Part shown: positions 1 through 64,000 of the stretch, in pieces
Layout: each line of letters begins with the position of its first letter
Position numbering within the stretch: the first letter of the stretch is position 1
Made by a program: the position numbers and the translations under genes
The notes under the pieces: generated by a model
The model's input: only the letters and a program-made list of their open reading frames with translations
The model's database searches: none
What the model was told of the DNA's origin: nothing
Origin: a virus
Length of the DNA stretch: 64,000 bases
IMG/VR virus record: IMGVR_UViG_3300044951_001887
Coordinates: 5,168 to 69,167 of that record
Direction: 5' to 3' (one strand)

Positions 1-62
1 CTCGCAATAAGGCACGGTGAGTTGGTGGATTATGTTGATGGTTTAATTAAAGCGCAGGCTAA

Positions 63-1181
63 ATGACAAGAGATATTTCAGTTCCGTTATCCGAATCACT
101 GATCGACAAACTCAAGGAAGGCTCAAAAGAAGACTGCATTGCGGACTTGGTCGAAATGGTTGAGCGGGAGCCTGAAAAGGTCATCAGCCGCAACTATTAT
201 CGAGTTCACGGCAAGTACGCAGAATCGGTTTGGAGCGCCTGGGCAGGTACATTTTCCGAATTCAAACGCCAAGCCGGCGTCGTTCTTTCCCGTCAGCAAC
301 ACGCGATGGAAAGATCCATTGCAAAACATGCCTCTGTGGACCACTACAGACGCCTTACGGTCGAGCGAATGGATTATGGCGACAAGTATCTACGCGAGAA
401 TTCAAATCGCTTTAAGACCATTCTGGCGTGTTCTGATCTGCACGACGTTGAAGTAGACCCTTTCTTCCTCCGCGTACTGATCGATACCGCCCAACGCGTT
501 CAGCCGGATGTGATTTCGCTGGTCGGTGACATCTTCGATTTGGCTGAGTTCGGCAAGTACACCGTCGATCCGCGCGATTGGGATGTGGTAGGTCGCATCA
601 AGTTTGCCCATGACAACATCTTGAAACCGCTGCGCGAAGCTTGCCCCAATGCTCAGATTGACTTCATCGAGGGCAATCATGAAGCGAGACTGCTGCGTCA
701 GCTTGCGGACGCGACACCAGCGCTCAGAGCGGTTCTGTCAGACCTTCACGGATTCACGGTAGGCAAGTTGCTTGGTTTGGAGCAGTTCGAAATCAACTAC
801 GTTGCAAAGTCAGACCTTGCGGCCTGGACGAAGCGTGACTTCGAAAAAGAGCTTGCCAACAACTACAAGGTTTACTGGGACACGGTCATGTGCCACCACT
901 TTCCACACGCCCGCAACATGGGTCTGCCGGGAGTGAATGGACACCACCACCAACATCAGACTTGGGGCATGTTCAGTCCCGTTTTCGGCGCCTACGAATG
1001 GCACCAGATGGGCGCCGGCCACAAGCGTAGCGCTTCGTATTGTGAGGGTGAGAAGTGGCATAACGGCTTCGCCCTGATCAATGTCGATACGCACACCAAG
1101 GCAACCAACTTCGATTACGTCTCGGTGACTGACTTCGCCATTTCTGGTGGCAAGTGGTATCACCGAAACTCCCTCGAATAA
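63..1181 (+). CDS. Calcineurin-like metallophosphoesterase
   Basis: Motifs SDLHD, GDIFD, EGNHE and GHHH are present. Confidence 0.8.
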   Translation: MTRDISVPLSESLIDKLKEGSKEDCIADLVEMVEREPEKVISRNYYRVHGKYAESVWSAWAGTFSEFKRQAGVVLSRQQHAMERSIAKHASVDHYRRLTVERMDYGDKYLRENSNRFKTILACSDLHDVEVDPFFLRVLIDTAQRVQPDVISLVGDIFDLAEFGKYTVDPRDWDVVGRIKFAHDNILKPLREACPNAQIDFIEGNHEARLLRQLADATPALRAVLSDLHGFTVGKLLGLEQFEINYVAKSDLAAWTKRDFEKELANNYKVYWDTVMCHHFPHARNMGLPGVNGHHHQHQTWGMFSPVFGAYEWHQMGAGHKRSASYCEGEKWHNGFALINVDTHTKATNFDYVSVTDFAISGGKWYHRNSLE

Positions 1182-1246
1182 TAGGACAAAGAATAAGTCA
1201 CTACTGAGAGTGATTTCAGATTCCCACAACCACAGCAGGAAACCAC

Positions 1247-2017
1247 ATGGCTCGCAACAGCGGTAGAAAATTTCCCAAACGTCAACGCGGCAACGACACG
1301 TATGAGGAAATGGATCAAATTCCGGACAGAGTTGAATATCAGCAGGTAAAGCGAAGCACTTCGCCTCTCAAGCCCCTCAACGACGCGCAGGGGCGCTATC
1401 TTGACGCCATGAAGACGTTTACCCTGACCTTTGCAACCGGTTCAGCCGGCACCGGCAAAACATGGTTGTGCGCAGCCCTAGCGGCTCAAATGCTTGAGAG
1501 TGGGCAAATCAACAAGATCATCATCACCCGACCGGCGGTAGAGGCGGGCGAATCACTGGGTTTCCTGCCTGGCGAAATCGAAGAAAAATTCGATCCGTAC
1601 TTGCAACCGTTCCGCGACGTTCTGAACGAGCGCTTGGGTAAGACCCATGTGGAATATTTGGTCAAGCGCGGCGTGATTGAAGCGGCACCGCTGGCGTACA
1701 TGCGGGGCAAGACGTTCAAGAACGCCTTCGTAATTCTGGACGAAGGTCAAAATACCACGCCGAGCCAAATGAAGATGTTTCTGACCCGTATCGGACACGA
1801 CTGCAAGGTGGTTGTGAACGGCGACATCAGTCAGAAGGACATCATGGGCAAGTCTGGGCTTGATGATGCCGTGGAACGACTGTCTTGGATTCCGTCAATC
1901 AAGCACATCGAGTTCACCCGTTCCGACGTTGTTCGCAGCGGTTTGTGCCAAGAAATCGTGCAAGCGTATGAAGATGGCCCGGTCATCCCGCGTCGTCGGG
2001 GTGTCTCTATCGGGTAA
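1247..2017 (+). CDS. phoH: PhoH-like ATPase
   Basis: GSAGTGKT Walker A, RPAVEAGESLGFLPG, YMRGKT, LDEGQN, VVRS. Confidence 0.95.
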   Translation: MARNSGRKFPKRQRGNDTYEEMDQIPDRVEYQQVKRSTSPLKPLNDAQGRYLDAMKTFTLTFATGSAGTGKTWLCAALAAQMLESGQINKIIITRPAVEAGESLGFLPGEIEEKFDPYLQPFRDVLNERLGKTHVEYLVKRGVIEAAPLAYMRGKTFKNAFVILDEGQNTTPSQMKMFLTRIGHDCKVVVNGDISQKDIMGKSGLDDAVERLSWIPSIKHIEFTRSDVVRSGLCQEIVQAYEDGPVIPRRRGVSIG

Positions 2018-2107
2018 CTTGGGAATCACTTGGGCATTCCGACGCTTATCGCTATAAGTAAACTGTCTCTATAGTAAAGTCACTATTCACTGACTATTGA
2101 GCGCGGA

Positions 2108-2836
2108 ATGATCCAACACCCAACATGGCTAGGGAACTTCTACGGAGGCAGATTCGGCTTCCTGAACTACGAAGTTCTGACGATCCAAAATATCCCTCAC
2201 AAAGAACTGAAGCCGGAAGCAGGCTTGATGCTGTCGAAGTGGTTCGACTATCGCAAGTTGCATCCGATGCAGGCGACCTACTACTTCGTCAAGTGCTACA
2301 CGGACGCGTATCGCAACTTTTGTAGAAAGGCAGTCAACTTCGAAACGGCTGACTATATAAGCTCGATCAAGGGCAAAGATTTTCTCAAGGCGAGAGAGAT
2401 GCTTTCGTTTTGGCGCTTGCGTCAACTGGTCGATCAAACCGGCATGAGGTATGACTTTTTCCTAAGCTTTGCGATGTCCTGGTTCTACCGAATGGTCAGC
2501 GTCGATGGCAAGGTCTACCCGCCGCGCCCCGCGCATCTACTGAGAAACGAGGATCTGATCGCGGAAGTCATGATCGCTTGGGAAGAGCAGTGTTCGGTAT
2601 CCCTTCAAGTAGCTCGCGACCCCTACTACCGCGTCGTAAACTTCACCGGTAGCAAAAATCAGCTTGCGCATGAAGCGTTCGTGATTGGTCAGGCTAAGGC
2701 TAGACGTTTCCCCGAATATTCATTGCGGTCTTTGATTTATGAATTTGACGCCATTCGAATTGAAGAGGCGCTTCGTCGCTTTGATCAGCGTGTAGTTTTG
2801 AGTGCGATTCCTCCCGTTGAGGTTTTGCAAGAATAA
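2108..2836 (+). CDS. Hypothetical phage protein upstream of the replication genes
   Basis: 242-aa ORF collinear with the operon; no motif recognised. Confidence 0.6.
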   Translation: MIQHPTWLGNFYGGRFGFLNYEVLTIQNIPHKELKPEAGLMLSKWFDYRKLHPMQATYYFVKCYTDAYRNFCRKAVNFETADYISSIKGKDFLKAREMLSFWRLRQLVDQTGMRYDFFLSFAMSWFYRMVSVDGKVYPPRPAHLLRNEDLIAEVMIAWEEQCSVSLQVARDPYYRVVNFTGSKNQLAHEAFVIGQAKARRFPEYSLRSLIYEFDAIRIEEALRRFDQRVVLSAIPPVEVLQE

Positions 2837-2892
2837 GTCATTGCTGACTATAGTTCAACTGTCGTTTGACACTAACTTTTAGGAGAAGAAAA

Positions 2893-3207
2893 ATGGAACA
2901 CCAACAATTTGAAGGCTACCCGAAATCGGTTTCAAGGCCCATTTTGGGCGCCGATCGCAAGCAGAAGTCTCAGGTATCCCCAAAGGGTCATGAGGCTTAC
3001 CTGAAGGCTCTGGAGGCGTCTGGCGCTACCGTTACCATCGAGAAGATGAGCAGCGGCGAGCAAATCTCAGGACAAATCAAAACAAGCGACAAATTCACCA
3101 TATCCGTGAAGGTCTTCGTTCAGGGTGGCGATAGCTACATTACGCGCGTCTTATTCAAGCATGACGTTTCTGAATTCAGGGCATCCAGGCCGGAGTTCGA
3201 TCAATGA
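2893..3207 (+). CDS. Hfq/LSm-like RNA chaperone
   Basis: EAYLKAL..VTIE..SGEQISGQIKTSDKFTISV...VLFKHDVS aligns with the Hfq Sm1/Sm2 motifs; AGGAG RBS precedes ATG 2893. Confidence 0.75.
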   Translation: MEHQQFEGYPKSVSRPILGADRKQKSQVSPKGHEAYLKALEASGATVTIEKMSSGEQISGQIKTSDKFTISVKVFVQGGDSYITRVLFKHDVSEFRASRPEFDQ

Positions 3208-4625
3208 GTGAGGCCGCAGAGGCAGAAAAGTCAATCGTTGCAATGATCGGCGATAGCTATTCTGGCGTCTCTGAGCCGGTTGAAGAGGTTGAAAAGTTCG
3301 ATTTCGAGGCGGACTTTCAGACGGCGGTCGCCGCTTTGGTTTGTCGCGATGGCGAGTTCATGCGTCGCGCTTCGCATCTGATCAAACCCGACTATTTCGA
3401 AAACGTCGGCGAGGCGTCTTTAGTGAATCTGGTCGTTCAGCATTACGCGAAATATCGTTGTATTCCCGACAACGTGACGACGGCCAGTTTGATACGTGAC
3501 GCGGCGAAGTCTGGGGCGATCAGAAAGGACGTTTTGCCGGAACTTTTGACTGCCAGAAAGAAGATCATCAGCGACGCCTTAACCAGCCGTGAGTACGTTG
3601 AGGACAAGCTTGCGCAGTTCGTTCGTCACCAAGCGGTCGGTGCGGCGATCATGAAGTCGGTCGCTTTGCGTGAAACGGGCCAGTTCGACAAGATCGAAAA
3701 GCTGATGAAGGCCGCGATCGAAATTGGGCTGAATGAGGATGGTGACGCGTATAGCTACTTTGACAACATCGATGAGCGAACAGAGGCACGTCTTGATATT
3801 GCGTCGGGCAAGAGACAGCCGCAGGGCATCACTACTGGCGTTATGAAACTGGACGAATTGCTGTATCACCGGGGTTGGGGCCGCAAAGAGCTGGCTTCAA
3901 TTATGGGTGGTGCAAAGTCGGGCAAAACGACGGCGCTGATCAACTTCGCAAAGGCCGCTTCGCTTGCCGGCCACAACGTTCTGTACATCACGTTGGAGGT
4001 TGGATCGGGCATTGTGTCTGACCGTATGGATGCTTCTCTGACAGAAACGCTAATGAGCGAGCTGGCCGTCAAGCTGCACCATGTTCGCGAAAAGGTCGAG
4101 TTGGCAAGAAAGAAGGCTGGAAAGCTGGAAATCTGTGAGTACGCTTCCGGCACGATGAACGGCAAGATGTTGCGTGAGCGAATCGAGTCCTACAAGTCAC
4201 CGGGCCGCAACAAAGACGGCAGCGTTCGCGCTCCAATCAAGTTCGATCTGGTGGTCGTTGACTATGCAGACATCATGGCGCCAATCTTTCGAACGAACGA
4301 CGCCATTGAAAATTCCAAGTCGGTCTATGTTGACTTGCGGGCTATCGCTTTCGAGGAAGACGTAGCGATGCTGACGGCAACGCAAACGAACAGGGAAGGG
4401 CACAAGGCAACGGTTGCGCTTGCCACACACGTTTCGGATGACTTCAACAAGGTTAGGACTGTCGACTTGATGATTTCAATCAACAAGACGGAAGAAGAGG
4501 CGCGTGACGGGGTGGCTCGTCTGTACTTTGCCGCCTCGCGAAATCAGCGCTCCGGCTTTACTGTCGTGGTCAAGCAAAACTTGGAATGTATGCAGTTCAT
4601 CACTGGCGTTCTGAGGATCGAATAG
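3204..4625 (+). CDS. DnaB-like replicative helicase
   Basis: GGAKSGKT Walker A, YITLE, VVVDYAD, TATQTNR. Confidence 0.9.
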   Translation: MSEAAEAEKSIVAMIGDSYSGVSEPVEEVEKFDFEADFQTAVAALVCRDGEFMRRASHLIKPDYFENVGEASLVNLVVQHYAKYRCIPDNVTTASLIRDAAKSGAIRKDVLPELLTARKKIISDALTSREYVEDKLAQFVRHQAVGAAIMKSVALRETGQFDKIEKLMKAAIEIGLNEDGDAYSYFDNIDERTEARLDIASGKRQPQGITTGVMKLDELLYHRGWGRKELASIMGGAKSGKTTALINFAKAASLAGHNVLYITLEVGSGIVSDRMDASLTETLMSELAVKLHHVREKVELARKKAGKLEICEYASGTMNGKMLRERIESYKSPGRNKDGSVRAPIKFDLVVVDYADIMAPIFRTNDAIENSKSVYVDLRAIAFEEDVAMLTATQTNREGHKATVALATHVSDDFNKVRTVDLMISINKTEEEARDGVARLYFAASRNQRSGFTVVVKQNLECMQFITGVLRIE

Positions 4626-5704
4626 TGACCGCCGGTAACGAAGAGCTTGGCGAGATTCTGGATGAGATTGATATTGAGTCGTGGCTTGACCGCGAAGGTA
4701 TCAGGTATCGGGTAACTCGCGGCTCCAGAGGCATTCAGTTGAACGTCAGGGAATGCCCCTGTTGTGGCAATTCGCACTACAAGGTCTTTCTCAATCAGGA
4801 GACGGGGCTTGGCAATTGCTTCTCTGGCGACTGCGAGCAGACTTTCAATAAGTGGAGCTTCATTCGTCACAGTCTTGGGCTGACGAATCGCCAGGTTGTC
4901 GAGCATGTCAAGGAGTTTGCGAGAGAGCAGGGTTGGAAGCCGAGACGCGTCAAGTCGGCGGCGGTGGATCTGAAAACGAATTTGGTTTTGCCCGAATCGG
5001 TTGAGCTGCCGATCGGTAACAAGAACATGAAGTATTTGAACAATCGCGGAATCAGTGGCGAGATTACCCGCTACTTCAATCTGCGTTATTCGCAAAGCGG
5101 CAAGTTTAGCTACGTGGGCGAGGACGAGAAGGTTCGAACTCAGTCGTATGCTAAGCGAATCATCATCCCGGTGTTTGACCTTGACGGCGACCTTGTCAGC
5201 TTTCAAGGCAGGGACATTACCGGGCTTGCTGAAAAGAAGTACCTTTTTCCGCCGGGCTTTGCATCGACAGGCACGCATATTTACAACGCTCATAACGCGC
5301 ATGGCGTAGAGGACGTTGTAATCGGTGAGGGTGTCTTTGACGTGATGGCAATCAAGATTGCGCTCGATGGGCAGAAAGAGCTTCGCGCCATTACGCCGCT
5401 CGGGACATTCGGCAAGCACCTTTCACACGGCGATGACGCCAGTCAGCTTGCGAAGTTGGTGAGGCTTAGAGAGGCTGGACTGAAGCGCGTTACGTTCATG
5501 TGGGATGGCGAACCAAAGGCGATAGAAGCAGCGATCGAATCGGCGCTGCTGCTGCGTAAATATGGCTTTGTCGCCAGAGTCGCAATTTTGCCGAAAGGGC
5601 GTGATCCAAATGAGGTTCCGGCGTCGGTTGTGCGGGATGCGTATTGGAAGGCGACGGCAATTAACGAAGGCAGTGCGGTTCGCTTGCTTTTAGCGAATAA
5701 GTAA
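4625..5704 (+). CDS. DNA primase (Zn finger + TOPRIM)
   Basis: CPCC..C..C Zn finger, RIIIP, GEGVFD, WDGE, DPNE; GTG start overlaps the helicase stop. Confidence 0.9.
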   Translation: MTAGNEELGEILDEIDIESWLDREGIRYRVTRGSRGIQLNVRECPCCGNSHYKVFLNQETGLGNCFSGDCEQTFNKWSFIRHSLGLTNRQVVEHVKEFAREQGWKPRRVKSAAVDLKTNLVLPESVELPIGNKNMKYLNNRGISGEITRYFNLRYSQSGKFSYVGEDEKVRTQSYAKRIIIPVFDLDGDLVSFQGRDITGLAEKKYLFPPGFASTGTHIYNAHNAHGVEDVVIGEGVFDVMAIKIALDGQKELRAITPLGTFGKHLSHGDDASQLAKLVRLREAGLKRVTFMWDGEPKAIEAAIESALLLRKYGFVARVAILPKGRDPNEVPASVVRDAYWKATAINEGSAVRLLLANK

Positions 5705-5769
5705 GTCAATAATGACTATACTTATAGAAGTTAAATTGATTATGCGCTTGTGCGCTTGGGGGTTATCCG

Positions 5770-6237
5770 ATGAGTGACGTTATTATTGATTCTGCTTATT
5801 TCGGTCACGATAGCGGAACGAAGTTTTATGAAGTTAATTCGTTTGCAAACGCCAGTGAAAACACATTTATTCTGGTAAAGCGTTATGGCGCGTCAACAGC
5901 GTCAAGAAATGGTGGGGCGATAAAAATTGAGCATGAAGTCAGTCGAGAGTATTTGAAGGTTGCCTTCAATAACGCGATAAGAGATAGGCTAAGAAGAAAG
6001 GCTGGGAATGGGGGCTTCTATGAAAAGATGGAATCTTCAAGCCATATTAAAGGCTCGGGCGTTGCTACTGGTGATCATATAGAAGACTTGATTCAACGGC
6101 ACTATAAGCCAATTGCCGCGTCTCAAGTATTGGAAGCGCTGACGATGACAAAGTCTACGAACACGGCAAAGCCGAATTTCATAGTTCAAGATCCAGTTGA
6201 AGAGCCGCTTCGCGAACCGGATTGGGGAAGTTGGTGA
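5770..6237 (+). CDS. Hypothetical protein, C-terminus PDWGSW
   Basis: ORF downstream of an operator/promoter. Confidence 0.6.
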   Translation: MSDVIIDSAYFGHDSGTKFYEVNSFANASENTFILVKRYGASTASRNGGAIKIEHEVSREYLKVAFNNAIRDRLRRKAGNGGFYEKMESSSHIKGSGVATGDHIEDLIQRHYKPIAASQVLEALTMTKSTNTAKPNFIVQDPVEEPLREPDWGSW

Positions 6238-6440
6238 GTGAATTATTAACGGGGATTTCCAATATAACCGGCATTGATTGGAAGGCGCTTGTTGCAGAAG
6301 ACCCAACCGCTTTTAACTCAATCCTGAACGCGGTTAGTAATATACGTTCTGAAGAAGCAAAGAAAGCGCGAGAGAAAGAACCCGCTAAGTTCTCTCGGAC
6401 GCAAGACAAATCTGTCTATCCCGATTTTGGCGATTGGTAA
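6234..6440 (+). CDS. Hypothetical protein, C-terminus PDFGDW
   Basis: GTGA overlap with the upstream stop. Confidence 0.55.
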   Translation: MSELLTGISNITGIDWKALVAEDPTAFNSILNAVSNIRSEEAKKAREKEPAKFSRTQDKSVYPDFGDW

Positions 6441-6450
6441 GGAGAATTAA

Positions 6451-7044
6451 ATGAGTCAATTTGTTGATGAAGAGGTATATCCGGTTTCTGAATCTAGCAA
6501 GGGCTACAACGCATTCAGCGTCACCAATTGCGAATCGGCTGGTCATCAGCCAAGTTATTGCATTTGCTTGATGAAGATTGACGCAATGCGCCGCGATGGG
6601 AATTTGCGCGGCCTGTCTTGCGAGTCGGACATCTCCAATAAGACTTGTATTGCGTTGAATATGCGAGAAGAAGAAGTCACGGCGGGTAAGGCGATTTATT
6701 TTCTGAATCGCAAAAAACTCAACGAGTTCAACAATGCGCGTGACGCCAAAATGGTCGTTAAGGTAACGCCAAGCAATAAGCCGAGAAGGGCTATTTCACC
6801 CGAAGCGGAAGCAAGAGTTGCCAGTCAGTTTGAACATTCGCAACCCATTCAGCCAGTCATTCGAAAGTTGGAACCGGCGATCGAATCGGGTTCTTACGCT
6901 GACGCAATCAATTCGGCTATCGCTGAAAGTTTAAAACCGAAGGAACCCGCTCTTGTAAAAGAGCAAATCAATACCCCGCCACCGTCGGCGGGAATGAGTA
7001 TGCGGGAATTGGCTCGATTGAGTCTTGCTGCGAAAAATCAGTAA
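6451..7044 (+). CDS. Hypothetical Cys-containing phage protein
   Basis: AAGGAG RBS; 197 aa. Confidence 0.6.
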   Translation: MSQFVDEEVYPVSESSKGYNAFSVTNCESAGHQPSYCICLMKIDAMRRDGNLRGLSCESDISNKTCIALNMREEEVTAGKAIYFLNRKKLNEFNNARDAKMVVKVTPSNKPRRAISPEAEARVASQFEHSQPIQPVIRKLEPAIESGSYADAINSAIAESLKPKEPALVKEQINTPPPSAGMSMRELARLSLAAKNQ

Positions 7045-7058
7045 TCAAAGGAGAAACT

Positions 7059-7358
7059 ATGGAACACGAAAATATGGAAAATCCCGAAGTGGCAGAAATC
7101 GCCGCCACTTTCAAAGAATATCAATCCAAGCTGAATGAAGTCATCAGAGGTATGGTTGAGGATGGTGCAAACCCACCTATTTTGGCTTTTGCTTTGGGCT
7201 TTCAAATGGCTGAACTGGCGGCAAGCTTCATGAGCTTTCACGAATACGACGCCGACAGGGCATGTAACGCCTTCGATACGATGACGGCGGATATTCGGAC
7301 GGGTTTTGTTGAAATGCTCGAATTGTCGCTGGCTCAAGTTGAAAAGGCTAAAGCATGA
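7059..7358 (+). CDS. Hypothetical protein
   Basis: AAGGAG RBS; stop overlaps the ligase start. Confidence 0.55.
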   Translation: MEHENMENPEVAEIAATFKEYQSKLNEVIRGMVEDGANPPILAFALGFQMAELAASFMSFHEYDADRACNAFDTMTADIRTGFVEMLELSLAQVEKAKA

Positions 7359-8746
7359 ATTCCAACGACATTTTTCAACTGATCGAAAACGTCGCTGCGA
7401 CGGCCAGCAAAAACGAGAAGCAGGCTCTCGTTACGCGGTACATGAAGGAAGACCTCTTCAAGCGCGTCTGTCAGTACGCCTATGACCCGTTCAAGACCTA
7501 CGGCATTCGCAAGCGTCCAGAGACGACCCGCGAGAACGGAAACGCCGAATTTGATCCCGGCACCTGGAATCTTTTGGATGATTTGATCGCCCGTCGCCTT
7601 ACCGGCAACAACGCAATCGATGCGGTACGCGGTGAAATGACGGCGCTCTCGAAAGATTCTTCCGAGTTGTTATGGCGGATCATCAGCAAGGATCTTCGCG
7701 CCGGCTTCAGCGAGTCCACGATCAACAAGGCGTCGAAAGGGCTGATACCGGACTTCCCCTACATGCGCTGTTCGTTGCCAAAAGACGCAAAGCTGGAAGA
7801 GTGGCCGTTCGATTCAATCGGCTGTCTCAGCCAAGAAAAAGCAGACGGCATGTTTGCCAACATCGATCATGAAGTTGGCGGGCTTGTGAGTATTCGCAGT
7901 CGTCAGGGTTCGGAATTCCCGATTGACAAGTTTCCTCGCATCGTCGAGGAAGTCAAAAAACGTCTGTATCCGGATCATCAACAACACGGCGAGATTGTCG
8001 TTGTTCGCGACGGTGTTGTCTGTAAGCGTGAAATTGGCAACGGCATTCTGAACAGCGTGCTGAATGGTGGCGACTTCGCCGAAAACGAATATCCGGTGTA
8101 TTTGATTTGGGATCAAATTCCACTTGAGTCGGTGGTGACTAAAGGAAAGTACGACATGCCGTACAGACACCGTCTCGCCAGCGTGATCAGACAGTTAAGC
8201 GGTCAGACTGGTGACAGCTTGATGCTGATTCCGACAAAGGTTGTCAAGTCGCTGGCCGAAGCTTACGCACACGCCGCCGAATTGATGAAGACCGGCAAGG
8301 AAGGGTCTGTGGTCAAGAATCCCGAAGGTATTTGGAAGGACGGCACCAGCAAGCACCAAGTCAAGCTGAAATTGGAATTCGAAGTCGATCTGGTGGTAAT
8401 TGGAATCGAATTGGGTCGCATCGGTTCGAAGAATGAAGGAAGGCCGGGTGCGCTTGCTTGCGAAACGTCGGACGGTAAGCTTCGCACATCTGTTGCCGTG
8501 AAGAATGAGGCGATGCGTGACAACGTCGAGAGAGACCCGGAAGATTGGATCGATCGCATCATTCCGGTGACGGCAAACGACATCATGATGCCTGGCGGCA
8601 GCAGCGACTTTCACGCACTGTTCTTGCCGCGTATGACTGAAGCGAACTACCGCACGGATAAAACCGAGGCGGACAGTTTGACTCGCGTCTTCAAACAAAA
8701 AGACGCCGCGATCTTCGGTAAATCCATCTTGAGCGACGCGCTGTGA
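7355..8746 (+). CDS. ATP-dependent DNA ligase
   Basis: EKADG adenylation motif, HGEIV, EGSVVK, KLK, LFLPR. Confidence 0.92.
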   Translation: MNSNDIFQLIENVAATASKNEKQALVTRYMKEDLFKRVCQYAYDPFKTYGIRKRPETTRENGNAEFDPGTWNLLDDLIARRLTGNNAIDAVRGEMTALSKDSSELLWRIISKDLRAGFSESTINKASKGLIPDFPYMRCSLPKDAKLEEWPFDSIGCLSQEKADGMFANIDHEVGGLVSIRSRQGSEFPIDKFPRIVEEVKKRLYPDHQQHGEIVVVRDGVVCKREIGNGILNSVLNGGDFAENEYPVYLIWDQIPLESVVTKGKYDMPYRHRLASVIRQLSGQTGDSLMLIPTKVVKSLAEAYAHAAELMKTGKEGSVVKNPEGIWKDGTSKHQVKLKLEFEVDLVVIGIELGRIGSKNEGRPGALACETSDGKLRTSVAVKNEAMRDNVERDPEDWIDRIIPVTANDIMMPGGSSDFHALFLPRMTEANYRTDKTEADSLTRVFKQKDAAIFGKSILSDAL

Positions 8747-9006
8747 ACCAGGCGGAGTTCGACGCCGTAAAGAGCACCTTCCCCTGGACTGAGCAAGTTC
8801 AGGTTATTGGTCCTGGCGGGTTGGTTCGGATGATTGACCGTTACGGTAGAGAAGTGCCTATCTTTACTATGACTCAGTTCTTGATGTTGATTACAGACAA
8901 GATGCAACCGCAACCGCAACCGCAACCGCAACCGCAACCGCAACCGCAACCGCAACCGCAACCGCAACCGCAACCGCAACCGCAAGACGAAACAGTTCCG
9001 GGGTGA
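8743..9006 (+). CDS. Hypothetical protein with a (QP)13 tract
   Basis: Overlaps the ligase stop; contains the CAACCG repeat. Confidence 0.55.
   Translation: MNQAEFDAVKSTFPWTEQVQVIGPGGLVRMIDRYGREVPIFTMTQFLMLITDKMQPQPQPQPQPQPQPQPQPQPQPQPQPQDETVPG
8905..8985 (+). repeat. Perfect hexanucleotide tandem repeat (CAACCG)13 + CAA
   Basis: Read directly. Confidence 0.95.
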
Positions 9007-9030
9007 TAGTCTTGAGTGAAGGAGAAGCAC

Positions 9031-9432
9031 ATGCCTTCACTCAAACTCTTCACAGCAGGACAGTTACGTCGAGGTCTTGAATCTCTATCAAGGCCAGCGC
9101 CAGCAGCAATCATGTTTGGCCTTGAGTCCGGGCTTGACATCGACTCCGTGGTCACTCTGACTTGGTCAGGCGCCAAAAAATATAAATCATGCGTCACATA
9201 CGTTGGTCGCGTCCTTGATCTTCAGCCGATTCACATTCGCAGCAAGTATGTTTTTTGGCGCCTTGAGTCTGATGGTTCGCCGTCTCTCTTGTTCGGAATC
9301 AACCAAGAAATCTTCGATGCTTTTGGCATGGTCTGGGGAGAACTTGATCTGGCTTACAAGACGATGCTCATGATCGATGAGGACGCAGAGGCGGCAGACC
9401 TTCTAAATCGCGTCAGTCGTCATGACTCGTAA
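9031..9432 (+). CDS. Hypothetical protein
   Basis: GGAG RBS before ATG 9031. Confidence 0.55.
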   Translation: MPSLKLFTAGQLRRGLESLSRPAPAAIMFGLESGLDIDSVVTLTWSGAKKYKSCVTYVGRVLDLQPIHIRSKYVFWRLESDGSPSLLFGINQEIFDAFGMVWGELDLAYKTMLMIDEDAEAADLLNRVSRHDS

Positions 9433-9447
9433 GTGTATGATTACAAA

Positions 9448-9506
9448 GGTAGAGCGTCTGCCTTACACGCAGAATGTCAGCGGTTCGAGCCCGTTAGCAC
9501 CCACCA
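9448..9506 (+). mobile_element. attP-like core: 3' portion of tRNA-Val(TAC)
   Basis: GGTAGAGCG-TCTGC-CTTACAC-GCAGA...GGTTCGAGCCC...GCACCCACCA. The 5' acceptor strand is missing, and the fragment lies directly upstream of the integrase. Confidence 0.85.
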
Positions 9507-9667
9507 GATATTTGTAACAAAATCAAAGACTTAGCGGAAATTCGATAGGTCTGATGATTTGTTTGACGCCTTCAACTACACTCTATCCCACTCTAAGACG
9601 CTCACAAAAACGTCAAAGACGACCGTATGACATGCCGTTAGGCAGAATGTTGGGAAGGGGTGGTCAA

Positions 9668-10759
9668 GTGGCATCGAAAAGAGAGAAGGGCCGAGGTTGG
9701 GAATTTACGGTCAAGCGGGCGGGCTTGTTGGAGAAGCCGCTGATCTTGACGTTCGCTACTGAGGCTGAAGGTGATCTGTTTTGCAAAAACTTGGAATCGT
9801 TGCTTGATCGCGGCATTGTGCCGACCGAGTATCGACCCAAGACCCGCGTTGTTTCGTTCGGCGATTTATCTGGGCAGTATTTGCGAGACGCGCAGGTATC
9901 AACAAACGACCGGGAGATTCTGCGCAGCCTGTCAGAAATAGCCAACACGCCGCTTTTGGCGATCAACGTCGAATGGGTAGACGCACAGGTTCAGCGAATG
10001 AAGCGCGAACTACATTACCGACCAGCAACGATTCGAAAGAAGATCGGGGCAATGGCCCGGTGCTGTGACTGGGGCATTCGACGCAAGTTACTCATTCTGC
10101 CAGACGCCCCATTTCGAACGCTGCCAGAAGGTTATGCGGCATACACCGAGACGGATGCTGCTTTGGCTGGCGGGGCGAAGTCGGACACGGAGCGCGACCG
10201 TCGCCTGGAGTCTGGGGAAGAGTTGGAGATTCGCAAAGTGTTGGAGCGCGGGGTTCTGTCAAGAAAGCAAAGAGAGTTCACCATTCCCAACCGTCAGGAC
10301 ATTGTTGCGCTATTTGAAGTGCTGCTTGAGACCGCCATGCGTTTGCGCGAGGCGTACACGCTGACGTCCGATCAAATCGACTTCAAAAGACAAACGATCA
10401 ATCTGGACAAGACTAAAAATGGAGACAAGCGACAGGTGCCGATGTCCTCTATTGCCGTCAAGGTGCTGCGACCGTATTCCAAAAAAGATGGGTACATATT
10501 CCCGTGGCTAGAAGAGCAGGGCGGCAACCTGAAGCTGACGACGAATTATCTCAGCAAGATGTTTGCCCAAGTCTTTGCCGACGCCGGTTGTCCGGATTTG
10601 CACACGCATGACTTGCGGCATGAGGCGACGAGTCGCCTATTTGAACGCACAGACTTTAAGGCGGAAGAGATTATGAAATGCACCGGACACAAGTCGCATC
10701 GGATGGTGATGCGCTATCTGAATCTACGCGGTTCCAATCTCGCCGCTAGACTCTGGTAG
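9668..10759 (+). CDS. int: Tyrosine recombinase/integrase
   Basis: TAMRLRE, TKNG, HDLRHEA, GH, RY catalytic residues; probable GTG start at 9668. Confidence 0.95.
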   Translation: MASKREKGRGWEFTVKRAGLLEKPLILTFATEAEGDLFCKNLESLLDRGIVPTEYRPKTRVVSFGDLSGQYLRDAQVSTNDREILRSLSEIANTPLLAINVEWVDAQVQRMKRELHYRPATIRKKIGAMARCCDWGIRRKLLILPDAPFRTLPEGYAAYTETDAALAGGAKSDTERDRRLESGEELEIRKVLERGVLSRKQREFTIPNRQDIVALFEVLLETAMRLREAYTLTSDQIDFKRQTINLDKTKNGDKRQVPMSSIAVKVLRPYSKKDGYIFPWLEEQGGNLKLTTNYLSKMFAQVFADAGCPDLHTHDLRHEATSRLFERTDFKAEEIMKCTGHKSHRMVMRYLNLRGSNLAARLW

Positions 10760-10955
10760 TTCGCCCGATCCCCATTCGTGCGGCGGTCTGCTTCACGATC
10801 TGCGACGTGGCGTAACCAATCACATCGCACTCCAACATAACGTAAGCCCTGCCGATTTTTGCGGCGGGGATGTCGCCAGAATGAATCAGCTTGGCGACCG
10901 TGTTGACGTGGACGCACAAAAGCTCGGATGCGCGAAGAATATCCACGGTACTCAT
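10746..10955 (-). CDS. Excisionase-like HTH DNA-binding protein
   Basis: ASELLCVHVNTVAKLIHSGDIPAAKIGR; convergent with int. Confidence 0.8.
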   Translation of the reverse strand: MSTVDILRASELLCVHVNTVAKLIHSGDIPAAKIGRAYVMLECDVIGYATSQIVKQTAARMGIGRTTRV

Positions 10956-11067
10956 GTTGAGGCGGGCTTTGTGGTTGATGTCATGGTTGTCCGATAAGTC
11001 ACAGATGAGTAATGATGGTATCGGCACATTCAGATAAAAGCAAGTCACCAATGACATATCTACAGAC

Positions 11068-11096
11068 GAAAAAAAAGCCTCACTAGGAGGCTTTGG
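11068..11096 (-). terminator. Rho-independent terminator of the repressor gene
   Basis: AAAGCCTC-actag-GAGGCTTT hairpin with an A-run, which is the U tract on the - strand. Confidence 0.75.
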
Positions 11097-11114
11097 TTAT
11101 GTGGTGTCGGGTGG

Positions 11115-11537
11115 TTAATTGGTGGCGTTGTCAGGCTTCAGCGTGTTGACAGCGTCAACTATTCGCTGCCGCTCATCATCGGTGCGAAGTCGTGGATTGG
11201 TGACGTCTGCGCCACGAATAGCCTCAATGATTTCAATTTCGTTCAAGGTCAGCACCGGCTGGTTGAACATCTTCTGAATCTCATTCCAGGTGTCCGGTTG
11301 GTACTCCTGCATACACATTTTGAAGAAGTGAATGGGGTCAATCTCCAACGCCTTCGCTAGAGGCCCGATCTTTTCCATCGGAATCTTGGTGTCGCCCTTC
11401 TTGAACATCGTGATGATGTTCGGCTTGGCGAAACCAGCCTCTAGTGCGATTTGACGTTGCGGTTTGCCGCATAGATCGATTTGCCAATCGACATACTCAG
11501 CAACGGTTTTAACTTTTTGGCGAAAACTTGCGCTCAT
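11115..11537 (-). CDS. XRE-family HTH repressor
   Basis: QRQIALEAGFAKPNIITMFKKGDTKIP..KIGPLAKALEID; AAGGAG RBS; divergent orientation. Confidence 0.8.
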   Translation of the reverse strand: MSASFRQKVKTVAEYVDWQIDLCGKPQRQIALEAGFAKPNIITMFKKGDTKIPMEKIGPLAKALEIDPIHFFKMCMQEYQPDTWNEIQKMFNQPVLTLNEIEIIEAIRGADVTNPRLRTDDERQRIVDAVNTLKPDNATN

Positions 11538-11829
11538 GGTTACTCTCCTTTGTTTCGAGTAGATTGTGTACAACACAATCATGACAGTTTGCCTATCTGC
11601 TGCCCTTGCGTCAGCTCTGAAAATAAGTATAGCGCAAAGTCACTAATGCGTTACTTTTTTAAAAAACGCTGTTGGCTTTTTCGATCGCCATCTATTACTA
11701 AAGATATATGAGGATGTTGAAGTATTATTTGGATCGACAAAAAAACCCTATCGTCGGTAAGTCAAAGGTGACTATACTTGTAGTGGTTTCTTGACGTTCA
11801 TCGTTTTATTTACTACAAGGAGAAAGTAA

Positions 11830-12012
11830 ATGTCCGCTGGTTTGTCTTCTAAGTCAGTCACCTTTGAGGAGGGCGCTGACATACTCGAAAAGTCTGTCGT
11901 TGGGGGTCGCTTGGATTTGGGGCACTCGCTTGTTTATGATTTGCTGCATCCCGTTCTCGGAAGCATTGTACTGTTTTCGTCAACTATTGGCAAAAGCGTT
12001 GTCGTTTCGTAG
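11830..12012 (+). CDS. Small hypothetical protein
   Basis: AAGGAG RBS; 60 aa. Confidence 0.5.
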   Translation: MSAGLSSKSVTFEEGADILEKSVVGGRLDLGHSLVYDLLHPVLGSIVLFSSTIGKSVVVS

Positions 12013-12108
12013 TTGAGTACGTCAGGCGGTGTGATTAAGTCGTTGCGCTTCCTGATTCTTTTTTTTATGATAGCTCATCAGTCAATTGTGACTTACAAGG
12101 AGAGCTAA

Positions 12109-14052
12109 ATGAACGAACGTGTATTTCTGTTGCGTGAGGCGGTTGTAACCATCACGCAGATGCTTGCCGGTAAAGAAATTGATGTGACGCAGCGCGGAAT
12201 CAGCGCCTACGTCAAGTGCGATGCCGTTGGTAAGCCCATACAAGTCAACCTGCCTTACTTGCCCGACAACGCCACAGACGAACTCTGTGTCGCGATTCAG
12301 GGTTTTTTGGACCACGAAGTTGCGCATATCCTGTTCAGCGATTTCACGCTGATTCAAGTCGCAGCGAAAGCTGGCGCTCAGCAAATGCTGAACATTCTGG
12401 AAGACGCCAGAATCGAAAAGCGCATGGCTCATCGCTTCGCGGGCAGCGGCAGCAACTTGTCGTCAACCGGAAAATTCTTTCTTGATAATTACGTCATTCC
12501 CAAAATTAAAGAGGCGGGCAGCGACACCAACAGGGTTGTTGCGTTGCTGATGGTTCCGCTAATCCGCGCAATGTCGGGCCAGACGATTTTTCAAGAGTTC
12601 ATGCGGGATAAGGCCAGTCTGATGAAACCGGTGACGGACAAGATTGCTGACCTGGCACCGAAGATGGAAGCCGCCGCATCGACTCAAGCTTGTCTGGACT
12701 TGGCACTCGAAGTGAATAAGCGTCTTCGCTCAAAAGAGACACCGGACGAAGGTGAAGAAGGCGACTCTCCGTCCACGAGAGCGAAAAAAGCACCCAAGTC
12801 CAAGCCAGCTTCGGAGAAAGCCGAAGAGAAAGAAGAGGAAGAGAAAGAAGAGGAAGAGAAAGAAGAGAAAGAAGAGAAGGGCGGCGAAGATGAAGATGAA
12901 GGCGAAGGCGAAGAGAAAGAGAAGGCCGAAGAGGAAGACGAAGAAGGCGAAGAGGAAGGTGAAGGCGAAGAGGAAGGTGAAGGCGAAGGCGAAGGTGACT
13001 CGCCGGGCGGCTCTGAACTTGAAGAATCTGATCCTGAAGATTCGGAATCGAAAACGGGCATTTCGTCGGCGATGATGGACGAAATCGACAAAGAAACGGC
13101 GAACGGGTATGACGAATCCATCAGCACCATCATTAGTGACGGCGCTACAGAGGCGGCAAAGAATTCGAAGTATCTGGTTTTTACGAAAGAAGGCGACAAG
13201 GTTGAAAGCTTGCACGTTGGGCGAGCTTACGATCCGGAGATGGCGGTAAGTCTTTCCAGCGCCGTTGATCACATGGTTGGCCCATTGCAGAAAGACCTTG
13301 AGCGAGCCATCGCCGCTCGTTCGTTGTCGTCATGGGAATCTGGCCGAAAGTCTGGTCGGTTGCATCCGGCCAACTTGTCTCGACTTGCCGTTGGCGATGC
13401 GCGAGTGTTTCGCAAGCGTCACGAATCCACCAGCAAAGATGTGGCGGTCGAGTTGGTGATTGACGCCAGCGGTTCGATGCAAGGTTCGAAAATTCATCTG
13501 GCTACGCAGGCTGCGTATGCACTTTCTCAAGTGCTTGAGCGTATCGGCATCGCACATGAGGTTATTTGTTTTACGACAGGCCCGTCAGCCGCCGGCGATT
13601 CGGAGCTTGCTGCTGAATCCAAGAAGATCGGTCGTCAGTTTTCCAGAGTGGAGAGTTTGTATATGCCGATTCTGAAAGGCTACAGCGAAAGGTTGAAAAC
13701 GGAAGTCCGCTCTCGGTTTGGTTGGCTTCCCCACTCAAACATTCTGCGGAACAACGTTGATGGCGAGTGTATTGAGATTGCGGCGCGTCGTCTTTTGGCT
13801 CGTCGCGAGAGCGGCAAAGTCATGATCGTTCTGTCTGATGGTTCACCTAACGCCGCCGGCGATGGCGGTTCGTTGTCGCCGCATTTGGTGAAGGTAGTGA
13901 AGGACATCACGAAGGCTGGAGTCAATGTTGTCGGTATCGGAATCGAATCGTCCGCCGTTCAGAGGTTCTATCCAAAGAATATCGTCATCAATAACGTGAG
14001 TGAGCTGCCGAACAGAGTAATCAAGGAATTGCGTCATCTGCTGGTCGGTTAA
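12109..14052 (+). CDS. CobT-like VWA-domain protein with an acidic linker
   Basis: DHEVAH and LEDARIE in the N-terminal domain, E/G-rich linker, MIDAS DASGS, LSDG. Confidence 0.85.
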   Translation: MNERVFLLREAVVTITQMLAGKEIDVTQRGISAYVKCDAVGKPIQVNLPYLPDNATDELCVAIQGFLDHEVAHILFSDFTLIQVAAKAGAQQMLNILEDARIEKRMAHRFAGSGSNLSSTGKFFLDNYVIPKIKEAGSDTNRVVALLMVPLIRAMSGQTIFQEFMRDKASLMKPVTDKIADLAPKMEAAASTQACLDLALEVNKRLRSKETPDEGEEGDSPSTRAKKAPKSKPASEKAEEKEEEEKEEEEKEEKEEKGGEDEDEGEGEEKEKAEEEDEEGEEEGEGEEEGEGEGEGDSPGGSELEESDPEDSESKTGISSAMMDEIDKETANGYDESISTIISDGATEAAKNSKYLVFTKEGDKVESLHVGRAYDPEMAVSLSSAVDHMVGPLQKDLERAIAARSLSSWESGRKSGRLHPANLSRLAVGDARVFRKRHESTSKDVAVELVIDASGSMQGSKIHLATQAAYALSQVLERIGIAHEVICFTTGPSAAGDSELAAESKKIGRQFSRVESLYMPILKGYSERLKTEVRSRFGWLPHSNILRNNVDGECIEIAARRLLARRESGKVMIVLSDGSPNAAGDGGSLSPHLVKVVKDITKAGVNVVGIGIESSAVQRFYPKNIVINNVSELPNRVIKELRHLLVG

Positions 14053-14157
14053 GGCGGTATAAAAATAAGTCATAAGTGACTACTCATTCCTGACTGACAT
14101 CTGTAATATCTGTTCTGTCGCAGCAAGTGTGCTGCATTGATCATCAAGGAGATTCAA

Positions 14158-15342
14158 ATGAGCGACAAAATCACCTGTAAGCTTTGTGGCGCAATGGTTC
14201 ACTCCATTCAGGTACACCTGAAGAGCAACCATCCAGAAGAGACAATCGAAGGCTACATTCGACAGTTCGGCGAAGATGTGCCTTTGATGTCTGACATGGC
14301 GTTGCAAAAGCTTGCCGAGCGTCGCGCTGCAAAAGAAGCCGAGTCAAGTCAGAAGATCGAAATGTCCGGTACGAAAGATGAGATTTCCACTTCTAGCGTC
14401 ATCCCCCAGGATGCGGTCGTCAAGAAGGCGTTTCATGAAGTCTTCAATCTTGGCAACGGCAAAGCAGCCAAGTCCGCTAAGGGTGAGGCGATTCCAATCT
14501 CTGTCGTAGCAAATCCCGCCATGCCCGACATGGTGCCGACCCTGTCCAATGATTACGTTTATGACATCGATGAACTCAAGAACGTCATTCTGGCGCTGGA
14601 GTTGAACATCCCCTGTTACGTTTGGGGCCACAAGGGTTCGGGCAAGTCTGAGTTGTTGGAGCAGATCGCCGCTCGTACCGGTCGCCCCTACATGCGGGTT
14701 CAACATACGGTCAACACTGAAGAGAGCCATATCGTTGGTCAGTGGACTGTTCGTGATGGTCAGACCGTATTCGAGCTTGGCCCACTTCCGTTAGCGATGA
14801 TTAACGGCTGGATGTACTGCGCCGACGAATACGATTTTTCACTGCCGAGCGTTCTGTCCGTCTATCAAGCGGTATTGGAGGGTAAGTCACTGGTGATTAA
14901 AGAGGCTGACGCCGCTAATCGCATCATCAAACCGTCTCCAAACTTTCGCTTTTGTGGAACGGGGAACACGAACGGCAGTGGCGATGAGACGGGTCTGTAT
15001 CAGGGAACGTCAATTCAGAATGCCGCAAACTTCGACCGTTTTGGCGTCGTGATTCACAAGCAGTATATGAAGAAAGCGGCAGAGTCTCAGATCCTCGTGA
15101 ACCGTGTCGGTTTGGTCAAAGAAGATGCGGACAAGATGGTCGATTTCGCCGGGCTGGTTCGCGAGGCGTATGACGGTGCAAAGATCAGTGATGTGATTTC
15201 GCCGCGAACCCTTATCTTCGCCGCAAAGATCGGCGTCAAGCGTGGCAGTTTCCGTCAGGGCATCGTGCTGTCATTCATCAACAAGCTTTCGAAGGTGGAC
15301 CGCGAAATTGTCGACGGCTTGGCTCAAAGGGTCTTTGGCTAG
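14158..15342 (+). CDS. CobS/MoxR-like AAA+ ATPase
   Basis: N-terminal CxxC..H..H, GHKGSGKS, ADEYD, NFDRF, SPR. Confidence 0.88.
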   Translation: MSDKITCKLCGAMVHSIQVHLKSNHPEETIEGYIRQFGEDVPLMSDMALQKLAERRAAKEAESSQKIEMSGTKDEISTSSVIPQDAVVKKAFHEVFNLGNGKAAKSAKGEAIPISVVANPAMPDMVPTLSNDYVYDIDELKNVILALELNIPCYVWGHKGSGKSELLEQIAARTGRPYMRVQHTVNTEESHIVGQWTVRDGQTVFELGPLPLAMINGWMYCADEYDFSLPSVLSVYQAVLEGKSLVIKEADAANRIIKPSPNFRFCGTGNTNGSGDETGLYQGTSIQNAANFDRFGVVIHKQYMKKAAESQILVNRVGLVKEDADKMVDFAGLVREAYDGAKISDVISPRTLIFAAKIGVKRGSFRQGIVLSFINKLSKVDREIVDGLAQRVFG

Positions 15343-15395
15343 TCAGTAGTGACTTATGCTATAATCTAGCACAGCGCAAATCACTTGGAGCCAAC

Positions 15396-16247
15396 ATGAG
15401 CCTTAAAGATTCTGGAATTTACTGCATCACGCATATCGCCTCTCAACGACGTTACGTTGGGAGTGCGGAAAACTTGGAGAGACGCTTCAAAAAACACCTA
15501 ACGCAACTTCGTAGAGGCGCCCATCACTCCTACAAGCTGCAAGAGGCTTGGGATAAGTTTGGAGAAGGGGCATTCGAAATGACTGTTGTTATCAGGTGTC
15601 CGGTCGAGAAGTTGATGGATCTGGAACAAAAGGTCATTGATAGGTTCGGTGCTGCGATTTCTGGATACAACGTGGCGAGCTTCGCAGATTCTCCAAACAA
15701 AGGAAAACATCACTCTGAAGAGTCGCTGGCGAAAATGCGGGAGTCACACAAAAAACGCAAGCCAATCTCGGAAGAAACCAGACAGCGGTTGCGTGACGCG
15801 GCGGCTGAACGCGAGCGCATGAAAAAAGAAAGTGGATTTCGCGTTTCGGACGAAACGAGAGAAAAGCTCGCCGCTGCCGCGACCGGTCGTGAAGTTTCCG
15901 AAGAGACTCGGAAGAAGATTGCTGCGGCCAACTCAGGCAAGCCTTTATCTGAAGAACATCGCCGAAAGCTGTCGGACGCTCAAAGGGCGAGAGAGAAAAA
16001 CTCAGAAGCGGAAGTCGCCGGTCGCATTACCGCCGCTTTGAAAAATAAAGGAAAAGAGCGATCTGCCGAGTTCAAGGCGCTGATGTCAAGCTTGGCAAGC
16101 AACAGGTCTGAAGAACATCAGGCAAAGCTGACGGCTGCGCTTATTGGCAAGTCGCCTTCGGAAGAGTCGAGGGCAAAAATGTCAGCCTCAAGACGTGCTT
16201 ATTGTGAGGCGAAAGCCGTCGCAGACTTATGTTTGGAGGGCAAATAA
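15396..16247 (+). CDS. GIY-YIG homing endonuclease with NUMOD3 repeats
   Basis: SGIYCI..YVGSA..RF..H; repeated SEETR/SEEHR motifs. Confidence 0.92.
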   Translation: MSLKDSGIYCITHIASQRRYVGSAENLERRFKKHLTQLRRGAHHSYKLQEAWDKFGEGAFEMTVVIRCPVEKLMDLEQKVIDRFGAAISGYNVASFADSPNKGKHHSEESLAKMRESHKKRKPISEETRQRLRDAAAERERMKKESGFRVSDETREKLAAAATGREVSEETRKKIAAANSGKPLSEEHRRKLSDAQRAREKNSEAEVAGRITAALKNKGKERSAEFKALMSSLASNRSEEHQAKLTAALIGKSPSEESRAKMSASRRAYCEAKAVADLCLEGK

Positions 16248-16900
16248 TGGAGCGACAGGGCTTAGACCGCTACTACGCGGATAACGTTGGGCTGATTCAC
16301 TCGGTTGCCCGAAAGGGCTTCCGAAGACTTCAAGCGATTGGCGCGATAACGGATTACGACGATCTGGTTCAGGAGTTGGCCGTCACTTTCATCAAGTCCT
16401 ATGATCTTTTTGATGAAAGCAAAGGCGCTTTTTCCACGTACTTTGTTCGATCCGCCTTCAACAAGGTGAACCGTATCGCCGAAGCGCATGAGATTGAGCG
16501 CTTGGAACTTCGCATTCGCTCGGTTGAGGAAATGTCCTCATGGCAAGAAGACGGTGAGATGTCTGTCGAAGAAACCATCGCCGGAAACGAGCCGACGCCG
16601 GCGCAGCACTATGAGGCGAAAAATGTGCGCTTGGGGATTCTCGATGCGCTGTCGCCTGTAGCTGAAATGATTGTCGAGATGGCGATCGATCCACCTGACT
16701 TTATCGAGCGGGAGTTTGCCGCACAGGTCGCTCACGCCGAGTTTGCAAGAAGCAATGGCGTTGAAAAACGTTCGCGTGGCTCGCTCAACGTGGCGTTCGT
16801 TTGTTCCGTTTTGGAGCGCACCACCGAACTGTCGTCTTCAATTTTGAGAGCGGCAAAGTTGGAAGTTCTTTCTGCTGCCGAGAGGTTAAAAAATGATTGA
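16247..16900 (+). CDS. Phage sigma-70-like factor (region 2-like)
   Basis: LIHSVARK..YDDLVQE...FD.SKG.FSTY. Confidence 0.7.
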   Translation: MERQGLDRYYADNVGLIHSVARKGFRRLQAIGAITDYDDLVQELAVTFIKSYDLFDESKGAFSTYFVRSAFNKVNRIAEAHEIERLELRIRSVEEMSSWQEDGEMSVEETIAGNEPTPAQHYEAKNVRLGILDALSPVAEMIVEMAIDPPDFIEREFAAQVAHAEFARSNGVEKRSRGSLNVAFVCSVLERTTELSSSILRAAKLEVLSAAERLKND

Positions 16901-17546
16901 TGCTCCGTTCGATGCGCCGGCGTGTTTTGCTGCCGCCAGCGTATTTAGCCACGACTCTGATATTTGCAAGATGTGTTCGGCGTTTGAAGGTTGTGCGGCG
17001 GCTTCCGTCGTCACGCTTGAGACGATAAAGGGCATTGTGAATGTGGAGGATCTTCTGAAAAGACACACTAAGGCGAAGAAGATCGCTCGGGTAACGGTCG
17101 CGGCGAAAGACAAGCTAGAAGCTGAAACGCGACCGCCAGGCGCAAACCTAAGACCTTTGATGCTGCCGGTTGAGCGCCAAACGAAAGTGATTCAAGTGAA
17201 ATTCGAATTGACGGAAGAAGAGCGATTGATTGTTGAGAAGCTGCCAGTCAAGTTAGTCAAGTTGGCGCCGAGTCTGATCGAACATGGTTTGATTGATCGC
17301 ATGAAAAAAGACATACCCGAAGGGCGCAACACGTTCGCTACACGAGGTCCGCAATGGTTACGGGTAGCACTGACAGCGCTGCTCGCTGGAGGCTTCACTA
17401 AACCGTCTCTACGCGACTCTATGATGTCCGAGTTCACCTGGACGAGCGGAACGGCGGCATCGCACGTCAGCATGGTTTGTTCCATCTTCACAGCGTTTGG
17501 AATCACAAAAATTGTCGATGGGAAGATGGTTCCTGCGACCGCTTGA
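16893..17546 (+). CDS. Hypothetical protein, N-terminal Cys cluster
   Basis: C..CxxC..C; 217 aa. Confidence 0.6.
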   Translation: MIDAPFDAPACFAAASVFSHDSDICKMCSAFEGCAAASVVTLETIKGIVNVEDLLKRHTKAKKIARVTVAAKDKLEAETRPPGANLRPLMLPVERQTKVIQVKFELTEEERLIVEKLPVKLVKLAPSLIEHGLIDRMKKDIPEGRNTFATRGPQWLRVALTALLAGGFTKPSLRDSMMSEFTWTSGTAASHVSMVCSIFTAFGITKIVDGKMVPATA

Positions 17547-17580
17547 TACAATACAGATCAGTCATTAGTGAAGGATAAAA

Positions 17581-20500
17581 ATGAGTTTAAGACACGCGCA
17601 TATCAGAAGTGATTTTTCGATTGGAAAGTCGCTTCTTCAGATTGACCACGCCATTGAAAGGGCGAAGGAGCTTGGTTACGAGTCCGTAACCCTGTGCGAC
17701 GAAATGAGTCTGCACGGCATGGTCGACTTCTCCAACAAGGCCAAGAAAGCGGGAATCAAACCGATCATTGGCTGCAATTTGCGCGTCTACGATGATCCGA
17801 CGTACCGCAAACCGCCAAAGAGTTCGGGTGATAAAGAAAAGCCGAATCTTTCCTATCAGATCAAGGTTTACGCGATGGATGAGCGCGGGATCAAGTCACT
17901 ACTGAAGTTATTGTCGAAGGCGTATTCGGCTGAATATTTCTACTATCACGCCAGATGCGGACTTGACGACGTAATGGCGTTGGAGGGCATCGCGGTATCC
18001 ACCGGCGACTTCTATAACGTATTCATTCATCCGAACCATGATGCAATCGTCGCAACGCTTCATGCCAAATTTGCGACATTCGTTGAGCTTGTCCCTATCG
18101 ATACGCCGCTGTTCGACACGCTGAACGGCAAGGCGCTAGAGACAATCGCTAAAGGAAACTATCCAGCGCTGGTCACTTACCCGACGCTCTATAAAGACAT
18201 CGGCGACGGCCCAACGCTGGACGTTCTCGGGTGCATCACGACGAACACTCAGATGGATGTGTCGTATCGACCCAAGCAATTCGTGCAGGACTTTGCGTTC
18301 TTGGAGCCAAATATTCTTCTTGATCATGTCAAGAAGGCATCAAAGCGCGTTCATCAGTGGGGTTGTTTGCCAGTTACGTCAAACAGACCGGCGGTATGGG
18401 CCAACGGTCTGAAGAATATCGAAACGCTTGCCACTATTTGTACTTACGAATTCAAGAAGCAAGACGTTTGCCTGCCGAAGATGGCGGACAACGAGTTTGT
18501 AACGCTTGGCAAGAAGTGCATTGAAGGTTGGCTCAAGCGGTTCTCGTCGTCTGTGATGGGTCATAAACCTTCGCCTCACGAACTTCAAACGCTATACAAG
18601 CCGCGTCTTGAGTTTGAGCTTGGCGTTCTGAAGAAGATGGGATTCTCTGGCTACTTTTTGCTAGTCGAGGATCTTGTGATGTGGTCGAAGAGTAACGAAA
18701 TCATCGTCGGCCCCGGTCGCGGTTCCGTCGGCGGTAGTTTGGTTGCTTATTTATTAGGCATAACCGACGTTGATCCGATCCGCTTCAAGCTACTTTTCGA
18801 GCGCTTCATCAATCCAGATCGACTTGACTTGCCCGACGCCGACTTGGACTTCATGTCTTCGAAGCGGCATCTGGTCATCGAATATCTGACCAACAAATAC
18901 GGCAAGGAGTACGTCGCGGGCATTTCAAACTACTCCACGATGGCGTCGGCTTCTGCCCTGCGTGACGCTGGACGAATGTACGGACTGAGTGGTTTGGACT
19001 TGATGGCGACGAAGCTAGTGCCAAAAGAACACGGTCAATCATTCACGCTGACCGAGTCGGCAAAAGCGGTATCTGAAATCGAGCAGTTCAAAAACGATCA
19101 CCCTGAAGTTTGGATACACGCGCTGAAGCTGGAAGGGGCTATGCGCTCTTTCGGTCAACACGCTGCCGGCTTGATTGTTGCGGGTGAGCCGCTAGTGGAG
19201 CGTGCAGTGGTTGAGACGCGCGGCGAATCGCCGGTTGTAAATTGGGACAAGCGCGTCGTGGAAGATTGGGGTCTGATCAAGATGGACTTGCTGGGCCTGT
19301 CGACGCTGGACGTTCTCGAAATCGCCAAGCGATACATCAAAGAGCGGCATGGCGTGACGGTCGATTATCTGAAGTTGCCCATTGAAGAGGCTGATGTGAT
19401 GGCTGCTTTCGGTAGAGGCGACACGACGGGCGTTTTTCAGTTCGAATCGGGCGGCATGAAGGGTTTGCTACGCAACCTGGCGAAAGAATCGCCATTGACG
19501 TTCGAAGACATTACCGCCGCGACCGCGCTGTATCGTCCTGGTCCGATGGACTCGGGCCTGATGACTGACTTTATCGCGATCAAGCAAGGGTTGAAGTCCG
19601 TCTATTACGACCATCCCAACATGGAGAACGCGCTGAAGGATACCTACGGCGTCATCGTCTATCAGGAACAGGTCATGCAGGTTGCCGTCGATCTGGCGGG
19701 CTTCACGCGGGCTGAAGCTGACCATCTTCGGAAGGCGATGGGCAAGAAGGATAAAGACAAGATGGCCGAAATGCGTCAGAAGTGGGTTGACGGATGCGGT
19801 TCAAAGTCGGGCATGAATGAAGAGCGGGCTGGACTGCTATTCGACAAGATTGAAGCGTTCGCGGGATACGGATTCAACCGCAGCCACGCCGTCGAATATT
19901 CGATTATTTCTGTTTGGACAATGTGGGTCAGATGTCGCTATCCCGCCGAGTATTTCGCGGCGTGCATGAGCATCGTCAAAGAAGACAAGCTGCCGGGTCT
20001 GGTAATGGATGCTCGCGAGTACGGTATCGAGGTCATGCCGCCCGACATCAACGTGTCCTGTGACCGGTTCACGATTCCAGACGACAAGCACATTCTGGCG
20101 CCGTTCTCTTCGGTAATGGGTATCTCAGAATCGACAGCAAGGCGCATTGTCGAGCTTCGCGAGAAGAACCGAGACTGGAAGGTCATCAAGACCAAGAACA
20201 AGCGGGACGGCACCACAGAAGACATTTGGGGGCTAGATGAAGAGTCGCCAGTCAAGGGTCGCTTCGATTCGTTTGATGAGTTCACGCGGGTCGCCGCAGA
20301 ACCGAAGTCCAAGGTCAATTCGCGAGTGGTGGACAACCTGAATTTGGTGGGCGCTTTCGCGAACATCGAACCCGGCTCCAAACCGGCGCGTCACCTTGAC
20401 CGTCGCAAAGTCCAAACTCAATTGATGCCGGGATTGATCATCGATTCGGTGAAGGCAGATAGAACGACGGACGTAGCGGACAAGTTTCTTCGAACCAAGA

Positions 20501-21036
20501 TCATCGCTTTGGCGCAAGAGTACAAGAAGTGTGATGGCTGCGATTTGAGCGGTCAGCCACATCCAACCATTCGCTGCAAATCGACAGTCAAGTTCATGGT
20601 TGTCTCGGATTGTCCAAATTGGCAAGAAGAGAAAGCCGACAAGCTGCTTGAGGGTGACTCGGCTGACTATGTGAAGGCGGCAATCAAAGACGCTGGACTC
20701 AGCATCTCCGATGGCTACTTCACGACGCTGGTCAAGGCGAAGAAAAGCGACAAGTTCTTGAGCAATGCGCAGCTTAACGGTTGCCGACATTTTCTTGAGC
20801 GTGAAATCGAACTGATCAAGCCGGCGGTAATCGTTGCACTTGGGTCTGCCGCGATCAAACACTTCTTGCCCGGCACGAAGGGAAGCACGGCGGATTTGGT
20901 TGGAAAGGTTGTTTACGATCCGAACCTTGACGCCTCGATTGTCTGCGGCATCAATGCGCAGCAATGCTTTTTTGATCCAAACAAAGCAGACATTTTGGGT
21001 GGTGTTTTTGAGCGGGTTTCAGAAATTATTAACTGA
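17581..21036 (+). CDS. dnaE: DNA polymerase III alpha subunit with a C-terminal UDG-like domain
   Basis: PHP domain, GPGRGS, PDADLDF, GVFQFES, YGFNRSH; C-terminal CxxC..C/LEREIELIKP..IVALG. Confidence 0.95.
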   Translation: MSLRHAHIRSDFSIGKSLLQIDHAIERAKELGYESVTLCDEMSLHGMVDFSNKAKKAGIKPIIGCNLRVYDDPTYRKPPKSSGDKEKPNLSYQIKVYAMDERGIKSLLKLLSKAYSAEYFYYHARCGLDDVMALEGIAVSTGDFYNVFIHPNHDAIVATLHAKFATFVELVPIDTPLFDTLNGKALETIAKGNYPALVTYPTLYKDIGDGPTLDVLGCITTNTQMDVSYRPKQFVQDFAFLEPNILLDHVKKASKRVHQWGCLPVTSNRPAVWANGLKNIETLATICTYEFKKQDVCLPKMADNEFVTLGKKCIEGWLKRFSSSVMGHKPSPHELQTLYKPRLEFELGVLKKMGFSGYFLLVEDLVMWSKSNEIIVGPGRGSVGGSLVAYLLGITDVDPIRFKLLFERFINPDRLDLPDADLDFMSSKRHLVIEYLTNKYGKEYVAGISNYSTMASASALRDAGRMYGLSGLDLMATKLVPKEHGQSFTLTESAKAVSEIEQFKNDHPEVWIHALKLEGAMRSFGQHAAGLIVAGEPLVERAVVETRGESPVVNWDKRVVEDWGLIKMDLLGLSTLDVLEIAKRYIKERHGVTVDYLKLPIEEADVMAAFGRGDTTGVFQFESGGMKGLLRNLAKESPLTFEDITAATALYRPGPMDSGLMTDFIAIKQGLKSVYYDHPNMENALKDTYGVIVYQEQVMQVAVDLAGFTRAEADHLRKAMGKKDKDKMAEMRQKWVDGCGSKSGMNEERAGLLFDKIEAFAGYGFNRSHAVEYSIISVWTMWVRCRYPAEYFAACMSIVKEDKLPGLVMDAREYGIEVMPPDINVSCDRFTIPDDKHILAPFSSVMGISESTARRIVELREKNRDWKVIKTKNKRDGTTEDIWGLDEESPVKGRFDSFDEFTRVAAEPKSKVNSRVVDNLNLVGAFANIEPGSKPARHLDRRKVQTQLMPGLIIDSVKADRTTDVADKFLRTKIIALAQEYKKCDGCDLSGQPHPTIRCKSTVKFMVVSDCPNWQEEKADKLLEGDSADYVKAAIKDAGLSISDGYFTTLVKAKKSDKFLSNAQLNGCRHFLEREIELIKPAVIVALGSAAIKHFLPGTKGSTADLVGKVVYDPNLDASIVCGINAQQCFFDPNKADILGGVFERVSEIIN

Positions 21037-21110
21037 AGACAATCCAAAAATGTAAGTCAATAATGACTATAGTTTCAACGCAGCAAGCATTTATTAACAA
21101 GGAGATTCAA

Positions 21111-21881
21111 ATGAGCGATCCAAGTACAACCGACGACGAACTTGAGGCACTGATGGCCGAACTCGAATCGCAAAACGCCGCGATTGTGGAGTCTGCGAAA
21201 GTCGCCGAACCCAAACCGGAACCCAAGCCGGAACCCAAACCCAAACCGGAACCCAAACCGGAACCAGTCGTGACAGTCGAAAAAGAGGCGCCGGTTGAAG
21301 TGACGGAGCGGCGCATTGTCGCAAATGAAGAGGGCGATGTTATTCAGAAGCCGACATTCGAAAAGTCTATCGCTGTTCAAACGACAAGTCCCGCTGGATT
21401 GAAGCATTACGTGGATGTTGACGAGTTCCGCAAGGACACTCGCGTCAGCGAAACGAACCTGGACTCTTGCATGATGGAACAGAACGGTCTGCGCGCTTAC
21501 TACGGTACGCAAGCGGCCCAAGCTGAAGCGCAGGCTGCTCGCGTCAAGGCCAAGTTCGACGTGGTTGAGGCGACGATGTACGACGAGGTTCGCAAGGGTT
21601 TTGTCGCCGCCGGCGAGAAGACGACCGAGAAGATGATCGAAAACGCCGTCAAGATTGATCCGCGCTGGCTGAAGGCGAAAAACATGGTCATCGAGTCCGA
21701 GTCCATCGCCGCCATCAACAAGGCGCTGGTTCAATCGTTGTCCGACCGCAAAGACATGATCGTGCAGTTGGGCGCCGACAGACGTGAAGAGTTCAAAGGA
21801 ACGACACGAATTCTCGCGGAGCGAAATGAGCGTGAAGACCTTCGTCAACGAGCTTTGGAGTCAAGTCGTCGTGTTGCATGA
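21111..21881 (+). CDS. Helical protein, possible UvsY-like recombination mediator; EPKP repeats
   Basis: The helical C-terminal half resembles UvsY; it lies near ssb and recA. Confidence 0.5.
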   Translation: MSDPSTTDDELEALMAELESQNAAIVESAKVAEPKPEPKPEPKPKPEPKPEPVVTVEKEAPVEVTERRIVANEEGDVIQKPTFEKSIAVQTTSPAGLKHYVDVDEFRKDTRVSETNLDSCMMEQNGLRAYYGTQAAQAEAQAARVKAKFDVVEATMYDEVRKGFVAAGEKTTEKMIENAVKIDPRWLKAKNMVIESESIAAINKALVQSLSDRKDMIVQLGADRREEFKGTTRILAERNEREDLRQRALESSRRVA

Positions 21882-22437
21882 AGTTTGGAAGCGCGTTGTT
21901 GGGTACGAAGGTCTGTATGAGGTTTCTAATTTGGGTCGCGTGAAGCGTCTGCCTCGCGTTGTTGTGCGTGAGCAATATGGACGTACAACTTACCAGCACC
22001 TAAATGAAAAGCTTCTTACTCCAGTCTTGAGTGTGCCGTTGCCGTCCAATCAGGGGCGTTGTCGCGTTACGTTGTCGAAAGACGGCGCGGTAAAGCTTTG
22101 TTTGGTTCATGTGATGGTGCTTGAGGCGTTTGTCTGTGTGCGACCTTGCGTCGAATCGCAAGGCTGTCATAACGACAATGATCCTTTCAATAATGCGCTT
22201 TCCAATCTTCGGTGGGATACGAGACTCGGTAATGAGAAGGATAAAATTGCACACGGCACGCTTGCAAGAGGCGAGAGAAATGGTCACGCTAAACTAAGCG
22301 AAGATGATGTTACGGCAATAAGATTGAGACTGGCTGATGGCGAAACTCAGTTGGCTATAGCAAAAGACTACGGCGTGTCGAGATCATCGATCTTGCACAT
22401 TCACGTAGGTTCAACGTGGCGACACATTGCCGCATAA
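21871..22437 (+). CDS. NUMOD4-HNH endonuclease
   Basis: EVWKRVVGYEGLYEVSNLGRV; VH..V.EAF..CH.D..NN..NLRW. Confidence 0.9.
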   Translation: MLHEVWKRVVGYEGLYEVSNLGRVKRLPRVVVREQYGRTTYQHLNEKLLTPVLSVPLPSNQGRCRVTLSKDGAVKLCLVHVMVLEAFVCVRPCVESQGCHNDNDPFNNALSNLRWDTRLGNEKDKIAHGTLARGERNGHAKLSEDDVTAIRLRLADGETQLAIAKDYGVSRSSILHIHVGSTWRHIAA

Positions 22438-22453
22438 ATAGCTTCACAAGTGA

Positions 22454-22482
22454 TTGATAAATAAGTCACTTGTGACTATAAT
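22454..22482 (+). promoter_or_regulatory. Sigma70-type promoter with an operator in the spacer
   Basis: TTGATA-17nt-TATAAT; the spacer contains AGTCA-cttg-TGACT. Confidence 0.7.
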
Positions 22483-22573
22483 ACAAGGGCTGAAACGAGA
22501 CGGTGAAAGCGAATGTAGTTCGAAGCCACTGTCTCTAAAAGGCACTACTTAACTTTGAAAAGGAAACACACAA

Positions 22574-23398
22574 ATGGACGCAACCAAACTGATGGCAATG
22601 ATGAAGGCCAAGAAGGCTTCTCTGAAACAAAAAGCAAAGACAATCAAGCCGATTCCTGGCGAAAGTCGCTACGTGTTGTTGCCGGGCTGGCGCAAGAACG
22701 ATGAAGAGACTTACTGGCATGAATTCGGTCAGCATTACGTCAAGAATGCCGCCGGCGAAATTCAAGCCGTCTACCCTTGCCTCGACAAGACCTACGGCAA
22801 TCCTTGCCCGATCTGCGACGGTCTCAGCGCTGCGATTCGCTCCACCACCGACGACGCCACCATCGATCTGCTGAAGGAAGCCGCTTCCGGCCAGTCGTAC
22901 CTGCTGAACGTCTTGGTTTTGGGTACTGCCGATGAAGTGACGCCGCAAATTCTCGAAGTTCGCAAGACAGTCTTCAGCCAGATCGTTGACATCATTGACG
23001 AATGGGGCATGGCGATTTTCGATCCCGAAGCGCCGCAGGTTATCGTCATCAATCGCGTTGGCAAGGGTCTGAGCACCAAGTACACGGTGCAGATTTCGCC
23101 CAAGAAGCACGCTCTGCCGAAGGATGTGCTGTCGAAGCTGAACGATCTGGACGACTACGTTCGTCAAGAAAGTGAAGAGCAACAGCGCCGCGCCCTGAAT
23201 GCCATCAACAACGTTGCTGGTCTGCTGCCGAGTCGTGACACTCCCGCAACTTCTTCCAAGCCCGCTTACACGGCGGAAGAGATTGCTGAAGATGCCGCGA
23301 TGGGTCTTGGTGCTGGCACCGTCAGCGCAAGCAAGGGTCGCCCGGACATTGCGTTGGGTGACGAGCTGGACGATTTGCTCGACGAAATGGCCGCGTAA
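22574..23398 (+). CDS. gp32-like single-stranded DNA-binding protein
   Basis: H...C..YGNPCPICD Zn motif; acidic tail DELDDLLDE. Confidence 0.8.
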   Translation: MDATKLMAMMKAKKASLKQKAKTIKPIPGESRYVLLPGWRKNDEETYWHEFGQHYVKNAAGEIQAVYPCLDKTYGNPCPICDGLSAAIRSTTDDATIDLLKEAASGQSYLLNVLVLGTADEVTPQILEVRKTVFSQIVDIIDEWGMAIFDPEAPQVIVINRVGKGLSTKYTVQISPKKHALPKDVLSKLNDLDDYVRQESEEQQRRALNAINNVAGLLPSRDTPATSSKPAYTAEEIAEDAAMGLGAGTVSASKGRPDIALGDELDDLLDEMAA

Positions 23399-23415
23399 GC
23401 GTTAGCGATGCCACA

Positions 23416-23446
23416 GAAGCCCCTTTTCGGAGGGGCTTCATTTCTT
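23416..23446 (+). terminator. Rho-independent terminator
   Basis: GAAGCCCCTT-TTCG-GAGGGGCTTC followed by a T-rich tract. Confidence 0.75.
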
Positions 23447-23457
23447 CTGGAGTACAA

Positions 23458-24363
23458 ATGTCCAAAACAATGATTATCGACAGTAACTCTGTCGGTTATG
23501 CGGCGCACCATTCAACCAAGCTGACTTCTGGCGGTATGCAAACGCAAGCAGTCTTCGGCTTTCTGAGAACGATTCGCGACATCCACGTTGAAAACGCCGG
23601 CGCCAAAGTCATGTGCCTGTGGGATGGTCGCGCACAGTGGCGGTTCGACCTGAACCCTGAATACAAATCCAAGCGTACTGAAGACCCCAAGAAGGTCGTC
23701 GTCAAGGACGCTTACGAAGAGCAGCGTCCCTATATCGGCGTCGCACTGAACGCGCTTGGCGTGCGTCAGCTTACGGTTGCTGACCGCGAAGCAGATGACA
23801 TGGCAGGCTACCTCGTCAGGGTGCTTACAGTCGATCCGACACATGAAGTTGACCTGATTACCGGTGATCAAGACTGGATTCAGCTTGTGCGCCCTAACGT
23901 GACCTGGCGTGACCATCGCGACGATTCGCGTGTCGTTACGCTAGACACCCTGATGGACAAGACCGGTTACGCCACACCTTTAGCCTTTCTGGAAGGCAAG
24001 TGTCTGCATGGCGATACGTCTGACTGTATCAGTGGCGTTGGCGGTATCGGTAAAGACGGCGCACCCCCATTTTTGGCCGAGTTCGGCTCGGTGCGGGAAT
24101 TCTGGCGCCGCTGTGACTCGGGCGAATTCGTTCCGAAAAAGAAAGCGCATATCCGCCTTTGTAGTGCTGAAGGTCGAATGCTCTTTGGAAGAAACCTGCG
24201 CTTGATGCAACTGCTGAAAGTGGCACCGCCCGCAAAGAACTTGACCGACGTTGATGTTGGCAAGTTCGACAAGGACAGATTCGCACAAGTCTGCGAAGAG
24301 TTGGCTTTCGTCAGCATTCTTCGCAATCTGGATCATTTCGTAAAACCATTTATCAAGGAGTAA
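23458..24363 (+). CDS. 5'-3' exonuclease / flap endonuclease (T4 RNase H-like)
   Basis: IIDSN, YKSKR, EADD, TGDQD, GDTSDCISGVGGIG. Confidence 0.9.
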   Translation: MSKTMIIDSNSVGYAAHHSTKLTSGGMQTQAVFGFLRTIRDIHVENAGAKVMCLWDGRAQWRFDLNPEYKSKRTEDPKKVVVKDAYEEQRPYIGVALNALGVRQLTVADREADDMAGYLVRVLTVDPTHEVDLITGDQDWIQLVRPNVTWRDHRDDSRVVTLDTLMDKTGYATPLAFLEGKCLHGDTSDCISGVGGIGKDGAPPFLAEFGSVREFWRRCDSGEFVPKKKAHIRLCSAEGRMLFGRNLRLMQLLKVAPPAKNLTDVDVGKFDKDRFAQVCEELAFVSILRNLDHFVKPFIKE

Positions 24364-24366
24364 CAC

Positions 24367-25374
24367 ATGGGCGCAATTGAAAGTCTGGCCGACGCACTGA
24401 TCAAAGGCATCGGCGAAAATCACAATGCACAAGCGGTCGAAAACTTCATCGACACCGGCTACCCGCCGCTGAACAAGATCATTTCTGGCCGCTATGACGG
24501 TGGCTTGCCGATGGGCCGTATGGTTGAAATGTTCGGTGAGTCCTCAACCGGCAAGACGGCGCTCGCTACCGAATGGATGGTGCAAGCTCAAAGAATGGGC
24601 GGCGTCGCTGGCTTCATCGATTGGGAACGTTCTTTCGATGTGCATCTGGCCGAAGGCTTTGGTCTCAATACCGATCGTCCGTATTGGATCTATGCGAAGC
24701 CGAAGACATGGGAAGAGGGCAACATGATCGCCGCCAAAGCGTGTCAGTTGATTCGCGAAGCAAAGGCCATCCCTACCGCTGCGCCGATTCTTTTCGTGTT
24801 CGACTCCATCGCGGCGGCATTACCGAAGTCGGTCTCTGAAAAAGCGCTGGACGAACTGTCAATGAACGACACGACGGCGTTGGCTCGCGTCACATCCACC
24901 ACGCTGAAGTCGATGGCGCATTACTGCGAAGAATTCAACGCCACCTTTCTGTACTTGAACCAGATGCGTCTGAAGCCGGGTGTCGTTTATGGCGATCCGC
25001 GAACCACCCCAGGTGGCAAGGCGATGGAGTTCTACGCTTCTGCGCGTCTTGCTCTCGGTCGTCAAAAGCTGATGGATACCGTTGATGGTGACAAAGTCTT
25101 TGTCGGCCAGAACATCTCCATTCAAGCGGTGAAGTCGAAGTTCACCAAGCCGTTCGGCGAATGCTCTTTGCGCATGTCGTTTGACGAAATCGGCGTGGCT
25201 CGCTTTGACAAGATCGTGAGCTTGTTGGACTACTTGATTGACAAGAAGTTGATTGCCTATAGCAAACCTCGCGTTACCTGGACTGACGGCAAGCAGTATT
25301 ACACCAAAGCGCTTGCGGCCAAACTGACCGAAGAAAACGCATACGCTCAACTCTTGGCGCTTTTGCCGAAGTGA
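24367..25374 (+). CDS. recA: RecA/UvsX-like recombinase
   Basis: GESSTGKT, VFDSIAA, NQMR, TPGGKAMEFYAS. Confidence 0.93.
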   Translation: MGAIESLADALIKGIGENHNAQAVENFIDTGYPPLNKIISGRYDGGLPMGRMVEMFGESSTGKTALATEWMVQAQRMGGVAGFIDWERSFDVHLAEGFGLNTDRPYWIYAKPKTWEEGNMIAAKACQLIREAKAIPTAAPILFVFDSIAAALPKSVSEKALDELSMNDTTALARVTSTTLKSMAHYCEEFNATFLYLNQMRLKPGVVYGDPRTTPGGKAMEFYASARLALGRQKLMDTVDGDKVFVGQNISIQAVKSKFTKPFGECSLRMSFDEIGVARFDKIVSLLDYLIDKKLIAYSKPRVTWTDGKQYYTKALAAKLTEENAYAQLLALLPK

Positions 25375-25428
25375 CGTAAGTCAGTTGCCTCTACACTTGA
25401 TTTGTTTTTAACGTGTAGGGGTAATGAA

Positions 25429-25779
25429 ATGAAAGTCACCGTGATTGGTTTTATTCCGCCCATCGTTGGTACTGAGGCTGAATTCAATACGTTTCGATTG
25501 GGTGGTTTCTATGCGAGAAACCTTTCGCCAAATCAAGATGTCTTTCTCCTGAATGAGAAAGATAAAATTGTGTTTGGTCGGGCGGTTGTCGAATACGTTG
25601 AAAGTGGTCAGTTAGGCGAGCTGTGTTTGATCCACGCGCACCGAAACCATACCGAATTGAATAACGATCCGACTGATGCGCCGGCGAGATTGTTCGCGTT
25701 GCTGCAAAAGATATACGGGCCGCACATTTGTCACGCAGGAAAAAAATGCACAGTAATTCATCTTAGAAGGATTGAGTGA
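25429..25779 (+). CDS. Hypothetical protein (possibly ASCH/PUA-like)
   Basis: FNTFR..FG.A.V pattern; weak. Confidence 0.45.
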   Translation: MKVTVIGFIPPIVGTEAEFNTFRLGGFYARNLSPNQDVFLLNEKDKIVFGRAVVEYVESGQLGELCLIHAHRNHTELNNDPTDAPARLFALLQKIYGPHICHAGKKCTVIHLRRIE

Positions 25780-26309
25780 TGAGAATTGAAGTTTGGAAAG
25801 AGATTGTTGGCTTCGGTGGGGGTTACGAGGTTTCCAATCTCGGCAATGTCAGAAGTTGGCTTTCGCCGTCTGGTCGCGGCGTCAGACGAAAAGTGCCGCT
25901 TTTGCTTAAATTTCGCGAGATGCTTGGAGGCTACGTCGGAGTCACGCTACGCGGCAAGACGCACTTGGTACACGCTCTGGTTCTGGAGGCGTTCGTCGGC
26001 GCAAGGCCAGGACATTCGCGCAAAATTCACGCCTGTCATAACGACGGAAACCCTAAGAATAACTATTCTGAAAATCTTAGGTGGGCAACGGTCAGCGAAA
26101 ATCACGCAGATAAATTGCTACACGGCACAGACTTTCGCGGAGAGAGAAATCCAGCCGTTCGATTGAGTCAGTCACAAGTGAATGAAATAAAAGAGTGCCT
26201 GAAGGTTGCAAAATGGGGTGACGTATCACGACTAGCGGCAGAATATGGCGTAGATCAAACGACGATTTCCGACATTAAAACTGGCAGGTCTTGGGGAGAA
26301 GCAACATGA
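25776..26309 (+). CDS. NUMOD4-HNH endonuclease
   Basis: EVWKEI..YEVSNLGNVRS; ACHNDGNPKNN..NLRW. Confidence 0.9.
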   Translation: MMRIEVWKEIVGFGGGYEVSNLGNVRSWLSPSGRGVRRKVPLLLKFREMLGGYVGVTLRGKTHLVHALVLEAFVGARPGHSRKIHACHNDGNPKNNYSENLRWATVSENHADKLLHGTDFRGERNPAVRLSQSQVNEIKECLKVAKWGDVSRLAAEYGVDQTTISDIKTGRSWGEAT

Positions 26310-26647
26310 GCATCAAACTGAATGACTTTATGCCCTTTGGCAAATACAAAGGGCAAAGCGTCGAATACATTCTTGCTTCCGATCCCGGCTATCTGTGCTG
26401 GCTTCGCGAAGACAAGAAAAAGTCGGACACGATTGCTGGCACTAGACTATTCAGCGTGGCGACAAATGCAACGATCGATGCTGCAATTCTTGCTTCTCCC
26501 AATTTGAGCAGAAAATACAAAGCTTGGAATCTAACGCAAGCAGATGTGCCTAAAGCGATCAGCCGCCAAGTCAAAATAATCGAGGATCTTGTCGCAGCAA
26601 ACGCCGGCAGGGAGATTTCTTACGCCGATAGTTGGGGTTCGTTTTGA
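26306..26647 (+). CDS. Protein with an MPFGKYKG motif; C-terminus SWGSF
   Basis: MPFGKYKG..DPGYLCW. Confidence 0.65.
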   Translation: MSIKLNDFMPFGKYKGQSVEYILASDPGYLCWLREDKKKSDTIAGTRLFSVATNATIDAAILASPNLSRKYKAWNLTQADVPKAISRQVKIIEDLVAANAGREISYADSWGSF

Positions 26648-27021
26648 TAATTCGAACGCCGCTTTCCGTAAATCGTAAAAAGAAAGGCATGTTTTACGAC
26701 GTCGACGGCAAATGTCTGTTTCTGTCCTGGCAGTTCGGCGAGCGGGCAAAGGGGCTTGATTTCAAGAAGAACGCCTGGTGCATCGATATGTCCGACATTC
26801 GCGCCGCGAAACTCAAAGAGTGTGTCGCCATCGGTGTTGCTCATAAAATAGGCAAATCCGTCTTCTATTACCTGACGAATATCGAAGACATCGAAGGCGT
26901 TCAGTCGTTTGCTGGCTACAGCCGCGACCATTCCTACCAGCGGTGTCTTCCGCGCGATGCGTTCCCGGTGAACACAACCCGCAGCGCAGGCAATATCGAA
27001 AAAGCCATACGAATCAGATAG
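26632..27021 (+). CDS. Hypothetical protein
   Basis: ORF within the operon; start uncertain. Confidence 0.5.
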   Translation: MGFVLIIRTPLSVNRKKKGMFYDVDGKCLFLSWQFGERAKGLDFKKNAWCIDMSDIRAAKLKECVAIGVAHKIGKSVFYYLTNIEDIEGVQSFAGYSRDHSYQRCLPRDAFPVNTTRSAGNIEKAIRIR

Positions 27022-27108
27022 TCATTCCTGACTTACGTCTGTATAGTCTGTTCATCAAGAGGGCAAAGCGTTTTGCCCTAAAAAGTAAGTCACCACTTAG
27101 GAGTCATT

Positions 27109-27537
27109 ATGGAAAATCAAGATGTTATGGTTGTGGATCACAGTGATAACGTGACGGCTGGGGATATTTTTAAGTCGAAGCAGTACGGCGATAAGTTATT
27201 CATTGCCGAAAAGGTCGTGAAAGACGGTCAGGATGGTCAGAAAGTATGCGACGGCTGCTGGTTCATGAAAGGACTGAGAGACTGCATGGCCGCGCCGGAA
27301 TGCGCCATGCCCGACTTAATTTTCAAGCGCGTGAAAAAGAAAGAAATTCACGTCTGTAACACTTGTGGATCGCCGCGTGTCTTTGTTGATGCTTATGCCT
27401 CGCTAAATACCGATGAAGTGCGGACTTACGGCGATCATTACTGTGATGATTGCGCTGGCGGTTGTAGCGTCACGGAAGTCCAAGTCAAGATTAAATTCGA
27501 CTTGGCGACCGACTACTACAAGTGGCTAAAGTTATGA
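27109..27537 (+). CDS. Hypothetical Zn-ribbon protein
   Basis: Several CxxC motifs; AGGAG RBS. Confidence 0.55.
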   Translation: MENQDVMVVDHSDNVTAGDIFKSKQYGDKLFIAEKVVKDGQDGQKVCDGCWFMKGLRDCMAAPECAMPDLIFKRVKKKEIHVCNTCGSPRVFVDAYASLNTDEVRTYGDHYCDDCAGGCSVTEVQVKIKFDLATDYYKWLKL

Positions 27538-28628
27538 GTTCAGTCTACGGACTTATGGCTGACCTTCACGCGCACAACTGGAGCGCGTTTTCGAAGGTTG
27601 ATGAAAAGGGCGTGAATTCCCGCCTCGCTGCCCTTCTTTCGGAGCTGTCTCGCTGCGCTGAAGAAACAAAGAAAGCGGGCGGCGACATGATGATCATTGC
27701 GGGCGACATCTTCCACGTTCGCGGCTCGATAGCGCCGTCCGTGCTGAACCCGGTAATGGATGCTTTGCGCGCAATCAGACAAAAGGGTCTCGGCAATATC
27801 GTCATTTTGGCGGGCAACCATGACCTTGAAGGCAAAGAGTCGGATCGCGTATCGAGCGCAATCACGGCGCTTGAAGGTGCTGGCTGCAAGGTCGTGAACT
27901 CGACACACACCGGTCTTGAGGCTTTGGAGCGGGTTGTTTTGATCCCCTGGATTCCAAAAATCGAAGACCTGAAGGCTGCAATCACGGCCGCCGCCCTTGC
28001 TGATACAAATCCAAGAGAAGTTGATCTGATCATTCATGCGCCGGTCGATGGCGTGATCGAAGGTCTACCTGATCATGGGTTGTCGCCTGAGTGGCTGGCC
28101 CAAACGGGTTTTAGACGTGTGTTTTCGGGCCACTACCATCATCACAAGCTTCTCTACGATGGTGAGACTGGCACTTACGGCACCGATGTCTATTCAATTG
28201 GCGCCGTTGCGCACCACACTTGGAGCGACGTAAACAGCAAAGCGGGTTTTTTGATCGTTTCGGACGCCGGCGTGAAGTGGTTCAAAAGCCACACGCCAGA
28301 GTTTATTGAAATTAGCGGCGAAACAGATCCATCTGAAATTCCGCTGATCGTTGACGGTAACTTCGTTCGCGCAAAAATCAGTTCATCCAAGCAAAGCGAA
28401 GTTGAAGAGCTTCGATCCTACTTGATGGATTCCGGTGCGGCCGGCGTCGTTCTGATTTCTCAAAAAGAATCGTCCGTCACAGCACGAACTGGCTCCACCG
28501 TGAAGTCTGGCACTTCCGTTGAAATGAGCGTCGGTGAATTTATCAAAGCACAAAGCTACGCCAACCCAGAAGAGTTGGCGCGTCTTTGTGCGGGCATCTT
28601 GAGCGATGCAAGGAGTGTTGAAGTATGA
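27534..28628 (+). CDS. SbcD/Mre11-like nuclease
   Basis: ADLH, GDIFH, GNHD, SGHYH; upstream of an SbcC-like gene. Confidence 0.88.
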   Translation: MSSVYGLMADLHAHNWSAFSKVDEKGVNSRLAALLSELSRCAEETKKAGGDMMIIAGDIFHVRGSIAPSVLNPVMDALRAIRQKGLGNIVILAGNHDLEGKESDRVSSAITALEGAGCKVVNSTHTGLEALERVVLIPWIPKIEDLKAAITAAALADTNPREVDLIIHAPVDGVIEGLPDHGLSPEWLAQTGFRRVFSGHYHHHKLLYDGETGTYGTDVYSIGAVAHHTWSDVNSKAGFLIVSDAGVKWFKSHTPEFIEISGETDPSEIPLIVDGNFVRAKISSSKQSEVEELRSYLMDSGAAGVVLISQKESSVTARTGSTVKSGTSVEMSVGEFIKAQSYANPEELARLCAGILSDARSVEV

Positions 28629-29356
28629 CCATAGAGATGAAAACAAGGACGGCTGACGTCACGAATAGCGGCCATCGCACGTCGTTTCGATTTGATGTCG
28701 AAACGTGGGATGCGCTTGATGACATCGCCATTAGCGTTGGAATGAGTTGGGATGAGTGGGCGACCGAAGCGATTGAAGCAAACCCAACAGCGACAAAGGC
28801 GGCGGCTGTGCGTTATGCGCTTCAAAGCGCGCTTCGGAATGAAGTGAGCGATGCGGTAGATGGCCCTGCGTCCGCTCCAGAGGGATTAGTGCTCGGCCGT
28901 AAAGCGGCGGCGGAATTGTTAGCGCAGCAATTTGAGGGCAGAAGTGTCAAACAATGGACATTGTATCTTTTTAACAATGCGAACAAGTCGCGTAGTGTCG
29001 GCTACCGCATTCCGGTCGAGTATGCCGTGCGCTCACCCTTTTACAGATTGGCCGAACTAGAAAAGTTTGTCGAGTTCGAGCGTCAGCGACGGGCAGGCAA
29101 AATAAATCTGACCGGGCAAGCCGCCGAAATCTTTAAGGCGTGTGTAATAAACGCCGGGAAAACGAGCAAGGGGCGGCTCTGGAAGAGCGGGAGTGTCGAA
29201 TACAAAGATGGCGTCATTCAATTAGTTACGAATGATCCGTTTATGGTTTTTGCCCTGACGCCCGAAGAGGCGATTGAATTTGGACAACAACTGATAAGGA
29301 CGGTCGAAGAGGCGATTGAATTTGGACAACAACTGATAAGGACGGTCGAAGTATGA
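28625..29356 (+). CDS. Ribbon-helix-helix-type DNA-binding protein inserted between the sbcD- and sbcC-like genes
   Basis: GHRTSFRFD..TWDALDDIA N-terminus. Confidence 0.6.
   Translation: MTIEMKTRTADVTNSGHRTSFRFDVETWDALDDIAISVGMSWDEWATEAIEANPTATKAAAVRYALQSALRNEVSDAVDGPASAPEGLVLGRKAAAELLAQQFEGRSVKQWTLYLFNNANKSRSVGYRIPVEYAVRSPFYRLAELEKFVEFERQRRAGKINLTGQAAEIFKACVINAGKTSKGRLWKSGSVEYKDGVIQLVTNDPFMVFALTPEEAIEFGQQLIRTVEEAIEFGQQLIRTVEV
29264..29347 (+). repeat. Perfect 42-bp tandem duplication (EEAIEFGQQLIRTV x2)
   Basis: Read directly. Confidence 0.9.
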
Positions 29357-31299
29357 AAATTACAGAACTGAAAATTGCCAACTTTCTGACCATCGGTAAC
29401 GCCGAGCTGGAGCTTGATGATCGTGGCTTGTTGCTGATTCAAGGCGACAACGAAGACGACACATCCGCTTCGTCGAATGGCGCCGGCAAGTCTTCGCTGG
29501 TCGATGCGATTTGTTGGTCGATTTACGGCACGACCGCCAGGGGCGTCACCGGTGACGCGGTCATCAACCGGGTGGCGAAGAAAAACTGTTCCGTCGTTGT
29601 GCGAATGGAAGACGGTGGCGACAAGTACAGCATTCATCGCTTTCGTAAAGACTCGCTGGAAAAGAATCAAGTGCTGGTCTACCAGACGGACGCCGCCGGC
29701 GTATCTGTCGACCTGTCCAAAGGTACAGACAAAGAAACGCAGGAAGTGATCAACCGTATCATGGGATGCAGCCTTGAAGTTTTCATGGCGGCGGTTTACG
29801 CGGGTCAAGAAAGAATGCCCGATCTGCCAGGCATGACGGACAAGATGTTGAAGGTGCTGATTGAAGAGGCTGCGGGGGTCGAAATCCTCACCGAAGCCTA
29901 CTCGGTAGCCCGTAGTCGCCTAATCGGGTCAAAGGCTCTTCTTGACACTCAGAACGGCCTGCATTCGGCTGCGCTCGAACGTCAAGTTCGTCTCGATATG
30001 GAGCTGCTGGATCAGAAGCGACAATCGCAAGAGTTCGAAGATGGTCGGCGGGATCGGGCAAAAGCAGAGTTGTCCAAAGCGATCCCGCTCGGCGCCGAAG
30101 TTTCTGAACTGAAGACGAAGATTATTGGCTTGAACGAGCCTATGGTCAAAAAAGAACTTGAAGAAATTCAAGCGCAGATGGCGAGCTTCAATGCTGATCA
30201 AGCGCACTACGACGGACTCGCAAAGCTCGCCACCGATCTTGAGCGTGATACGGGTCGCCTGAAGACTGAGTTCAACATGATTGCGGGCCATTTGAAGACT
30301 GCGGAAGCCGCACTGTCGGACATTGACAGTCAAGTTGGAAAACCTTGTGGCGAGTGTGGCAAGGTTTACTGCGAACACGACCTTGAAGCGGCGAAGAAAG
30401 TTCGCTTGGATGGCATTGCTGAGTACAAGCGGGTTTTGAAGAGCAAAGCAACAGCGTTCAAAGTGGTTCAGGAATCGGTTGAGACTGCGATACGCGTCGC
30501 CGCGACTTACAAAGCGACACTGCCCGACGTTTCAAGCGTGGCCGCAAGACAGAGCGCCCTGACCATCGTCGTGTCAGGCATCGTCGGCATGAGAAGCGAC
30601 ATCGAGCTGGCTGAAAAAGAAATCAAGCAACTCAAGATCAACGCCAATACCAGACTGACCGAAGCGAACCCCTGGACGAAAGCGATAGAGGTCAAAGCTG
30701 AAGAGGCTGTCAACAACGCTGCGGACATAGTCAGACTCGCGGGAAGTGTTGCGAGTCTTGAGGGCCAAACGAATTTGCTCAGTGATGCGGCGAAGGTCTT
30801 TGGCCCCGCCGGCGTTCGAGCACACATTCTTGACACCGTCACGCCATACCTGAACGAACGGACGCAAGAATACTTAGGCGCTCTTTCGGACGGCAACATT
30901 CACGCCACCTGGGCGACGCTCTCCAAGACCGCTAAAGGCGAGTTGCGGGAAAAGTTCAACATCGAAGTCACCAACGACAAGGGCGCCGAAAGCTTCGCCG
31001 GCATGTCGGGCGGTGAAAAGCGGAAGGTTCGCTTAGCTACCGCGATGGCGTTGCAAGACATGGTCGCCAGCAGGGCGTCGAAGCCAATAAATATCTTCAT
31101 CGCGGACGAGGTCGACCATGCGCTTGATGAGTTTGGCCTTGAGCGCTTGATGGGCATTTTGGAGCGCAAAGCGAGGGATCGCGGCAGCGTGTTGGTGATA
31201 AGTCATAACAGCCTCAGTGATTGGATAGACAACGTGATTACCGTCAAAAAGAACGGTGGTCTGGCATCAGTCTCGGGAGCGACAAGTCATGGCTTCTAG
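29353..31299 (+). CDS. SbcC/Rad50-like SMC ATPase
   Basis: NGAGKS, coiled coil, CGEC hook, SGGEK, IADE, ISH. Confidence 0.92.
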   Translation: MKITELKIANFLTIGNAELELDDRGLLLIQGDNEDDTSASSNGAGKSSLVDAICWSIYGTTARGVTGDAVINRVAKKNCSVVVRMEDGGDKYSIHRFRKDSLEKNQVLVYQTDAAGVSVDLSKGTDKETQEVINRIMGCSLEVFMAAVYAGQERMPDLPGMTDKMLKVLIEEAAGVEILTEAYSVARSRLIGSKALLDTQNGLHSAALERQVRLDMELLDQKRQSQEFEDGRRDRAKAELSKAIPLGAEVSELKTKIIGLNEPMVKKELEEIQAQMASFNADQAHYDGLAKLATDLERDTGRLKTEFNMIAGHLKTAEAALSDIDSQVGKPCGECGKVYCEHDLEAAKKVRLDGIAEYKRVLKSKATAFKVVQESVETAIRVAATYKATLPDVSSVAARQSALTIVVSGIVGMRSDIELAEKEIKQLKINANTRLTEANPWTKAIEVKAEEAVNNAADIVRLAGSVASLEGQTNLLSDAAKVFGPAGVRAHILDTVTPYLNERTQEYLGALSDGNIHATWATLSKTAKGELREKFNIEVTNDKGAESFAGMSGGEKRKVRLATAMALQDMVASRASKPINIFIADEVDHALDEFGLERLMGILERKARDRGSVLVISHNSLSDWIDNVITVKKNGGLASVSGATSHGF

Positions 31300-31891
31300 T
31301 CGTTCGGGTAGCGGTAATTTCCCAAGCTTTCGCGATTTAATGAATACGCCGGGTCTGAATACGAGCGATCCTTCAACCTGGCCCAAGAAGCTAACCTCTA
31401 TTATTCCTGCTGTAGATTTGGAGCACCTGAAAGCGTTCAATATGGCGACGGAACCGGTTGAGGAAGTGGACGCGTCTCTGGAGCATTTGCAGGATGAAAT
31501 AAACGAAAAAATCGCAGAGCATCCAAGTCCAAATCTAATGCTGACCGGCCCTGGCGCTTTGACTGTCATTTCGGGTTCGTCAAAATATTCAAAAGCAAAC
31601 CACATGGGCGGCGAGGAATTTAGAGTCTCGCACTGCTATGTTGGCAAAAGAAACAAGTTGATTTACGTCTTCACGCCGCGAGCGGTTACTTCCTACAAGA
31701 GCATGGAAATGCTTGAGATGGAAGCGAAGCAAAAGCTGGACGGCTTTACGAAGTATTTAGCCGTCATTGAGGATGGAAATTTTCAGAGAAAGAGGAATGA
31801 ATTACTGAAAAATGAATCTGTGAAAAAGGTGGAAAAGGAAGTGGCAAACATGACGGAAAAGTACGAAAGTCTTGGATTTGGGAGTTGGTAA
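31289..31891 (+). CDS. Hypothetical protein, C-terminus GFGSW
   Basis: ORF coupled to both neighbours. Confidence 0.6.
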   Translation: MASSRSGSGNFPSFRDLMNTPGLNTSDPSTWPKKLTSIIPAVDLEHLKAFNMATEPVEEVDASLEHLQDEINEKIAEHPSPNLMLTGPGALTVISGSSKYSKANHMGGEEFRVSHCYVGKRNKLIYVFTPRAVTSYKSMEMLEMEAKQKLDGFTKYLAVIEDGNFQRKRNELLKNESVKKVEKEVANMTEKYESLGFGSW

Positions 31892-32463
31892 TGAAAATAC
31901 GCGTAGTGGGTTTTGATCCATCAACATCGAATTGGGGAATATGTCATGCGGTTGTTGACGCGGACACAATGGACTTTACGGTTGATGATTTCAATCTGAT
32001 TCAAACGGAATCGGAGGTTAAGAAGGGCGTCCGCAAGGACTCGGATGACATTCGTCGCGCTCAAGAAGTCAGAGGCGGAATGCTGCTTGCCTGCACCGGC
32101 AAGTCGATTGCCATTTCTGAAATCCCCTTCATGAACCCCGGCGGCTATGCTTCCGCGAATTTCAATTCGGGACTGGTTACGGGCGTTTTGGCGAGTTGTC
32201 CAATTCCGCTGATTCAGGTCTTTCCGTCTGAAGTTAAATTTCAAGCAACCGGTATCAAGTCGGCCACCAAAGGCGAAATGATCGAGTGGGCCATGAACAA
32301 GTTTCCCGAAGCACCGTGGATCATGAGAAAGCTTCGCGGGAAACTGGTGCCGACCGCCGCTAATGAGCATCTTGCCGACGCGGTAGCAGCCATTCATGCC
32401 GGCATCAAATCCGACCAATTCAAATCGATGTTGGCAATGGGTCGGGCGATTAGCTCAGTCTGA
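31891..32463 (+). CDS. RuvC-like Holliday junction resolvase
   Basis: GFDPS..WG, SE.P, ATKGEM, HLADAVA. Confidence 0.8.
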   Translation: MKIRVVGFDPSTSNWGICHAVVDADTMDFTVDDFNLIQTESEVKKGVRKDSDDIRRAQEVRGGMLLACTGKSIAISEIPFMNPGGYASANFNSGLVTGVLASCPIPLIQVFPSEVKFQATGIKSATKGEMIEWAMNKFPEAPWIMRKLRGKLVPTAANEHLADAVAAIHAGIKSDQFKSMLAMGRAISSV

Positions 32464-32513
32464 TAAGGTAAGTCAGCGATGACTATAATTTATGAGTCAC
32501 CGCAGGAGTAAAA

Positions 32514-32993
32514 ATGCTGAAAAGAAGAATTGGATCGGAAGTGTTTCAGATTTATCGTAGGGTTAATCGTAGGGATATGGTTAGTTTTAAGTCTTTAGAT
32601 CCAAATGACATATTCAGGAGTGTTGCTCAAGAGTTGACCGCGTCGGTCGATAAAGCCTGCGTCGAATGCTGTAATTTTGTAATTGAGAAGCGCCAAGAGC
32701 CGGATTATTCAATGGATGCAGAAATATTCGGACTGCGCGCCAAATGCAAAGCCTACGAGAAAAAGTCAGGCGCCAAATTCAAAGACATTTGTCCTGATTT
32801 GGTTTCTGACGACAGAATCAGAGGCAAAAGTCTCAACTGGATGATCGTTGATGAGCTTGGCGACCATACGTGGTCAGATCGGCATAATCAGCCTGATCAC
32901 TTTGCTGACATCGTCGCTTACGGTCTGCAAACGAAGCGTCCAGCCGAAAAGTCAAGAGACACCCCCAAAACTGATTCAATAGAGGCGTGGTAG
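32514..32993 (+). CDS. Hypothetical protein, C-terminus SIEAW
   Basis: AGGAG RBS; own promoter/operator. Confidence 0.55.
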   Translation: MLKRRIGSEVFQIYRRVNRRDMVSFKSLDPNDIFRSVAQELTASVDKACVECCNFVIEKRQEPDYSMDAEIFGLRAKCKAYEKKSGAKFKDICPDLVSDDRIRGKSLNWMIVDELGDHTWSDRHNQPDHFADIVAYGLQTKRPAEKSRDTPKTDSIEAW

Positions 32994-33070
32994 CCTTATA
33001 TTGCAAATAAGTCACCGGTGATGTAATGTCACTGTCCCATTTGTTCCACAAAACCACAAGGAGTTCCAAA

Positions 33071-35497
33071 ATGACGCCTGCGCGTTCCTACGCAAAAGGT
33101 ATCGGTTTCGCTGTCGCTGATCGCACCATCAACCGCAAAATCGTCCGTGCCGTACCTGAATACAAAAAAACAATCGAACTGCCGAGACGCGACGATATGT
33201 CTCTGGATCATGAAGTGGACGTTTGGTGTAAATCCAATGGTCTTGTGATCGAAGGCTATACCGTCGGCTTCGGCGATGACCTGATCGTTCAGTGTGAACT
33301 GAGCGTCGTTGGCGAAACCCATACTGAAATTTGGGAAGATGTGGCAGAGCGTGTCGCTGCCGGTAACGCTTCGCTTGACCCGCGTGGACCTGAGTTTGTC
33401 GCACAAGAGTACAAGGCGATGAAGCATCACTTGCGTCAAGCCTCGACGCTGATGAGTGGTCGTCATCTTCAGCATGGCGATGAAACGCAGAGCACCCGAA
33501 ACATGGAAGTTTTTACCAACTGTTCAACCAGTGCCGTCAGCTTCTTGACGTTCTATCTGCTGCTGAACGGCTCCGGTGTCGGTCGCGCCTACGATGACTC
33601 GATGATGGTTGTTGACTACAGCAACCTGCCTATCGTTGTGCCCGTTATCGATATGTCCCACAAGGACTCTCAAAGTGGCGAAATCAAAGCGCTGGATCTT
33701 CGCAACGCGAAACATCTGTACGCCGGCAGAGACATTATCGACTTCCGCGTTCCTGATAGTCGCGAAGGTTGGGCAAAAGCCATTGAAGTGATCGAAATGC
33801 TGGCGTTCAAGGGCGATTACCGCGAAAGCGTTTTGTTGGTGGACTTCTCCGATGTTCGCCCGCGTGGTTCGCCGATCAAGGGTATGCAGAACCGTCCCGC
33901 CTCTGGCCCTGGCGCCATCATGGATGCGATTGCGAATGTCGCTAAGTTGCGCGACTCTGGCATGGCTACCTGGCGTGCCGCGATGTACGCCGATCATTAC
34001 CTTGCTGAATGCGTTTTAGTTGGCGGTGCGCGTCGTGCTGCTCGCATGGCGACGAAGTTTTGGAAAGACGAGACCGTTCTGGACTTCATTCAAGTCAAGC
34101 GTGGCGGGTTCTTGTGGTCGTCTAACAACAGCGTCACTGTGGATGCTGAGTTCTGGCGTCACGTTGAGAATGAAACCAACGGCGTGCATAGTCATGATCC
34201 TGCTCAAGATGAAGAGCAAAGACACGCTTTCGCTGTTTTCAATGCCATTTGTGAGGCTGCGTACTACGACCAGACTGGTGAGCCTGGCCTAATCAACGTC
34301 GATAAGCTGACGTGGAACGACGAAGGTCTGGAGTCTCTTGCTGACGGTGACTTCGCCAAATCTGATCGTTACAGTCTTGAGCCGGAAACGCTGGAGCTGA
34401 CCAAAGCGCTGTTTCAAGCTTGGCGCAAGTGCGCTTACAAGGTCATCACCAATCCGTGTGGCGAAATTGTTCTTGGTTCTTTGGGTGGGTATTGCGTGCT
34501 TGGAACCGTAGTGCCGTTTCATGCGGCGTTCAGACAAGTTAAGTCTGGCAAGACTTATCTGACTGTGGTTGCTGACGATGATGCCGAAGACGCCTTCCGT
34601 GTCGTTACTCGCGCTTTGATCCGCACCAATCTGATGAACTGTCTGTACGGCAAGGAGGTCGAGCGAACCAACCGGATTGGCGTCGGTATGACTGGATTGC
34701 ATGAGTACGCCTGGACTCGATTTCATTATGGTTTTCGCGACATCATTGACGAAGAAAAATCCAAAGATTTTTGGCTGATGCTGGCCCGCTTCAAACGTGC
34801 GGTTCAGAGTGAGGCGAAAGAATATTCTGAAATTCTTGGCGTTGCTGTTCCGCATACCAACACCACGATGAAGCCTGACGGCACAGTCGCGAAGTTATTT
34901 GGACTGACTGAAGGCGCCCACTTGGCATCCATGCGCGAATACTTGCGTTGGGTTCAGTTCCGAAACGATGACCCGCTTATCGAAGAGTACCGGGCCAAGG
35001 GCTATCCGATTCGCAACCTGCGCACTTACTCTGGCACAACTATCGTTGGCTTCCCAACAAAGCCGCTGATTTGTGATTTGGGCATGGGCGACAAGTTGGT
35101 GACTGCCGCCGAAGCTACGCCTGAAGAGCAATATCAATACCTGCGACTGCTTGAGAAGTATTGGATCATCGGTGTTGAAGAAGATGGTGTGACCCCGCTT
35201 GAGGATCGCGGGAATCAGGTCTCTTACACGCTCAAGTACGATCCAAAGGTCGTCGGGTATGATGAATTCAAGCGCACCTTGCTTGAAGGCCAAGCGAAGA
35301 TTCGTTGTTGCTCGGTGATGCCCCAAACGGACACTTCCGCTTACGAGTACATCCCGGAGCAGATGGTGACTAAACATGAGTTTGATGTTATTTCTGCCGC
35401 CATTTCCGAATCGGGTGACGCTAAGGAGGATATTGGAGCAGAACACGTAGATTGCGGAGGTGGAGCTTGTCCAATTTCATTTAATGAAAATAAATAA
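33071..35497 (+). CDS. nrdJ: Class II (B12-dependent) ribonucleotide reductase
   Basis: FTNCS, GGARRAA, TNPCGEI, TTMKPDGT, C-terminal CGGGACP; no nrdB partner nearby. Confidence 0.85.
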   Translation: MTPARSYAKGIGFAVADRTINRKIVRAVPEYKKTIELPRRDDMSLDHEVDVWCKSNGLVIEGYTVGFGDDLIVQCELSVVGETHTEIWEDVAERVAAGNASLDPRGPEFVAQEYKAMKHHLRQASTLMSGRHLQHGDETQSTRNMEVFTNCSTSAVSFLTFYLLLNGSGVGRAYDDSMMVVDYSNLPIVVPVIDMSHKDSQSGEIKALDLRNAKHLYAGRDIIDFRVPDSREGWAKAIEVIEMLAFKGDYRESVLLVDFSDVRPRGSPIKGMQNRPASGPGAIMDAIANVAKLRDSGMATWRAAMYADHYLAECVLVGGARRAARMATKFWKDETVLDFIQVKRGGFLWSSNNSVTVDAEFWRHVENETNGVHSHDPAQDEEQRHAFAVFNAICEAAYYDQTGEPGLINVDKLTWNDEGLESLADGDFAKSDRYSLEPETLELTKALFQAWRKCAYKVITNPCGEIVLGSLGGYCVLGTVVPFHAAFRQVKSGKTYLTVVADDDAEDAFRVVTRALIRTNLMNCLYGKEVERTNRIGVGMTGLHEYAWTRFHYGFRDIIDEEKSKDFWLMLARFKRAVQSEAKEYSEILGVAVPHTNTTMKPDGTVAKLFGLTEGAHLASMREYLRWVQFRNDDPLIEEYRAKGYPIRNLRTYSGTTIVGFPTKPLICDLGMGDKLVTAAEATPEEQYQYLRLLEKYWIIGVEEDGVTPLEDRGNQVSYTLKYDPKVVGYDEFKRTLLEGQAKIRCCSVMPQTDTSAYEYIPEQMVTKHEFDVISAAISESGDAKEDIGAEHVDCGGGACPISFNENK

Positions 35498-35565
35498 GTC
35501 AGCGATGACTTGACTTTGAGTGTCTACCTGAGTTATATTGGGTAGACACTTTTTATTGAGCGAAT

Positions 35566-36180
35566 ATGAAAATTATTGATCAAACCCTTAATTTGCCAGA
35601 CGAAGATTGGCTACCTGTCGTTGGTTGGGCTTCGTACTACGAGGTTTCCAACCTGGGTCGCGTGAGACGCAAAGAAGGCAGCGCATGTCGCTACAAGACG
35701 GCAAAAGTCCTTCGCCAGAAGGAGATGAAGCACGAAACGATGAAGAGAGGCTATCTTCAAGTGACGCTAAAAAACAGCGTGCTTGGCGCCAAGACAATGT
35801 ACGTTCATCGAATGGTTTGCCAGGCTTTTCATGGTTCGTCCCCCGATCCGCTGTATCAGTGCTGTCATGGCGATGGCGATTCACACAATAACAACAAGGA
35901 TAACCTTCGTTGGGACACGCGAAGCGCCAATGAGAATGACCGTATTTTGCACGGCACCCACAATAGAGGTCAGCGTCATGGTTTGAGCAAACTGAAGGAC
36001 GAACAGGTTATTGAAATCAAGCGCAGGCTGGTGAACGGTCAAAGCGCACGATCTTTGGCGAAGGAATACGAAGTGTCTCAGACGACGATAGGGGACATTA
36101 AGAAGGGCAGACGTTGGGTTTGGTGTGAGCTTCCAGTAGGCTCTACGTCTCCCGTTTCTTTCGGCGAAAACAACGCCTAA
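35566..36180 (+). CDS. NUMOD4-HNH endonuclease
   Basis: YEVSNLGRVR, VHRMVCQAF, CHGDG..NN..NLRW. Confidence 0.9.
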   Translation: MKIIDQTLNLPDEDWLPVVGWASYYEVSNLGRVRRKEGSACRYKTAKVLRQKEMKHETMKRGYLQVTLKNSVLGAKTMYVHRMVCQAFHGSSPDPLYQCCHGDGDSHNNNKDNLRWDTRSANENDRILHGTHNRGQRHGLSKLKDEQVIEIKRRLVNGQSARSLAKEYEVSQTTIGDIKKGRRWVWCELPVGSTSPVSFGENNA

Positions 36181-36251
36181 CGACATAAGTCACAACTGAC
36201 TATAATGTCTTCATGAAGGGTGAGAGAAATCCCACCCTTCGAAGGAAAGAA

Positions 36252-36428
36252 ATGAACAGAAAGACGCTTTCTCCCTGTATTCAGATTTGCAGGTTGGCAA
36301 ATAACGTTTGTATTGGCTGTGGAAGAACAGCAGATGAAATTAAAAGGTGGACCACGATGACTGAGAGTGAAAAAAAGAAATGCGCTGAGTCGGCTCAAGA
36401 GAGAGTTGGCGGCTTGGCATTCTTATGA
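36252..36428 (+). CDS. DUF1289-like small Cys-rich protein
   Basis: SPCIQIC..CIGCGRT.DEI..W. Confidence 0.75.
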   Translation: MNRKTLSPCIQICRLANNVCIGCGRTADEIKRWTTMTESEKKKCAESAQERVGGLAFL

Positions 36429-36670
36429 TTAGGTGGCCCGAATTCAGCTTGCCTCCGATCAATCTTTGGAACGTTCCGTTCCAGAGGTTCATTTCCACGA
36501 GGCTGTTTATTCTTTCGAATAACGATGCCACTCAGGCTCAAGCGGTAAAGCCTAATTCTCAAGCTGTTTTGAAGCGTTATTTGGAAAGCAGAATTGCCGG
36601 TTAAAATAAGTCATCAGTGATTGCACTCCCAATTATGACTGTGTAATATGTGTTCTGTGGTTGAAACAAG

Positions 36671-36747
36671 TGCGGGGTAGAGCAGACGGTAAGCTCGCCA
36701 GGTTCATTACCTGGAGGTCGCTGGTTCGATTCCAGCCCCCGCATCCA
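36671..36747 (+). tRNA. tRNA with CAT anticodon (Met, initiator-like D arm)
   Basis: Cloverleaf TGCGGGG/CCCCGCA, CCAGG-TTCATTA-CCTGG, TTCGA, CCA. Confidence 0.9.
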
Positions 36748-36766
36748 GTTCTTTAAATGATCAAAT

Positions 36767-37258
36767 ATGGGTGTGTTGATGACATTGATTGATTCTGTAT
36801 CGGACGATCAGTTCGCGTTGTTTGTGAGTGAAGCGAACCGCATTTCCGATGTAACGAAAATGGTTGGGTATGCGCCGTCAAGAAAATCGGACTGCGTTGT
36901 GTCGGATAGAATAAAGAAAATGTCGCTAAGCACCAGACATTTCAAAAATTGGAATTCGATGGCAAGCGTTCCGACAGATGAGCTTCTTGTTGTTGGGTCA
37001 GCGAGAAATAATCAGACAATCAAGAAGCGTCTGATTAAGGAAAATGTGCTGCCGTATGTCTGTGTGATTTGTGGTAATGATGGAAAGTGGATGGGCGAAG
37101 AGCTAGTTCTTCATCTTGATCACAAGAATGGAAATAATGATGACAATCGTTTTTCTAATTTAAGGTTTTTGTGTCCAAATTGTCACGCGCAAACTGACAC
37201 ATACGGCGGTAGAAATAACAAGATTATAAATGGGTGTGCGGCTACGATGGTGGAGTAG
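36767..37258 (+). CDS. HNH endonuclease within the tRNA cluster
   Basis: CVICG..LDHKNG..DN..NLRFLCPNCH. Confidence 0.9.
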   Translation: MGVLMTLIDSVSDDQFALFVSEANRISDVTKMVGYAPSRKSDCVVSDRIKKMSLSTRHFKNWNSMASVPTDELLVVGSARNNQTIKKRLIKENVLPYVCVICGNDGKWMGEELVLHLDHKNGNNDDNRFSNLRFLCPNCHAQTDTYGGRNNKIINGCAATMVE

Positions 37259-37319
37259 CGACGGACTGTAAATCCGTTACACAGAAACACTGTTGGTTCG
37301 ACTCCAACCACACCCACCA
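37232..37319 (+). tRNA. tRNA-Tyr(GTA)
   Basis: GGGTGTG/CACACCC, ACGGA-CTGTAAA-TCCGT, long variable arm, CCA. Confidence 0.9.
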
Positions 37320-37323
37320 GAAT

Positions 37324-37408
37324 TCGTCTGTGGTGAAATTGGTAAACACACCGGCTAATGGGGCCGGCGTCGAAAGACATGGGAGTTCGAGTCTCTCCGG
37401 GCGGACCA
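37324..37408 (+). tRNA. Leu-type tRNA body with an aberrant anticodon loop (TAATGGG)
   Basis: GTG-AAATTGGTAAA-CAC D arm, long variable arm, GGGAG-TTCGAGT-CTCTC, A-CCA. Confidence 0.7.
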
Positions 37409-37624
37409 AAATTCAAAGTTGTTGGCAACTCTGGATTGTAGTGAGAAGGACGGTGACTCTCGCAAGAGAGGATCATCGAAAGTGCATGAATGGCGAATGT
37501 GCGACGAAACAGTGCCTTTGACCGGGCAAATGTCGAAGTAAACAGCGTTCCGAAAATACCCGCCCTAGTCAGGTGAGGACGATAGGTAACATGCACTTCC
37601 GATGGTCGAAGTTGACCATGAAAG

Positions 37625-37950
37625 ATTGTCGTAATTCCTTCTAAGCGAAGGCATGTCGGACTCGGGGGCAGCACCCGACAGGTCCACCAAAGGGGCGTTT
37701 ACTCTGTCAAATGCAGGGTGTTCAACGTTTCAGTCTTACTGAAGGGTTGGCAGGAGCGTCCCTCTGATGGGCCTGACGCAGTTTCGACGGCGTGAGATAG
37801 CAGATGAGGCGACACGTCAGGCGATCGACGTAAATGAAGCAATCGTTTAAATGCAAACGACGAGCAGTACACTGTTCTACAAGCCGCCTAAATAACGGCC
37901 AGAACCGAGAACTCCACCACAGCGTAAGCTGCTTGGGAACAGAAGGTGGA
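37625..37950 (+). ncRNA. ssrA: Circularly permuted two-piece tmRNA; tag (A)ANDEQYTVLQAA
   Basis: The acceptor piece ends CAGGTCC-A-CCA at 37689 and the coding piece starts GGGCCTG at 37769 (G3.U pair). TTTCGAC, pk1 (ACGTC/GACGT; AGGCGAT/ATCGTTT) and the tag frame at 37853-37891 are present. Outer ends are approximate. Confidence 0.9.
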
Positions 37951-37973
37951 GACATACATAAAGGGCTAATTCT

Positions 37974-38726
37974 ATGTTTTTGGATGCAATATGCACTTCT
38001 CGGTATTACAAATTAATCAACCACTATCGTACAAACGCGATTGGAGAGAAGCATCACATTATTCCGAAATCAATGGGTGGCTCAAATGACGCTACTAATT
38101 TAGTTGTCGTTCCGGAGAGGGTGCATTTCATTCTTCATTGGCTGCTTACGCGCATGACAACCGGCGATAACAAAGTAAAAATGCACCGCGCATTTTGGAG
38201 AATGATGAATCCTCAAAATGTTAAGCATAACAGGACTTATAGAGTCACTTCAAGGCAATACGAAAAGACAAGGGCTTACGTCAAAAGAATAATGATTGAG
38301 AATAACCCCATGTTTAGCGCAGAAACAAAAGCTAAAAAGACTGGCGTAAAGCGTCCAGAGCAAGCAGAAGTTGCTAGGCTGGTAAATGAAAAACGGTGGG
38401 CTGGAGAGCGGGAACCGAAAGCTTACGAACACCAGTGTAAAGAGTGTGGCTGTGACTTTAAAACGTCAACTCCGAGCAGTAAGTTTTGTACGATAAGTTG
38501 TTCTTCAACTTATTTCTCCAGAGTAAGTGAAAACTCTCTATCAAAGGGAAATCTAGGAAAGCCGTCATGGAATGCGGGGAAGAAATGCGGTCACTCTAGC
38601 GACAATGGTAAAAATGGAGCGCTGAAGTTATCTGAAAAAGTGACTGGACGTAAGATGGCGAAGAGGCCAGACGGGTCCAGATATTGGGTTTATCCAAACG
38701 ACGAGCAGTACCTTGCCGTAGCCTAA
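37974..38726 (+). CDS. HNH endonuclease ending in an ssrA-like tag (NDEQYLAVA)
   Basis: EKHHIIPKSMGGSN..NLV..HF..H.LL; CxxC..CxxxC. Confidence 0.88.
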   Translation: MFLDAICTSRYYKLINHYRTNAIGEKHHIIPKSMGGSNDATNLVVVPERVHFILHWLLTRMTTGDNKVKMHRAFWRMMNPQNVKHNRTYRVTSRQYEKTRAYVKRIMIENNPMFSAETKAKKTGVKRPEQAEVARLVNEKRWAGEREPKAYEHQCKECGCDFKTSTPSSKFCTISCSSTYFSRVSENSLSKGNLGKPSWNAGKKCGHSSDNGKNGALKLSEKVTGRKMAKRPDGSRYWVYPNDEQYLAVA

Positions 38727-38920
38727 TTCGCTACGACTGAGTGGCCGACCAGCTTGGAAACAGAAATGGTCGGAACGAATTTTGTAGGTTGACGGCTGGC
38801 AAGGCTGTCTGGCTTTACCCGGTGAGATTTGCCAATCTCTAGGGCGTCAATGGCAACTACGAAGCGTCTTGCTCGGATGCAGCCCGAAAAGGCTTAGGCG
38901 TTAAACGTCAGAGCAACAAT

Positions 38921-38996
<76 letters not shown>

Positions 38997-39114
38997 TTGG
39001 TGAGTCACTTGGTTCTGCAATCGGCGCCTACCGATGAAATAAACCTTTGAGAGCGAAAGGCGTAGCAGCAGGTGACTCACCAATGGGGTTGTCCCGTTAA
39101 ATATTGGAGGTCAA

Positions 39115-39426
39115 ATGAAAACAATCAATCTGCTTGACGACGGCGATGTAATGGACCCGGAAGCTTGGTGTCGTCCGCTTAAATTGGTTTCGATGTCGGG
39201 CGGAATGTCCGATTCTTACTCGTTCGCCAGTCAATACTCAGGACGGCCTGAAAACAACGTGAAATGGTGCAAGGTCAAATATTGCATTGGCAGCGTGTGG
39301 TTCGGTCGTCCAATATCTGATTTCCACGATGCGATGCGTAGAATGGTTAGTTATGAATTCGTCTCTGGTGACATTCCGCACGATCATCAACTGGGTATGA
39401 ATAATTACCCGAAGCAAGTTTTCTGA
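39115..39426 (+). CDS. Hypothetical protein
   Basis: GGAGG RBS. Confidence 0.6.
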   Translation: MKTINLLDDGDVMDPEAWCRPLKLVSMSGGMSDSYSFASQYSGRPENNVKWCKVKYCIGSVWFGRPISDFHDAMRRMVSYEFVSGDIPHDHQLGMNNYPKQVF

Positions 39427-39431
39427 AATAA

Positions 39432-39508
39432 CCGCCGTTAGCTCAGTGGATTAGAGCAGGGAGCTTCTACCTCTCAGGTCGGCAGTTCGAATCTGTCACG
39501 GCGGACCA
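39432..39508 (+). tRNA. tRNA-Arg(TCT)
   Basis: CCGCCGT/ACGGCGG, GGGAG-CTTCTAC-CTCTC, CCA. Confidence 0.9.
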
Positions 39509-39594
39509 AAATACTTTACATTTGCCTCTGATAACATAAGTCATCAGTGACTATAATTCAGGTCAGTTTACGATTAACCACAGAAGGAGAGTTT

Positions 39595-39801
39595 ATGAAA
39601 TCGATTGTCTTATTGGCGTTTCTCAATGTTGGCGGTGTTGATTATCCGCAACAAACTCAGTTTTTTGACACGCCAGCCCAATGTGAAGCGAAAGCTGGAA
39701 TCTTCAAAAGGCGCGTTGAAAGCTTGAGTTCGCCGGCGCTGACGCTGAAAGCAAAGGCGAAGTGCCACGTCGTTACTGCGGAAGTCCAGGAGGGCGAGTA
39801 A
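39595..39801 (+). CDS. Small protein with a hydrophobic N-terminus
   Basis: AAGGAG RBS. Confidence 0.55.
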   Translation: MKSIVLLAFLNVGGVDYPQQTQFFDTPAQCEAKAGIFKRRVESLSSPALTLKAKAKCHVVTAEVQEGE

Positions 39802-39998
39802 TGCCTTTACTGTTTGACTACAAGTGTCCTGATTGCGGGCATTGGAAAGAAGAGTTGGTTGCCGTGTCTGACGCAATTATCGACTGCCCTCAGTGCGGTG
39901 GCTTGATGCAAAAACAACTGTCCGCGCCCGCTGAGTTCATCGGTAAGGGTCAGGGCTTTAACAAATCCGCGAATAACTATCGCAACAACCGTTACTAG
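39801..39998 (+). CDS. FmdB-like zinc-ribbon protein
   Basis: MPLLFDYKCPDCGH..CPQCGG..KQLS..KG.GF. Confidence 0.8.
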   Translation: MPLLFDYKCPDCGHWKEELVAVSDAIIDCPQCGGLMQKQLSAPAEFIGKGQGFNKSANNYRNNRY

Positions 39999-40074
39999 GA
40001 CAAACATGATCGAAGCAAAAGTTGCGTTTGTCATCTGCTTGTGATATGATCAGTCATCACTGACTGGATATATT

Positions 40075-40836
40075 ATGACTAGAAAGAAAATAGCCGAGTA
40101 TGTTTATACTGGAAAGCCCTGCAAAAATGGGCATATTGGACCAAGGTATAAAAACGGCAATTGCGTTGAGTGCCTTCTGAATAGAGAGCGGGAAAAGCAA
40201 CTTGATCCTCTCTTTGCGGAGAAAAAGAGAGACAGGGAGGCGTCTCGGTATAACGCCGATATTGAGAAATCAAGAGAAACGCAGAGAAAGCGAAGGTATT
40301 TGCAAAAGGATGAAATCAACGAACGCTTGAAGAAAAAGTACGCTACGAATGAGGCGTATAGAGAGGAACGAATAGAGCAGGTCAAAAAGTATAGGTTGCT
40401 TAATCCCGAAGCGGTTCGCCTATCTTTGAGAGGCTACCACGAAAAAAATCGCGAAGATAGAAATCAGAAGTCGAGAAGTTATAGGCTGCGCAATATTGAC
40501 AAAGTGTTAAAAGATGGAAGAATTTTTTCAAGAAATCATTACTTAATAAATAAGGAGTATTACTGGCTAAAGAAACAAAAGAGAAGGGCCGTGTGTTTGC
40601 GCGCCTCTCCGGCTTGGGCTGACGTTGAGGTTATGACTCAAGTGAAGAAGGATGCGAAAACAGCAACAAATGCACTCGGCATTCAGTTTAGTGTCGATCA
40701 CATGGTTCCACTTAGAGGCGTTGATTCGCAAGGGCAGCATATAGTTTGCGGTCTAAATTGGGAGGGAAACATGCAAGTAATACCGCTTTCCTCCAATAAA
40801 TCTAAGGGGAATCGTCATTGGGAAAACATGCCGTAA
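40075..40836 (+). CDS. HNH endonuclease
   Basis: YTGKPCKNGH..CVEC; PAWAD; VDHMVPL..VCGL..NMQV..N..K. Confidence 0.85.
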   Translation: MTRKKIAEYVYTGKPCKNGHIGPRYKNGNCVECLLNREREKQLDPLFAEKKRDREASRYNADIEKSRETQRKRRYLQKDEINERLKKKYATNEAYREERIEQVKKYRLLNPEAVRLSLRGYHEKNREDRNQKSRSYRLRNIDKVLKDGRIFSRNHYLINKEYYWLKKQKRRAVCLRASPAWADVEVMTQVKKDAKTATNALGIQFSVDHMVPLRGVDSQGQHIVCGLNWEGNMQVIPLSSNKSKGNRHWENMP

Positions 40837-40846
40837 AGGGGATTAA

Positions 40847-41695
40847 ATGATTGAAGTTAAAGTGATTAAAGACAGCGTTTCCGAAGCTGGAGTCAGGCTT
40901 ACGACGTTGCAGTTAAAGTTTCACCGATATATTTTGCCGGAATTTAATACACACAGGGTTTTTTCGCGGAACTTCAGTTCGTCCCGCGCAATCCCAGTGG
41001 CTCGTCTTTTGGGTCAGGTTTGGAGTAATCCAGCGATGCCTGTTTATTGGGGGCAAAACAAAGCTGGTATGCAGGCTTCCGGTGAGCTAACCGGTCTCAA
41101 GCGCAAGCTTGCCATTGGCCTATGGCGACTATCGGCAAAAGCCGCCTGTGCCGTCGCTTGGGGCATGATGAGGGCCGGGCTTCATAAGGGGTTTTCCAAT
41201 CGTGTATTGGAACCGTATGTCTGGGTAAATGGAATCGTGACCGCAACGGAATGGGACAACTTCTTCGCCTTGCGTGACCACGAAGCTGCCGCTCCTGAAA
41301 TTCAAGCGCTGGCTCGCGAAATGAAACGGGCAATGGATCAAAGCACGCCGCTTCTTTTGCATCGCGGTGAGTGGCACTTGCCCTATGTTGGTTTTAATGA
41401 AACGGAAGCTTTGGGTTTACCAATGGCGTGTAAGGTTTCGGCTGCTCGATGCGCTCGTGTTTCTTACTTGAGGCATGACGGTAGCTCTCCAAGTTACGTT
41501 GAGGACTTGAAACTGTACGAGCGCCTGGTTGGCTCGATGCCGATTCACGCTTCACCGGTCGAACATCAAGCAACGCCTGATATTTGGATTGAGCCGGACT
41601 GCATTCGCGCAGACTGGGAGAAACCGGATCTTCACGGCAACTTCAAGGGTTGGATTCAAAATCGCAAGTTGGTCGAATCCAGCTTCGGTTCCTGA
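40847..41695 (+). CDS. thyX: Flavin-dependent thymidylate synthase
   Basis: EFNTHRVFSRN..SSRA, NFFALR, ARCARVSY, HASPVEH. Confidence 0.88.
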   Translation: MIEVKVIKDSVSEAGVRLTTLQLKFHRYILPEFNTHRVFSRNFSSSRAIPVARLLGQVWSNPAMPVYWGQNKAGMQASGELTGLKRKLAIGLWRLSAKAACAVAWGMMRAGLHKGFSNRVLEPYVWVNGIVTATEWDNFFALRDHEAAAPEIQALAREMKRAMDQSTPLLLHRGEWHLPYVGFNETEALGLPMACKVSAARCARVSYLRHDGSSPSYVEDLKLYERLVGSMPIHASPVEHQATPDIWIEPDCIRADWEKPDLHGNFKGWIQNRKLVESSFGS

Positions 41696-41742
41696 GTTTT
41701 ACCTGTAAAATTCATTCATTACTGACATATCAAGGAGTTCAA

Positions 41743-42243
41743 ATGATTTTTCAACTCAAAATTCTGGACGAGCGTGGTCGTCCTACTCGTGGCTCAGCGA
41801 TGGCGGCAGGTTATGACGTTGTGGCCTGCTTGGATGAAAAGATCACAATTCGTCGTTACGACGCAGCGCGATTCATTCCTCTCGGCTTCGCTTGCTTCAT
41901 GAATGAGGCTGCTGTAGTTGGTTTCGTCCTGCCCCGAAGCGGATTGGGTCACAAGCAAGGTTTGGTTCTTGGCAACACTATTGGCGCGGTTGACGGCGAT
42001 TATCAAAATCAATGGTTCGCCTCCATCTGGAATCGCGGACAACAGGACGAAATCATCATCAATCCCGGCGACCGTATTGCTCAGGTTGTATTCATGCCGG
42101 TCATTCACCCGAACTTCCAAGAGGTTGAAGAATTCTCGGAAGTAACGGAGCGCGGCTTGGGTGGCTTTGGCAGCACTGGCGTTGGTGCTGCGAATGTTGT
42201 GCTCTTTCCGGGCGGCGGTCTGATGACGCCGCAAGTGCATTGA
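41743..42243 (+). CDS. dut: Trimeric dUTPase
   Basis: AAGYD, PRSGLG, GAVDGDY, GDRIAQ, RGLGGFGSTG. Confidence 0.95.
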   Translation: MIFQLKILDERGRPTRGSAMAAGYDVVACLDEKITIRRYDAARFIPLGFACFMNEAAVVGFVLPRSGLGHKQGLVLGNTIGAVDGDYQNQWFASIWNRGQQDEIIINPGDRIAQVVFMPVIHPNFQEVEEFSEVTERGLGGFGSTGVGAANVVLFPGGGLMTPQVH

Positions 42244-42857
42244 TCACGGGTTTGACAGGCTCGCATCGATCCGGGAAAACCACACTGGCTCGCGTCTTCG
42301 CTGAAAAGAACGCGCTTCAATTTATCGAAACGTCTACCAGTGCGGTATTCAAGGACATGGGCCTTGACCCGGCGTTGACTTACGATTTTGAAACGCGACT
42401 GACCGTTCAGGAAGAGATTCTAAAGCGGGCCGATGCCTTGTATGCGACCGTCAATACCAAGCCGGCAATCACCGATCGAACGCCGCTTGATATGCTTGCT
42501 TACACGATGTCTGAGGCGGTCGGCAACGCGGTTCCTGAGCGCTTACAGAGCCGTCTGGACAAATATGTGCGGGATTGCATTAGCGTGACGAACAAGCGCT
42601 TCTCCGCGATTGTCGTTGTTCAGCCGGGCATTCAGATCGTTCATGCCGAAGGTAAAGCGGCGCCAAACGTCGCCTACATGGAGCACCTGAATAGTTTGAT
42701 TCTTGGCTACACCATTGACGAGCGACTGAAGGTTCCACACTTCTACATTCCCCGCCGAACAGTGGATATGGAAGAAAGACTTGGCGCCTTGAAGTACGTT
42801 ATGAGTCGCGTTATCAGACGGGCGGAAGAGGAAGTAATGGGGGCATCGCTGCACTAA
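42240..42857 (+). CDS. P-loop nucleotide kinase-like protein
   Basis: GSHRSGKTT, TDRTPLD. Confidence 0.75.
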   Translation: MITGLTGSHRSGKTTLARVFAEKNALQFIETSTSAVFKDMGLDPALTYDFETRLTVQEEILKRADALYATVNTKPAITDRTPLDMLAYTMSEAVGNAVPERLQSRLDKYVRDCISVTNKRFSAIVVVQPGIQIVHAEGKAAPNVAYMEHLNSLILGYTIDERLKVPHFYIPRRTVDMEERLGALKYVMSRVIRRAEEEVMGASLH

Positions 42858-42960
42858 AAGGCAGTCTCGGGATAAGTCAGAAATGACTACAATATCCTGA
42901 GACCGTCTTGTATTGTTTGTTTGTAGCGCGAATGTTCGCGCAGTTCACAAGGAGAAAATC

Positions 42961-43518
42961 ATGGCATCTACCAAATCTCGTCGTCTTACGCAGGACATGC
43001 GTCTGGAAATTCTTCAAAGCGCTGTGACTAAAACCTTCGAAGAGCGCAAAGTCGCCTTGAGGGTTCGGCAAAACACTATCGCCAACAAGGTGCTCGATTA
43101 TGAAATCGGCGCAGAAAACCTCGTCAAAATGAAGGCTTTGCCGAATGAGTTTTTTCAAATAACCGGCAGCGTCGCGGTCTTACATAACTCCGACATGAGG
43201 GCGGTACGTCTGCCGATGACGGAGGCGCGTCGCGTTCCGGCATATCTGAATTACGGCACGATAACCTTAGACAAGAACAACGGCATGTGGAAGGAAATCA
43301 ATGCCGTCAACGTTGAGAGTTCAAGCATCGATGATGGAAAAAGGGAGCTTGAAGAAACGCTTGTCAAGTTTTTGGCCGGCTTCACTTTGGTCAGCAAACT
43401 TATCGAAGCTTGGCCCGAAGCTGAAAGTCACTTGCCGGACGAAGAAGATAAAAAGCATCTGCCGTCGCTTCGCGCCGAAGACTTGAATTCGATGATCGGC
43501 AAGTTCAGCAAGGTCTGA
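42961..43518 (+). CDS. Nmad5-like (nucleotide modification associated domain) protein
   Basis: RLT..MR..I..A N-terminus; KLIEAWPEA..LP C-terminus. Confidence 0.65.
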   Translation: MASTKSRRLTQDMRLEILQSAVTKTFEERKVALRVRQNTIANKVLDYEIGAENLVKMKALPNEFFQITGSVAVLHNSDMRAVRLPMTEARRVPAYLNYGTITLDKNNGMWKEINAVNVESSSIDDGKRELEETLVKFLAGFTLVSKLIEAWPEAESHLPDEEDKKHLPSLRAEDLNSMIGKFSKV

Positions 43519-43520
43519 TC

Positions 43521-43949
43521 ATGACTTACGAAGTGCCAGGTTATTCACCCAGAGAGGAACTTGACCGAAAGGTCATTACGACTCTTGAGTGGATGATCGC
43601 CAGTCATCAGCGCGGCGGACTTTCCGACGTTCAACTGTCTGTCGCCGCCGATGCGTTGTTCATGGCGACGGCGGGTTTGGTTGATAAGGACTTCATGGAA
43701 ATGATTTCTGGCGTGCAAGAGCTGGTGGTTGATATGCCGACGCCGTCCATTCGTCGGCATTTCGTAAACGACGACAAGACGCTCAGCCTTTCGTGGAAGA
43801 TTGGCGACGACGAATTCGTTATCACCAAATACGAATACGGCCAGGCAACCTACGGTCGAACCAGTAAACATGAAAGCGCGTTGATTGCCAGAGATTGCAT
43901 GGGCAAGTTCGCAAGTGGGCTGATCGAGAAAGGGTGGACTGAGATATGA
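43521..43949 (+). CDS. Hypothetical protein
   Basis: Operon-coupled ORF. Confidence 0.55.
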   Translation: MTYEVPGYSPREELDRKVITTLEWMIASHQRGGLSDVQLSVAADALFMATAGLVDKDFMEMISGVQELVVDMPTPSIRRHFVNDDKTLSLSWKIGDDEFVITKYEYGQATYGRTSKHESALIARDCMGKFASGLIEKGWTEI

Positions 43950-44260
43950 GTTGTCATTGTCACGACGATTATTTGTGCGGCGAACACGCCGAAGAATTAC
44001 GCGCCGAATTAACAAAATGCAGAGCGGAGCTTTCTAAATGGACTGATGTGTTTGGTCATTTGGGTACGCCGGATCAAGTCGGTAATCTGTGGCATGACCT
44101 GAATAACGGCAAGCACTTGAAAGACCACGAAATTCGCGAAATGATAAACAGCCTGCGTGATATTGCCTGTCGGTTTCACAATCACCAATCGCTACGCGAG
44201 AGAATAGCGCATGTGGTTCTTGACGCGATGAAACGAAATGCCAGTAACGATAAGAACTAG
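43946..44260 (+). CDS. Hypothetical protein
   Basis: ATGA overlap. Confidence 0.5.
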   Translation: MSCHCHDDYLCGEHAEELRAELTKCRAELSKWTDVFGHLGTPDQVGNLWHDLNNGKHLKDHEIREMINSLRDIACRFHNHQSLRERIAHVVLDAMKRNASNDKN

Positions 44261-44543
44261 GTTTATTGCCTTTCACAAGGCAAACCCAGACATCTACGAT
44301 TTGTTTGAGCGTTTTACGCTTGAAGCAATCGACAGCGGAATGCCAAAAGTTGGCTCGAAATTCATCTTTGAGCGCATACGTTGGGAAATACTGGTCGGAA
44401 CAAAGGGCGCTGGATATTGCGTGGCGACAAAGCGCTTGCTGAAGTTGAATAACAATTTCACCGCATGGTATGCCAGACTTTTTATGGCGAAGAACAGAAT
44501 GCACATTGGCGTTTTCGAACTTCGCGTAGTCAAATCAAAATAG
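44238..44543 (+). CDS. Conserved phage-type hypothetical protein
   Basis: FH..NP..Y..F..ERIRWE..LNNN..YAR. Confidence 0.6.
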   Translation: MPVTIRTRFIAFHKANPDIYDLFERFTLEAIDSGMPKVGSKFIFERIRWEILVGTKGAGYCVATKRLLKLNNNFTAWYARLFMAKNRMHIGVFELRVVKSK

Positions 44544-44645
44544 GTTCGATCAAAAGTTGTCACCCCAATGACAGCGTCTTAAACTATGTAAGTCAGCAGT
44601 GACTATAATTATTTAGCAGTTCAACCAACCATGAAGGAATCAAAA

Positions 44646-45020
44646 ATGAATCAATCGGGTATTGCTATGAGTAGCTCCATCAACGCCACCGTCAGTGACG
44701 TTCGCACTATTGATGAATTGGCCCAAGTTACGAGTCGCTTCGGCAAAATTGCCAAAGCTGACATTTCCGGAGCCGTCAGCAACCTGGCCGTTCAAGTCGG
44801 TCTTCTGTCTGCTAATTCGCTACTTGGTGATGATCGAAGCGAATACGTCGAAAATATCGCCGATGTCGTCATTACCGCGATGGTTCTCGCGGCGCTTGTC
44901 GGTCTTGACGGTGAAGATGTTTCGGCGGTGATCGAGCGGCGCTTGGCTGAGCAAACCACTCAAGTCTTGCGTGATGCTTTCACTGATTTGCTGGCTGATC
45001 GCGGTGCGGTGGTAGCGTAA
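44646..45020 (+). CDS. Degenerate MazG-like helical protein
   Basis: ENIADVVITAMVLA resembles the MazG E.AD motif. Confidence 0.45.
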   Translation: MNQSGIAMSSSINATVSDVRTIDELAQVTSRFGKIAKADISGAVSNLAVQVGLLSANSLLGDDRSEYVENIADVVITAMVLAALVGLDGEDVSAVIERRLAEQTTQVLRDAFTDLLADRGAVVA

Positions 45021-45310
45021 TGAAAGTCACTCTCCACAAATCCAGCGACGGCGTGCTGCATGAAACCTACGCCGAATTCGCCGCTGCTGAAGCGCGACTG
45101 AAGATGAAGCCGCTGTTGACGGCACTCGTCGACGCCGAGACGAAGTCTTATGATGAAGGTGGCGTATTTCAAGCGGACGACAGAGGTGAACCCGTCCTCT
45201 ACGTCGATGATGTTGTTGAATTCATCGCGGCAAACGCCGATGCGATTCGCACCATTCTCAACGACGCCACTGTTGTTCGTCGCGGCCGTAAACCTGCGGA
45301 GGTGAAGTAA
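45020..45310 (+). CDS. Hypothetical protein
   Basis: TAATG coupling. Confidence 0.55.
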   Translation: MKVTLHKSSDGVLHETYAEFAAAEARLKMKPLLTALVDAETKSYDEGGVFQADDRGEPVLYVDDVVEFIAANADAIRTILNDATVVRRGRKPAEVK

Positions 45311-45522
45311 TGGCGGAACGTCGTCGCGAATCAATCGGGATGTTTCCATTTGCCGTTTTGCTCTTTTGCATATTGACGGCAATGATTCTCGCTGGGTTCG
45401 GCTGGGCAATGAACATCGTCGAAATCTTCAATTCGAATTTCGAACCGTTCACCGGCGAGTTGGCAGTTCGTTTGATTGGCGTCGTCGTCTTCCCCATCGG
45501 CGTCATCATGGGTTACATCTAG
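45310..45522 (+). CDS. Small membrane protein (2 TM)
   Basis: Two hydrophobic segments; GGAGG RBS. Confidence 0.65.
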   Translation: MAERRRESIGMFPFAVLLFCILTAMILAGFGWAMNIVEIFNSNFEPFTGELAVRLIGVVVFPIGVIMGYI

Positions 45523-45531
45523 GAGGGCAGT

Positions 45532-46722
45532 ATGAGTGAGTTTTCATGTTCAGTGGTTCGGGTGAAGATCGTGCCACACCCCAACGCCGATTCGATTGAA
45601 ATCGCTCAAGTTGGCGACTATCAGTCCATCGTCAAGAAGGGCCAGTTTCAAGATGGCGATTTGGGCATCTACATTCCCGAGCAGGCGGTCGTTCCTGAGT
45701 GGCTGCTGAAGGTGATGGGCATGTGGGACGACGACCGCAAGAAGGGCGGTTTGGCGGGCGGTGCGGGCAACCGGGTCAAGGCGAAAAAAATCAGGGGCAT
45801 CGTTTCACAGGGTTTGATGCTGAACTTTGCGGACGATTGCGGACTGAAGCTGCTCCCGGCTCCCGGTGAGCATCCTGAACTTGGCGTGTGTTACGACTAT
45901 GTGGCGTTTCCCGACTTGGCCGAAGGTCAAAACTTCGCTGAATACCTCGGCATCGTCAAGTACGAACCGTCGTTGCCTTCTCACATGCGTGGACGCATCA
46001 TCGGCGCCGCGTTCGAAGACACCCACAATTACGACTTCGACAACCTGAAGAAAAAGCCAAGTTTGTTTGATGATGGCGAAGAAGTCGTCATTACCGAGAA
46101 GATCCACGGTACTTTGATTCAGGTCGGCGTCATGCCAGCGAGTCGCGTCAACGAGAAGTATTACGAGGGCCGCGTCGTCATCTCCAGTAAGGGTATGGGC
46201 GGCAAAGGCTTCGTTCTGGATCACAACGACGAAACCAACATCTACGCCCAAGCTGCCAAGAAGCACGGCTTGCTGGACAAGATGCTGACTTTGGCGAACA
46301 TGGCCGACGTCTATGACATGCCGGTGTTCTTGATCGGTGAAGTTTTCGGCAGAACGATGGGCGGTGGCGTTGTTCAGGACTTGACCTATAACGACGAAGC
46401 TTTGGCTTTTCGGGCTTTCGATATGTGTATTGGCAATCGCGGTAAGGAAACTTACCTCGGTGCGGACTCCTTCGACGTTCAGTGCGCCGTCATGGAAATT
46501 TCGACCGTGCCGATGCTGTATCGCGGCCCGTACTCGAAGGCGGTGGTATTGGAACATACTGATGGCAACACGACGCTGACCGACAAGAAGCAAATTCGCG
46601 AAGGCGTGGTGGTGAAGTCGGCTTTCGAATCCAAGAGCGCTCACTTCGGTCGCAAGATCGCCAAGAGTGTGTCCGATGCCTATCTGTTGCGGTCGGTAAA
46701 GGATGCGACAGAATACGCATAA
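45532..46722 (+). CDS. RNA ligase, DRB0094/Rnl2-like, with an N-terminal OB domain
   Basis: PHPNADSIE, TEKIHGT, GEVFG, FD, REGVV, KSVS..YL. Confidence 0.9.
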   Translation: MSEFSCSVVRVKIVPHPNADSIEIAQVGDYQSIVKKGQFQDGDLGIYIPEQAVVPEWLLKVMGMWDDDRKKGGLAGGAGNRVKAKKIRGIVSQGLMLNFADDCGLKLLPAPGEHPELGVCYDYVAFPDLAEGQNFAEYLGIVKYEPSLPSHMRGRIIGAAFEDTHNYDFDNLKKKPSLFDDGEEVVITEKIHGTLIQVGVMPASRVNEKYYEGRVVISSKGMGGKGFVLDHNDETNIYAQAAKKHGLLDKMLTLANMADVYDMPVFLIGEVFGRTMGGGVVQDLTYNDEALAFRAFDMCIGNRGKETYLGADSFDVQCAVMEISTVPMLYRGPYSKAVVLEHTDGNTTLTDKKQIREGVVVKSAFESKSAHFGRKIAKSVSDAYLLRSVKDATEYA

Positions 46723-46783
46723 CTCTTGACAAGGTAAGTCATTCATGAGTTAATGCGTATCTGACGTATTTTTTGAGAAAAGC

Positions 46784-47410
46784 ATGGAACAGAAACAATC
46801 TTTGAAGAAAGATGGAAGTGTCGATAGAAGAACTACCCGGAAGGCAAATTTTCTTCCGGGTATGTTTTTCGACCCAACAAAGGCAAAGCGCGTCGAGGTA
46901 ATTCGAAGTTCTGCCGCCCGCCCGTGGAAGGTTTACGTGTATGACTGCATAAAGTGCGGCGAGAATGAAATTCGTCTGAACTTTGGCGCACTTTCCACTT
47001 CGCAGGGAACGTGCCGATCTTGCGCCGCAAAAAAGCGCCCTTATGAGTACATTTTTGGCGCATTGAAGGCGAGCGCAAGAATCAAGAAACAACCTGTATC
47101 TCTGACGTATGAGGAGTTCGTTGAGTTTATCTCCACTGAGGAGTGTCATTACTGCGGTAGTCACATCGACTGGAGACCACACGCCGTCGGCGAAAACTAC
47201 CCAAAGGGTTACTACTTGGATAGAAAAGACAATGCGTTGGGGTACTCGAAGGACAATTGCGTTCCCTGTTGTACGTCATGCAACTTCATACGCCAAGACA
47301 AATTGACGCATGAGGAAATGAACCAATTGCGCCCTGCTTTAGAGGGGATCATGAGAAGGCGTCATTTGACGGAATTAGCGAAATCGGTAGACGCTACTGA
47401 GTTCACCTGA
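46784..47410 (+). CDS. HNH-like endonuclease
   Basis: CHYCG, LDRKDN..GY..DNCVPCC..CN. Confidence 0.85.
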   Translation: MEQKQSLKKDGSVDRRTTRKANFLPGMFFDPTKAKRVEVIRSSAARPWKVYVYDCIKCGENEIRLNFGALSTSQGTCRSCAAKKRPYEYIFGALKASARIKKQPVSLTYEEFVEFISTEECHYCGSHIDWRPHAVGENYPKGYYLDRKDNALGYSKDNCVPCCTSCNFIRQDKLTHEEMNQLRPALEGIMRRRHLTELAKSVDATEFT

Positions 47411-47492
47411 TCCTGAGTTGATGCTTTATCATGTTGTTTCAGTCAGTAGTGATTGAGACAACATCAATAATCCATCGAACAGCGAGGTAAAT

Positions 47493-48032
47493 GTGGAATT
47501 TATAGTTTTAGATACCGAGACAACTGGCCTTCATCAAGAGAAGGGCCATCGCATCGTTGAAATCGCTTTGCTGCGTTATGACCTTGAGTCCAGAAAATTG
47601 CTCGACTCTTGGGTCAAGCGTATCGATCCAGAGCGACCTATCGATCCCGGCGCTCAAGAAGTTCATGGCATTGCTTACGAGGATCTGGTCGGTTGTCCCA
47701 AGTGGGAAGAGTTGGCGGGTGAAATCAGTCGTCGCATGGACTCGTGCGACTTGCTGGTGGCTCACAACATGGGATTCGATGGCCCGTTCATCGGGTTGGA
47801 ACTGAGTCGCGTCGGCGTCATGGTTCCGCGCACCGATACGTTCTGCACGATGGAAAACGCCCGCTGGGCTTGCCCTGATGGCAAGTTACCGAAGCTGATG
47901 GAGGTGGCTTTCGCGCTACAAGTCCCGTATGACGCGTCCGCCGCTCATGCTGCGTCATACGATGTCTCGATTACTGCGGAGTGTTTCTTTCGCGGTTTAG
48001 AGCGCGGGTTTTATCAATTACCAAAGGGTTAA
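47493..48032 (+). CDS. DnaQ/DEDDh 3'-5' exonuclease
   Basis: LDTETTG, AHN..FD, H.A.YD. Confidence 0.9.
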   Translation: MEFIVLDTETTGLHQEKGHRIVEIALLRYDLESRKLLDSWVKRIDPERPIDPGAQEVHGIAYEDLVGCPKWEELAGEISRRMDSCDLLVAHNMGFDGPFIGLELSRVGVMVPRTDTFCTMENARWACPDGKLPKLMEVAFALQVPYDASAAHAASYDVSITAECFFRGLERGFYQLPKG

Positions 48033-48034
48033 AC

Positions 48035-48484
48035 ATGAAGGGTCAAATGCTCGCAAAAATGCTGTTAATTGCCACCTTGCGCCACGCCGGCCAGTTCGAC
48101 AAAGGCGGGCGTCCTTATATTTTGCATCCACTGAAGGTGATGCACTATTTGAAAACCGACGATGAGGAATTGCAGTGCATCGCTTTGGGTCACGATTTGA
48201 TCGAAGACACATTTGGCGACGTAATGGCTGGATTGCTTTTTCTGGTCGATGAAGGTTTCTCGGAGCGAGTCATTTGTGGCATTTACAACATGACCAAGAT
48301 TCCAGGCGAAAGCTACGAGGATTACAAAGAGCGAGTTATGGGGAGTGAGGATGCAACGCTTGTCAAAATGGCCGACCTTCGCCACAACTCGGACATTCGT
48401 CGTCTCAAGGGAATTGGAGTCAAGGATGTCGAAAGGTTGAAACGCTACAGTGAATTTTATATGGAATTGGAGGCAAATCAATGA
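48035..48484 (+). CDS. HD-domain (p)ppGpp hydrolase-like protein (small alarmone hydrolase/Mesh1-type)
   Basis: HAGQ.DK.G.PYILHP, GHDLIED, VKMADLRHN. Confidence 0.8.
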   Translation: MKGQMLAKMLLIATLRHAGQFDKGGRPYILHPLKVMHYLKTDDEELQCIALGHDLIEDTFGDVMAGLLFLVDEGFSERVICGIYNMTKIPGESYEDYKERVMGSEDATLVKMADLRHNSDIRRLKGIGVKDVERLKRYSEFYMELEANQ

Positions 48485-48660
48485 ACGGTTTAATCGCTTC
48501 CGCTTGGTTGGTCTTCAATCCCGTCCAGGTTGAATTGTTGGATCTTTCTTACAAGCCGTGTATGCAAATGTTTGAGGCTGCGAAGAAGAGCGGCAATCCG
48601 CACGACATGAACAGGGTCGTTTCTCTTTGTACGGCCAAAACATTCTCGGGGGAATTGTGA
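48481..48660 (+). CDS. Small hypothetical protein (59 aa, not in the ORF track)
   Basis: GGAGG RBS; overlaps both neighbours. Confidence 0.45.
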   Translation: MNGLIASAWLVFNPVQVELLDLSYKPCMQMFEAAKKSGNPHDMNRVVSLCTAKTFSGEL

Positions 48661-48959
48661 TGAAAATGAGAGTATCTGAACTGATTGGTGCTCAACTTGA
48701 TTGGGCAGTGGCTAAATGTATCGGGCGAGGTTATCCATACCCAGCATCAATTAATTGGGCAGTAGGTGGCCCGATCATCGAGAGGGAGCAAATTACCGTC
48801 GGCAGGGCGGACGTTGATGGTATTGCTTGGACCGCGTGGATGAGAACAGACATCGGTAAGTATTATGGGGATGGACCAACCCCACTCATCGCAGCCATGC
48901 GCTGCTACGTTTCGTCCAAGTTGGGCGATGAAGTTGAAATCCCGGAGGAACTACTGTGA
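48660..48959 (+). CDS. DUF2591/NinX-like phage protein
   Basis: L.GAQLDWAVAK, W..GGPIIERE.I, LIAAMRCYV.SKLG. Confidence 0.8.
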   Translation: MKMRVSELIGAQLDWAVAKCIGRGYPYPASINWAVGGPIIEREQITVGRADVDGIAWTAWMRTDIGKYYGDGPTPLIAAMRCYVSSKLGDEVEIPEELL

Positions 48960-49441
48960 ACAAATACGCCTGGTGGTACAACGTAGTTTTTCTTCTGCTG
49001 GAATTCATTCAGTCGATTATCGGGCTTTTGACATTCACGTTCTATCAGCCAAACTTCACGACTTCTTTCGCTCGATGGTTCGCCAGACACGTTGTTCAAA
49101 AATTCCATGCCAGTCTATAAGCGCATTTGGTTTCCAAACGCCACATCTATTGCCATCGTAAGGCAGTCGAAAGAATATTACTTTCATTCGGTATTTGTTG
49201 GCATCACGGCGCCGATTCTAAATCTGCCATACATGATTTGGAATTCGATTCTAATTCCTTTGGTTGAAGGCATTACTGTAGTGGCTATATCGGTACTTAG
49301 TACCTTCATTGCTGGAATTCGTGGAGATGTCGCCGGCATTGAAGAGGTCGAAGAAGGTTTGGACGAATAAGTCACTACTGACAATCCTACGTCAGACTGA
49401 AATAATGCGGTTGTCGCAACGAATGTGTGAAGGGGAATTAA

Positions 49442-50047
49442 ATGAGCCGTGTTATTTTGAGGTTGGATAATTGGAGTGTGAAGCGGGCGAGAAATCATCC
49501 GTTGTTGGTTGGGAAGAAGCATTTTGCGCGAGGCGCATTTTCTGCAATATTTGACGGAACGCGCAAGAATACCGTTTTGAAAATGACGGTTGATCCAATT
49601 TCTTACGGGATGTTGAATTGGTCATTTCCATACGTCAATCACCGTCACTTTCCGCGTGTCGTTAAAAACCACAGCGACATTGGCGAAGTCAGAATTAATG
49701 GCGAGAACTATCCCATTTTTCTGTACGAAATCGAGCGCTTGGAAAAGTTGAAGGTGGGCGGTGAGGCGAGAGCAACGGCCAAGCTCATTAAGACTTCGCT
49801 AATGCTGGCGAGCAATAGCACTCCGCTTTGGCAAAGAATTAATATTCCATATACAGAAATTGAAGCGGTTGCTCAAGATCGCGCTTTGCCAAAATCCATT
49901 CGCAATGCGATGGATCAGTTGTCTACATTTTGTTCGAACATCGGCGACGCTTTTTTCATCGATATGCACATGGCAAATTTCATGCAACGAAAGAATGGCG
50001 AACTGGTAATCAGCGACCCGTTGGCGAGCAAGGCGCTTTTGAAGTAA
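49442..50047 (+). CDS. Protein kinase-like protein (T7 gp0.7-like)
   Basis: RGAFSAIF, VLK, FPRV, DMHMANFM, ISDP. Confidence 0.7.
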   Translation: MSRVILRLDNWSVKRARNHPLLVGKKHFARGAFSAIFDGTRKNTVLKMTVDPISYGMLNWSFPYVNHRHFPRVVKNHSDIGEVRINGENYPIFLYEIERLEKLKVGGEARATAKLIKTSLMLASNSTPLWQRINIPYTEIEAVAQDRALPKSIRNAMDQLSTFCSNIGDAFFIDMHMANFMQRKNGELVISDPLASKALLK

Positions 50048-50108
50048 GGGCAACGCCCCAAACGTGAGGTCTTACAATACGTCATCGAAACTTTGAAAGG
50101 GCAAAATC

Positions 50109-50543
50109 ATGAACAAAACAGAAGCGACAAAAGCACTCTCCAGCACTGATGGTTTCTTTCGTCACTGGATGCCGTACTCGCAGCGAGTAGCGCTGACGCA
50201 GGCGCTAAAAGGCGAAGAGAGCAACTATTTCGTGAAACTGCTTTCCGTCCTCAAAGAGCAAATCGAAACCATGCCGAAGACTTACGATACTGACGGCACT
50301 GGTGATAATGCAGCGATTCATCTGCATTACTTTAGAGGCAGTGTTGATGCTTGGATTACCGAGAAAGATGTAGGTGATGCTGCAGATCCGTTCACGCAGC
50401 ACCAGGCGTTCGGCAAGATCACGCTCACCGGCGACAAAGAAGATGCTGAGTTTGGCTATATCTCGATTCAAGAACTGATCGACAACGGGGTGGAGCTGGA
50501 TCTTCACTGGACGCCGATGACGCTGGCAGACCTTCATGACTGA
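50109..50543 (+). CDS. Hypothetical protein (DUF2958-like)
   Basis: HYF..WITE..AFG..EFGYISIQEL..ELDLHW. Confidence 0.6.
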   Translation: MNKTEATKALSSTDGFFRHWMPYSQRVALTQALKGEESNYFVKLLSVLKEQIETMPKTYDTDGTGDNAAIHLHYFRGSVDAWITEKDVGDAADPFTQHQAFGKITLTGDKEDAEFGYISIQELIDNGVELDLHWTPMTLADLHD

Positions 50544-50684
50544 GCAAGATCGCGAAGAATTCATCCTTTACTTACGCGCTTGCACTGATGCGCAACTTCA
50601 AGGCGTTCTCGAAAAAGAAAGAAAGGCAGCGAGACATGAGTGTGTAAGTCTCGTTAAGGACGAAATTCAAAAAAGGGAATCGAA

Positions 50685-51140
50685 GTGAAAGCCAAAAATA
50701 AAGGTTATTTCGACCGTGACAACAATCCAATCACGAAAGAAGCGTGGTTGGCTTTTCGGTTAGATCCATCTTATTTATCTATTCGTCTCTATGACAACGA
50801 AGTCGTCCATCTCGAATTGCTTTGGCATGGGGTGGTTGATAATCCGAATCTCACTTTTCCAAGTATGTATCCGCTGTTTTACATGGTCGTGATGAATTAC
50901 AACGGCGAAGGGAAAGCGGTTCCCGATCCGGTTGAAAATGGCAAATCATACGCCACCATCGAACTCGGTATCGCGGCTTATGAGAAGTTTCTGGAGCGGT
51001 GGACGAATTCTTCTAAAGAGGAAGGTGTCTTTGTCGAGAAAGACAACCTGCTGACACCACCGCCACCACCGAATCCCGATGCGCCGGCGGCAAAAGCCGA
51101 ATACAAGAATGTCGAGATTGACGACTGCGGCGCCTGGTGA
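50685..51140 (+). CDS. Hypothetical protein, C-terminus DCGAW
   Basis: 151-aa ORF with a poly-Pro linker. Confidence 0.55.
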   Translation: MKAKNKGYFDRDNNPITKEAWLAFRLDPSYLSIRLYDNEVVHLELLWHGVVDNPNLTFPSMYPLFYMVVMNYNGEGKAVPDPVENGKSYATIELGIAAYEKFLERWTNSSKEEGVFVEKDNLLTPPPPPNPDAPAAKAEYKNVEIDDCGAW

Positions 51141-51592
51141 TGTATGGCCGTAGTCCCGCATAGGCATGTAAACGCAAAGTTTTATGTATGGCCGTATTCC
51201 CATATAGGCGTGCAGGCGTAGATATAAAAGTACGGACGAATTCAGTCCCTTCGCCTTTGCAGTTTGCGCTCCAAGGCGCAGCCTAATCCTCAGTTCAAAA
51301 CAGCCTAAATAATCTATTGACACGCCAACCTGGCGTTTCTATTCGCGCATCGCGTCTATTGACAATAGGTCGCGCGGATTAGGCGGGTTATTAGGCAACC
51401 GTTAATGCCAACGGCAGTTCCTACGTGTGGTTCTCATAATGAACACATCGAAAAGCAGCGCGAGAAACAAAACGAATTAGCAAGCGGTTGAAAGGTTGCC
51501 AAGCGAATAGCTGACCATCCTCAAATCGGTTGTCAAAATTCATTCATCGCAAAGCGAAGCGATATTTCAACCACTACGAAAGGAAATGCCAA

Positions 51593-52531
51593 ATGACCAC
51601 GAAAAAATCCCGCAAGACCCCCGCCGCCAACCAGTTCAACATGCAACTGTCGGTGCCTGAAATCGATCTGAGTGCCGATGACGCAGCGCTTGCAGCGTTC
51701 TTGGCAGACGACGGGTTTGACGATCTTGGCGAAGAACTCGCAGCGCCGCCTGAGTCGATCGAAATTGACATCGATGATGAAGCGTCCATCGAAGCTGCTA
51801 TCGCCGAACTCGATGCCCCCTCAATTTACGATGACCAGCCGGCGCCCGAAGCGATCAGCGCAGCCGATGCGCCTTTGACCGAACCTGACGCCATCGACAA
51901 GAAAGCGAAAGCGCCGAAGAAAGCGAAAGCGCCGAAAGCTGCGAAAGAACCCAAAGCGCCGAAGGTTGCGAAAGAACCGAAAGAACCCAAAGCGCCGAAA
52001 GAACCCGCTGCGCCTCGCGTGACTTACGTCGGCAATGACCCGAGCGTCGTTCTTGCCAACCGTCTCGGTGCTGACATGGGTGAAATGCTGCTCTTGGAAG
52101 CGAGTGACATCGAACTCGACGCCGAAGCGATCACCGCCAAGCAGACTGAACTCATGGCGCTGATGGACGTTCGCCCCAAAGCTGATCGCGGTACTGACCC
52201 GAGCGATGGCCCGACAACGCAGAAGAAAGTGGCAGAAAAAATTGTCATGCTCTTTGGTTGGATGCGAAAGGGTGGTTCGCTCAATGAGGTCATGCGCCGA
52301 ACCTTCTCGGTTTTGGCCCGCGACGGGTTCATCACTTCTGGCACGAAGGGCAACCTCCATGCTGAGCTTCTCGCCAAGCCGTACAGCGATGGCACTTGTC
52401 GCGCCCAAGCAGGGCAGATGTACGAAATGCTGCCGATGCTGAAAATTGCCACGCTCAGCGAAAAGGGCAAGTTCGTCGCCAATCCCGAAAGTCTGATTCT
52501 GATGAAGGTCAAGGCAGAACTCGGTCTGTAA
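51593..52531 (+). CDS. Protein with an acidic N-terminus and a histone H1-like KAPK/KEPK linker
   Basis: Amino-acid composition; AAGGA RBS. Confidence 0.7.
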   Translation: MTTKKSRKTPAANQFNMQLSVPEIDLSADDAALAAFLADDGFDDLGEELAAPPESIEIDIDDEASIEAAIAELDAPSIYDDQPAPEAISAADAPLTEPDAIDKKAKAPKKAKAPKAAKEPKAPKVAKEPKEPKAPKEPAAPRVTYVGNDPSVVLANRLGADMGEMLLLEASDIELDAEAITAKQTELMALMDVRPKADRGTDPSDGPTTQKKVAEKIVMLFGWMRKGGSLNEVMRRTFSVLARDGFITSGTKGNLHAELLAKPYSDGTCRAQAGQMYEMLPMLKIATLSEKGKFVANPESLILMKVKAELGL

Positions 52532-52606
52532 CCCAAGATGGGCGAAAGCCCATCCAAACGTGAGCTTATCAAGGTCGGCTCACTTTTGGATCAACCTGGA
52601 GATAAT

Positions 52607-52936
52607 ATGAATTTGAGCAAATTGGCTTTGTTGTCTACTGATGCGCTGACCGTCATGCAATCGGCAATCAAAGACATTCTGGCGTCTCGCTTGGACACGA
52701 CGCTGCGAATCGGTCGAATTGGCAGGTTCCCGTATGACGGCACACATCGGACGATCATGATCGAAAGAATTAATGGCAAAACGGTTTCAGGTCGCGAGAT
52801 TGGAACGTCAGTCAAACCCGGTTCGAAATGGCGGGTATCGAAAAGCGTTGTCGAAATCGTCGGTGAGGAACGCAAGGTTCCCCTTCCGACTAAACCGCTG
52901 GCTGAGCATAAACCGGCTCAAGGTGGCGACTGGTAA
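52607..52936 (+). CDS. Hypothetical protein, C-terminus GGDW
   Basis: GGAG RBS. Confidence 0.55.
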   Translation: MNLSKLALLSTDALTVMQSAIKDILASRLDTTLRIGRIGRFPYDGTHRTIMIERINGKTVSGREIGTSVKPGSKWRVSKSVVEIVGEERKVPLPTKPLAEHKPAQGGDW

Positions 52937-52967
52937 AAGAACTCGTAGTGGGGTGATGTTGGTCTTT

Positions 52968-52989
52968 GGGAGCTTCGGCTCCCTTTTTT
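52968..52989 (+). terminator. Rho-independent terminator
   Basis: GGGAGC-TTCG-GCTCCC-TTTTTT. Confidence 0.9.
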
Positions 52990-53273
52990 GATTATTCGAC
53001 AAAGCCAAGGCATTCGCGAATATCGAACGCCAAAGGTTCGGGTTTCGACCAGTTCGGTAAATTGAAACCATCGAAGCCCGTCTGCCTGCGACTACGATGC
53101 GCTACAGTCTATTAAATCGGTGCGGGTAAGGGTAAGGGCAGGGTAATAACGCGGAGCGCTTAAATCGCGTTATAGAGCTTCGGTTGGCAAGATTACGGAC
53201 GCCTGTGAACTACCGACTCAAGCCTACAACCGGTGGTCAAAATTCATCTGTCGAAACGAACACGGAGAATCAG

Positions 53274-53768
53274 ATGAAAAACCCGAAAGTGGAAAGCGAG
53301 ACTTTGGTGGAATACAAAGTCGATTTGAATGGCGAAGATCAGATCATCGCGAAAGCGTTGGAAATTCTGCATCGTCGAATGACGAAGTTTGGCGATTCGA
53401 TGAGTTCGCCAACGGTTGTTCGCAATTACCTGTCGCTGAAACTGGCCGAATTGGAACATGAAGTGTTCGCCTGTATTTTCTTGAATTCGCAGAATCAGGT
53501 GATCGCCTACGAAGAAATGTTTCGCGGCACACTGACACAGGCTTCAGTCTATCCACGCGAGGTTGTCAAGCGGGCGTTGGCCCTGAATGCTTGCGGCGCG
53601 ATTCTCGCCCACAATCACCCGTCAGGCGTCAACGAACCCAGTCAAGCCGACCGTTGGCTGACCGATCAACTGAAAGCGGCGTTGGGGTTGGTGGACGTGA
53701 AGGTTTTGGACCACATCATCATCGCGGGCGCCACCAGCTTGTCTTTTGCTGAAAGAGGCTGGGTTTAA
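53274..53768 (+). CDS. radC: RadC-like JAB domain protein
   Basis: EVF..LN, VYPREV, AHNHPSG..PS.AD, LDHII. Confidence 0.92.
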
Positions 53769-53853
53769 GGATAAGTCACCGGTGACGGTCACAAGCCTGT
53801 GACTGTCGCTCACAATATGTTTTCGCTGTTAAACCTCAAGGAGAAACAAAACC

Positions 53854-54393
53854 ATGTTGAAAAAACTCGCAATCGCCATCGCTTCTGCATTTGGCTTGAC
53901 TCTGGTCAACAAGACTCAAGCGAAGGTCGCAAAGGTCCAAATTGCAAAGGTTGCCGAAGCGCGCGCGATCAAAATCCTGAAGCATCCAAAGCTTGCCGAA
54001 GGGCGCATCAAGCGTGAAGCATGGAGGGATAGAGGCTACGTCTATGGCCCTGAAGCGGGCGAACACATGACGGTGCGCCAATTCTTGAATCATGCAATCG
54101 GTAGACCGCTCATTGCGGCCAACCCGAAGACGGTTAATCAACTCAAAGCCAACAACGCCGGCGTGACTTTGGCGACGTGCGCTCGGCGCTTTTCTCATCG
54201 CAATGGCGTGAAAGTCAATAGTGTCAACCCTCATTTCCGAAGCACTTTTTCTCACGTTCGGACGTACCACCCCAGCGCTTTGCGTGAGGCGTTCGAGTTC
54301 ATTTACACCGGCAAGCTGACTGCTGCTGAAATTCGCGAGGCGGTTCGCTTTGACGCATCCAAGCTGACCATCGTCCCGAAATTGGCGGCGTAA
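53854..54393 (+). CDS. Basic hypothetical protein
   Basis: AAGGAG RBS; own promoter module. Confidence 0.6.
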   Translation: MLKKLAIAIASAFGLTLVNKTQAKVAKVQIAKVAEARAIKILKHPKLAEGRIKREAWRDRGYVYGPEAGEHMTVRQFLNHAIGRPLIAANPKTVNQLKANNAGVTLATCARRFSHRNGVKVNSVNPHFRSTFSHVRTYHPSALREAFEFIYTGKLTAAEIREAVRFDASKLTIVPKLAA

Positions 54394-54473
54394 AGATAAG
54401 TCACAAGTGACGGTCACAAGCCTACAGGTGATCGTCACAATGAAATCTCTGAAACGAAACGAAGGGAACCAAA

Positions 54474-54905
54474 ATGTGGACTAAGGACAGCATTCAGAAT
54501 CTTCTGTCTTCCAGCGACAAAGCGGTCGCTCGGGCGGTTGTTGCCATCTACGCAAGACAGACCAACGACGAACAGGCAACCGAATCGACGCGACACACGA
54601 ACGGCGCTGGCTTCAATCACGCCGATGCTCAGCGTGGCAGCTACTACGCCACCTATGTTCAGCGTACCGGTCGCCTCACCGGGCGCCATCTCGAACTCGC
54701 CCGCAAGATGGTTGGCAAGTATTGGCGACAACTCGCTGAAATCGCGAACGAGAAGGCGGCGCCAGCCGTAGAGCCTGACGCGGGCAACATCGAAGAGGCG
54801 ATGCTGGCCGATGCCGAAATGAACGCGATCATTCAGATGGCTGAAATCGAAGAAGAGCGTCAACGTCAAGCCTACAAGCTCGCCCGCGATGGCGTTAATT
54901 GGTAA
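54474..54905 (+). CDS. Hypothetical protein, C-terminus GVNW
   Basis: Follows a repeat module; RQT.DEQ..T..NG.GF..DA. Confidence 0.65.
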   Translation: MWTKDSIQNLLSSSDKAVARAVVAIYARQTNDEQATESTRHTNGAGFNHADAQRGSYYATYVQRTGRLTGRHLELARKMVGKYWRQLAEIANEKAAPAVEPDAGNIEEAMLADAEMNAIIQMAEIEEERQRQAYKLARDGVNW

Positions 54906-54989
54906 GTGTAAGGATAAGTCAGACGTGACTATAGTCCAGCCTATGTCTGACGGTCACAATGAAGTCTCTGAAACGAAACGAGGTGGCAA

Positions 54990-55355
54990 ATGAACACGCA
55001 AAAGATGTCGAACCTGACGCCGGAAGAGGAATTCAGTCTCTTCGGACAGCTCAGTCGAGCCAATACGGAAATGCTGCTCGACTCATACGCGACGGTAGGC
55101 GAGGGTGGCGTCGACGATGTGCCGGCTCATATTCATGAGGCATTGGCGCAGTACCCCGCAGAGGATTTCCTGGCCGATGTGGTTCAGCGAATTCATGAAG
55201 TGGCGAAAAGGGTGCGTGGCGACAATCGCGCGACTTTGATTGGAATTGCCGAAGCGCTTGATGATATTTCCATGACGACGATGAATGCCGTTGGATATGG
55301 ACAAAGCGAACTTCATGTTGCGTTAAACAAGATTGAGCCGACTTTGGCAAAGTAA
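54990..55355 (+). CDS. Hypothetical protein
   Basis: GAGGT RBS in the repeat module. Confidence 0.6.
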   Translation: MNTQKMSNLTPEEEFSLFGQLSRANTEMLLDSYATVGEGGVDDVPAHIHEALAQYPAEDFLADVVQRIHEVAKRVRGDNRATLIGIAEALDDISMTTMNAVGYGQSELHVALNKIEPTLAK

Positions 55356-55426
55356 TGTTTGCATTATGCGATCCTATAAACGACGGTCAAAATACCTTAT
55401 CGAAACCAGAAAACGAAAGGATTGAA

Positions 55427-55615
55427 ATGTTCAAAATACTCAGACGTTATTACGCCAATGGCCGCAAACGCACTGTTAAAACCAATGTGACTTTCGCACA
55501 GGCGCAGGCGCATTGTCAAAGCTCCGAATCCGCTTCTTATACCTGCAATTCGGCAGCGGCCAAGCGCATCACAAAAACGCATGGCGTTTGGTCTGACTAT
55601 TACGAAAGGATGTAA
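55427..55615 (+). CDS. Small hypothetical protein
   Basis: AAGGA RBS. Confidence 0.55.
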   Translation: MFKILRRYYANGRKRTVKTNVTFAQAQAHCQSSESASYTCNSAAAKRITKTHGVWSDYYERM

Positions 55616-55617
55616 TC

Positions 55618-55797
55618 ATGGAATTCAAGCTCAATTTTTCAACCAACAATGCCGCCTTTGATGAAAACGTAAATGGCGAAATTAGCCGCATTCTGCGCGA
55701 AATCGCCGATCGAATCGAAAATGGCGAAAGTTTCGACAAGTGTCGGAACATTTTCGAGGCTAATGGCAATATCGTTGGCGTTTTCTCGCTCAAATGA
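55618..55797 (+). CDS. Small hypothetical protein (59 aa, not in the ORF track)
   Basis: MEFKLNFSTNNAAFDEN..; AAGGA RBS. Confidence 0.55.
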   Translation: MEFKLNFSTNNAAFDENVNGEISRILREIADRIENGESFDKCRNIFEANGNIVGVFSLK

Positions 55798-55982
55798 AAG
55801 GACGTAATGTGCGTGAACAGCGACCGGTATATGTAACCCTATCCTGTAATCATGAATTGATGCCTGAAAGCAAGGTCGAAATTCTCGACATTGAAGAGGA
55901 TATTCTTGGACAGGATCTTCTGACATTTAAATGCCCCGAATGTGGCGAAGCTCATAAGGCATATCGAATCGCGCCAAGGTAA
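55794..55982 (+). CDS. Small Zn-ribbon protein
   Basis: CPECG; ATGA overlap. Confidence 0.5.
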   Translation: MKGRNVREQRPVYVTLSCNHELMPESKVEILDIEEDILGQDLLTFKCPECGEAHKAYRIAPR

Positions 55983-56046
55983 TTCAGACTCAAGCCTATA
56001 AACGGCATTCATAATGAAGTCTCTGAAACGAAACGAGGTAAATGAA

Positions 56047-56301
56047 ATGGCGAATACGATCAAAGTTGCTCGCAATGGCGAGAAGCATGTCGAATTGCTC
56101 CGCCTGGCATTTAATGCAGTCTGTAACCCGAACGATTGGAAGGCGCCCGTTGATGCGATCGTGCCTTTTGAAGCTGCGTCAATGTATTACGACGCCATTG
56201 TTTTCGTCACCGGTACGACGCCTAAGTCTGAACGCACTGTGGATGGCAACATGAGACTGATGGCTATCGGTTATCGCGCTGGCCCTTGTGGGGATCACTG
56301 A
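56047..56301 (+). CDS. Hypothetical protein
   Basis: GAGGT RBS in the repeat module. Confidence 0.6.
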   Translation: MANTIKVARNGEKHVELLRLAFNAVCNPNDWKAPVDAIVPFEAASMYYDAIVFVTGTTPKSERTVDGNMRLMAIGYRAGPCGDH

Positions 56302-56450
56302 TGTCATTCCAAAGAATGTGCGCGCTCTTGGCGGCAAAGAACTGTTACGAGAGCGGGCAAAGCGTCAGACAAATTGCCGATAGCGCCAAGAAATCACCTA
56401 CCACCATTCGACGCTGGCTGAAGCAGGCCGGCGCCAGGAGACAAGCATGA
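56301..56450 (+). CDS. Small HTH protein (49 aa)
   Basis: GQSVRQIA....SPTTIRRWLK; coupled to both neighbours. Confidence 0.55.
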   Translation: MSFQRMCALLAAKNCYESGQSVRQIADSAKKSPTTIRRWLKQAGARRQA

Positions 56451-56746
56451 AAAGACCTTCACTTCCAAAAGCTTATGATCGATTTGGATCAAGCATGGGT
56501 CGCGACGATGGCGTTTACGAACCCGATGCCGCCATTCAGTTCAACCTTTACAGATTGGAAATCAAGCAAGGTTATGACGCCGGCGGCGCGTACTGGGGCG
56601 ATGGCAGTTACAAGACCGGCGTGATGTACCGCGCCTACGGCGACGGCCCCGAATGGCGCAACGAAATGTTCGTTCGGGCCACTTCAAGGGAAGAGGCGAA
56701 AAAGCAGGTTTTGGCGAAATTCAAAAACGCGACATTTTACCGCTGA
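56447..56746 (+). CDS. Hypothetical protein
   Basis: GSSMGR, GYD.GGAYWG; AGGAG RBS. Confidence 0.65.
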   Translation: MKRPSLPKAYDRFGSSMGRDDGVYEPDAAIQFNLYRLEIKQGYDAGGAYWGDGSYKTGVMYRAYGDGPEWRNEMFVRATSREEAKKQVLAKFKNATFYR

Positions 56747-56802
56747 CGCGCCTAAGTCAGTAGTGAATAATGAAGTCTCTGAAACGAAGCGAGGTAAACG
56801 AA

Positions 56803-57141
56803 ATGGCAAAGACCCCAAAAAGCGTAGTTGCACTGATGGCGAATCAGCAAGCGCTGATGGATCACATCACTGAAGTTCTGCGCGTCAAGCGCGAAACGCC
56901 GATCGAGTATCAAGCCAGTCACGTTCGCGACAAGTCGGAAGAGTATTACATCGGCTTGGCTGACGGGACGAACTCAATGTTGGAAAACGCGCTGCACCAA
57001 CACAAATGCTACGCGGGCTTTTCCTACATGGGCGCGACGAAGAAGAACTGGGATGGATCTTCGCACTGTCAATCGACCGGGCCTGGCAAGCCTGACTACG
57101 CTGAGTGGCGCCGTCTTTACTACACGAACGGGGTGGCGTGA
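56803..57141 (+). CDS. Hypothetical protein
   Basis: RBS in the repeat module. Confidence 0.6.
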   Translation: MAKTPKSVVALMANQQALMDHITEVLRVKRETPIEYQASHVRDKSEEYYIGLADGTNSMLENALHQHKCYAGFSYMGATKKNWDGSSHCQSTGPGKPDYAEWRRLYYTNGVA

Positions 57142-57374
57142 TGTCTGACAAGATACTCAAGATAGGCGACACCGTCGTATGGCGGGCGATGTTCGGAACC
57201 GCTTTGCCGCTTCACGCCAAGATCAAAGGAATCACGCTTTGCGAATCGGAGCGCATGAAGTCGGGCATCGAAGTAGGCGAGGCATTTTGGAAAGAAAAGA
57301 ATCGTCTTTGTGTCGGCTTGACCAATGGCAGTTGGGCCTACGGTTATCAAATATCACCCATAAGTGAGGCATAA
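57141..57374 (+). CDS. Hypothetical protein
   Basis: TGATG coupling. Confidence 0.55.
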   Translation: MSDKILKIGDTVVWRAMFGTALPLHAKIKGITLCESERMKSGIEVGEAFWKEKNRLCVGLTNGSWAYGYQISPISEA

Positions 57375-57557
57375 ATGAAAAGTCAAAAGCAGATTTACTA
57401 CAGTGAGGCCCGCAAGTTGTCTGAAACGAACGACTCATTTCTAGAATTGGCTAAAGACATGACGCGGGAAGAGTTGGCTCGAAACATCGAGCGTAGGCCC
57501 AGTCTTTGGGGGCGCTTCGCGAATTGGCTGAACGTCTTACCTAGCGCAATAGGCTAA
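57375..57557 (+). CDS. Small hypothetical protein
   Basis: GAGG RBS. Confidence 0.5.
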   Translation: MKSQKQIYYSEARKLSETNDSFLELAKDMTREELARNIERRPSLWGRFANWLNVLPSAIG

Positions 57558-57633
57558 GTCACAAGTGACGGTCACAAGCCTATAAACGGCATTCATAATG
57601 AAGTCTCTGAAACGAAACGAAGCGAGAAATCAA

Positions 57634-57948
57634 ATGTACGCCAAAGCAGCGCAAGACCTGATCGACGCCATGAGCCGTATCGGTTTGGAAGTTGATGTCG
57701 CGATTTGTTGCGATACGCGCTATCGCCAAGATTCCGATGGCTTGCAGATCGCAGGCACGATCGCGGGAACGGACGGCTTCAGCATCAGCGTTTGCGAGTA
57801 TTGGGCGCATCCTGGCATACCCTGCTACTTCGTCAATTGGAGCCGCAACGGTTCTTTTGAATACAACATGGGCACGCCTTTCATCGAAAAGGCGCTGTTC
57901 GACATCGGCGGGGTGGTGCATTTCGCATACTCTTGCAAGAAGTCCTAA
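57634..57948 (+). CDS. Hypothetical protein
   Basis: Follows a repeat module. Confidence 0.55.
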   Translation: MYAKAAQDLIDAMSRIGLEVDVAICCDTRYRQDSDGLQIAGTIAGTDGFSISVCEYWAHPGIPCYFVNWSRNGSFEYNMGTPFIEKALFDIGGVVHFAYSCKKS

Positions 57949-58017
57949 GTCAGTAGTGACGGGCCAATAATCCGTCATTACAATGAAGTCTCTGAAACGA
58001 AGCAAAGCGAGGCAAAA

Positions 58018-58275
58018 ATGAACCATCTTGGAATCGATGTCGAAACAAAGGACAAGTTCAAGGTCATCGCGCGGTTGTCCAAGCTGAAGACAACCCGAGC
58101 CGTCACTGATGGCGGGATGTATCACGAAGACCTGAGCTACAGCCAAATTCAGATCGACACCGATTGGACTGAGGCTGAGCTGGAAGATTGGCTCTATCGG
58201 ACGAAGGGTATTGAGTACGTCGGCACATTCGTTCGCGACGCCTGCAAAACGGAAAACAGCCTAAGTCACAACTGA
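58018..58275 (+). CDS. Hypothetical protein
   Basis: Follows a repeat module. Confidence 0.6.
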   Translation: MNHLGIDVETKDKFKVIARLSKLKTTRAVTDGGMYHEDLSYSQIQIDTDWTEAELEDWLYRTKGIEYVGTFVRDACKTENSLSHN

Positions 58276-58330
58276 CTAGCCAACAAAGGGACTTCATAAT
58301 GAAGTCTCTGAAACGAACCGAGGTAACAAA

Positions 58331-58483
58331 ATGCCGAACTACACCGACCTGTCCACTGACTTTCTCGACGCGATGTTGGATGCGCGAGACGACTTCATGC
58401 CTTCTTTCGCCGAACTCCCGCTTCACACCCAAGAGCGCAAAGACATGCGCAAAGACTTTTATGGATCTTTCCTCGCAGTATGA
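58331..58483 (+). CDS. Small hypothetical protein (50 aa)
   Basis: GAGGT RBS in the repeat module; ATGA overlap with the next gene. Confidence 0.5.
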   Translation: MPNYTDLSTDFLDAMLDARDDFMPSFAELPLHTQERKDMRKDFYGSFLAV

Positions 58484-58728
58484 AACCCATTCCTGAACAC
58501 ATCACACCGATCAAAGTCGACGGCGCCAAACTGGTTGTTTGGCACACGCAGCTCGACGTTGCAGGCTACGAATCCCCAACCGGCGACATTCTCGCAATCA
58601 AGGGTCAGGCGGTATCTGATGAACTGCGCGACATCGTACCGATAGGCACGCAGATTTCATCGCTTGCAAGATACGACCTGACTGAAGCCAAACTCATCGT
58701 CAAGCGCCGATACAACATCGACCTTTAA
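58480..58728 (+). CDS. Hypothetical protein
   Basis: ORF ending before a terminator. Confidence 0.55.
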   Translation: MKPIPEHITPIKVDGAKLVVWHTQLDVAGYESPTGDILAIKGQAVSDELRDIVPIGTQISSLARYDLTEAKLIVKRRYNIDL

Positions 58729-58733
58729 AACGA

Positions 58734-58763
58734 TTGGAGGCACTAAACAAGTGCCTCAATTTT
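58734..58763 (+). terminator. Hairpin terminator
   Basis: GAGGCACT-aaaca-AGTGCCTC-aatttt. Confidence 0.6.
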
Positions 58764-59076
58764 AAGCAACACACAGCCGAGGAATAAACCCTCGCAACCC
58801 TTTGATTCCAAAGGGAATTCTAGCGCCCGCACCCCGCCTAAACGCTTTTGCTTAAATATTAAGCAAACTAGACTCCCAACTGAACTTGAATCGACAAACA
58901 AACAACACAAAACAATCGCAATTAAACGAGCGGGAAGGGCTCAAATTGAAGCGCAAAATATAAACCGATACCGGGAGCAGCAAAAAGACGAAACCCGCTA
59001 GAACGGGCTCAAATCGAATCGAAGCGAATCCAACCTCGAAACGGTAAAATCGAAGAACTGCAAAAACGAGCAAATC

Positions 59077-59316
59077 ATGGAAATCACAGAAGAGATGAGA
59101 GGCAAACTTCCAACGAATTACGAAATCGTAAAGACTGGAACCATTGAAGATGGCGACCTACGATGGAGCAAAATCAGCGAACTCGGTAGATGGATCAAAA
59201 CCGTACACAGAGTAGGAAGCAAAATCGAAAAATGGGATTACCCGACCGCCAAACGTAAACCGGAAACAGAGGCTACGAAGAAACACAGGCTGGAACAAGG
59301 CTGGGGCGAATGGTGA
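59077..59316 (+). CDS. Small protein, C-terminus GWGEW
   Basis: Paralogous to the next ORF (YE.I.TGTI..GD). Confidence 0.55.
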   Translation: MEITEEMRGKLPTNYEIVKTGTIEDGDLRWSKISELGRWIKTVHRVGSKIEKWDYPTAKRKPETEATKKHRLEQGWGEW

Positions 59317-59504
59317 ACGATAGGCCACCACCAGGCTACGAAACAATAACGACAGGCACAATTCAAGCAGGCGACTACAAATATTCCAACAGACAACAGA
59401 AGTGGATAACTGTAGAAGAGAACAACTTGGGTGAAACCATCTGCAAAGCATTCGACATAGCCAGAAAGGAAGAGAACCAAACACCGGATTGGAATAGTTG
59501 GTAA
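59310..59504 (+). CDS. Small protein, C-terminus DWNSW
   Basis: Paralogous to the previous ORF. Confidence 0.55.
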   Translation: MVNDRPPPGYETITTGTIQAGDYKYSNRQQKWITVEENNLGETICKAFDIARKEENQTPDWNSW

Positions 59505-59684
59505 AGAACGAAGAACGACAGGAAGATCAAGAGAAAGAAGAAGAAAGCCAAAGGGAGAAGAAAGACGCGGGTGAAGCCAAAATTAGAAGAAAGACGGAAC
59601 GATGAGAAAAACCGGAACGATAAGGAGAAACGCAATTGGTGGTAATCGGCAACTCCCAGCCCAAGTAATTTTTCGCAGCCATCG

Positions 59685-59713
59685 TTGACAGTCAGTCAGC
59701 ACTGAGCTATATT
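59685..59713 (+). promoter_or_regulatory. Sigma70 promoter with an operator in the spacer
   Basis: TTGACA-17nt-TATATT; the spacer has AGTCA-gcac-TGAGC. Confidence 0.7.
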
Positions 59714-60422
59714 GCTCCCAAATGCTTTGCCCCGCCTTCATGCCGCAGTGGTCCTTGGTGTGTGGGATGTCGGGGAGTCGCTTTTTCTTTCTAGGGGCTT
59801 GTCTTCTTGCCTGTAGGTTACGCTGATACAGAGAAATCTGGTTGGGTACTGACGGTGAAGATAAACTCTCAAACTCCTTGGTGTAACGGGGGTTTGGGGG
59901 CTTATCTTCTTCCGCTAGGTTTCCTTACCAGAGGGCTTTAACACACCATCATCCTTTAACTAGACCTACGTCCAAAATAAGCCAACTCCCAAGTTGGCTT
60001 TTTTCATTTGGAAAAAGGAAAAGAAACTTTACAAGGCAAATGTATGGATTTGGATGCCCAAGGCGAGAAATGGCGGGAAATTTATGTATGGCTGTAGAGC
60101 CACATATTGATGTATGGCTGAGTTGCCGCATTGGCGTATGGCTGAGTTCGCATAGATCCAAGGCGGCTCCAGGAACCCTTTTTTACGCCAAATACACTTT
60201 TACGCCAAATCGCGTTTCCAAATGCCCAAGTCCAAAACTCCCAAGTATTCCTAATCCGGGAGCCGAGGATGGGCCTTGGAAGACGTTTAAAACGCTAAAT
60301 TTACGTCGTTTAGGCGCGTTTAGTTTTCGCGCTAACTTTCAGCTTTCTTTGACCCGGTTCCTACAACCGGTTCATAGAATGTGTTCTGTAGCGACTTGCT
60401 ACAACCCTTTAAGGAATCTGTC

Positions 60423-60578
60423 ATGCGTGATTACTACGTCGTTGTTTTGAAGTCCAACGGTGGTTATGTGTTCGTTTCATCAATGATGCTTTTGGCTGAC
60501 GCAGGTAAGATCGCAGACCAAATGGCAACTGAGTGTCCTACCGCGACGATAAACGTCGAATTCATCTGCAAACAATAA
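60423..60578 (+). CDS. Small hypothetical protein
   Basis: TAAGGA RBS; promoter motif upstream. Confidence 0.45.
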   Translation: MRDYYVVVLKSNGGYVFVSSMMLLADAGKIADQMATECPTATINVEFICKQ

Positions 60579-61385
60579 GCCTAAGTCACCGGTGACGAGC
60601 CAACATCGGGTTGAAATAATTCGTTTGTCGACTTTGACAGCGAATGAAAGTAACCCGATGAAACCCTTTTTTGTTTACCGCGAAGCAAACAAATCTTTGG
60701 CCCAGTTCAAGCGCACGCGCAAGGCGGGATTTTTCGAAACGATGTTTTTCATCTTTGGATTTTGAAATGACAACTCAACTCATTAGGCTTCAAACGAAAT
60801 TCTGCAAGGCGCAGACGCGTGATGAATTGATCACTTTGGCTCAAGACGCGCTCGATACGGTTAGCGCTTTGGAAGGGAAAGTTGGTTTTCGTGATGCACG
60901 CATCGCGCAGTTGGAAAAGCAGATCAAGAATCAAGAAAAACTTCTCGACTTCTACATTTAAGGAAATGCAATGAAATTCGCAAAATCTTACCTTCTCGCC
61001 ATTGTCTCGCTTCTCGCAACATTGGCAATTCTGCCCGCGATGTGGTTTGGACTTTCTCAAAGCAGCGTCGAGCTTTCAGTGGGGCTGGCGCTCACTTTGT
61101 TGGCGATCGCGGTTCTGTGTTTCATTCAGGCTGAAAAGAACCTCATTTGATAGGCGTGACCGCTCTCGTAGGCGGTACGCAGGCCCGTAGGCGTTTCCGA
61201 GGCGTTTGCAGGCTCGTAGGCGAGGCCAGGCTAACTTCCGAGGCACAGACCAGGCTCAGGCGTTCGGGCGGCGTAGGCCAGGCTCAGGCTGTTTCATAGG
61301 CGGCTTCAAGATAAGTCACCGGTGCCTATACTGACGCTTGATACTGTGTGTGTCGCGACGTGCGACGACTTCTTGAGAGCAGACC

Positions 61386-61613
61386 ATGAACACCAAAGCA
61401 ATCGGTAGTTTCAGCAACAACGCAACGGGCCAAAGCGCAACGGTTCGGTTCGACACCGTTCTTCAGGAATACCGCGTCGTGTTCTACGACGCAGATCGGA
61501 ACCACATGAAAGAAGCCGACTACTTCACGACCGAGAAAGACGATGCGATTGGAACCGCGATGCGTTTCGCAAAAGCGAAAGCACCGGGCGCCAACGAACG
61601 CAAGATCGCCTAA
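61386..61613 (+). CDS. Small hypothetical protein
   Basis: Operator and promoter motif upstream. Confidence 0.55.
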   Translation: MNTKAIGSFSNNATGQSATVRFDTVLQEYRVVFYDADRNHMKEADYFTTEKDDAIGTAMRFAKAKAPGANERKIA

Positions 61614-61688
61614 GTCACAACTGACTAGCCTGCAAGGGCTGGTCAAACTAAACCTGTTGCAAATCGCGACAAACCAACCTTCTAGGAA

Positions 61689-61922
61689 ATGACCATGAAC
61701 CAAGCCAATCGCAACGTAGTTGAATCCAACATCCCTTCTGCTGCACCGGTAACGCCTACCACGCTCAAGAGCGGTATGACTCGCCAACAAGAGCGCGAAC
61801 GCGAAGACATCAACGATTGGCTGTGTCTGCAAGAAGACGCAGAGTTGGCTGCGATTCAGCATGAGTACGCCAACAAGCGTGACCGCCAATATCGCAATGA
61901 AGACTGGTCTGCCTATTGCTGA
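61689..61922 (+). CDS. Small hypothetical protein
   Basis: AGGA RBS; operator and promoter motif upstream. Confidence 0.55.
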   Translation: MTMNQANRNVVESNIPSAAPVTPTTLKSGMTRQQEREREDINDWLCLQEDAELAAIQHEYANKRDRQYRNEDWSAYC

Positions 61923-62112
61923 TCTTTCAAAGAGCGGGAGCCAATCCCGCTCGATGTATGGCTGTGATCCTGTCAGTTTGAGAAAGGCTGCGGAGCCACG
62001 TTTGGATATGGCCCGGTTTGCATAGATCCTCGGATTGAAACGGCGCTGTATGGATATGGCTGCATATGGACGTAGAACCACATAGGAGCCCGTAGGAATA
62101 GGCACGTCGGGA

Positions 62113-62178
62113 GGGTGCGCGGGTGAGCGGGTGCGGGTGAGCGGGTGCGGGTGCGGGTGCGGGTGCGGGTGCGGGTGC
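62113..62178 (+). repeat. G-rich tandem repeat (GGGTGC)n with GGGTGAGC variants
   Basis: About 10 GGG tracts read directly. Confidence 0.9.
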
Positions 62179-62404
62179 GCGCGAGTATCAGAGAAAAACA
62201 GGTCTGTCAAGCGTTATTTGCATGTTTCATGAAAATAAATTTCTGTCAAGCTTTTTCGTGGTTCAACCATGCAAAAAAGTATTTTCAAAAACATGCAAAA
62301 AAAAGCTTGCATGGTTGTCGAAAGTATGAAAAAATTCGTTTCGTTGTTGCAGTGCATGAGTTTTTCCCGACCGCTTTGGTCAACTTCTCTTGAAAGGTTT
62401 CAAA

Positions 62405-63040
62405 ATGTCACACGCTAATCTGCCCGTTATCTCTAACTTCTCAAACATCATTCTGAAAGCGCTTGTATCGCGTCAAAATGCGATCGATGCTAGTTCAGCT
62501 TCAATTGAAGCGAAAAATTCGCAGTCTAATCAACTTGCACCCTTATTTGATCGTATGACTGATAATCTCATGAAACAAGCGCGCAAGATTATGGTGCACA
62601 CTGATTTTGAATTAGTCGCAAAAGCGATTAAAACATGCGACGCAAGCGGGAAAGGTATCGAGCAAGTAAAAACCATTGTCAAAATAGTTGACGTTATAGC
62701 GCACGTCTCTCAAGGTGTAAGCGCGAGCGATAACAATTTCAACACTTGCATTAGCGCGATTCTGAAAAATGGTAATAGCGCTAATATCTCAGAATTGATC
62801 GTTGCACAGTCGGGCAAAGCGCGCGAAAGTTGCGCACATAAATGTCGGGAAAGTTTTACCGTTCGCAGCGCTACATACACAATCGGGACGGGTACAAGTC
62901 AGAGCTCACAAGTGAGACAAGTCTTGCGCGTGCTAGGTTTTGCGACGGCTCAAAAGGGTAAAAAAGACGATACGCTTACAATGCTCGATTATGGTGTCAA
63001 TTTATTAGCGCCGTTTTATAGCGAATTAAAAGCGAAATAA
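62405..63040 (+). CDS. Hypothetical protein with atypical codon usage
   Basis: 211-aa ORF; AAGG RBS. Confidence 0.65.
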   Translation: MSHANLPVISNFSNIILKALVSRQNAIDASSASIEAKNSQSNQLAPLFDRMTDNLMKQARKIMVHTDFELVAKAIKTCDASGKGIEQVKTIVKIVDVIAHVSQGVSASDNNFNTCISAILKNGNSANISELIVAQSGKARESCAHKCRESFTVRSATYTIGTGTSQSSQVRQVLRVLGFATAQKGKKDDTLTMLDYGVNLLAPFYSELKAK

Positions 63041-63051
63041 TTCGATTAATC

Positions 63052-63075
63052 GGGTAAGTCAATAATGACTTACCC
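63052..63075. promoter_or_regulatory. Extended palindromic operator GGGTAAGTCA-ataa-TGACTTACCC
   Basis: Best copy of the window-wide AGTCA-N4-TGACT motif. Confidence 0.8.
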
Positions 63076-63109
63076 TTTTTAATTAACTAATCTATTAAAG
63101 GTTATTATC

Positions 63110-63316
63110 ATGAAAAACCCGATTGCAATAAAACAGAATTTAGAATCTGCGATTAGCGAATATGGTTTTTATAAAATCGCGAATATGATTCAAGAGTTAT
63201 TTAATTCAAATTCGTTTTCTTATAATCGCACATCTACCTTATTTCGTATTATGCGTAGAATGTATATTCGCAATTATAGTTATTCGATTATTCCCGATTA
63301 TTTAATATTAAAATAA
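63110..63316 (+). CDS. Small AT-rich hypothetical protein
   Basis: AAGG RBS; terminator follows. Confidence 0.45.
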   Translation: MKNPIAIKQNLESAISEYGFYKIANMIQELFNSNSFSYNRTSTLFRIMRRMYIRNYSYSIIPDYLILK

Positions 63317-63335
63317 TCAATTAATCAATTCTAAT

Positions 63336-63361
63336 AAGCGCGCTTTAATAGCGCGCTTTTT
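63336..63361 (+). terminator. Rho-independent terminator
   Basis: AGCGCGCT-ttaat-AGCGCGCT-TTTT. Confidence 0.7.
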
Positions 63362-63646
63362 GTTGTCTGTATGTATCGCACTATGCGCACCATAAGCGAA
63401 TGATGCAGCAAGGTATCTATAAGCGCGCATAGCGCACGCTAAGCGCTATACCCTTGCGATGGTATCGGTTAGCTAAGCGCGTGCACTATGCGCGATCGTG
63501 ACGCGTTTACCTTGATCTGATATTCATTCTCGTTTGAGACCGAACCCTTAGAAACCCGCAAAAGACCGGGTGGCCCTGCCTTCCTCGTTCCGGGATCAAA
63601 AACATCAATCCTTAGATTTCCAGGGGCCAACTCAAAAACATCATCC

Positions 63647-63895
63647 TTAGACTTCCAACTTCAACGCTTCCCTGCCGGCTTCCGTGATTTCGACAGTCTG
63701 ACTCCAATCGAAGTCACTCTCTGGATCTTCATCGGTGAAGTAGAGAAGACCCAACTTCTCCAGCTTCCTATAAACGGCCAGACTCGGAATTGGGAGTCCA
63801 AATATATCCCGCGTTGTCTTGTCAGGAATGCGATAAGCGAATTCAGACCTGACGGCAGTCTCTAGCGCGGCTATTTGGGCTTCAGAGAGTTTCAT
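63647..63895 (-). CDS. Winged-helix-like small protein
   Basis: MKLSEAQ..AL..KLEKLGLL..ITEAGREAL. Confidence 0.6.
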   Translation of the reverse strand: MKLSEAQIAALETAVRSEFAYRIPDKTTRDIFGLPIPSLAVYRKLEKLGLLYFTDEDPESDFDWSQTVEITEAGREALKLEV

Positions 63896-64000
63896 TTGTC
63901 TAAGTAGATCGCTGGCTTTCTAAAAGTCTATTGCTCTTGATCAGGAAAAACATCATCACGCTGGGTATGGTTGTCATTGCGAAGGACCAGGCAACCCAAA

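Follow-up and report, generated by a model that had tools for sequence, protein, structure and literature searches.

A short aromatic C-terminal tail on about ten unrelated phage proteins, a candidate docking peptide

The tailed proteins of the window

The window analysed here is a stretch of 64,000 nucleotides of an SSU5-like phage, taken from an IMG/VR virus record (IMGVR_UViG_3300044951_001887). A preliminary description had quoted ten C-termini from proteins encoded in it, and all ten are present in the sequence, with the stop positions exactly as quoted. Their consensus reads aromatic/hydrophobic - Gly (Ala, Asn) - x - Trp/Phe - COOH, and in many cases Pro-Asp/Asn directly precedes it. 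As the strict tail we counted aromatic-Gly/Ala-x-Trp/Phe at the last or next-to-last residue. The ten carriers, together with the CobT and CobS genes of the replication module, are as follows.

5770-6237, plus strand: WGR-like protein, 155 aa, directly after the primase gene; linker, then REPDWGSW-stop; strict tail
6222-6440, plus strand: small protein, 72 aa, ending VYPDFGDW-stop; strict tail
12109-14052: CobT (CobT_C/vWA)
14137-15342: CobS (AAA_5, CbbQ_C)
26291-26647, plus strand: ExoX-like_C (FGKYKG) domain protein, 118 aa, downstream of a RecA-like gene; YADSWGSF-stop; strict tail, Phe-ended
31256-31891, plus strand: family B protein, about 200 aa, between Rad50/SbcC-like and RuvC-like genes; YESLGFGSW-stop; strict tail
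32514-32993, plus strand: 159-aa protein after the RuvC-like gene; loose tail TDSIEAW-stop
50685-51140, plus strand: 151-aa protein; PPPPP linker, EIDDCGAW-stop; Gly-x-Trp form
52538-52936, plus strand: 132-aa protein, phrog_10017; PAQGGDW-stop; Gly-x-Trp form
54474-54905, plus strand: 143-aa protein, phrog_21015; conserved N-terminal domain, variable extension, RDGVNW-stop
59077-59316, plus strand: small protein, 79 aa; EQGWGEW-stop; strict tail; paralog of 59310-59504
59310-59504, plus strand: small protein, 64 aa; TPDWNSW-stop, Asn replacing Gly; paralog of 59077-59316 (E 7e-5)

The start of 6222-6440 is uncertain (TTG 6222, TTG 6231 or GTG 6234), and that of family B is probably ATG 31289. 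Four of the ten tails (SIEAW, DGVNW, QGGDW and DDCGAW) lie outside the strict motif and are counted because their terminal Trp is kept in relatives. Where a family or position gives a clue, carriers mostly belong among DNA-replication and recombination genes, and the rest are small early proteins. Their bodies are unrelated, as had been proposed, the sole match in an all-against-all blastp of the ten being 59077/59310. The motif had also been said to follow a flexible Pro-rich or charged linker often; such a linker (PPPPP or charged) is visible in three carriers (50685-51140, 5770-6237 and 6222-6440), but in family B a long predicted helix precedes the tail instead, the AF2 model (mean pLDDT 74.8) running from a beta core through this helix to the tail.

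Genes were called by a home-made, crude codon-usage caller that makes errors, which gave 100 genes in the window. Nine of the ten tailed ORFs have a positive score in this call; ORF 59310-59504 was dropped at the greedy step, at which an overlapping minus-strand ORF was chosen. Trp is the last residue of 9 of the 100 called genes, against 1.28 expected (binomial p 6e-6). One of these nine, the integrase at 9554-10759, which ends ARLW and was absent from the preliminary list, probably carries its terminal Trp by chance. The strict tail, a pattern defined and widened after the data had been seen ('next-to-last residue' was added once phage nickie had been seen), occurs five times in the window contig against 0.30 expected, and none of 1000 random-tail trials reached five. 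In 19,088 residues, [WFY][GN]x[WFY] has 17 occurrences, five of which are at the very end of a protein.

The tail in related phages

A lack of enrichment over background had been foreseen as one way in which the idea of a shared signal could fail. With the same post-hoc pattern, 23 strict tails are found against 1.8 expected in the window contig and four relatives taken together, namely the complete G001 (6 vs 0.50), RHEph10 (4 vs 0.38), nickie (6 vs 0.34) and SSU5 (2 vs 0.29), and none in the controls lambda (0/62 genes) and T7 (0/40). Only the Trp-terminal counts of the window and of G001 (9/156 vs 2.06 expected, p 2.5e-4) are free of this pattern; the simple Trp-terminal count is not enriched in nickie (3 vs 1.78) or SSU5 (3 vs 1.31). 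Caller errors enter here as well: one nickie 'hit' is an ORF on the wrong strand of cobS, and RHEph10 gp034, nickie gp091 and nickie gp065 were missed. Nickie gp058 (AGSWA) went unscored, since the strict pattern does not admit Ala in its first class. The wording on unrelated proteins is particular to each lineage: WG[ST]W in the window phage and G001, FGRF in RHEph10, GGWA in nickie and WATW in SSU5. Carriers are matched to those of RHEph10, nickie and SSU5 by gene order only; a family B profile gave no significant match to RHEph10 gp068 (E 0.54), and tblastn of family B against phages gave none.

Loss of the terminal Trp in homologs, another outcome that would have spoken against it, is not what we observed. 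Homologs retain the tail even with bodies at 23-37% identity, and the four G001 orthologs that keep the terminal Trp do so at 28-37%. Overall, the tail persists down to about 30% identity. The WGR-like protein has blastp matches of E 1.7e-12 to 8e-16 to G001 31245-31694 and to 3717-4172 of locus L013, both of which end EEWGSW and match Pfam WGR (PF05406) at 6e-11 and 2e-12, the window copy having no Pfam match of its own. At the position of 6222-6440, the genes of G001, L011 and L013-L015 end PEWGTW or PDWGTW and RHEph10 gp035 ends ENFGRF; the body of 6222-6440 is not alignable with these genes of relatives and gave no match. The pair after the primase ends EEWGSW and P[ED]WGTW in 5/5 of the relatives' loci reaching those genes (L011-L015; two distinct wordings). 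The protein at 26291-26647 matches Pfam PF20600 at 2.1e-8, and its alignment to G001 72827-73198, which ends YEGTWGSF, covers the last 23 residues only (E 0.014). All six database homologs of family B end GF[GA]SW at 34-77% identity (7/7 with the window copy), with Y192, G196, F197, S199 and W200 invariant, and the G001 ortholog ends EGFGSW.

The looser tails are retained too. G001 56703-57191, at the same position as 32514-32993 (23% identity over 148 aa, E 0.04), ends TTASDAW. For 50685-51140, the G001 ortholog (E 2.6e-22) ends TDSFGAW and nickie gp065 (E 4e-4) ends DAGGWS; for 52538-52936, the G001 ortholog (E 9.5e-12) ends DAYDSAW. The family of 54474-54905 has 16 members, 12 with the extension, which varies in both length and sequence, and four short forms without it. 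Eight of the 12 long forms end in Trp, three in an aromatic plus one residue and one in neither.

Selection on the tail and its alternatives

Between orthologs the Gly, Ser and Phe codons of the tail change synonymously, all three stop codons occur, and nothing common was found in the sequence downstream of the tail stops, which shows that selection acts on the tail as protein and not as DNA. The same variation speaks against a nucleotide-level by-product of ribosome-binding sites or repeated intergenic modules. The Gly-Ser codons of 31256-31891, GGGAGT, are 8 nt ahead of the RuvC-like ATG that overlaps this gene and could double as a ribosome-binding site, but such a site leaves the aromatic residues unexplained, and the enrichment is far beyond chance. 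Capsid loading or co-injection, which had been listed among the possible functions, finds a parallel in encapsulin-type cargo tags, since shells can bind C-terminal peptides. However, the carriers of the window and of the complete G001 all map to 31-80 kb, among small early genes and those of replication and recombination, and several have DNA-metabolism domains. They are outside the expected structural region, which would be just upstream of the replication genes, as the cultured relatives encode theirs, and G001 has no carrier in its first 24 kb, its expected structural region by the gene order of RHEph10, nickie and SSU5. Taken together, capsid loading, a nucleotide by-product and chance are extremely improbable explanations.

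The tail is essentially confined to the C-terminus: the four-residue wording of each lineage is terminal in 5/5 occurrences in the window, 5/7 in G001, 4/5 in RHEph10, 2/2 in nickie and 3/3 in SSU5. In a comparison of 16 tails entered by hand, with the window and G001 pooled as one lineage, tails of different families within one lineage have on average 2.71 of 5 residues in common, against 1.68 for the same family across lineages and 1.65 where both family and lineage differ. Thus, the tails are re-worded in step on unrelated proteins within each lineage, which is the pattern predicted by a common co-evolving receptor.

Two further readings do without such a receptor. Each tail might be a DNA mimic that folds in cis onto the nucleic-acid-binding surface of its own protein, as has been proposed for the tails of SSB and T7 gp2.5, or a weak membrane or interface anchor. 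Aromatic and acidic residues can imitate single-stranded DNA, as in T7 gp2.5, and several carriers have nucleic-acid-related domains (WGR, ExoX-like_C, and a nickie protein annotated as Mu Gam-like). However, the same four residues changing together in each lineage would not be expected of unrelated folds acting in cis, and the RHEph10 tails are basic rather than acidic, so that this possibility seems very remote. A degradation tag, by which a host or phage protease (e.g. AAA+) would clear early proteins on schedule, is hardly more probable. C-terminal tags on unrelated proteins can mark substrates, several carriers are small early proteins, and both RHEph10 gp093 and nickie gp006 have the annotation 'peptidase HslV family'. 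Nonetheless, the proteasome/HslV family PF00227 has no match in the window contig (66% complete) and none is annotated in the first 100 of the 103 kb of SSU5. Moreover, among the carriers are conserved accessory genes of replication and recombination whose positions are fixed throughout the group, conserved host proteases give no reason to expect lineage-specific re-wording, and to our knowledge aromatic-Gly-x-aromatic is not a known degron.

A probable docking peptide and its candidate partners

Based on its conservation and co-variation, it is fairly likely that the tail is a C-terminal docking peptide bound by one partner that co-evolves with the phage lineage. Conservation, synonymous codons, terminal position and in-step re-wording all support the docking that the preliminary description had proposed, while the single hub is something that we infer. 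The tail would then be a short linear motif at the extreme C-terminus of about ten unrelated phage proteins, of which those with a family or positional clue are mostly accessory factors of DNA replication and recombination (the WGR-like and small proteins after the primase gene, the ExoX-like_C protein and the products of the genes flanking RuvC), and would tether all of them to a single receptor, either through a helix or through a flexible linker. This receptor would sense both aromatic side chains and, probably, the free carboxylate at the end of the tail. It would also co-evolve with the phage, which makes a phage-encoded receptor likelier than a host protein that is highly conserved. One reasonable candidate, with chances somewhat below even, is a replisome or recombination protein of the phage (the DnaE C-terminal UDG-like domain, the gp32-like SSB, the DnaB-like helicase or the RecA-like protein); what is not taken up by this and by the host clamp and CobT/CobS, both considered below, falls to something else.

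Our literature search found no description of the tail, and to this extent it is undescribed, as had been claimed; however, it is a variant of a known principle, that of the SSB tip, the T7 tails and clamp-binding tails, and not a new kind of system. The bacterial SSB tip consists of acidic residues followed by Ile-Pro-Phe-COOH, and a tip of this type is seen on gp27 of Roseobacter phage CRP-810. As is proposed for the tails described here, a hydrophobic/aromatic peptide at the extreme C-terminus, bearing a free carboxylate and attached through a flexible linker, makes the contact with a hub. The topology is inverted, though, since SSB is one tip carrier with many pocket partners, whereas here there are many tip carriers. 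The gp32-like SSB of the window phage ends in a different, acidic-leucine tail (DELDDLLDEMAA). In T7, as here, unrelated proteins of one phage share a short tail with an aromatic last residue: by NC_001604, the SSB gp2.5 ends EADEDGDF and the helicase-primase gp4 ends DWSNDTDF, and EDGDF and NDTDF are comparable to FGDW and GGDW of the window phage. Acidic C-terminal tails mediate contacts with the T7 DNA polymerase, according to a passage of PMC12339929, and titles cited in that paper call the terminal Phe of gp2.5 essential. The T7 tails are long and strongly acidic and have two carriers, the SSB and the helicase, whereas the window phage has about ten carriers with weakly acidic tails, among them neither SSB nor helicase, whose ends differ. 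Unlike in T7, there is a second aromatic three residues upstream, and the RHEph10 tails are basic.

The host beta sliding clamp is an unlikely receptor. The tail would be a divergent clamp-binding motif, for which the C-terminal motif of E. coli Pol II is a model, hydrophobic at positions 2 and 5, small at position 3 and with a free carboxylate, by which a phage with a DnaE polymerase and without a clamp gene brings its own accessory factors to the clamp of the host. The two aromatics are spaced like positions 2 and 5 of the clamp pentapeptide, and no DnaN-like (PF00712, PF02768) or gp45-like (PF09116) gene was found at E<=1 in the window contig or the complete G001. If the DnaE-type polymerase, which is present, needs a clamp, it would therefore have to use that of the host. 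Short, often C-terminal hydrophobic motifs on many unrelated DNA-metabolism proteins are typical of clamps, both the beta clamp and T4 gp45, the latter described in part of PMC2988020 as the activator of late transcription; in clamp systems a single hub receives the motif in one pocket (for the beta clamp, a passage of PMC11139829). The same passage states that the conserved Gln is dispensable, although it raises affinity, and that terminal LGL and LF can replace each other. However, position 1 of the tail is D/E/N/G/S/T and never Gln, position 4 is S/T/D/R/G and not Leu, and the tail is almost strictly terminal, while clamp motifs may be internal. Furthermore, wording that changes by phage lineage fits poorly with a highly conserved clamp pocket (32 betaproteobacterial clamps have 61% mean column identity); it differs even between enterobacterial SSU5 and the betaproteobacterial window phage, although their hosts differ.

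A phage-encoded alternative that we also regard as improbable, if slightly more so, is CobT/CobS, a vWA protein and a MoxR-class AAA+ ATPase. The MIDAS metal site of CobT would capture the free C-terminal carboxylate flanked by aromatics, and CobS would then remodel, load or release the client. In MoxR-vWA systems, as part of PMC7159879 describes them, the vWA protein captures an extended or unstructured peptide via MIDAS before the ATPase acts on the protein so bound; the window phage encodes a pair of this kind. Against this reading, Roseobacter phage CRP-810, which has CobS and CobT but is otherwise unrelated, has no aromatic-Gly-x-aromatic tail in its first 50 kb (56 annotated CDS), although this is one genome. 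The RHEph10 tails (NPNFGRF) also contain no acidic residue, so that only the terminal carboxylate could reach the metal; the strict terminality of the tail does suggest carboxylate recognition. CobT and CobS are present in the window phage and all four relatives, 5/5 CobT sequences have an intact set of MIDAS residues (D-x-S-G-S ... T ... S-D-G), and CobT homologs in the phage collection are nearly restricted to this phage group (31/33 records).

Terminal peptides and their enrichment

The preliminary description had listed ten small window proteins (here, the carriers) that end in a short peptide closed by Trp or Phe (here, the tail), namely PDWGSW (stop at 6237), PDFGDW (6440), DSWGSF (26647), GFGSW (31891), SIEAW (32993), DDCGAW (51140), QGGDW (52936), DGVNW (54905), QGWGEW (59316) and PDWNSW (59504). 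All ten C-termini and stop positions are correct in the sequence, the last residue being Trp in 9/10 and Phe in 1/10. The view that the protein bodies, apart from the last two, are unrelated holds at the BLAST level: an all-against-all blastp of the ten links only 59077/59310 (E 7e-5). Chance recurrence had been considered unlikely, and the counts agree. According to a simple codon-usage caller, 9 of the 100 genes on the contig end in Trp, where composition predicts 1.28 (binomial p 6e-6). These nine include the integrase (ARLW), whose Trp end is probably due to chance. The carrier ORF 59310-59504 is missing from the call, since the greedy step preferred a minus-strand ORF that overlaps it. 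Among the 19,088 residues, the form [WFY][GN]x[WFY] is found 17 times, and in 5 cases it makes up a protein's last four residues.

We then counted a strict pattern, [WFYIM][GA]x[WF] with its end at the final or penultimate residue, against its internal rate and against composition-matched random tails. The genomes were the window contig, its complete 108-kb relative G001 (with terminal repeats; DnaB 58% identical) and the cultured phages RHEph10, nickie and SSU5.

Table. Terminal occurrences of the strict pattern, which was shaped after the data were seen and allows one trailing residue for nickie's sake (genome; observed; expected; random tails reaching the count; Poisson p)
Window contig; 5; 0.30; 0/1000; 1.5e-5
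G001; 6; 0.50; 0/1000; 1.4e-5
RHEph10; 4; 0.38; 1/1000; 6.2e-4
nickie; 6; 0.34; 0/1000; 1.5e-6
SSU5, first 100 kb; 2; 0.29; 45/1000; 3.4e-2
Five-genome sum; 23; 1.8; –; 5e-18

The strict pattern was absent from the controls lambda (62 called genes) and T7 (40). The gene caller errs both ways: one strict hit in nickie is a wrong-strand ORF over cobS, and RHEph10 gp034 (NPRFGMF) and nickie gp091 (FGGWA) and gp065 (AGGWS) were missed by it and are taken from the published annotation of those genes. Nickie gp058 (AGSWA), although called, does not fit the pattern, whose first class excludes Ala. The counts free of tuning are the Trp-terminal counts of the window and of G001, the latter being 9/156 compared with 2.06 expected (p 2.5e-4). 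This simple count shows no enrichment in nickie (3 vs 1.78) or SSU5 (3 vs 1.31), and it is 0 in RHEph10 because the tail there ends in Phe. A looser terminal pattern, [GA]x[WF] (4 vs 2.70 in RHEph10, 4 vs 1.86 in SSU5), is too common for use, hence the four-residue pattern. If each lineage's own wording is taken, 19 of the 22 occurrences in the five genomes are terminal (window 5/5, G001 5/7, RHEph10 4/5, nickie 2/2, SSU5 3/3); the nickie tails carry one small residue after the aromatic.

Neither a ribosome-binding site nor repeated intergenic modules nor another nucleotide motif explains the tails, since the Gly, Ser and Phe codons differ between tails, all three stop codons are used and nothing common lies downstream. 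The motif may extend beyond four residues: Tyr stands 6-11 residues before the end in half of the ten carriers (VYPDFGDW, SYADSWGSF, KYESLGFGSW, EYKNVEIDDCGAW and AYKLARDGVNW), the figure for that stretch being 23% of all called contig proteins. Outside the carrier count, the RadC-like JAB protein (53184-53768) ends FAERGWV, where a single residue follows Gly-Trp, resembling the nickie form of the tail.

Genomic setting and conservation of the carriers

The source IMG/VR virus record is 69 kb long and estimated to be 66% complete, the window being its bases 5168-69167, and the + strand holds almost all window genes. The DnaE-type polymerases of Rhizobium phage RHEph10, Pseudomonas phage nickie, Stenotrophomonas phages and Salmonella phage SSU5 share 36-43% identity with the window enzyme, and the window's gene order agrees with that of these roughly 105-120-kb phages; megablast of 20 kb against phages gave no match.

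Table. Window genes named from Pfam and NCBIfam scans
1247-2017, PhoH-like protein
3204-4625, DnaB-like helicase
4586-5704, primase
7355-8746, ATP-dependent ligase
12109-14052, CobT, vWA protein (CobT_C/vWA)
14137-15342, CobS, AAA_5 ATPase (AAA_5 + CbbQ_C)
16229-16900, sigma factor
17581-21036, DnaE, with a C-terminal UDG-superfamily domain
22574-23398, gp32-like SSB (PF08804, 8.7e-21)
23458-24363, 5'-3' exonuclease
24367-25374, RecA-like protein
27522-28628, Mre11-like protein
29353-31299, Rad50/SbcC-like protein
31885-32463, RuvC-like protein
47493-48032, RNase T-like exonuclease
53184-53768, RadC-like protein

The host is probably a betaproteobacterium, because an exact 53-mer of an att-like 3' part of tRNA-Val (9435-9503) is found in 12 betaproteobacterial MAG contigs (including Thiobacillus, Hydrogenophilales, Gallionellaceae and Tepidiphilus) and the close DnaE homologues carry the source names Undibacterium, Paraburkholderia, Ralstonia, Duganella and Herbaspirillum. 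The tRNA-Val part, absent from the E. coli genomes searched, adjoins a tyrosine integrase (9554-10759), and this arrangement, taken with the 53-mer matches, points to an integrative lifestyle as well as to such a host. ARAGORN reports a permuted tmRNA at 37597-37982 (tag ANDEQYTVLQAA) and five tRNA genes (Met, Tyr, His, Thr, Arg) at 36671-39508. A protein-atlas search with the conserved unknown gene 2108-2836 gave no lead.

The tails persist in homologues, as the proposal of a shared signal would lead one to expect. All six database homologues (34-77% identical) of the carrier 31256-31891 (probable start 31289; together, family B) end GF[GA]SW, and the G001 orthologue ends EGFGSW. Within this family Y192 (the pre-tail Tyr), G196, F197, S199 and W200 are invariant at a mean column identity of 49%. 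The pair of genes after the primase (5770-6237 and 6222-6440) ends EEWGSW and P[ED]WGTW in 5/5 relatives' loci that reach these genes (L011-L015, with two distinct wordings among them). The first of the pair is a WGR-domain protein in relatives (PF05406, 6e-11 and 2e-12), the window copy being a diverged homologue without a Pfam match of its own. In the cultured phages, where window carriers were matched by gene order only, the corresponding tails are NPRFGMF (gp034), ENFGRF (gp035) and NPNFGRF (gp068) in RHEph10, GWGAFG (gp108), DFGGWA (gp091) and DIGGWA (gp090) in nickie, and TGWATW (SSU5_042), PTWATW (SSU5_076) and PAWDW (SSU5_105) in SSU5; two further RHEph10 proteins end NPMFGRF and HPNFGRF. 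Tblastn of family B against phages found nothing, its profile gave a best E of 0.54 in an hmmsearch against the ORFs of RHEph10, nickie and SSU5, and a related-locus search with the WGR-like protein as query found none.

Members with looser tails tell a similar story. The carrier 50685-51140 (DDCGAW) matches G001 76392-76832 (DSFGAW) and nickie gp065 (DAGGWS), 52538-52936 (QGGDW) matches G001 78240-78692 (YDSAW), and for 32514-32993 (SIEAW) the G001 gene at the corresponding place ends ASDAW. The 16-member family of 54474-54905 (DGVNW) comprises 4 short forms and 12 with a variable C-terminal extension; 8 of these 12 end in Trp, 3 have a single residue after a near-terminal aromatic and 1 shows neither ending. 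The tail, then, behaves like a portable module attached to a linker that varies.

Some carriers have a family or a position to go by. Two follow the primase gene (the WGR-like protein and a small one), another, with an ExoX-like_C (FGKYKG) domain, comes after the RecA-like gene, and further ones flank RuvC. In nickie, the carrier after dnaQ is the homologue of window 50685-51140, and a protein annotated as Mu Gam-like ends ADFGHFS. The remaining carriers are small early genes of unnamed function. Pfam and PHROGs named only ExoX-like_C, phrog_10017 and phrog_21015 among the ten, and NCBIfam gave nothing for 5770-6237 and 31289-31891. In the AF2 model of family B, whose mean pLDDT is 74.8, residues 82-142 form a beta core and residues 164-194 a long helix that leads into the tail; Foldseek found no match at E<=1e-3, and the best VIA-align Z of 5.1, with Rad50 lobes at 4.3-4.9, lies under the tool's own meaningful level. 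At the stop of the window family B gene (31891), the Gly-Ser codons could double as the ribosome-binding site of the next gene. The tail is missing from all large enzymes. Loading of cargo into the capsid had been another suggestion; it is unlikely, as the neighbours of the window carriers are genes of replication and recombination and small early genes. The G001 carriers lie at 31-80 kb of the complete genome.

A proposed docking motif and its candidate readers

We compared the last five residues of 16 tails, pooling window and G001 as one lineage. Tails of different families in one lineage share a mean of 2.71 residues, those of one family across lineages 1.68 and those differing in both 1.65. 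In other words, at the tip, unrelated proteins of one phage are more alike than orthologues across phages, the signature expected of one receptor drifting with the lineage. Such re-wording offers a naturally occurring test case for how a short linear motif co-evolves with its reader.

Judging from the sequences, the most economical reading would be that the tail is a short linear docking motif, whose two aromatic side chains would insert into one receptor. The free terminal carboxylate would probably be inserted as well, as the strictly terminal position suggests. If one partner does read the tail, then just four residues mark out 2-10 proteins per genome as a functional set, and most of these proteins have no assigned function. 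Such a set extends across a large and widespread group of phages and phage-plasmids of roughly 105-120 kb that includes the cultured SSU5, nickie and RHEph10 and elements in clinical Enterobacteriaceae. The tail would then be an experimental handle on the hub of the replication/recombination system, on the roles of the carriers and on the involvement of CobS/CobT.

A C-terminal docking peptide with a hub is a known principle, of which the window tail would be a variant. Its working can be likened to that of the tails of T7 gp2.5 and gp4, which end ...GDF and ...TDF (PMC12339929), to clamp-binding tails (PMC11139829) and, with inverted topology, to the SSB tip; by defining features, however, it belongs to none of these systems. 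With SSB-tip and T7-type tails it shares an aromatic or hydrophobic extreme C-terminus and the free carboxylate. The acidic run that precedes the tip there is lacking: window tails usually have 1-2 Asp/Glu (PDWGSW, PDFGDW, EEWGSW), and the RHEph10 tails NPNFGRF, NPMFGRF and HPNFGRF have no acidic residue and contain Arg. Moreover, the carriers in those systems are SSB and, in T7, also the helicase, whereas the window SSB and DnaB-like helicase (ending ITGVLRIE) end differently. No description of the tail was found in the literature, the search covering material other than the supplementary files of the SSU5, nickie and RHEph10 genome papers.

One candidate for the protein that reads the tail is the host beta clamp. 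T4/RB69-type tails sit on the phage-encoded clamp gp45, whereas here neither the window contig nor the complete G001 has a match to PF09116, PF00712 or PF02768 at E<=1, a search that a very divergent clamp could escape. With no detectable clamp gene, the DnaE-based replisome might borrow the clamp of the host. The beta-clamp motif is a pentapeptide with Gln at position 1, a hydrophobic residue at 2, a small or acidic one at 3, Leu at 4 and Phe/Leu at 5. Positions 2, 3 and 5 of the tail (W/F, G, W/F) fit it, including the aromatic spacing. However, all tails seen have D/E/N/G/S/T at position 1 and S/T/D/E/R/G/A at position 4, so that Gln and Leu4 are missing; the strictly terminal location and the lineage-dependent wording also speak against the clamp. 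The motif itself is dissected in PMC11139829.

A phage replisome protein, namely the C-terminal UDG-like domain of DnaE, the SSB core, the helicase or the RecA-like protein, is a second candidate. DnaE residues 1002-1102 form a UDG-superfamily domain (PF03167, 1.3e-7), which is present in about 111/120 DnaE homologues among the matches listed. It reads VSDCPNWQEE and GINAQQ at what we take to be the places of the family-4 glycosylase motifs and differs from both. The domain thus appears to lack glycosylase motifs and may be an inactive binding module. A complex prediction with the last 45 residues of the WGR-like protein and three chains in one run without controls (the candidate host's beta clamp, phage SSB residues 1-230 and DnaE residues 905-1151) speaks neither for nor against (score 0.00, mark 0.32). 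No internal tail motif that could act as a self-ligand occurs in the DnaB-like helicase, primase, ligase, CobT, CobS, DnaE, SSB or RecA-like protein, the few internal copies of the tail wording lying in proteins other than the hub candidates. The RecA-like N-terminus was also considered as the source of a mimicked polymerisation motif and dropped, as no aromatic-Gly-x-aromatic was seen there.

The CobT/CobS pair had been proposed from the outset, and we regard it as an unlikely reader. The vWA metal site of CobT would hold each tail by its free carboxylate and its pair of aromatics, and the CobS AAA+ ring would load, remodel or recycle replication, repair and host-takeover factors. Consistent with this, the MIDAS residues (D-x-S-G-S, T, S-D-G) are intact in 5/5 CobT sequences, the AAA_5 + CbbQ_C partner is present, and according to PMC7159879 unstructured peptides are captured by vWA domains on behalf of a MoxR partner. 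Tails and CobT/CobS occur together in 5/5 SSU5-group genomes examined, which share nearly all genes. However, CRP-810, the sole unrelated CobS/CobT phage examined, has no such tails among 56 CDS of its first 50 kb. If true, this reading would explain what the "cobalt chelatase" genes do in SSU5-group phages and would establish a new client-addressing system for MoxR-vWA chaperones. CobS itself ends ...RVFG in the window (14137-15342), ...RIFGA in G001 (40918-42150) and ...RVFA in CRP-810 (1827-3680), three very different phages; the conserved ending, an aromatic followed by a small residue, probably belongs to the CbbQ_C domain instead of representing a tail.

The SSB C-terminus and the gene after DnaE

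In 4/4 genomes compared, the SSB ends in an acidic-leucine tail unlike that of the carriers; the window protein (22574-23398) ends DELDDLLDEMAA, and the SSB ends of RHEph10, nickie and SSU5 are similar. The conserved gene directly after DnaE (21063-21881), without a Pfam match, begins ...DDELEALMAELES, with similar N-termini in the relatives' loci L021 and L072. A second docking peptide is possible, formed by the SSB C-terminus and the N-terminus of this protein, whose helical C-terminal domain is reminiscent of T4 UvsY. In the 88% identical relative L071 (1501-2371) two ORFs take the place of this gene, split at a GTQA repeat where the window gene has a PEPK repeat; the split may reflect repeat-driven frame variation or a sequencing error.

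What the first reader, a model, noticed from the sequence alone, without database searches (positions are those of the whole stretch)
37853..38775. HNH endonuclease in the tmRNA locus that carries the tmRNA degradation tag as its own C-terminus
Seen: the tmRNA tag frame (37853-37891, ANDEQYTVLQAA*) and a downstream element (CCACC..GCTTGGGAACAGAA-GGTGG) are followed by an HNH gene. That gene's last codons read NDEQYLAVA*, and a second such element follows (CCGACCA-GCTTGGAAACAGAAA-TGGTCGG). The 17-mer CAAACGACGAGCAGTAC occurs at both 37854 and 38695. Established: ssrA tags direct proteins to ClpXP/ClpAP/Tsp. Inference: the nuclease invaded at the resume codon and supplied a replacement tag and 3' end, leaving the displaced tag fused in frame to the nuclease. 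The result would be a self-destabilising homing endonuclease with a hard-coded degron, and possibly two alternative tag modules.
Basis: partly seen in the sequence, partly recalled or inferred. Interest (0 to 1): 0.9.

Follow-up and report, generated by a model that had tools for sequence, protein, structure and literature searches.

The report
Homing nuclease re-ending a phage tmRNA
A selfish DNA-cutting gene sits behind a lake phage's ribosome-rescue RNA (tmRNA) gene, between a working copy and a stranded second copy of that gene's tag-and-hairpin end, and it reads into the stranded copy, so the nuclease ends in a "destroy-me" tag that is most likely an insertion scar.

Summary
A two-piece tmRNA (tag ANDEQYTVLQAA*, hairpin 37912-37951) is followed by an intact HNH gene (37974-38726). 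Its last nine codons, its stop and the next hairpin (38745-38773) are a second, diverged copy of the tmRNA tag-plus-hairpin module.

New here: the nuclease's C-terminal 45 residues (...TGRK..DGSRYWVYP) form an unnamed module shared by HNH and GIY-YIG homing endonucleases. In IMG/VR, 36 of 42 loci with this module abut a phage two-piece tmRNA. None of 60 loci holding only the HNH domain do.

The tag-derived tail starts exactly where the module normally ends. The joint lies in a 5-base microhomology (CAAAC). One other co-oriented case (L261) also ends in a tag relic, from a foreign tmRNA lineage; another (L268) duplicates only the terminator. A 39%-identical HNH (P0035) also has a tag-like tail.

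Best reading: the scar of an endonuclease-driven gene-end replacement, as known from fungal mitochondrial mobile ORFs. A degron effect is plausible but untested. A second usable tag module is not supported.

Earlier notes of this scan describe the same kind of cassette on other phage DNA.

The parts
37627..37689 (+). tmRNA acceptor piece (T-arm, 3' acceptor strand, ends ...TCCACCA)
   Evidence: Rfam tmRNA_permuted alignment; ARAGORN permuted tmRNA
37769..37951 (+). tmRNA coding piece: 5' acceptor strand GGGCCUG, P2, PK1 hairpin, tag, 3' hairpin
   Evidence: Rfam alignments RF04321 and RF01850
37853..37891 (+). Tag reading frame, copy 1: ANDEQYTVLQAA*
   Evidence: ARAGORN; sequence
37912..37951 (+). 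3' hairpin, copy 1 (stem CTCCACC/GGTGGAG; loop holds GCTTGGGAACAGAA)
   Evidence: Fold -19.4 kcal/mol, z -2.75. The motif YTNGNAACAGAA occurs only twice in the window.
37974..38726 (+). HNH homing endonuclease gene, 250 aa. MobE-like HNH domain, NUMOD3-like linker, Cys4 ribbon, C-terminal module, tag-derived tail.
   Evidence: phrog_655 'homing endonuclease' E 2.4e-28. Pfam HNH_5 24.5 bits, below its cut-off of 27.5. Aligns from M1 with 20 homologues. AF2 mean pLDDT 86.
38556..38696 (+). C-terminal module of the nuclease (G195-P241: GKPSWNAGKK...NGKNGALKLSEKVTGRKMAKRPDGSRYWVYP), shared by tmRNA-associated HNH and GIY-YIG endonucleases
   Evidence: HMMER: 296 hits at E<=1e-3. Alignment A3. 36 of 42 IMG/VR loci with the module lie next to a permuted tmRNA. 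No Pfam family.
38695..38726 (+). Tag, copy 2 (relic): (P)NDEQYLAVA*, read in frame as the nuclease's C-terminus. Joint within TAT CCA AAC | GAC.
   Evidence: Sequence; 17-mer identity; alignments
38745..38773 (+). 3' hairpin, copy 2 (stem CCGACCA/TGGTCGG; loop GCTTGGAAACAGAAA)
   Evidence: Fold; alignment with copy 1
38921..38996 (+). tRNA-Thr(UGU), the downstream flank. In relatives it directly follows tRNA-Tyr.
   Evidence: ARAGORN

Best explanation
The HNH gene is a free-standing homing endonuclease. Its family has swappable nuclease domains (HNH or GIY-YIG) and shares a C-terminal module, presumably DNA-binding, that lives next to the 3' end of phage two-piece tmRNA genes.

In this phage the gene lies co-oriented inside a duplicated 3' end of the tmRNA gene. 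The upstream copy (tag ANDEQYTVLQAA plus hairpin) is contiguous with the tmRNA body and keeps the tmRNA whole. The downstream copy (tag (A)NDEQYLAVA plus hairpin) is stranded.

The arrangement is the scar of a double-strand-break repair or recombination event. One gene end travelled with the nuclease gene and the other was left behind. The right-hand joint formed in the 5-base microhomology CAAAC, between the nuclease's native end (...W-V-Y-P-N) and the start of the tag (A-N-D...). Because the two match codon for codon, the nuclease now reads through the relic tag to the relic's stop codon.

Shown: the anatomy, the family link to tmRNA genes, the native end point of the module, and recurrence in other phages.

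Inferred: homing as the cause, and which copy is the resident one (I lean to the downstream copy, about 60:40). Also inferred: the tail probably makes the protein a ClpXP substrate as a side effect.
For: 1. Anatomy and statistics.

2. The module is native up to ...W.YP. Of the 149 other proteins listed, 34 have the motif within 25 residues of their end. Their tails are 0-20 residues long and unconserved; 12 start with N and 8 with D.

3. Link to tmRNA. Of 42 module loci in IMG/VR, 36 have a permuted tmRNA beside the gene: 30 by ARAGORN, 3 more with aragorn -ps95, and 3 more by Rfam. Rfam confirmed 20 of 20 loci tested. They carry at least 18 different tags. Control: 0 of 60 loci with only the HNH domain had any tRNA or tmRNA.

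4. Sporadic presence. No tmRNA in 21 related phage records. None in 23 syntenic metagenome loci; 11 of these have a compact tRNA cluster after the RNR gene, and in 4 of them tRNA-Tyr and tRNA-Thr are 2 nt apart.

5. The two copies differ as much as modules of different phages. Copy 1 against copy 2 is 64/84. Copy 1 against L282 is 69/93. Copy 2 against L285 is 67/88.

6. Recurrence in co-oriented loci. In L261 a permuted tmRNA (tag ANDSQFRAAA) is followed by a GIY-YIG-like gene ending ...WIYPDSVYAKAA*. That tail matches the tag of another phage's tmRNA (L270, ANDSVYAMAA; z 3.9, 0 of 500) and not its own tmRNA. In L268 the tmRNA terminator and about 25 nt beyond it are duplicated after the nuclease gene (z 5.7, 0 of 500).

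7. The same design is documented for fungal mitochondrial mobile ORFs: inserted C-terminal, mORF, native C-terminal (passages of PMC3630166).
Against: - No HNH-free allele of this tmRNA was found in any collection. Foreign origin, direction and homing are therefore inferred by analogy.
- The first 17 bases of the two copies are identical while the rest is 43/60 identical (P about 0.004 at that rate). This fits a crossover point, gene conversion or an internal duplication better than simple foreign origin.
- In the commoner convergent arrangement, 16 of 18 loci show no relic module. End replacement is thus not a general trait of the family.
- Tag-derived tails in frame recur (window, L261, P0035). 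This could reflect selection and not only microhomology.
- The module's DNA-binding role has no structural support.
Confidence: 0.7

Rival explanations
1. Selected degron. The in-frame tmRNA tag is kept by selection because it sends the nuclease to ClpXP (with SspB), giving a short-lived, self-limiting homing endonuclease.
For: - The tail keeps 9 of the 10 tag residues and sits at the free C-terminus.
- Genuine tags of related phage tmRNAs have the same form, including a ...VA end: ANDSRFLMVA in L269 and ANDEQFLMAANA in L274.
- Tag-like tails in frame are also seen in P0035 (...YSDAQFRAAA, 39% identical over the full length) and in L261 (...YPDSVYAKAA).
- ssrA tags and their LVA/AAV variants destabilise proteins when fused to a C-terminus (passages of PMC9382460).
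- T4-type homing endonucleases are held down by several layers of control (passages of PMC2988022).
Against: - I found the other cases by their tag-like tails, so out-of-frame fusions would have been missed.
- The codon-level match YP-N/D against A-N-D gives in-frame joints without selection.
- Of 34 family tails, 31 are not tag-like, and the family's usual arrangement has no tag tail.
- The L261 gene carries an in-frame stop and is decaying, yet keeps its tail.
- The last three residues are AVA, not LAA.
- No stability data exist.
Confidence: 0.17
2. Internal duplication. The tag-plus-hairpin module duplicated within this phage's own tmRNA gene and the copies then drifted apart. The nuclease gene landed between them, or caused the duplication, and brought no foreign end.
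For: The copies share 17 of 17 identical bases at their start. Each copy is about as close to the other as to any outside module.
Against: - After the 17-mer, 43/60 bases are identical, with 23 gapped positions and 7-bp stems of different sequence. That is as far apart as different phages.
- In L261 the relic clearly comes from another tmRNA lineage.
Confidence: 0.1
3. A second functional tag. Copy 2 serves as an alternative tag module of the tmRNA.
For: The relic keeps an open tag frame, its stop codon and a well-formed hairpin with the conserved AACAGAA motif.
Against: - It lies 840 nt from the tmRNA body.
- The resume codon is GCA changed to CCA.
- There is no similarity to PK1 or to the region upstream of the tag.
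- Only one tmRNA is called.
Confidence: 0.02

Closest known systems
Mobile endonuclease ORFs (mORFs) of fungal mitochondria that create gene hybrids (Allomyces macrogynus atp6; Glomus atp6, atp9, cox2, nad3). PMC3630166, passages read.
   Same: The order is gene core, inserted replacement end, endonuclease ORF, displaced native end. The two ends are strongly diverged. In-phase fusions of the ORF with neighbouring gene parts occur.
   Different: Here the host gene is an RNA gene (tmRNA) of a phage. The nuclease is HNH with a different C-terminal module. The fusion is to the downstream stranded end, which happens to encode a proteolysis tag.
Phage T4 SegB, a free-standing GIY-YIG homing endonuclease in the tRNA gene cluster. 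PMC2330249, abstract read.
   Same: A free-standing nuclease gene in a phage tRNA cluster. It recognises a conserved motif of structured-RNA genes and carries neighbouring RNA genes along.
   Different: No duplicated gene end, a different nuclease family, and no tmRNA.
T4-type MobE/MobD HNH endonucleases. PMC2988022, passages read.
   Same: The same kind of N-terminal HNH domain. tblastn hits of the sister protein P0035 fall on genes annotated mobE, mobD or homing endonuclease.
   Different: Those sit at nrd and other protein genes and lack the ...TGRK..DGSRYWVYP module.
Group I introns with LAGLIDADG endonuclease genes in the tmRNA T-loop. PMC11915505, passages read.
   Same: A homing endonuclease exploiting the tmRNA gene without destroying it.
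   Different: Those rely on splicing and sit in the T-loop. Here there is no intron; a duplicated gene end does the job, at the tag.
Engineered ssrA-tag fusions (LAA, LVA, AAV). PMC9382460, passages read.
   Same: A tmRNA tag hard-coded at a protein's C-terminus.
   Different: Those are designed and tested. Here the tag is natural, ends AVA, and is untested.

Membership tests
Two-piece (permuted) tmRNA, Rfam RF04321 / RF01850 | Score above the curated cut-off, with acceptor piece before coding piece and a tag frame | tested here: met
   133.3 bits (cut-off 47) and 102.7 bits (cut-off 84). ARAGORN permuted call with tag.
HNH endonuclease (Pfam HNH/HNH_5; PHROG 655 homing endonuclease) | HNH motif (His-His ... 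Asn ... His) and a family profile match | tested here: met
   phrog_655 E 2.4e-28 over residues 10-221. H27, H28, N42, H51 and H55 are invariant in 21 sequences. Pfam HNH_5 scores only 24.5 bits, below its cut-off of 27.5.
Free-standing homing endonuclease | Sporadic presence among related genomes at a conserved locus | tested here: met
   Relatives lack both the HNH and the tmRNA: 0 of 21 records and 0 of 23 loci.
Free-standing homing endonuclease | Site-specific cleavage of the nuclease-free allele and biased inheritance | not testable with these tools
   Needs enzyme assays and phage crosses.
tmRNA-associated endonuclease module family (defined here) | C-terminal ...NG.KGA.K.S..V.GRK....DG...W.YP module, with the gene abutting the 3' end of a permuted tmRNA | tested here: met
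   The window protein aligns over the module. 36 of 42 loci abut a tmRNA.
mORF-type gene-end replacement | Order: gene core, replacement end, endonuclease ORF, displaced end | tested here: met
mORF-type gene-end replacement | The displaced end matches the end of nuclease-free relatives, while the inserted end is foreign | tested here: inconclusive
   No nuclease-free relative with this tmRNA was found. The copies are as far apart as different phages. In L261 the relic is foreign to the resident tmRNA.
ssrA-type C-terminal degron | Tag sequence at the free C-terminus | tested here: met
   The ORF ends ...NDEQYLAVA*.
ssrA-type C-terminal degron | Terminal residues of LAA type recognised by ClpX | tested here: inconclusive
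   The tail ends AVA. A related phage tmRNA tag ends LMVA (L269). The last three residues are critical in E. coli (PMC9382460).
ssrA-type C-terminal degron | ClpXP-dependent instability | not testable with these tools
   Needs half-life measurements.

The most novel reading that the evidence does not exclude
Tag-derived tails on tmRNA-targeting homing endonucleases are working degrons kept by selection. By landing at the resume codon, the nuclease acquires the cell's own destruction tag and becomes short-lived. That would limit damage to the phage and host genomes. Such a proteolytic layer of control is not among those described in the passages of the T4 review I read (PMC2988022). It would have arisen more than once: in the window, in L261 and in P0035.
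Probability: 0.15. Interest if true: 0.8.

Novelty: new variant of a known kind. Interest (0 to 1): 0.55.

Why it matters
- It shows how a selfish nuclease gene can sit inside an essential-type RNA gene without an intron: it brings or duplicates the gene's end. This design is documented for fungal mitochondrial protein genes, and my searches did not find it described for phage tmRNA.
- It defines a sequence module that marks tmRNA-associated endonucleases. That module gives a handle for finding their target site, and perhaps for explaining how tmRNA genes and their tags are exchanged between phages.
- It offers a cheap, direct test of whether a natural, hard-coded ssrA tag limits a nuclease.

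Tried and rejected
Searches for an HNH-free allele or close relatives of this tmRNA:
- blastn against cultured phages hit only tRNA-Thr.
- The 17-mer in IMG/VR gave 5 chance hits without tmRNA.
- TAAATGCAAACGACGAG in IMG/VR gave 21 loci. Twenty lie inside unrelated protein genes and one (L144) is an unrelated phage tmRNA.
- A 19-mer in GTDB genomes gave 7 chance hits.
- A 20-mer in metagenomes gave 0 hits.
- RNR-based loci in metagenomes had no tmRNA: 0 of the 23 loci given to ARAGORN, out of 80 returned. The 630-nt Tyr-Thr gap of L161 has no Rfam tmRNA.
- The hairpin-loop pattern in IMG/VR gave 19 loci. In four the motif lies in the 3' domain of a permuted tmRNA (L306, L307, L311, L321). L306, the one whose ORFs I read, has no endonuclease-like ORF behind its tmRNA. 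None is close to the window's tmRNA.

Reads:
- No joint skipping the HNH appeared in the 4 runs laid, which are contigs only.
- RNA-library contigs cover the HNH and the relic at depth 2-4, like their flanks. This does not show transcription.

Host search:
- RF01850 in 151 genomes of one class gave 0 matches over the cut-off. The sample says nothing about the host.
- Two of those genomes (G164, G062) are unpublished. Only this null tally includes them.

Structure:
- Foldseek against the PDB gave nothing at E<=1e-3.
- VIA-align wide gave a best Z of 4.8, on helices of residues 3-81 only.
- I therefore make no claim about the module's fold.

Other points:
- The large multi-repeat hits are not endonucleases. 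P0030 has PD40 repeats and P0032 a TIG domain (2 of 2 tested).
- The word-based search with the C-terminal 65 aa found only the window's own protein. HMMER was needed.
- Similarity between the tmRNA body and the 3' part of the HNH is not significant.
- A relic module beyond convergent nuclease genes was not significant in 16 of 18 loci; two reached z 3.2.
- An assembly artefact and a chance repeat are rejected.
The supplements of PMC11915505 (tmRNA lists) might hold related phage tmRNAs.

Full report
WHAT IS THERE

The window is part of a 69-kb IMG/VR virus record, estimated 66% complete. It holds a replication module: DnaB, ligase, a DnaE-type polymerase, SbcC, RNR, ThyX and RNA ligase.

Behind the RNR gene lies an RNA gene cluster: tRNA-Met, Tyr, His, a permuted tmRNA, Thr and Arg. 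Endonuclease genes are interspersed.

The tmRNA is solid. Rfam gives tmRNA_permuted 133 bits and beta_tmRNA 103 bits, both above their cut-offs. Its tag is ANDEQYTVLQAA* (37853-37891). A hairpin at 37912-37951 follows.

Twenty-two bases later the HNH ORF starts (37974). The protein aligns from its first residue with 20 homologues, and the HNH residues are invariant. The database's 217-aa gene call (P0001) starts too late.

The ORF ends ...YWVYPNDEQYLAVA* at 38726. A second hairpin follows at 38745-38773.

THE REPEAT IS REAL

- The 17-mer occurs exactly twice (0 of 100 shuffles gave two).
- The whole module aligns at z 7.1 (0 of 500).
- The hairpin loops match on their own (2 of 500).
- The stems differ in sequence but both pair.
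- Similarity stops at the second base of the resume codon; upstream it is not significant.
- After the 17-mer only 43 of 60 aligned bases are identical, with 23 gapped positions.
- Contigs from four other sequencing runs in three studies cover both junctions without a difference. The stretch is held by lake-water metagenomes in 21 studies (only four runs were laid).

WHAT THE NUCLEASE IS

PHROG 655 'homing endonuclease' matches residues 10-221. The closest full-length homologues (190-200 aa, up to 50% identity) end about 55 residues earlier. None of the 20 has the tail.

A word-based search with the last 65 residues found nothing else. An exhaustive HMMER search with the last 80 residues found 296 proteins.

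After setting aside large beta-propeller-type proteins, the hits are small HNH, GIY-YIG or NUMOD3-bearing proteins. They share one C-terminal module: G.PAWNKG..NP.SA.NGRKGA.KQS.TVTGRK...R.DGS..W.YP. Pfam has no family for it.

In 34 of the 149 other listed proteins this motif lies within 25 residues of the end. What follows it is short and unconserved, and most often starts with N (12) or D (8).

The window protein is therefore native up to ...W-V-Y-P(-N). The tmRNA-derived part begins exactly there: TAT CCA AAC GAC in the nuclease against GCA AAC GAC in the tmRNA. The shared bases are CAAAC, in the same codon register.

THE FAMILY LIVES AT tmRNA GENES

A search of IMG/VR with a module alignment returned 42 loci.
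- ARAGORN finds a permuted tmRNA beside the gene in 30.
- A slightly lower ARAGORN threshold adds 3.
- Rfam adds 3 more. That makes 36 of 42, with at least 18 different tags.
- Rfam confirmed 20 of 20 loci tested.
- In 35 of the 36 the nuclease gene converges on the tmRNA. In the 15 loci measured, it stops 1-67 nt beyond the tag's stop, at or just after the tmRNA's 3' hairpin.
- One locus (L268) is co-oriented.
- Loci that share only the HNH domain never have a tRNA or tmRNA nearby (0 of 60 checked, out of 80 returned).

The motif YTNGNAACAGAA, present in both window hairpins and nowhere else in the window, recurs in the 3' domain of several of these tmRNAs. It also occurs in L306, a tmRNA with no endonuclease-like ORF behind it. 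It is thus a tmRNA feature, and copy 2 is a true tmRNA end.

RELATIVES

Phages with 63-74% identical polymerase, or about 70% identical RNR, have the same RNR-tRNA synteny. They lack the tmRNA and, where I read the ORFs (L161), any nuclease gene between the tRNAs.

In four of these loci tRNA-Tyr and tRNA-Thr are 2 nt apart. The whole block from tRNA-His through the tmRNA and HNH to the relic is therefore an insertion specific to this lineage.

CO-ORIENTED CASES

L261, another phage, has a permuted tmRNA (tag ANDSQFRAAA). A GIY-YIG-like gene follows, broken by one in-frame stop. Its module ends ...WIYPDSVYAKAA*.

That tail aligns significantly with the tag of a different phage's tmRNA (L270, ANDSVYAMAA; z 3.9, 0 of 500). 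It does not align with its own tmRNA. The two ends therefore come from different lineages.

L268 has the tmRNA terminator and about 25 nt beyond it repeated after the nuclease gene (z 5.7).

P0035, an HNH 39% identical to the window's over its full length, ends ...YWVYSDAQFRAAA. Its genomic context could not be fetched.

In convergent loci a relic module beyond the gene is not detectable in 16 of 18.

MECHANISM

The anatomy equals the gene hybrids made by mobile endonuclease ORFs in fungal mitochondria: gene core, inserted end, ORF, native end (PMC3630166).

I infer a break in or near the tag of a tmRNA gene. Repair copied a nuclease-bearing allele from the left. The right side closed in the CAAAC microhomology.

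The upstream module keeps the tmRNA functional. The downstream one is a relic that now supplies the nuclease's last codons, its stop and a 3' hairpin.

No promoter-like or terminator-like site separates the tmRNA from the HNH. Co-transcription is likely, but that is inference.

Which copy is native cannot be decided. Copy 2's tag has the family's usual 10-residue form (compare ANDEQFLMAANA, ANDSRFLMVA), while copy 1's 12-residue tag is unusual. This mildly favours copy 2 as the older resident. The 17 identical bases remain unexplained; a crossover or conversion tract is my best guess.

THE DEGRON IDEA

Nine of ten tag residues at a free C-terminus would probably be seen by ClpXP and SspB. ssrA tags work when fused to other proteins, and the last three residues matter most (PMC9382460).

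Against that, the end here is AVA, nothing has been measured, and the in-frame fusion has a neutral explanation. The AF2 model gives the tail a short helix at moderate confidence, which says nothing about accessibility.

I rate a measurable destabilising side effect at roughly even odds, and selection for it at about 0.15.

KNOWN AND NEW

Phage two-piece tmRNAs are known (PMC9004378). So are endonuclease genes in tmRNA introns (PMC11915505), free-standing endonucleases in phage tRNA clusters (PMC2330249) and mORF gene hybrids.

My searches (listings and the passages named) found no description of endonuclease-driven end replacement at phage tmRNA genes, or of the module.

Earlier notes of this scan report the same kind of cassette on other phage DNA, including one with an LAA tail judged a scar. 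I used them as leads only.

Noticed in passing
window 38776-38842 (+): Right after hairpin 2 a short frame reads ...GRNEFCRLTAGKAVWLYPVRFANL*. It resembles the end of the nuclease module (TGRK...DG...W.YP plus a short tail). W.YP occurs only 4 times in all six frames of the window, and two of them are 125 nt apart here. It may be a relic of an older nuclease gene end. The nucleotide alignment is not significant.
   Followed up: partly
window 36767-37258 (+): Another HNH gene (phrog_10822, E 3.9e-41) sits between tRNA-Met and tRNA-Tyr. Its last 27 nt overlap the start of tRNA-Tyr (37232). The syntenic tRNA clusters of relatives leave no room for a gene there.
   Followed up: partly
window 37324-37408 (+): An 85-nt tRNA is called His with anticodon ATG by ARAGORN. 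Its Rfam tRNA score is low (35.6 bits). Both the length and the anticodon are odd for tRNA-His.
   Followed up: no
window 35492, 36183, 36604, 39534 (+): A repeated promoter-like element, A(A/C)ATAAGTCA-N4-TGA(C/T)T..., occurs four times; two copies end in TATAAT. It flanks the RNA gene cluster. One copy is a sigma-70-like hit.
   Followed up: no
window 37808-37839: In two lake metatranscriptome runs, very deep short contigs (depth up to 25,000) match this PK1 region with 3 differences and then diverge. They come from another organism's abundant tmRNA, possibly host-like.
   Followed up: no
L261 3734-4510: The GIY-YIG-like nuclease gene behind that phage's tmRNA is interrupted by one in-frame TAA (3992-3994), so it looks like a decaying gene. 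It still keeps the tag-derived tail.
   Followed up: partly
L285, L282 and protein P0082: Some convergent nuclease genes end ...YPTTSV(T/A)E. In L285 this tail lies on the antisense of the tmRNA motif GGTAACAGAAGTGG, so the gene end overlaps the tmRNA's 3' domain there.
   Followed up: partly
window 9554-10759 (+): A tyrosine-integrase-like ORF (phrog_1, E 3e-36) lies inside an otherwise lytic-looking replication module.
   Followed up: no
window 38994-39086: A 23-nt inverted repeat (87% complementary, 47 nt apart) starts at the 3' end of tRNA-Thr.
   Followed up: no
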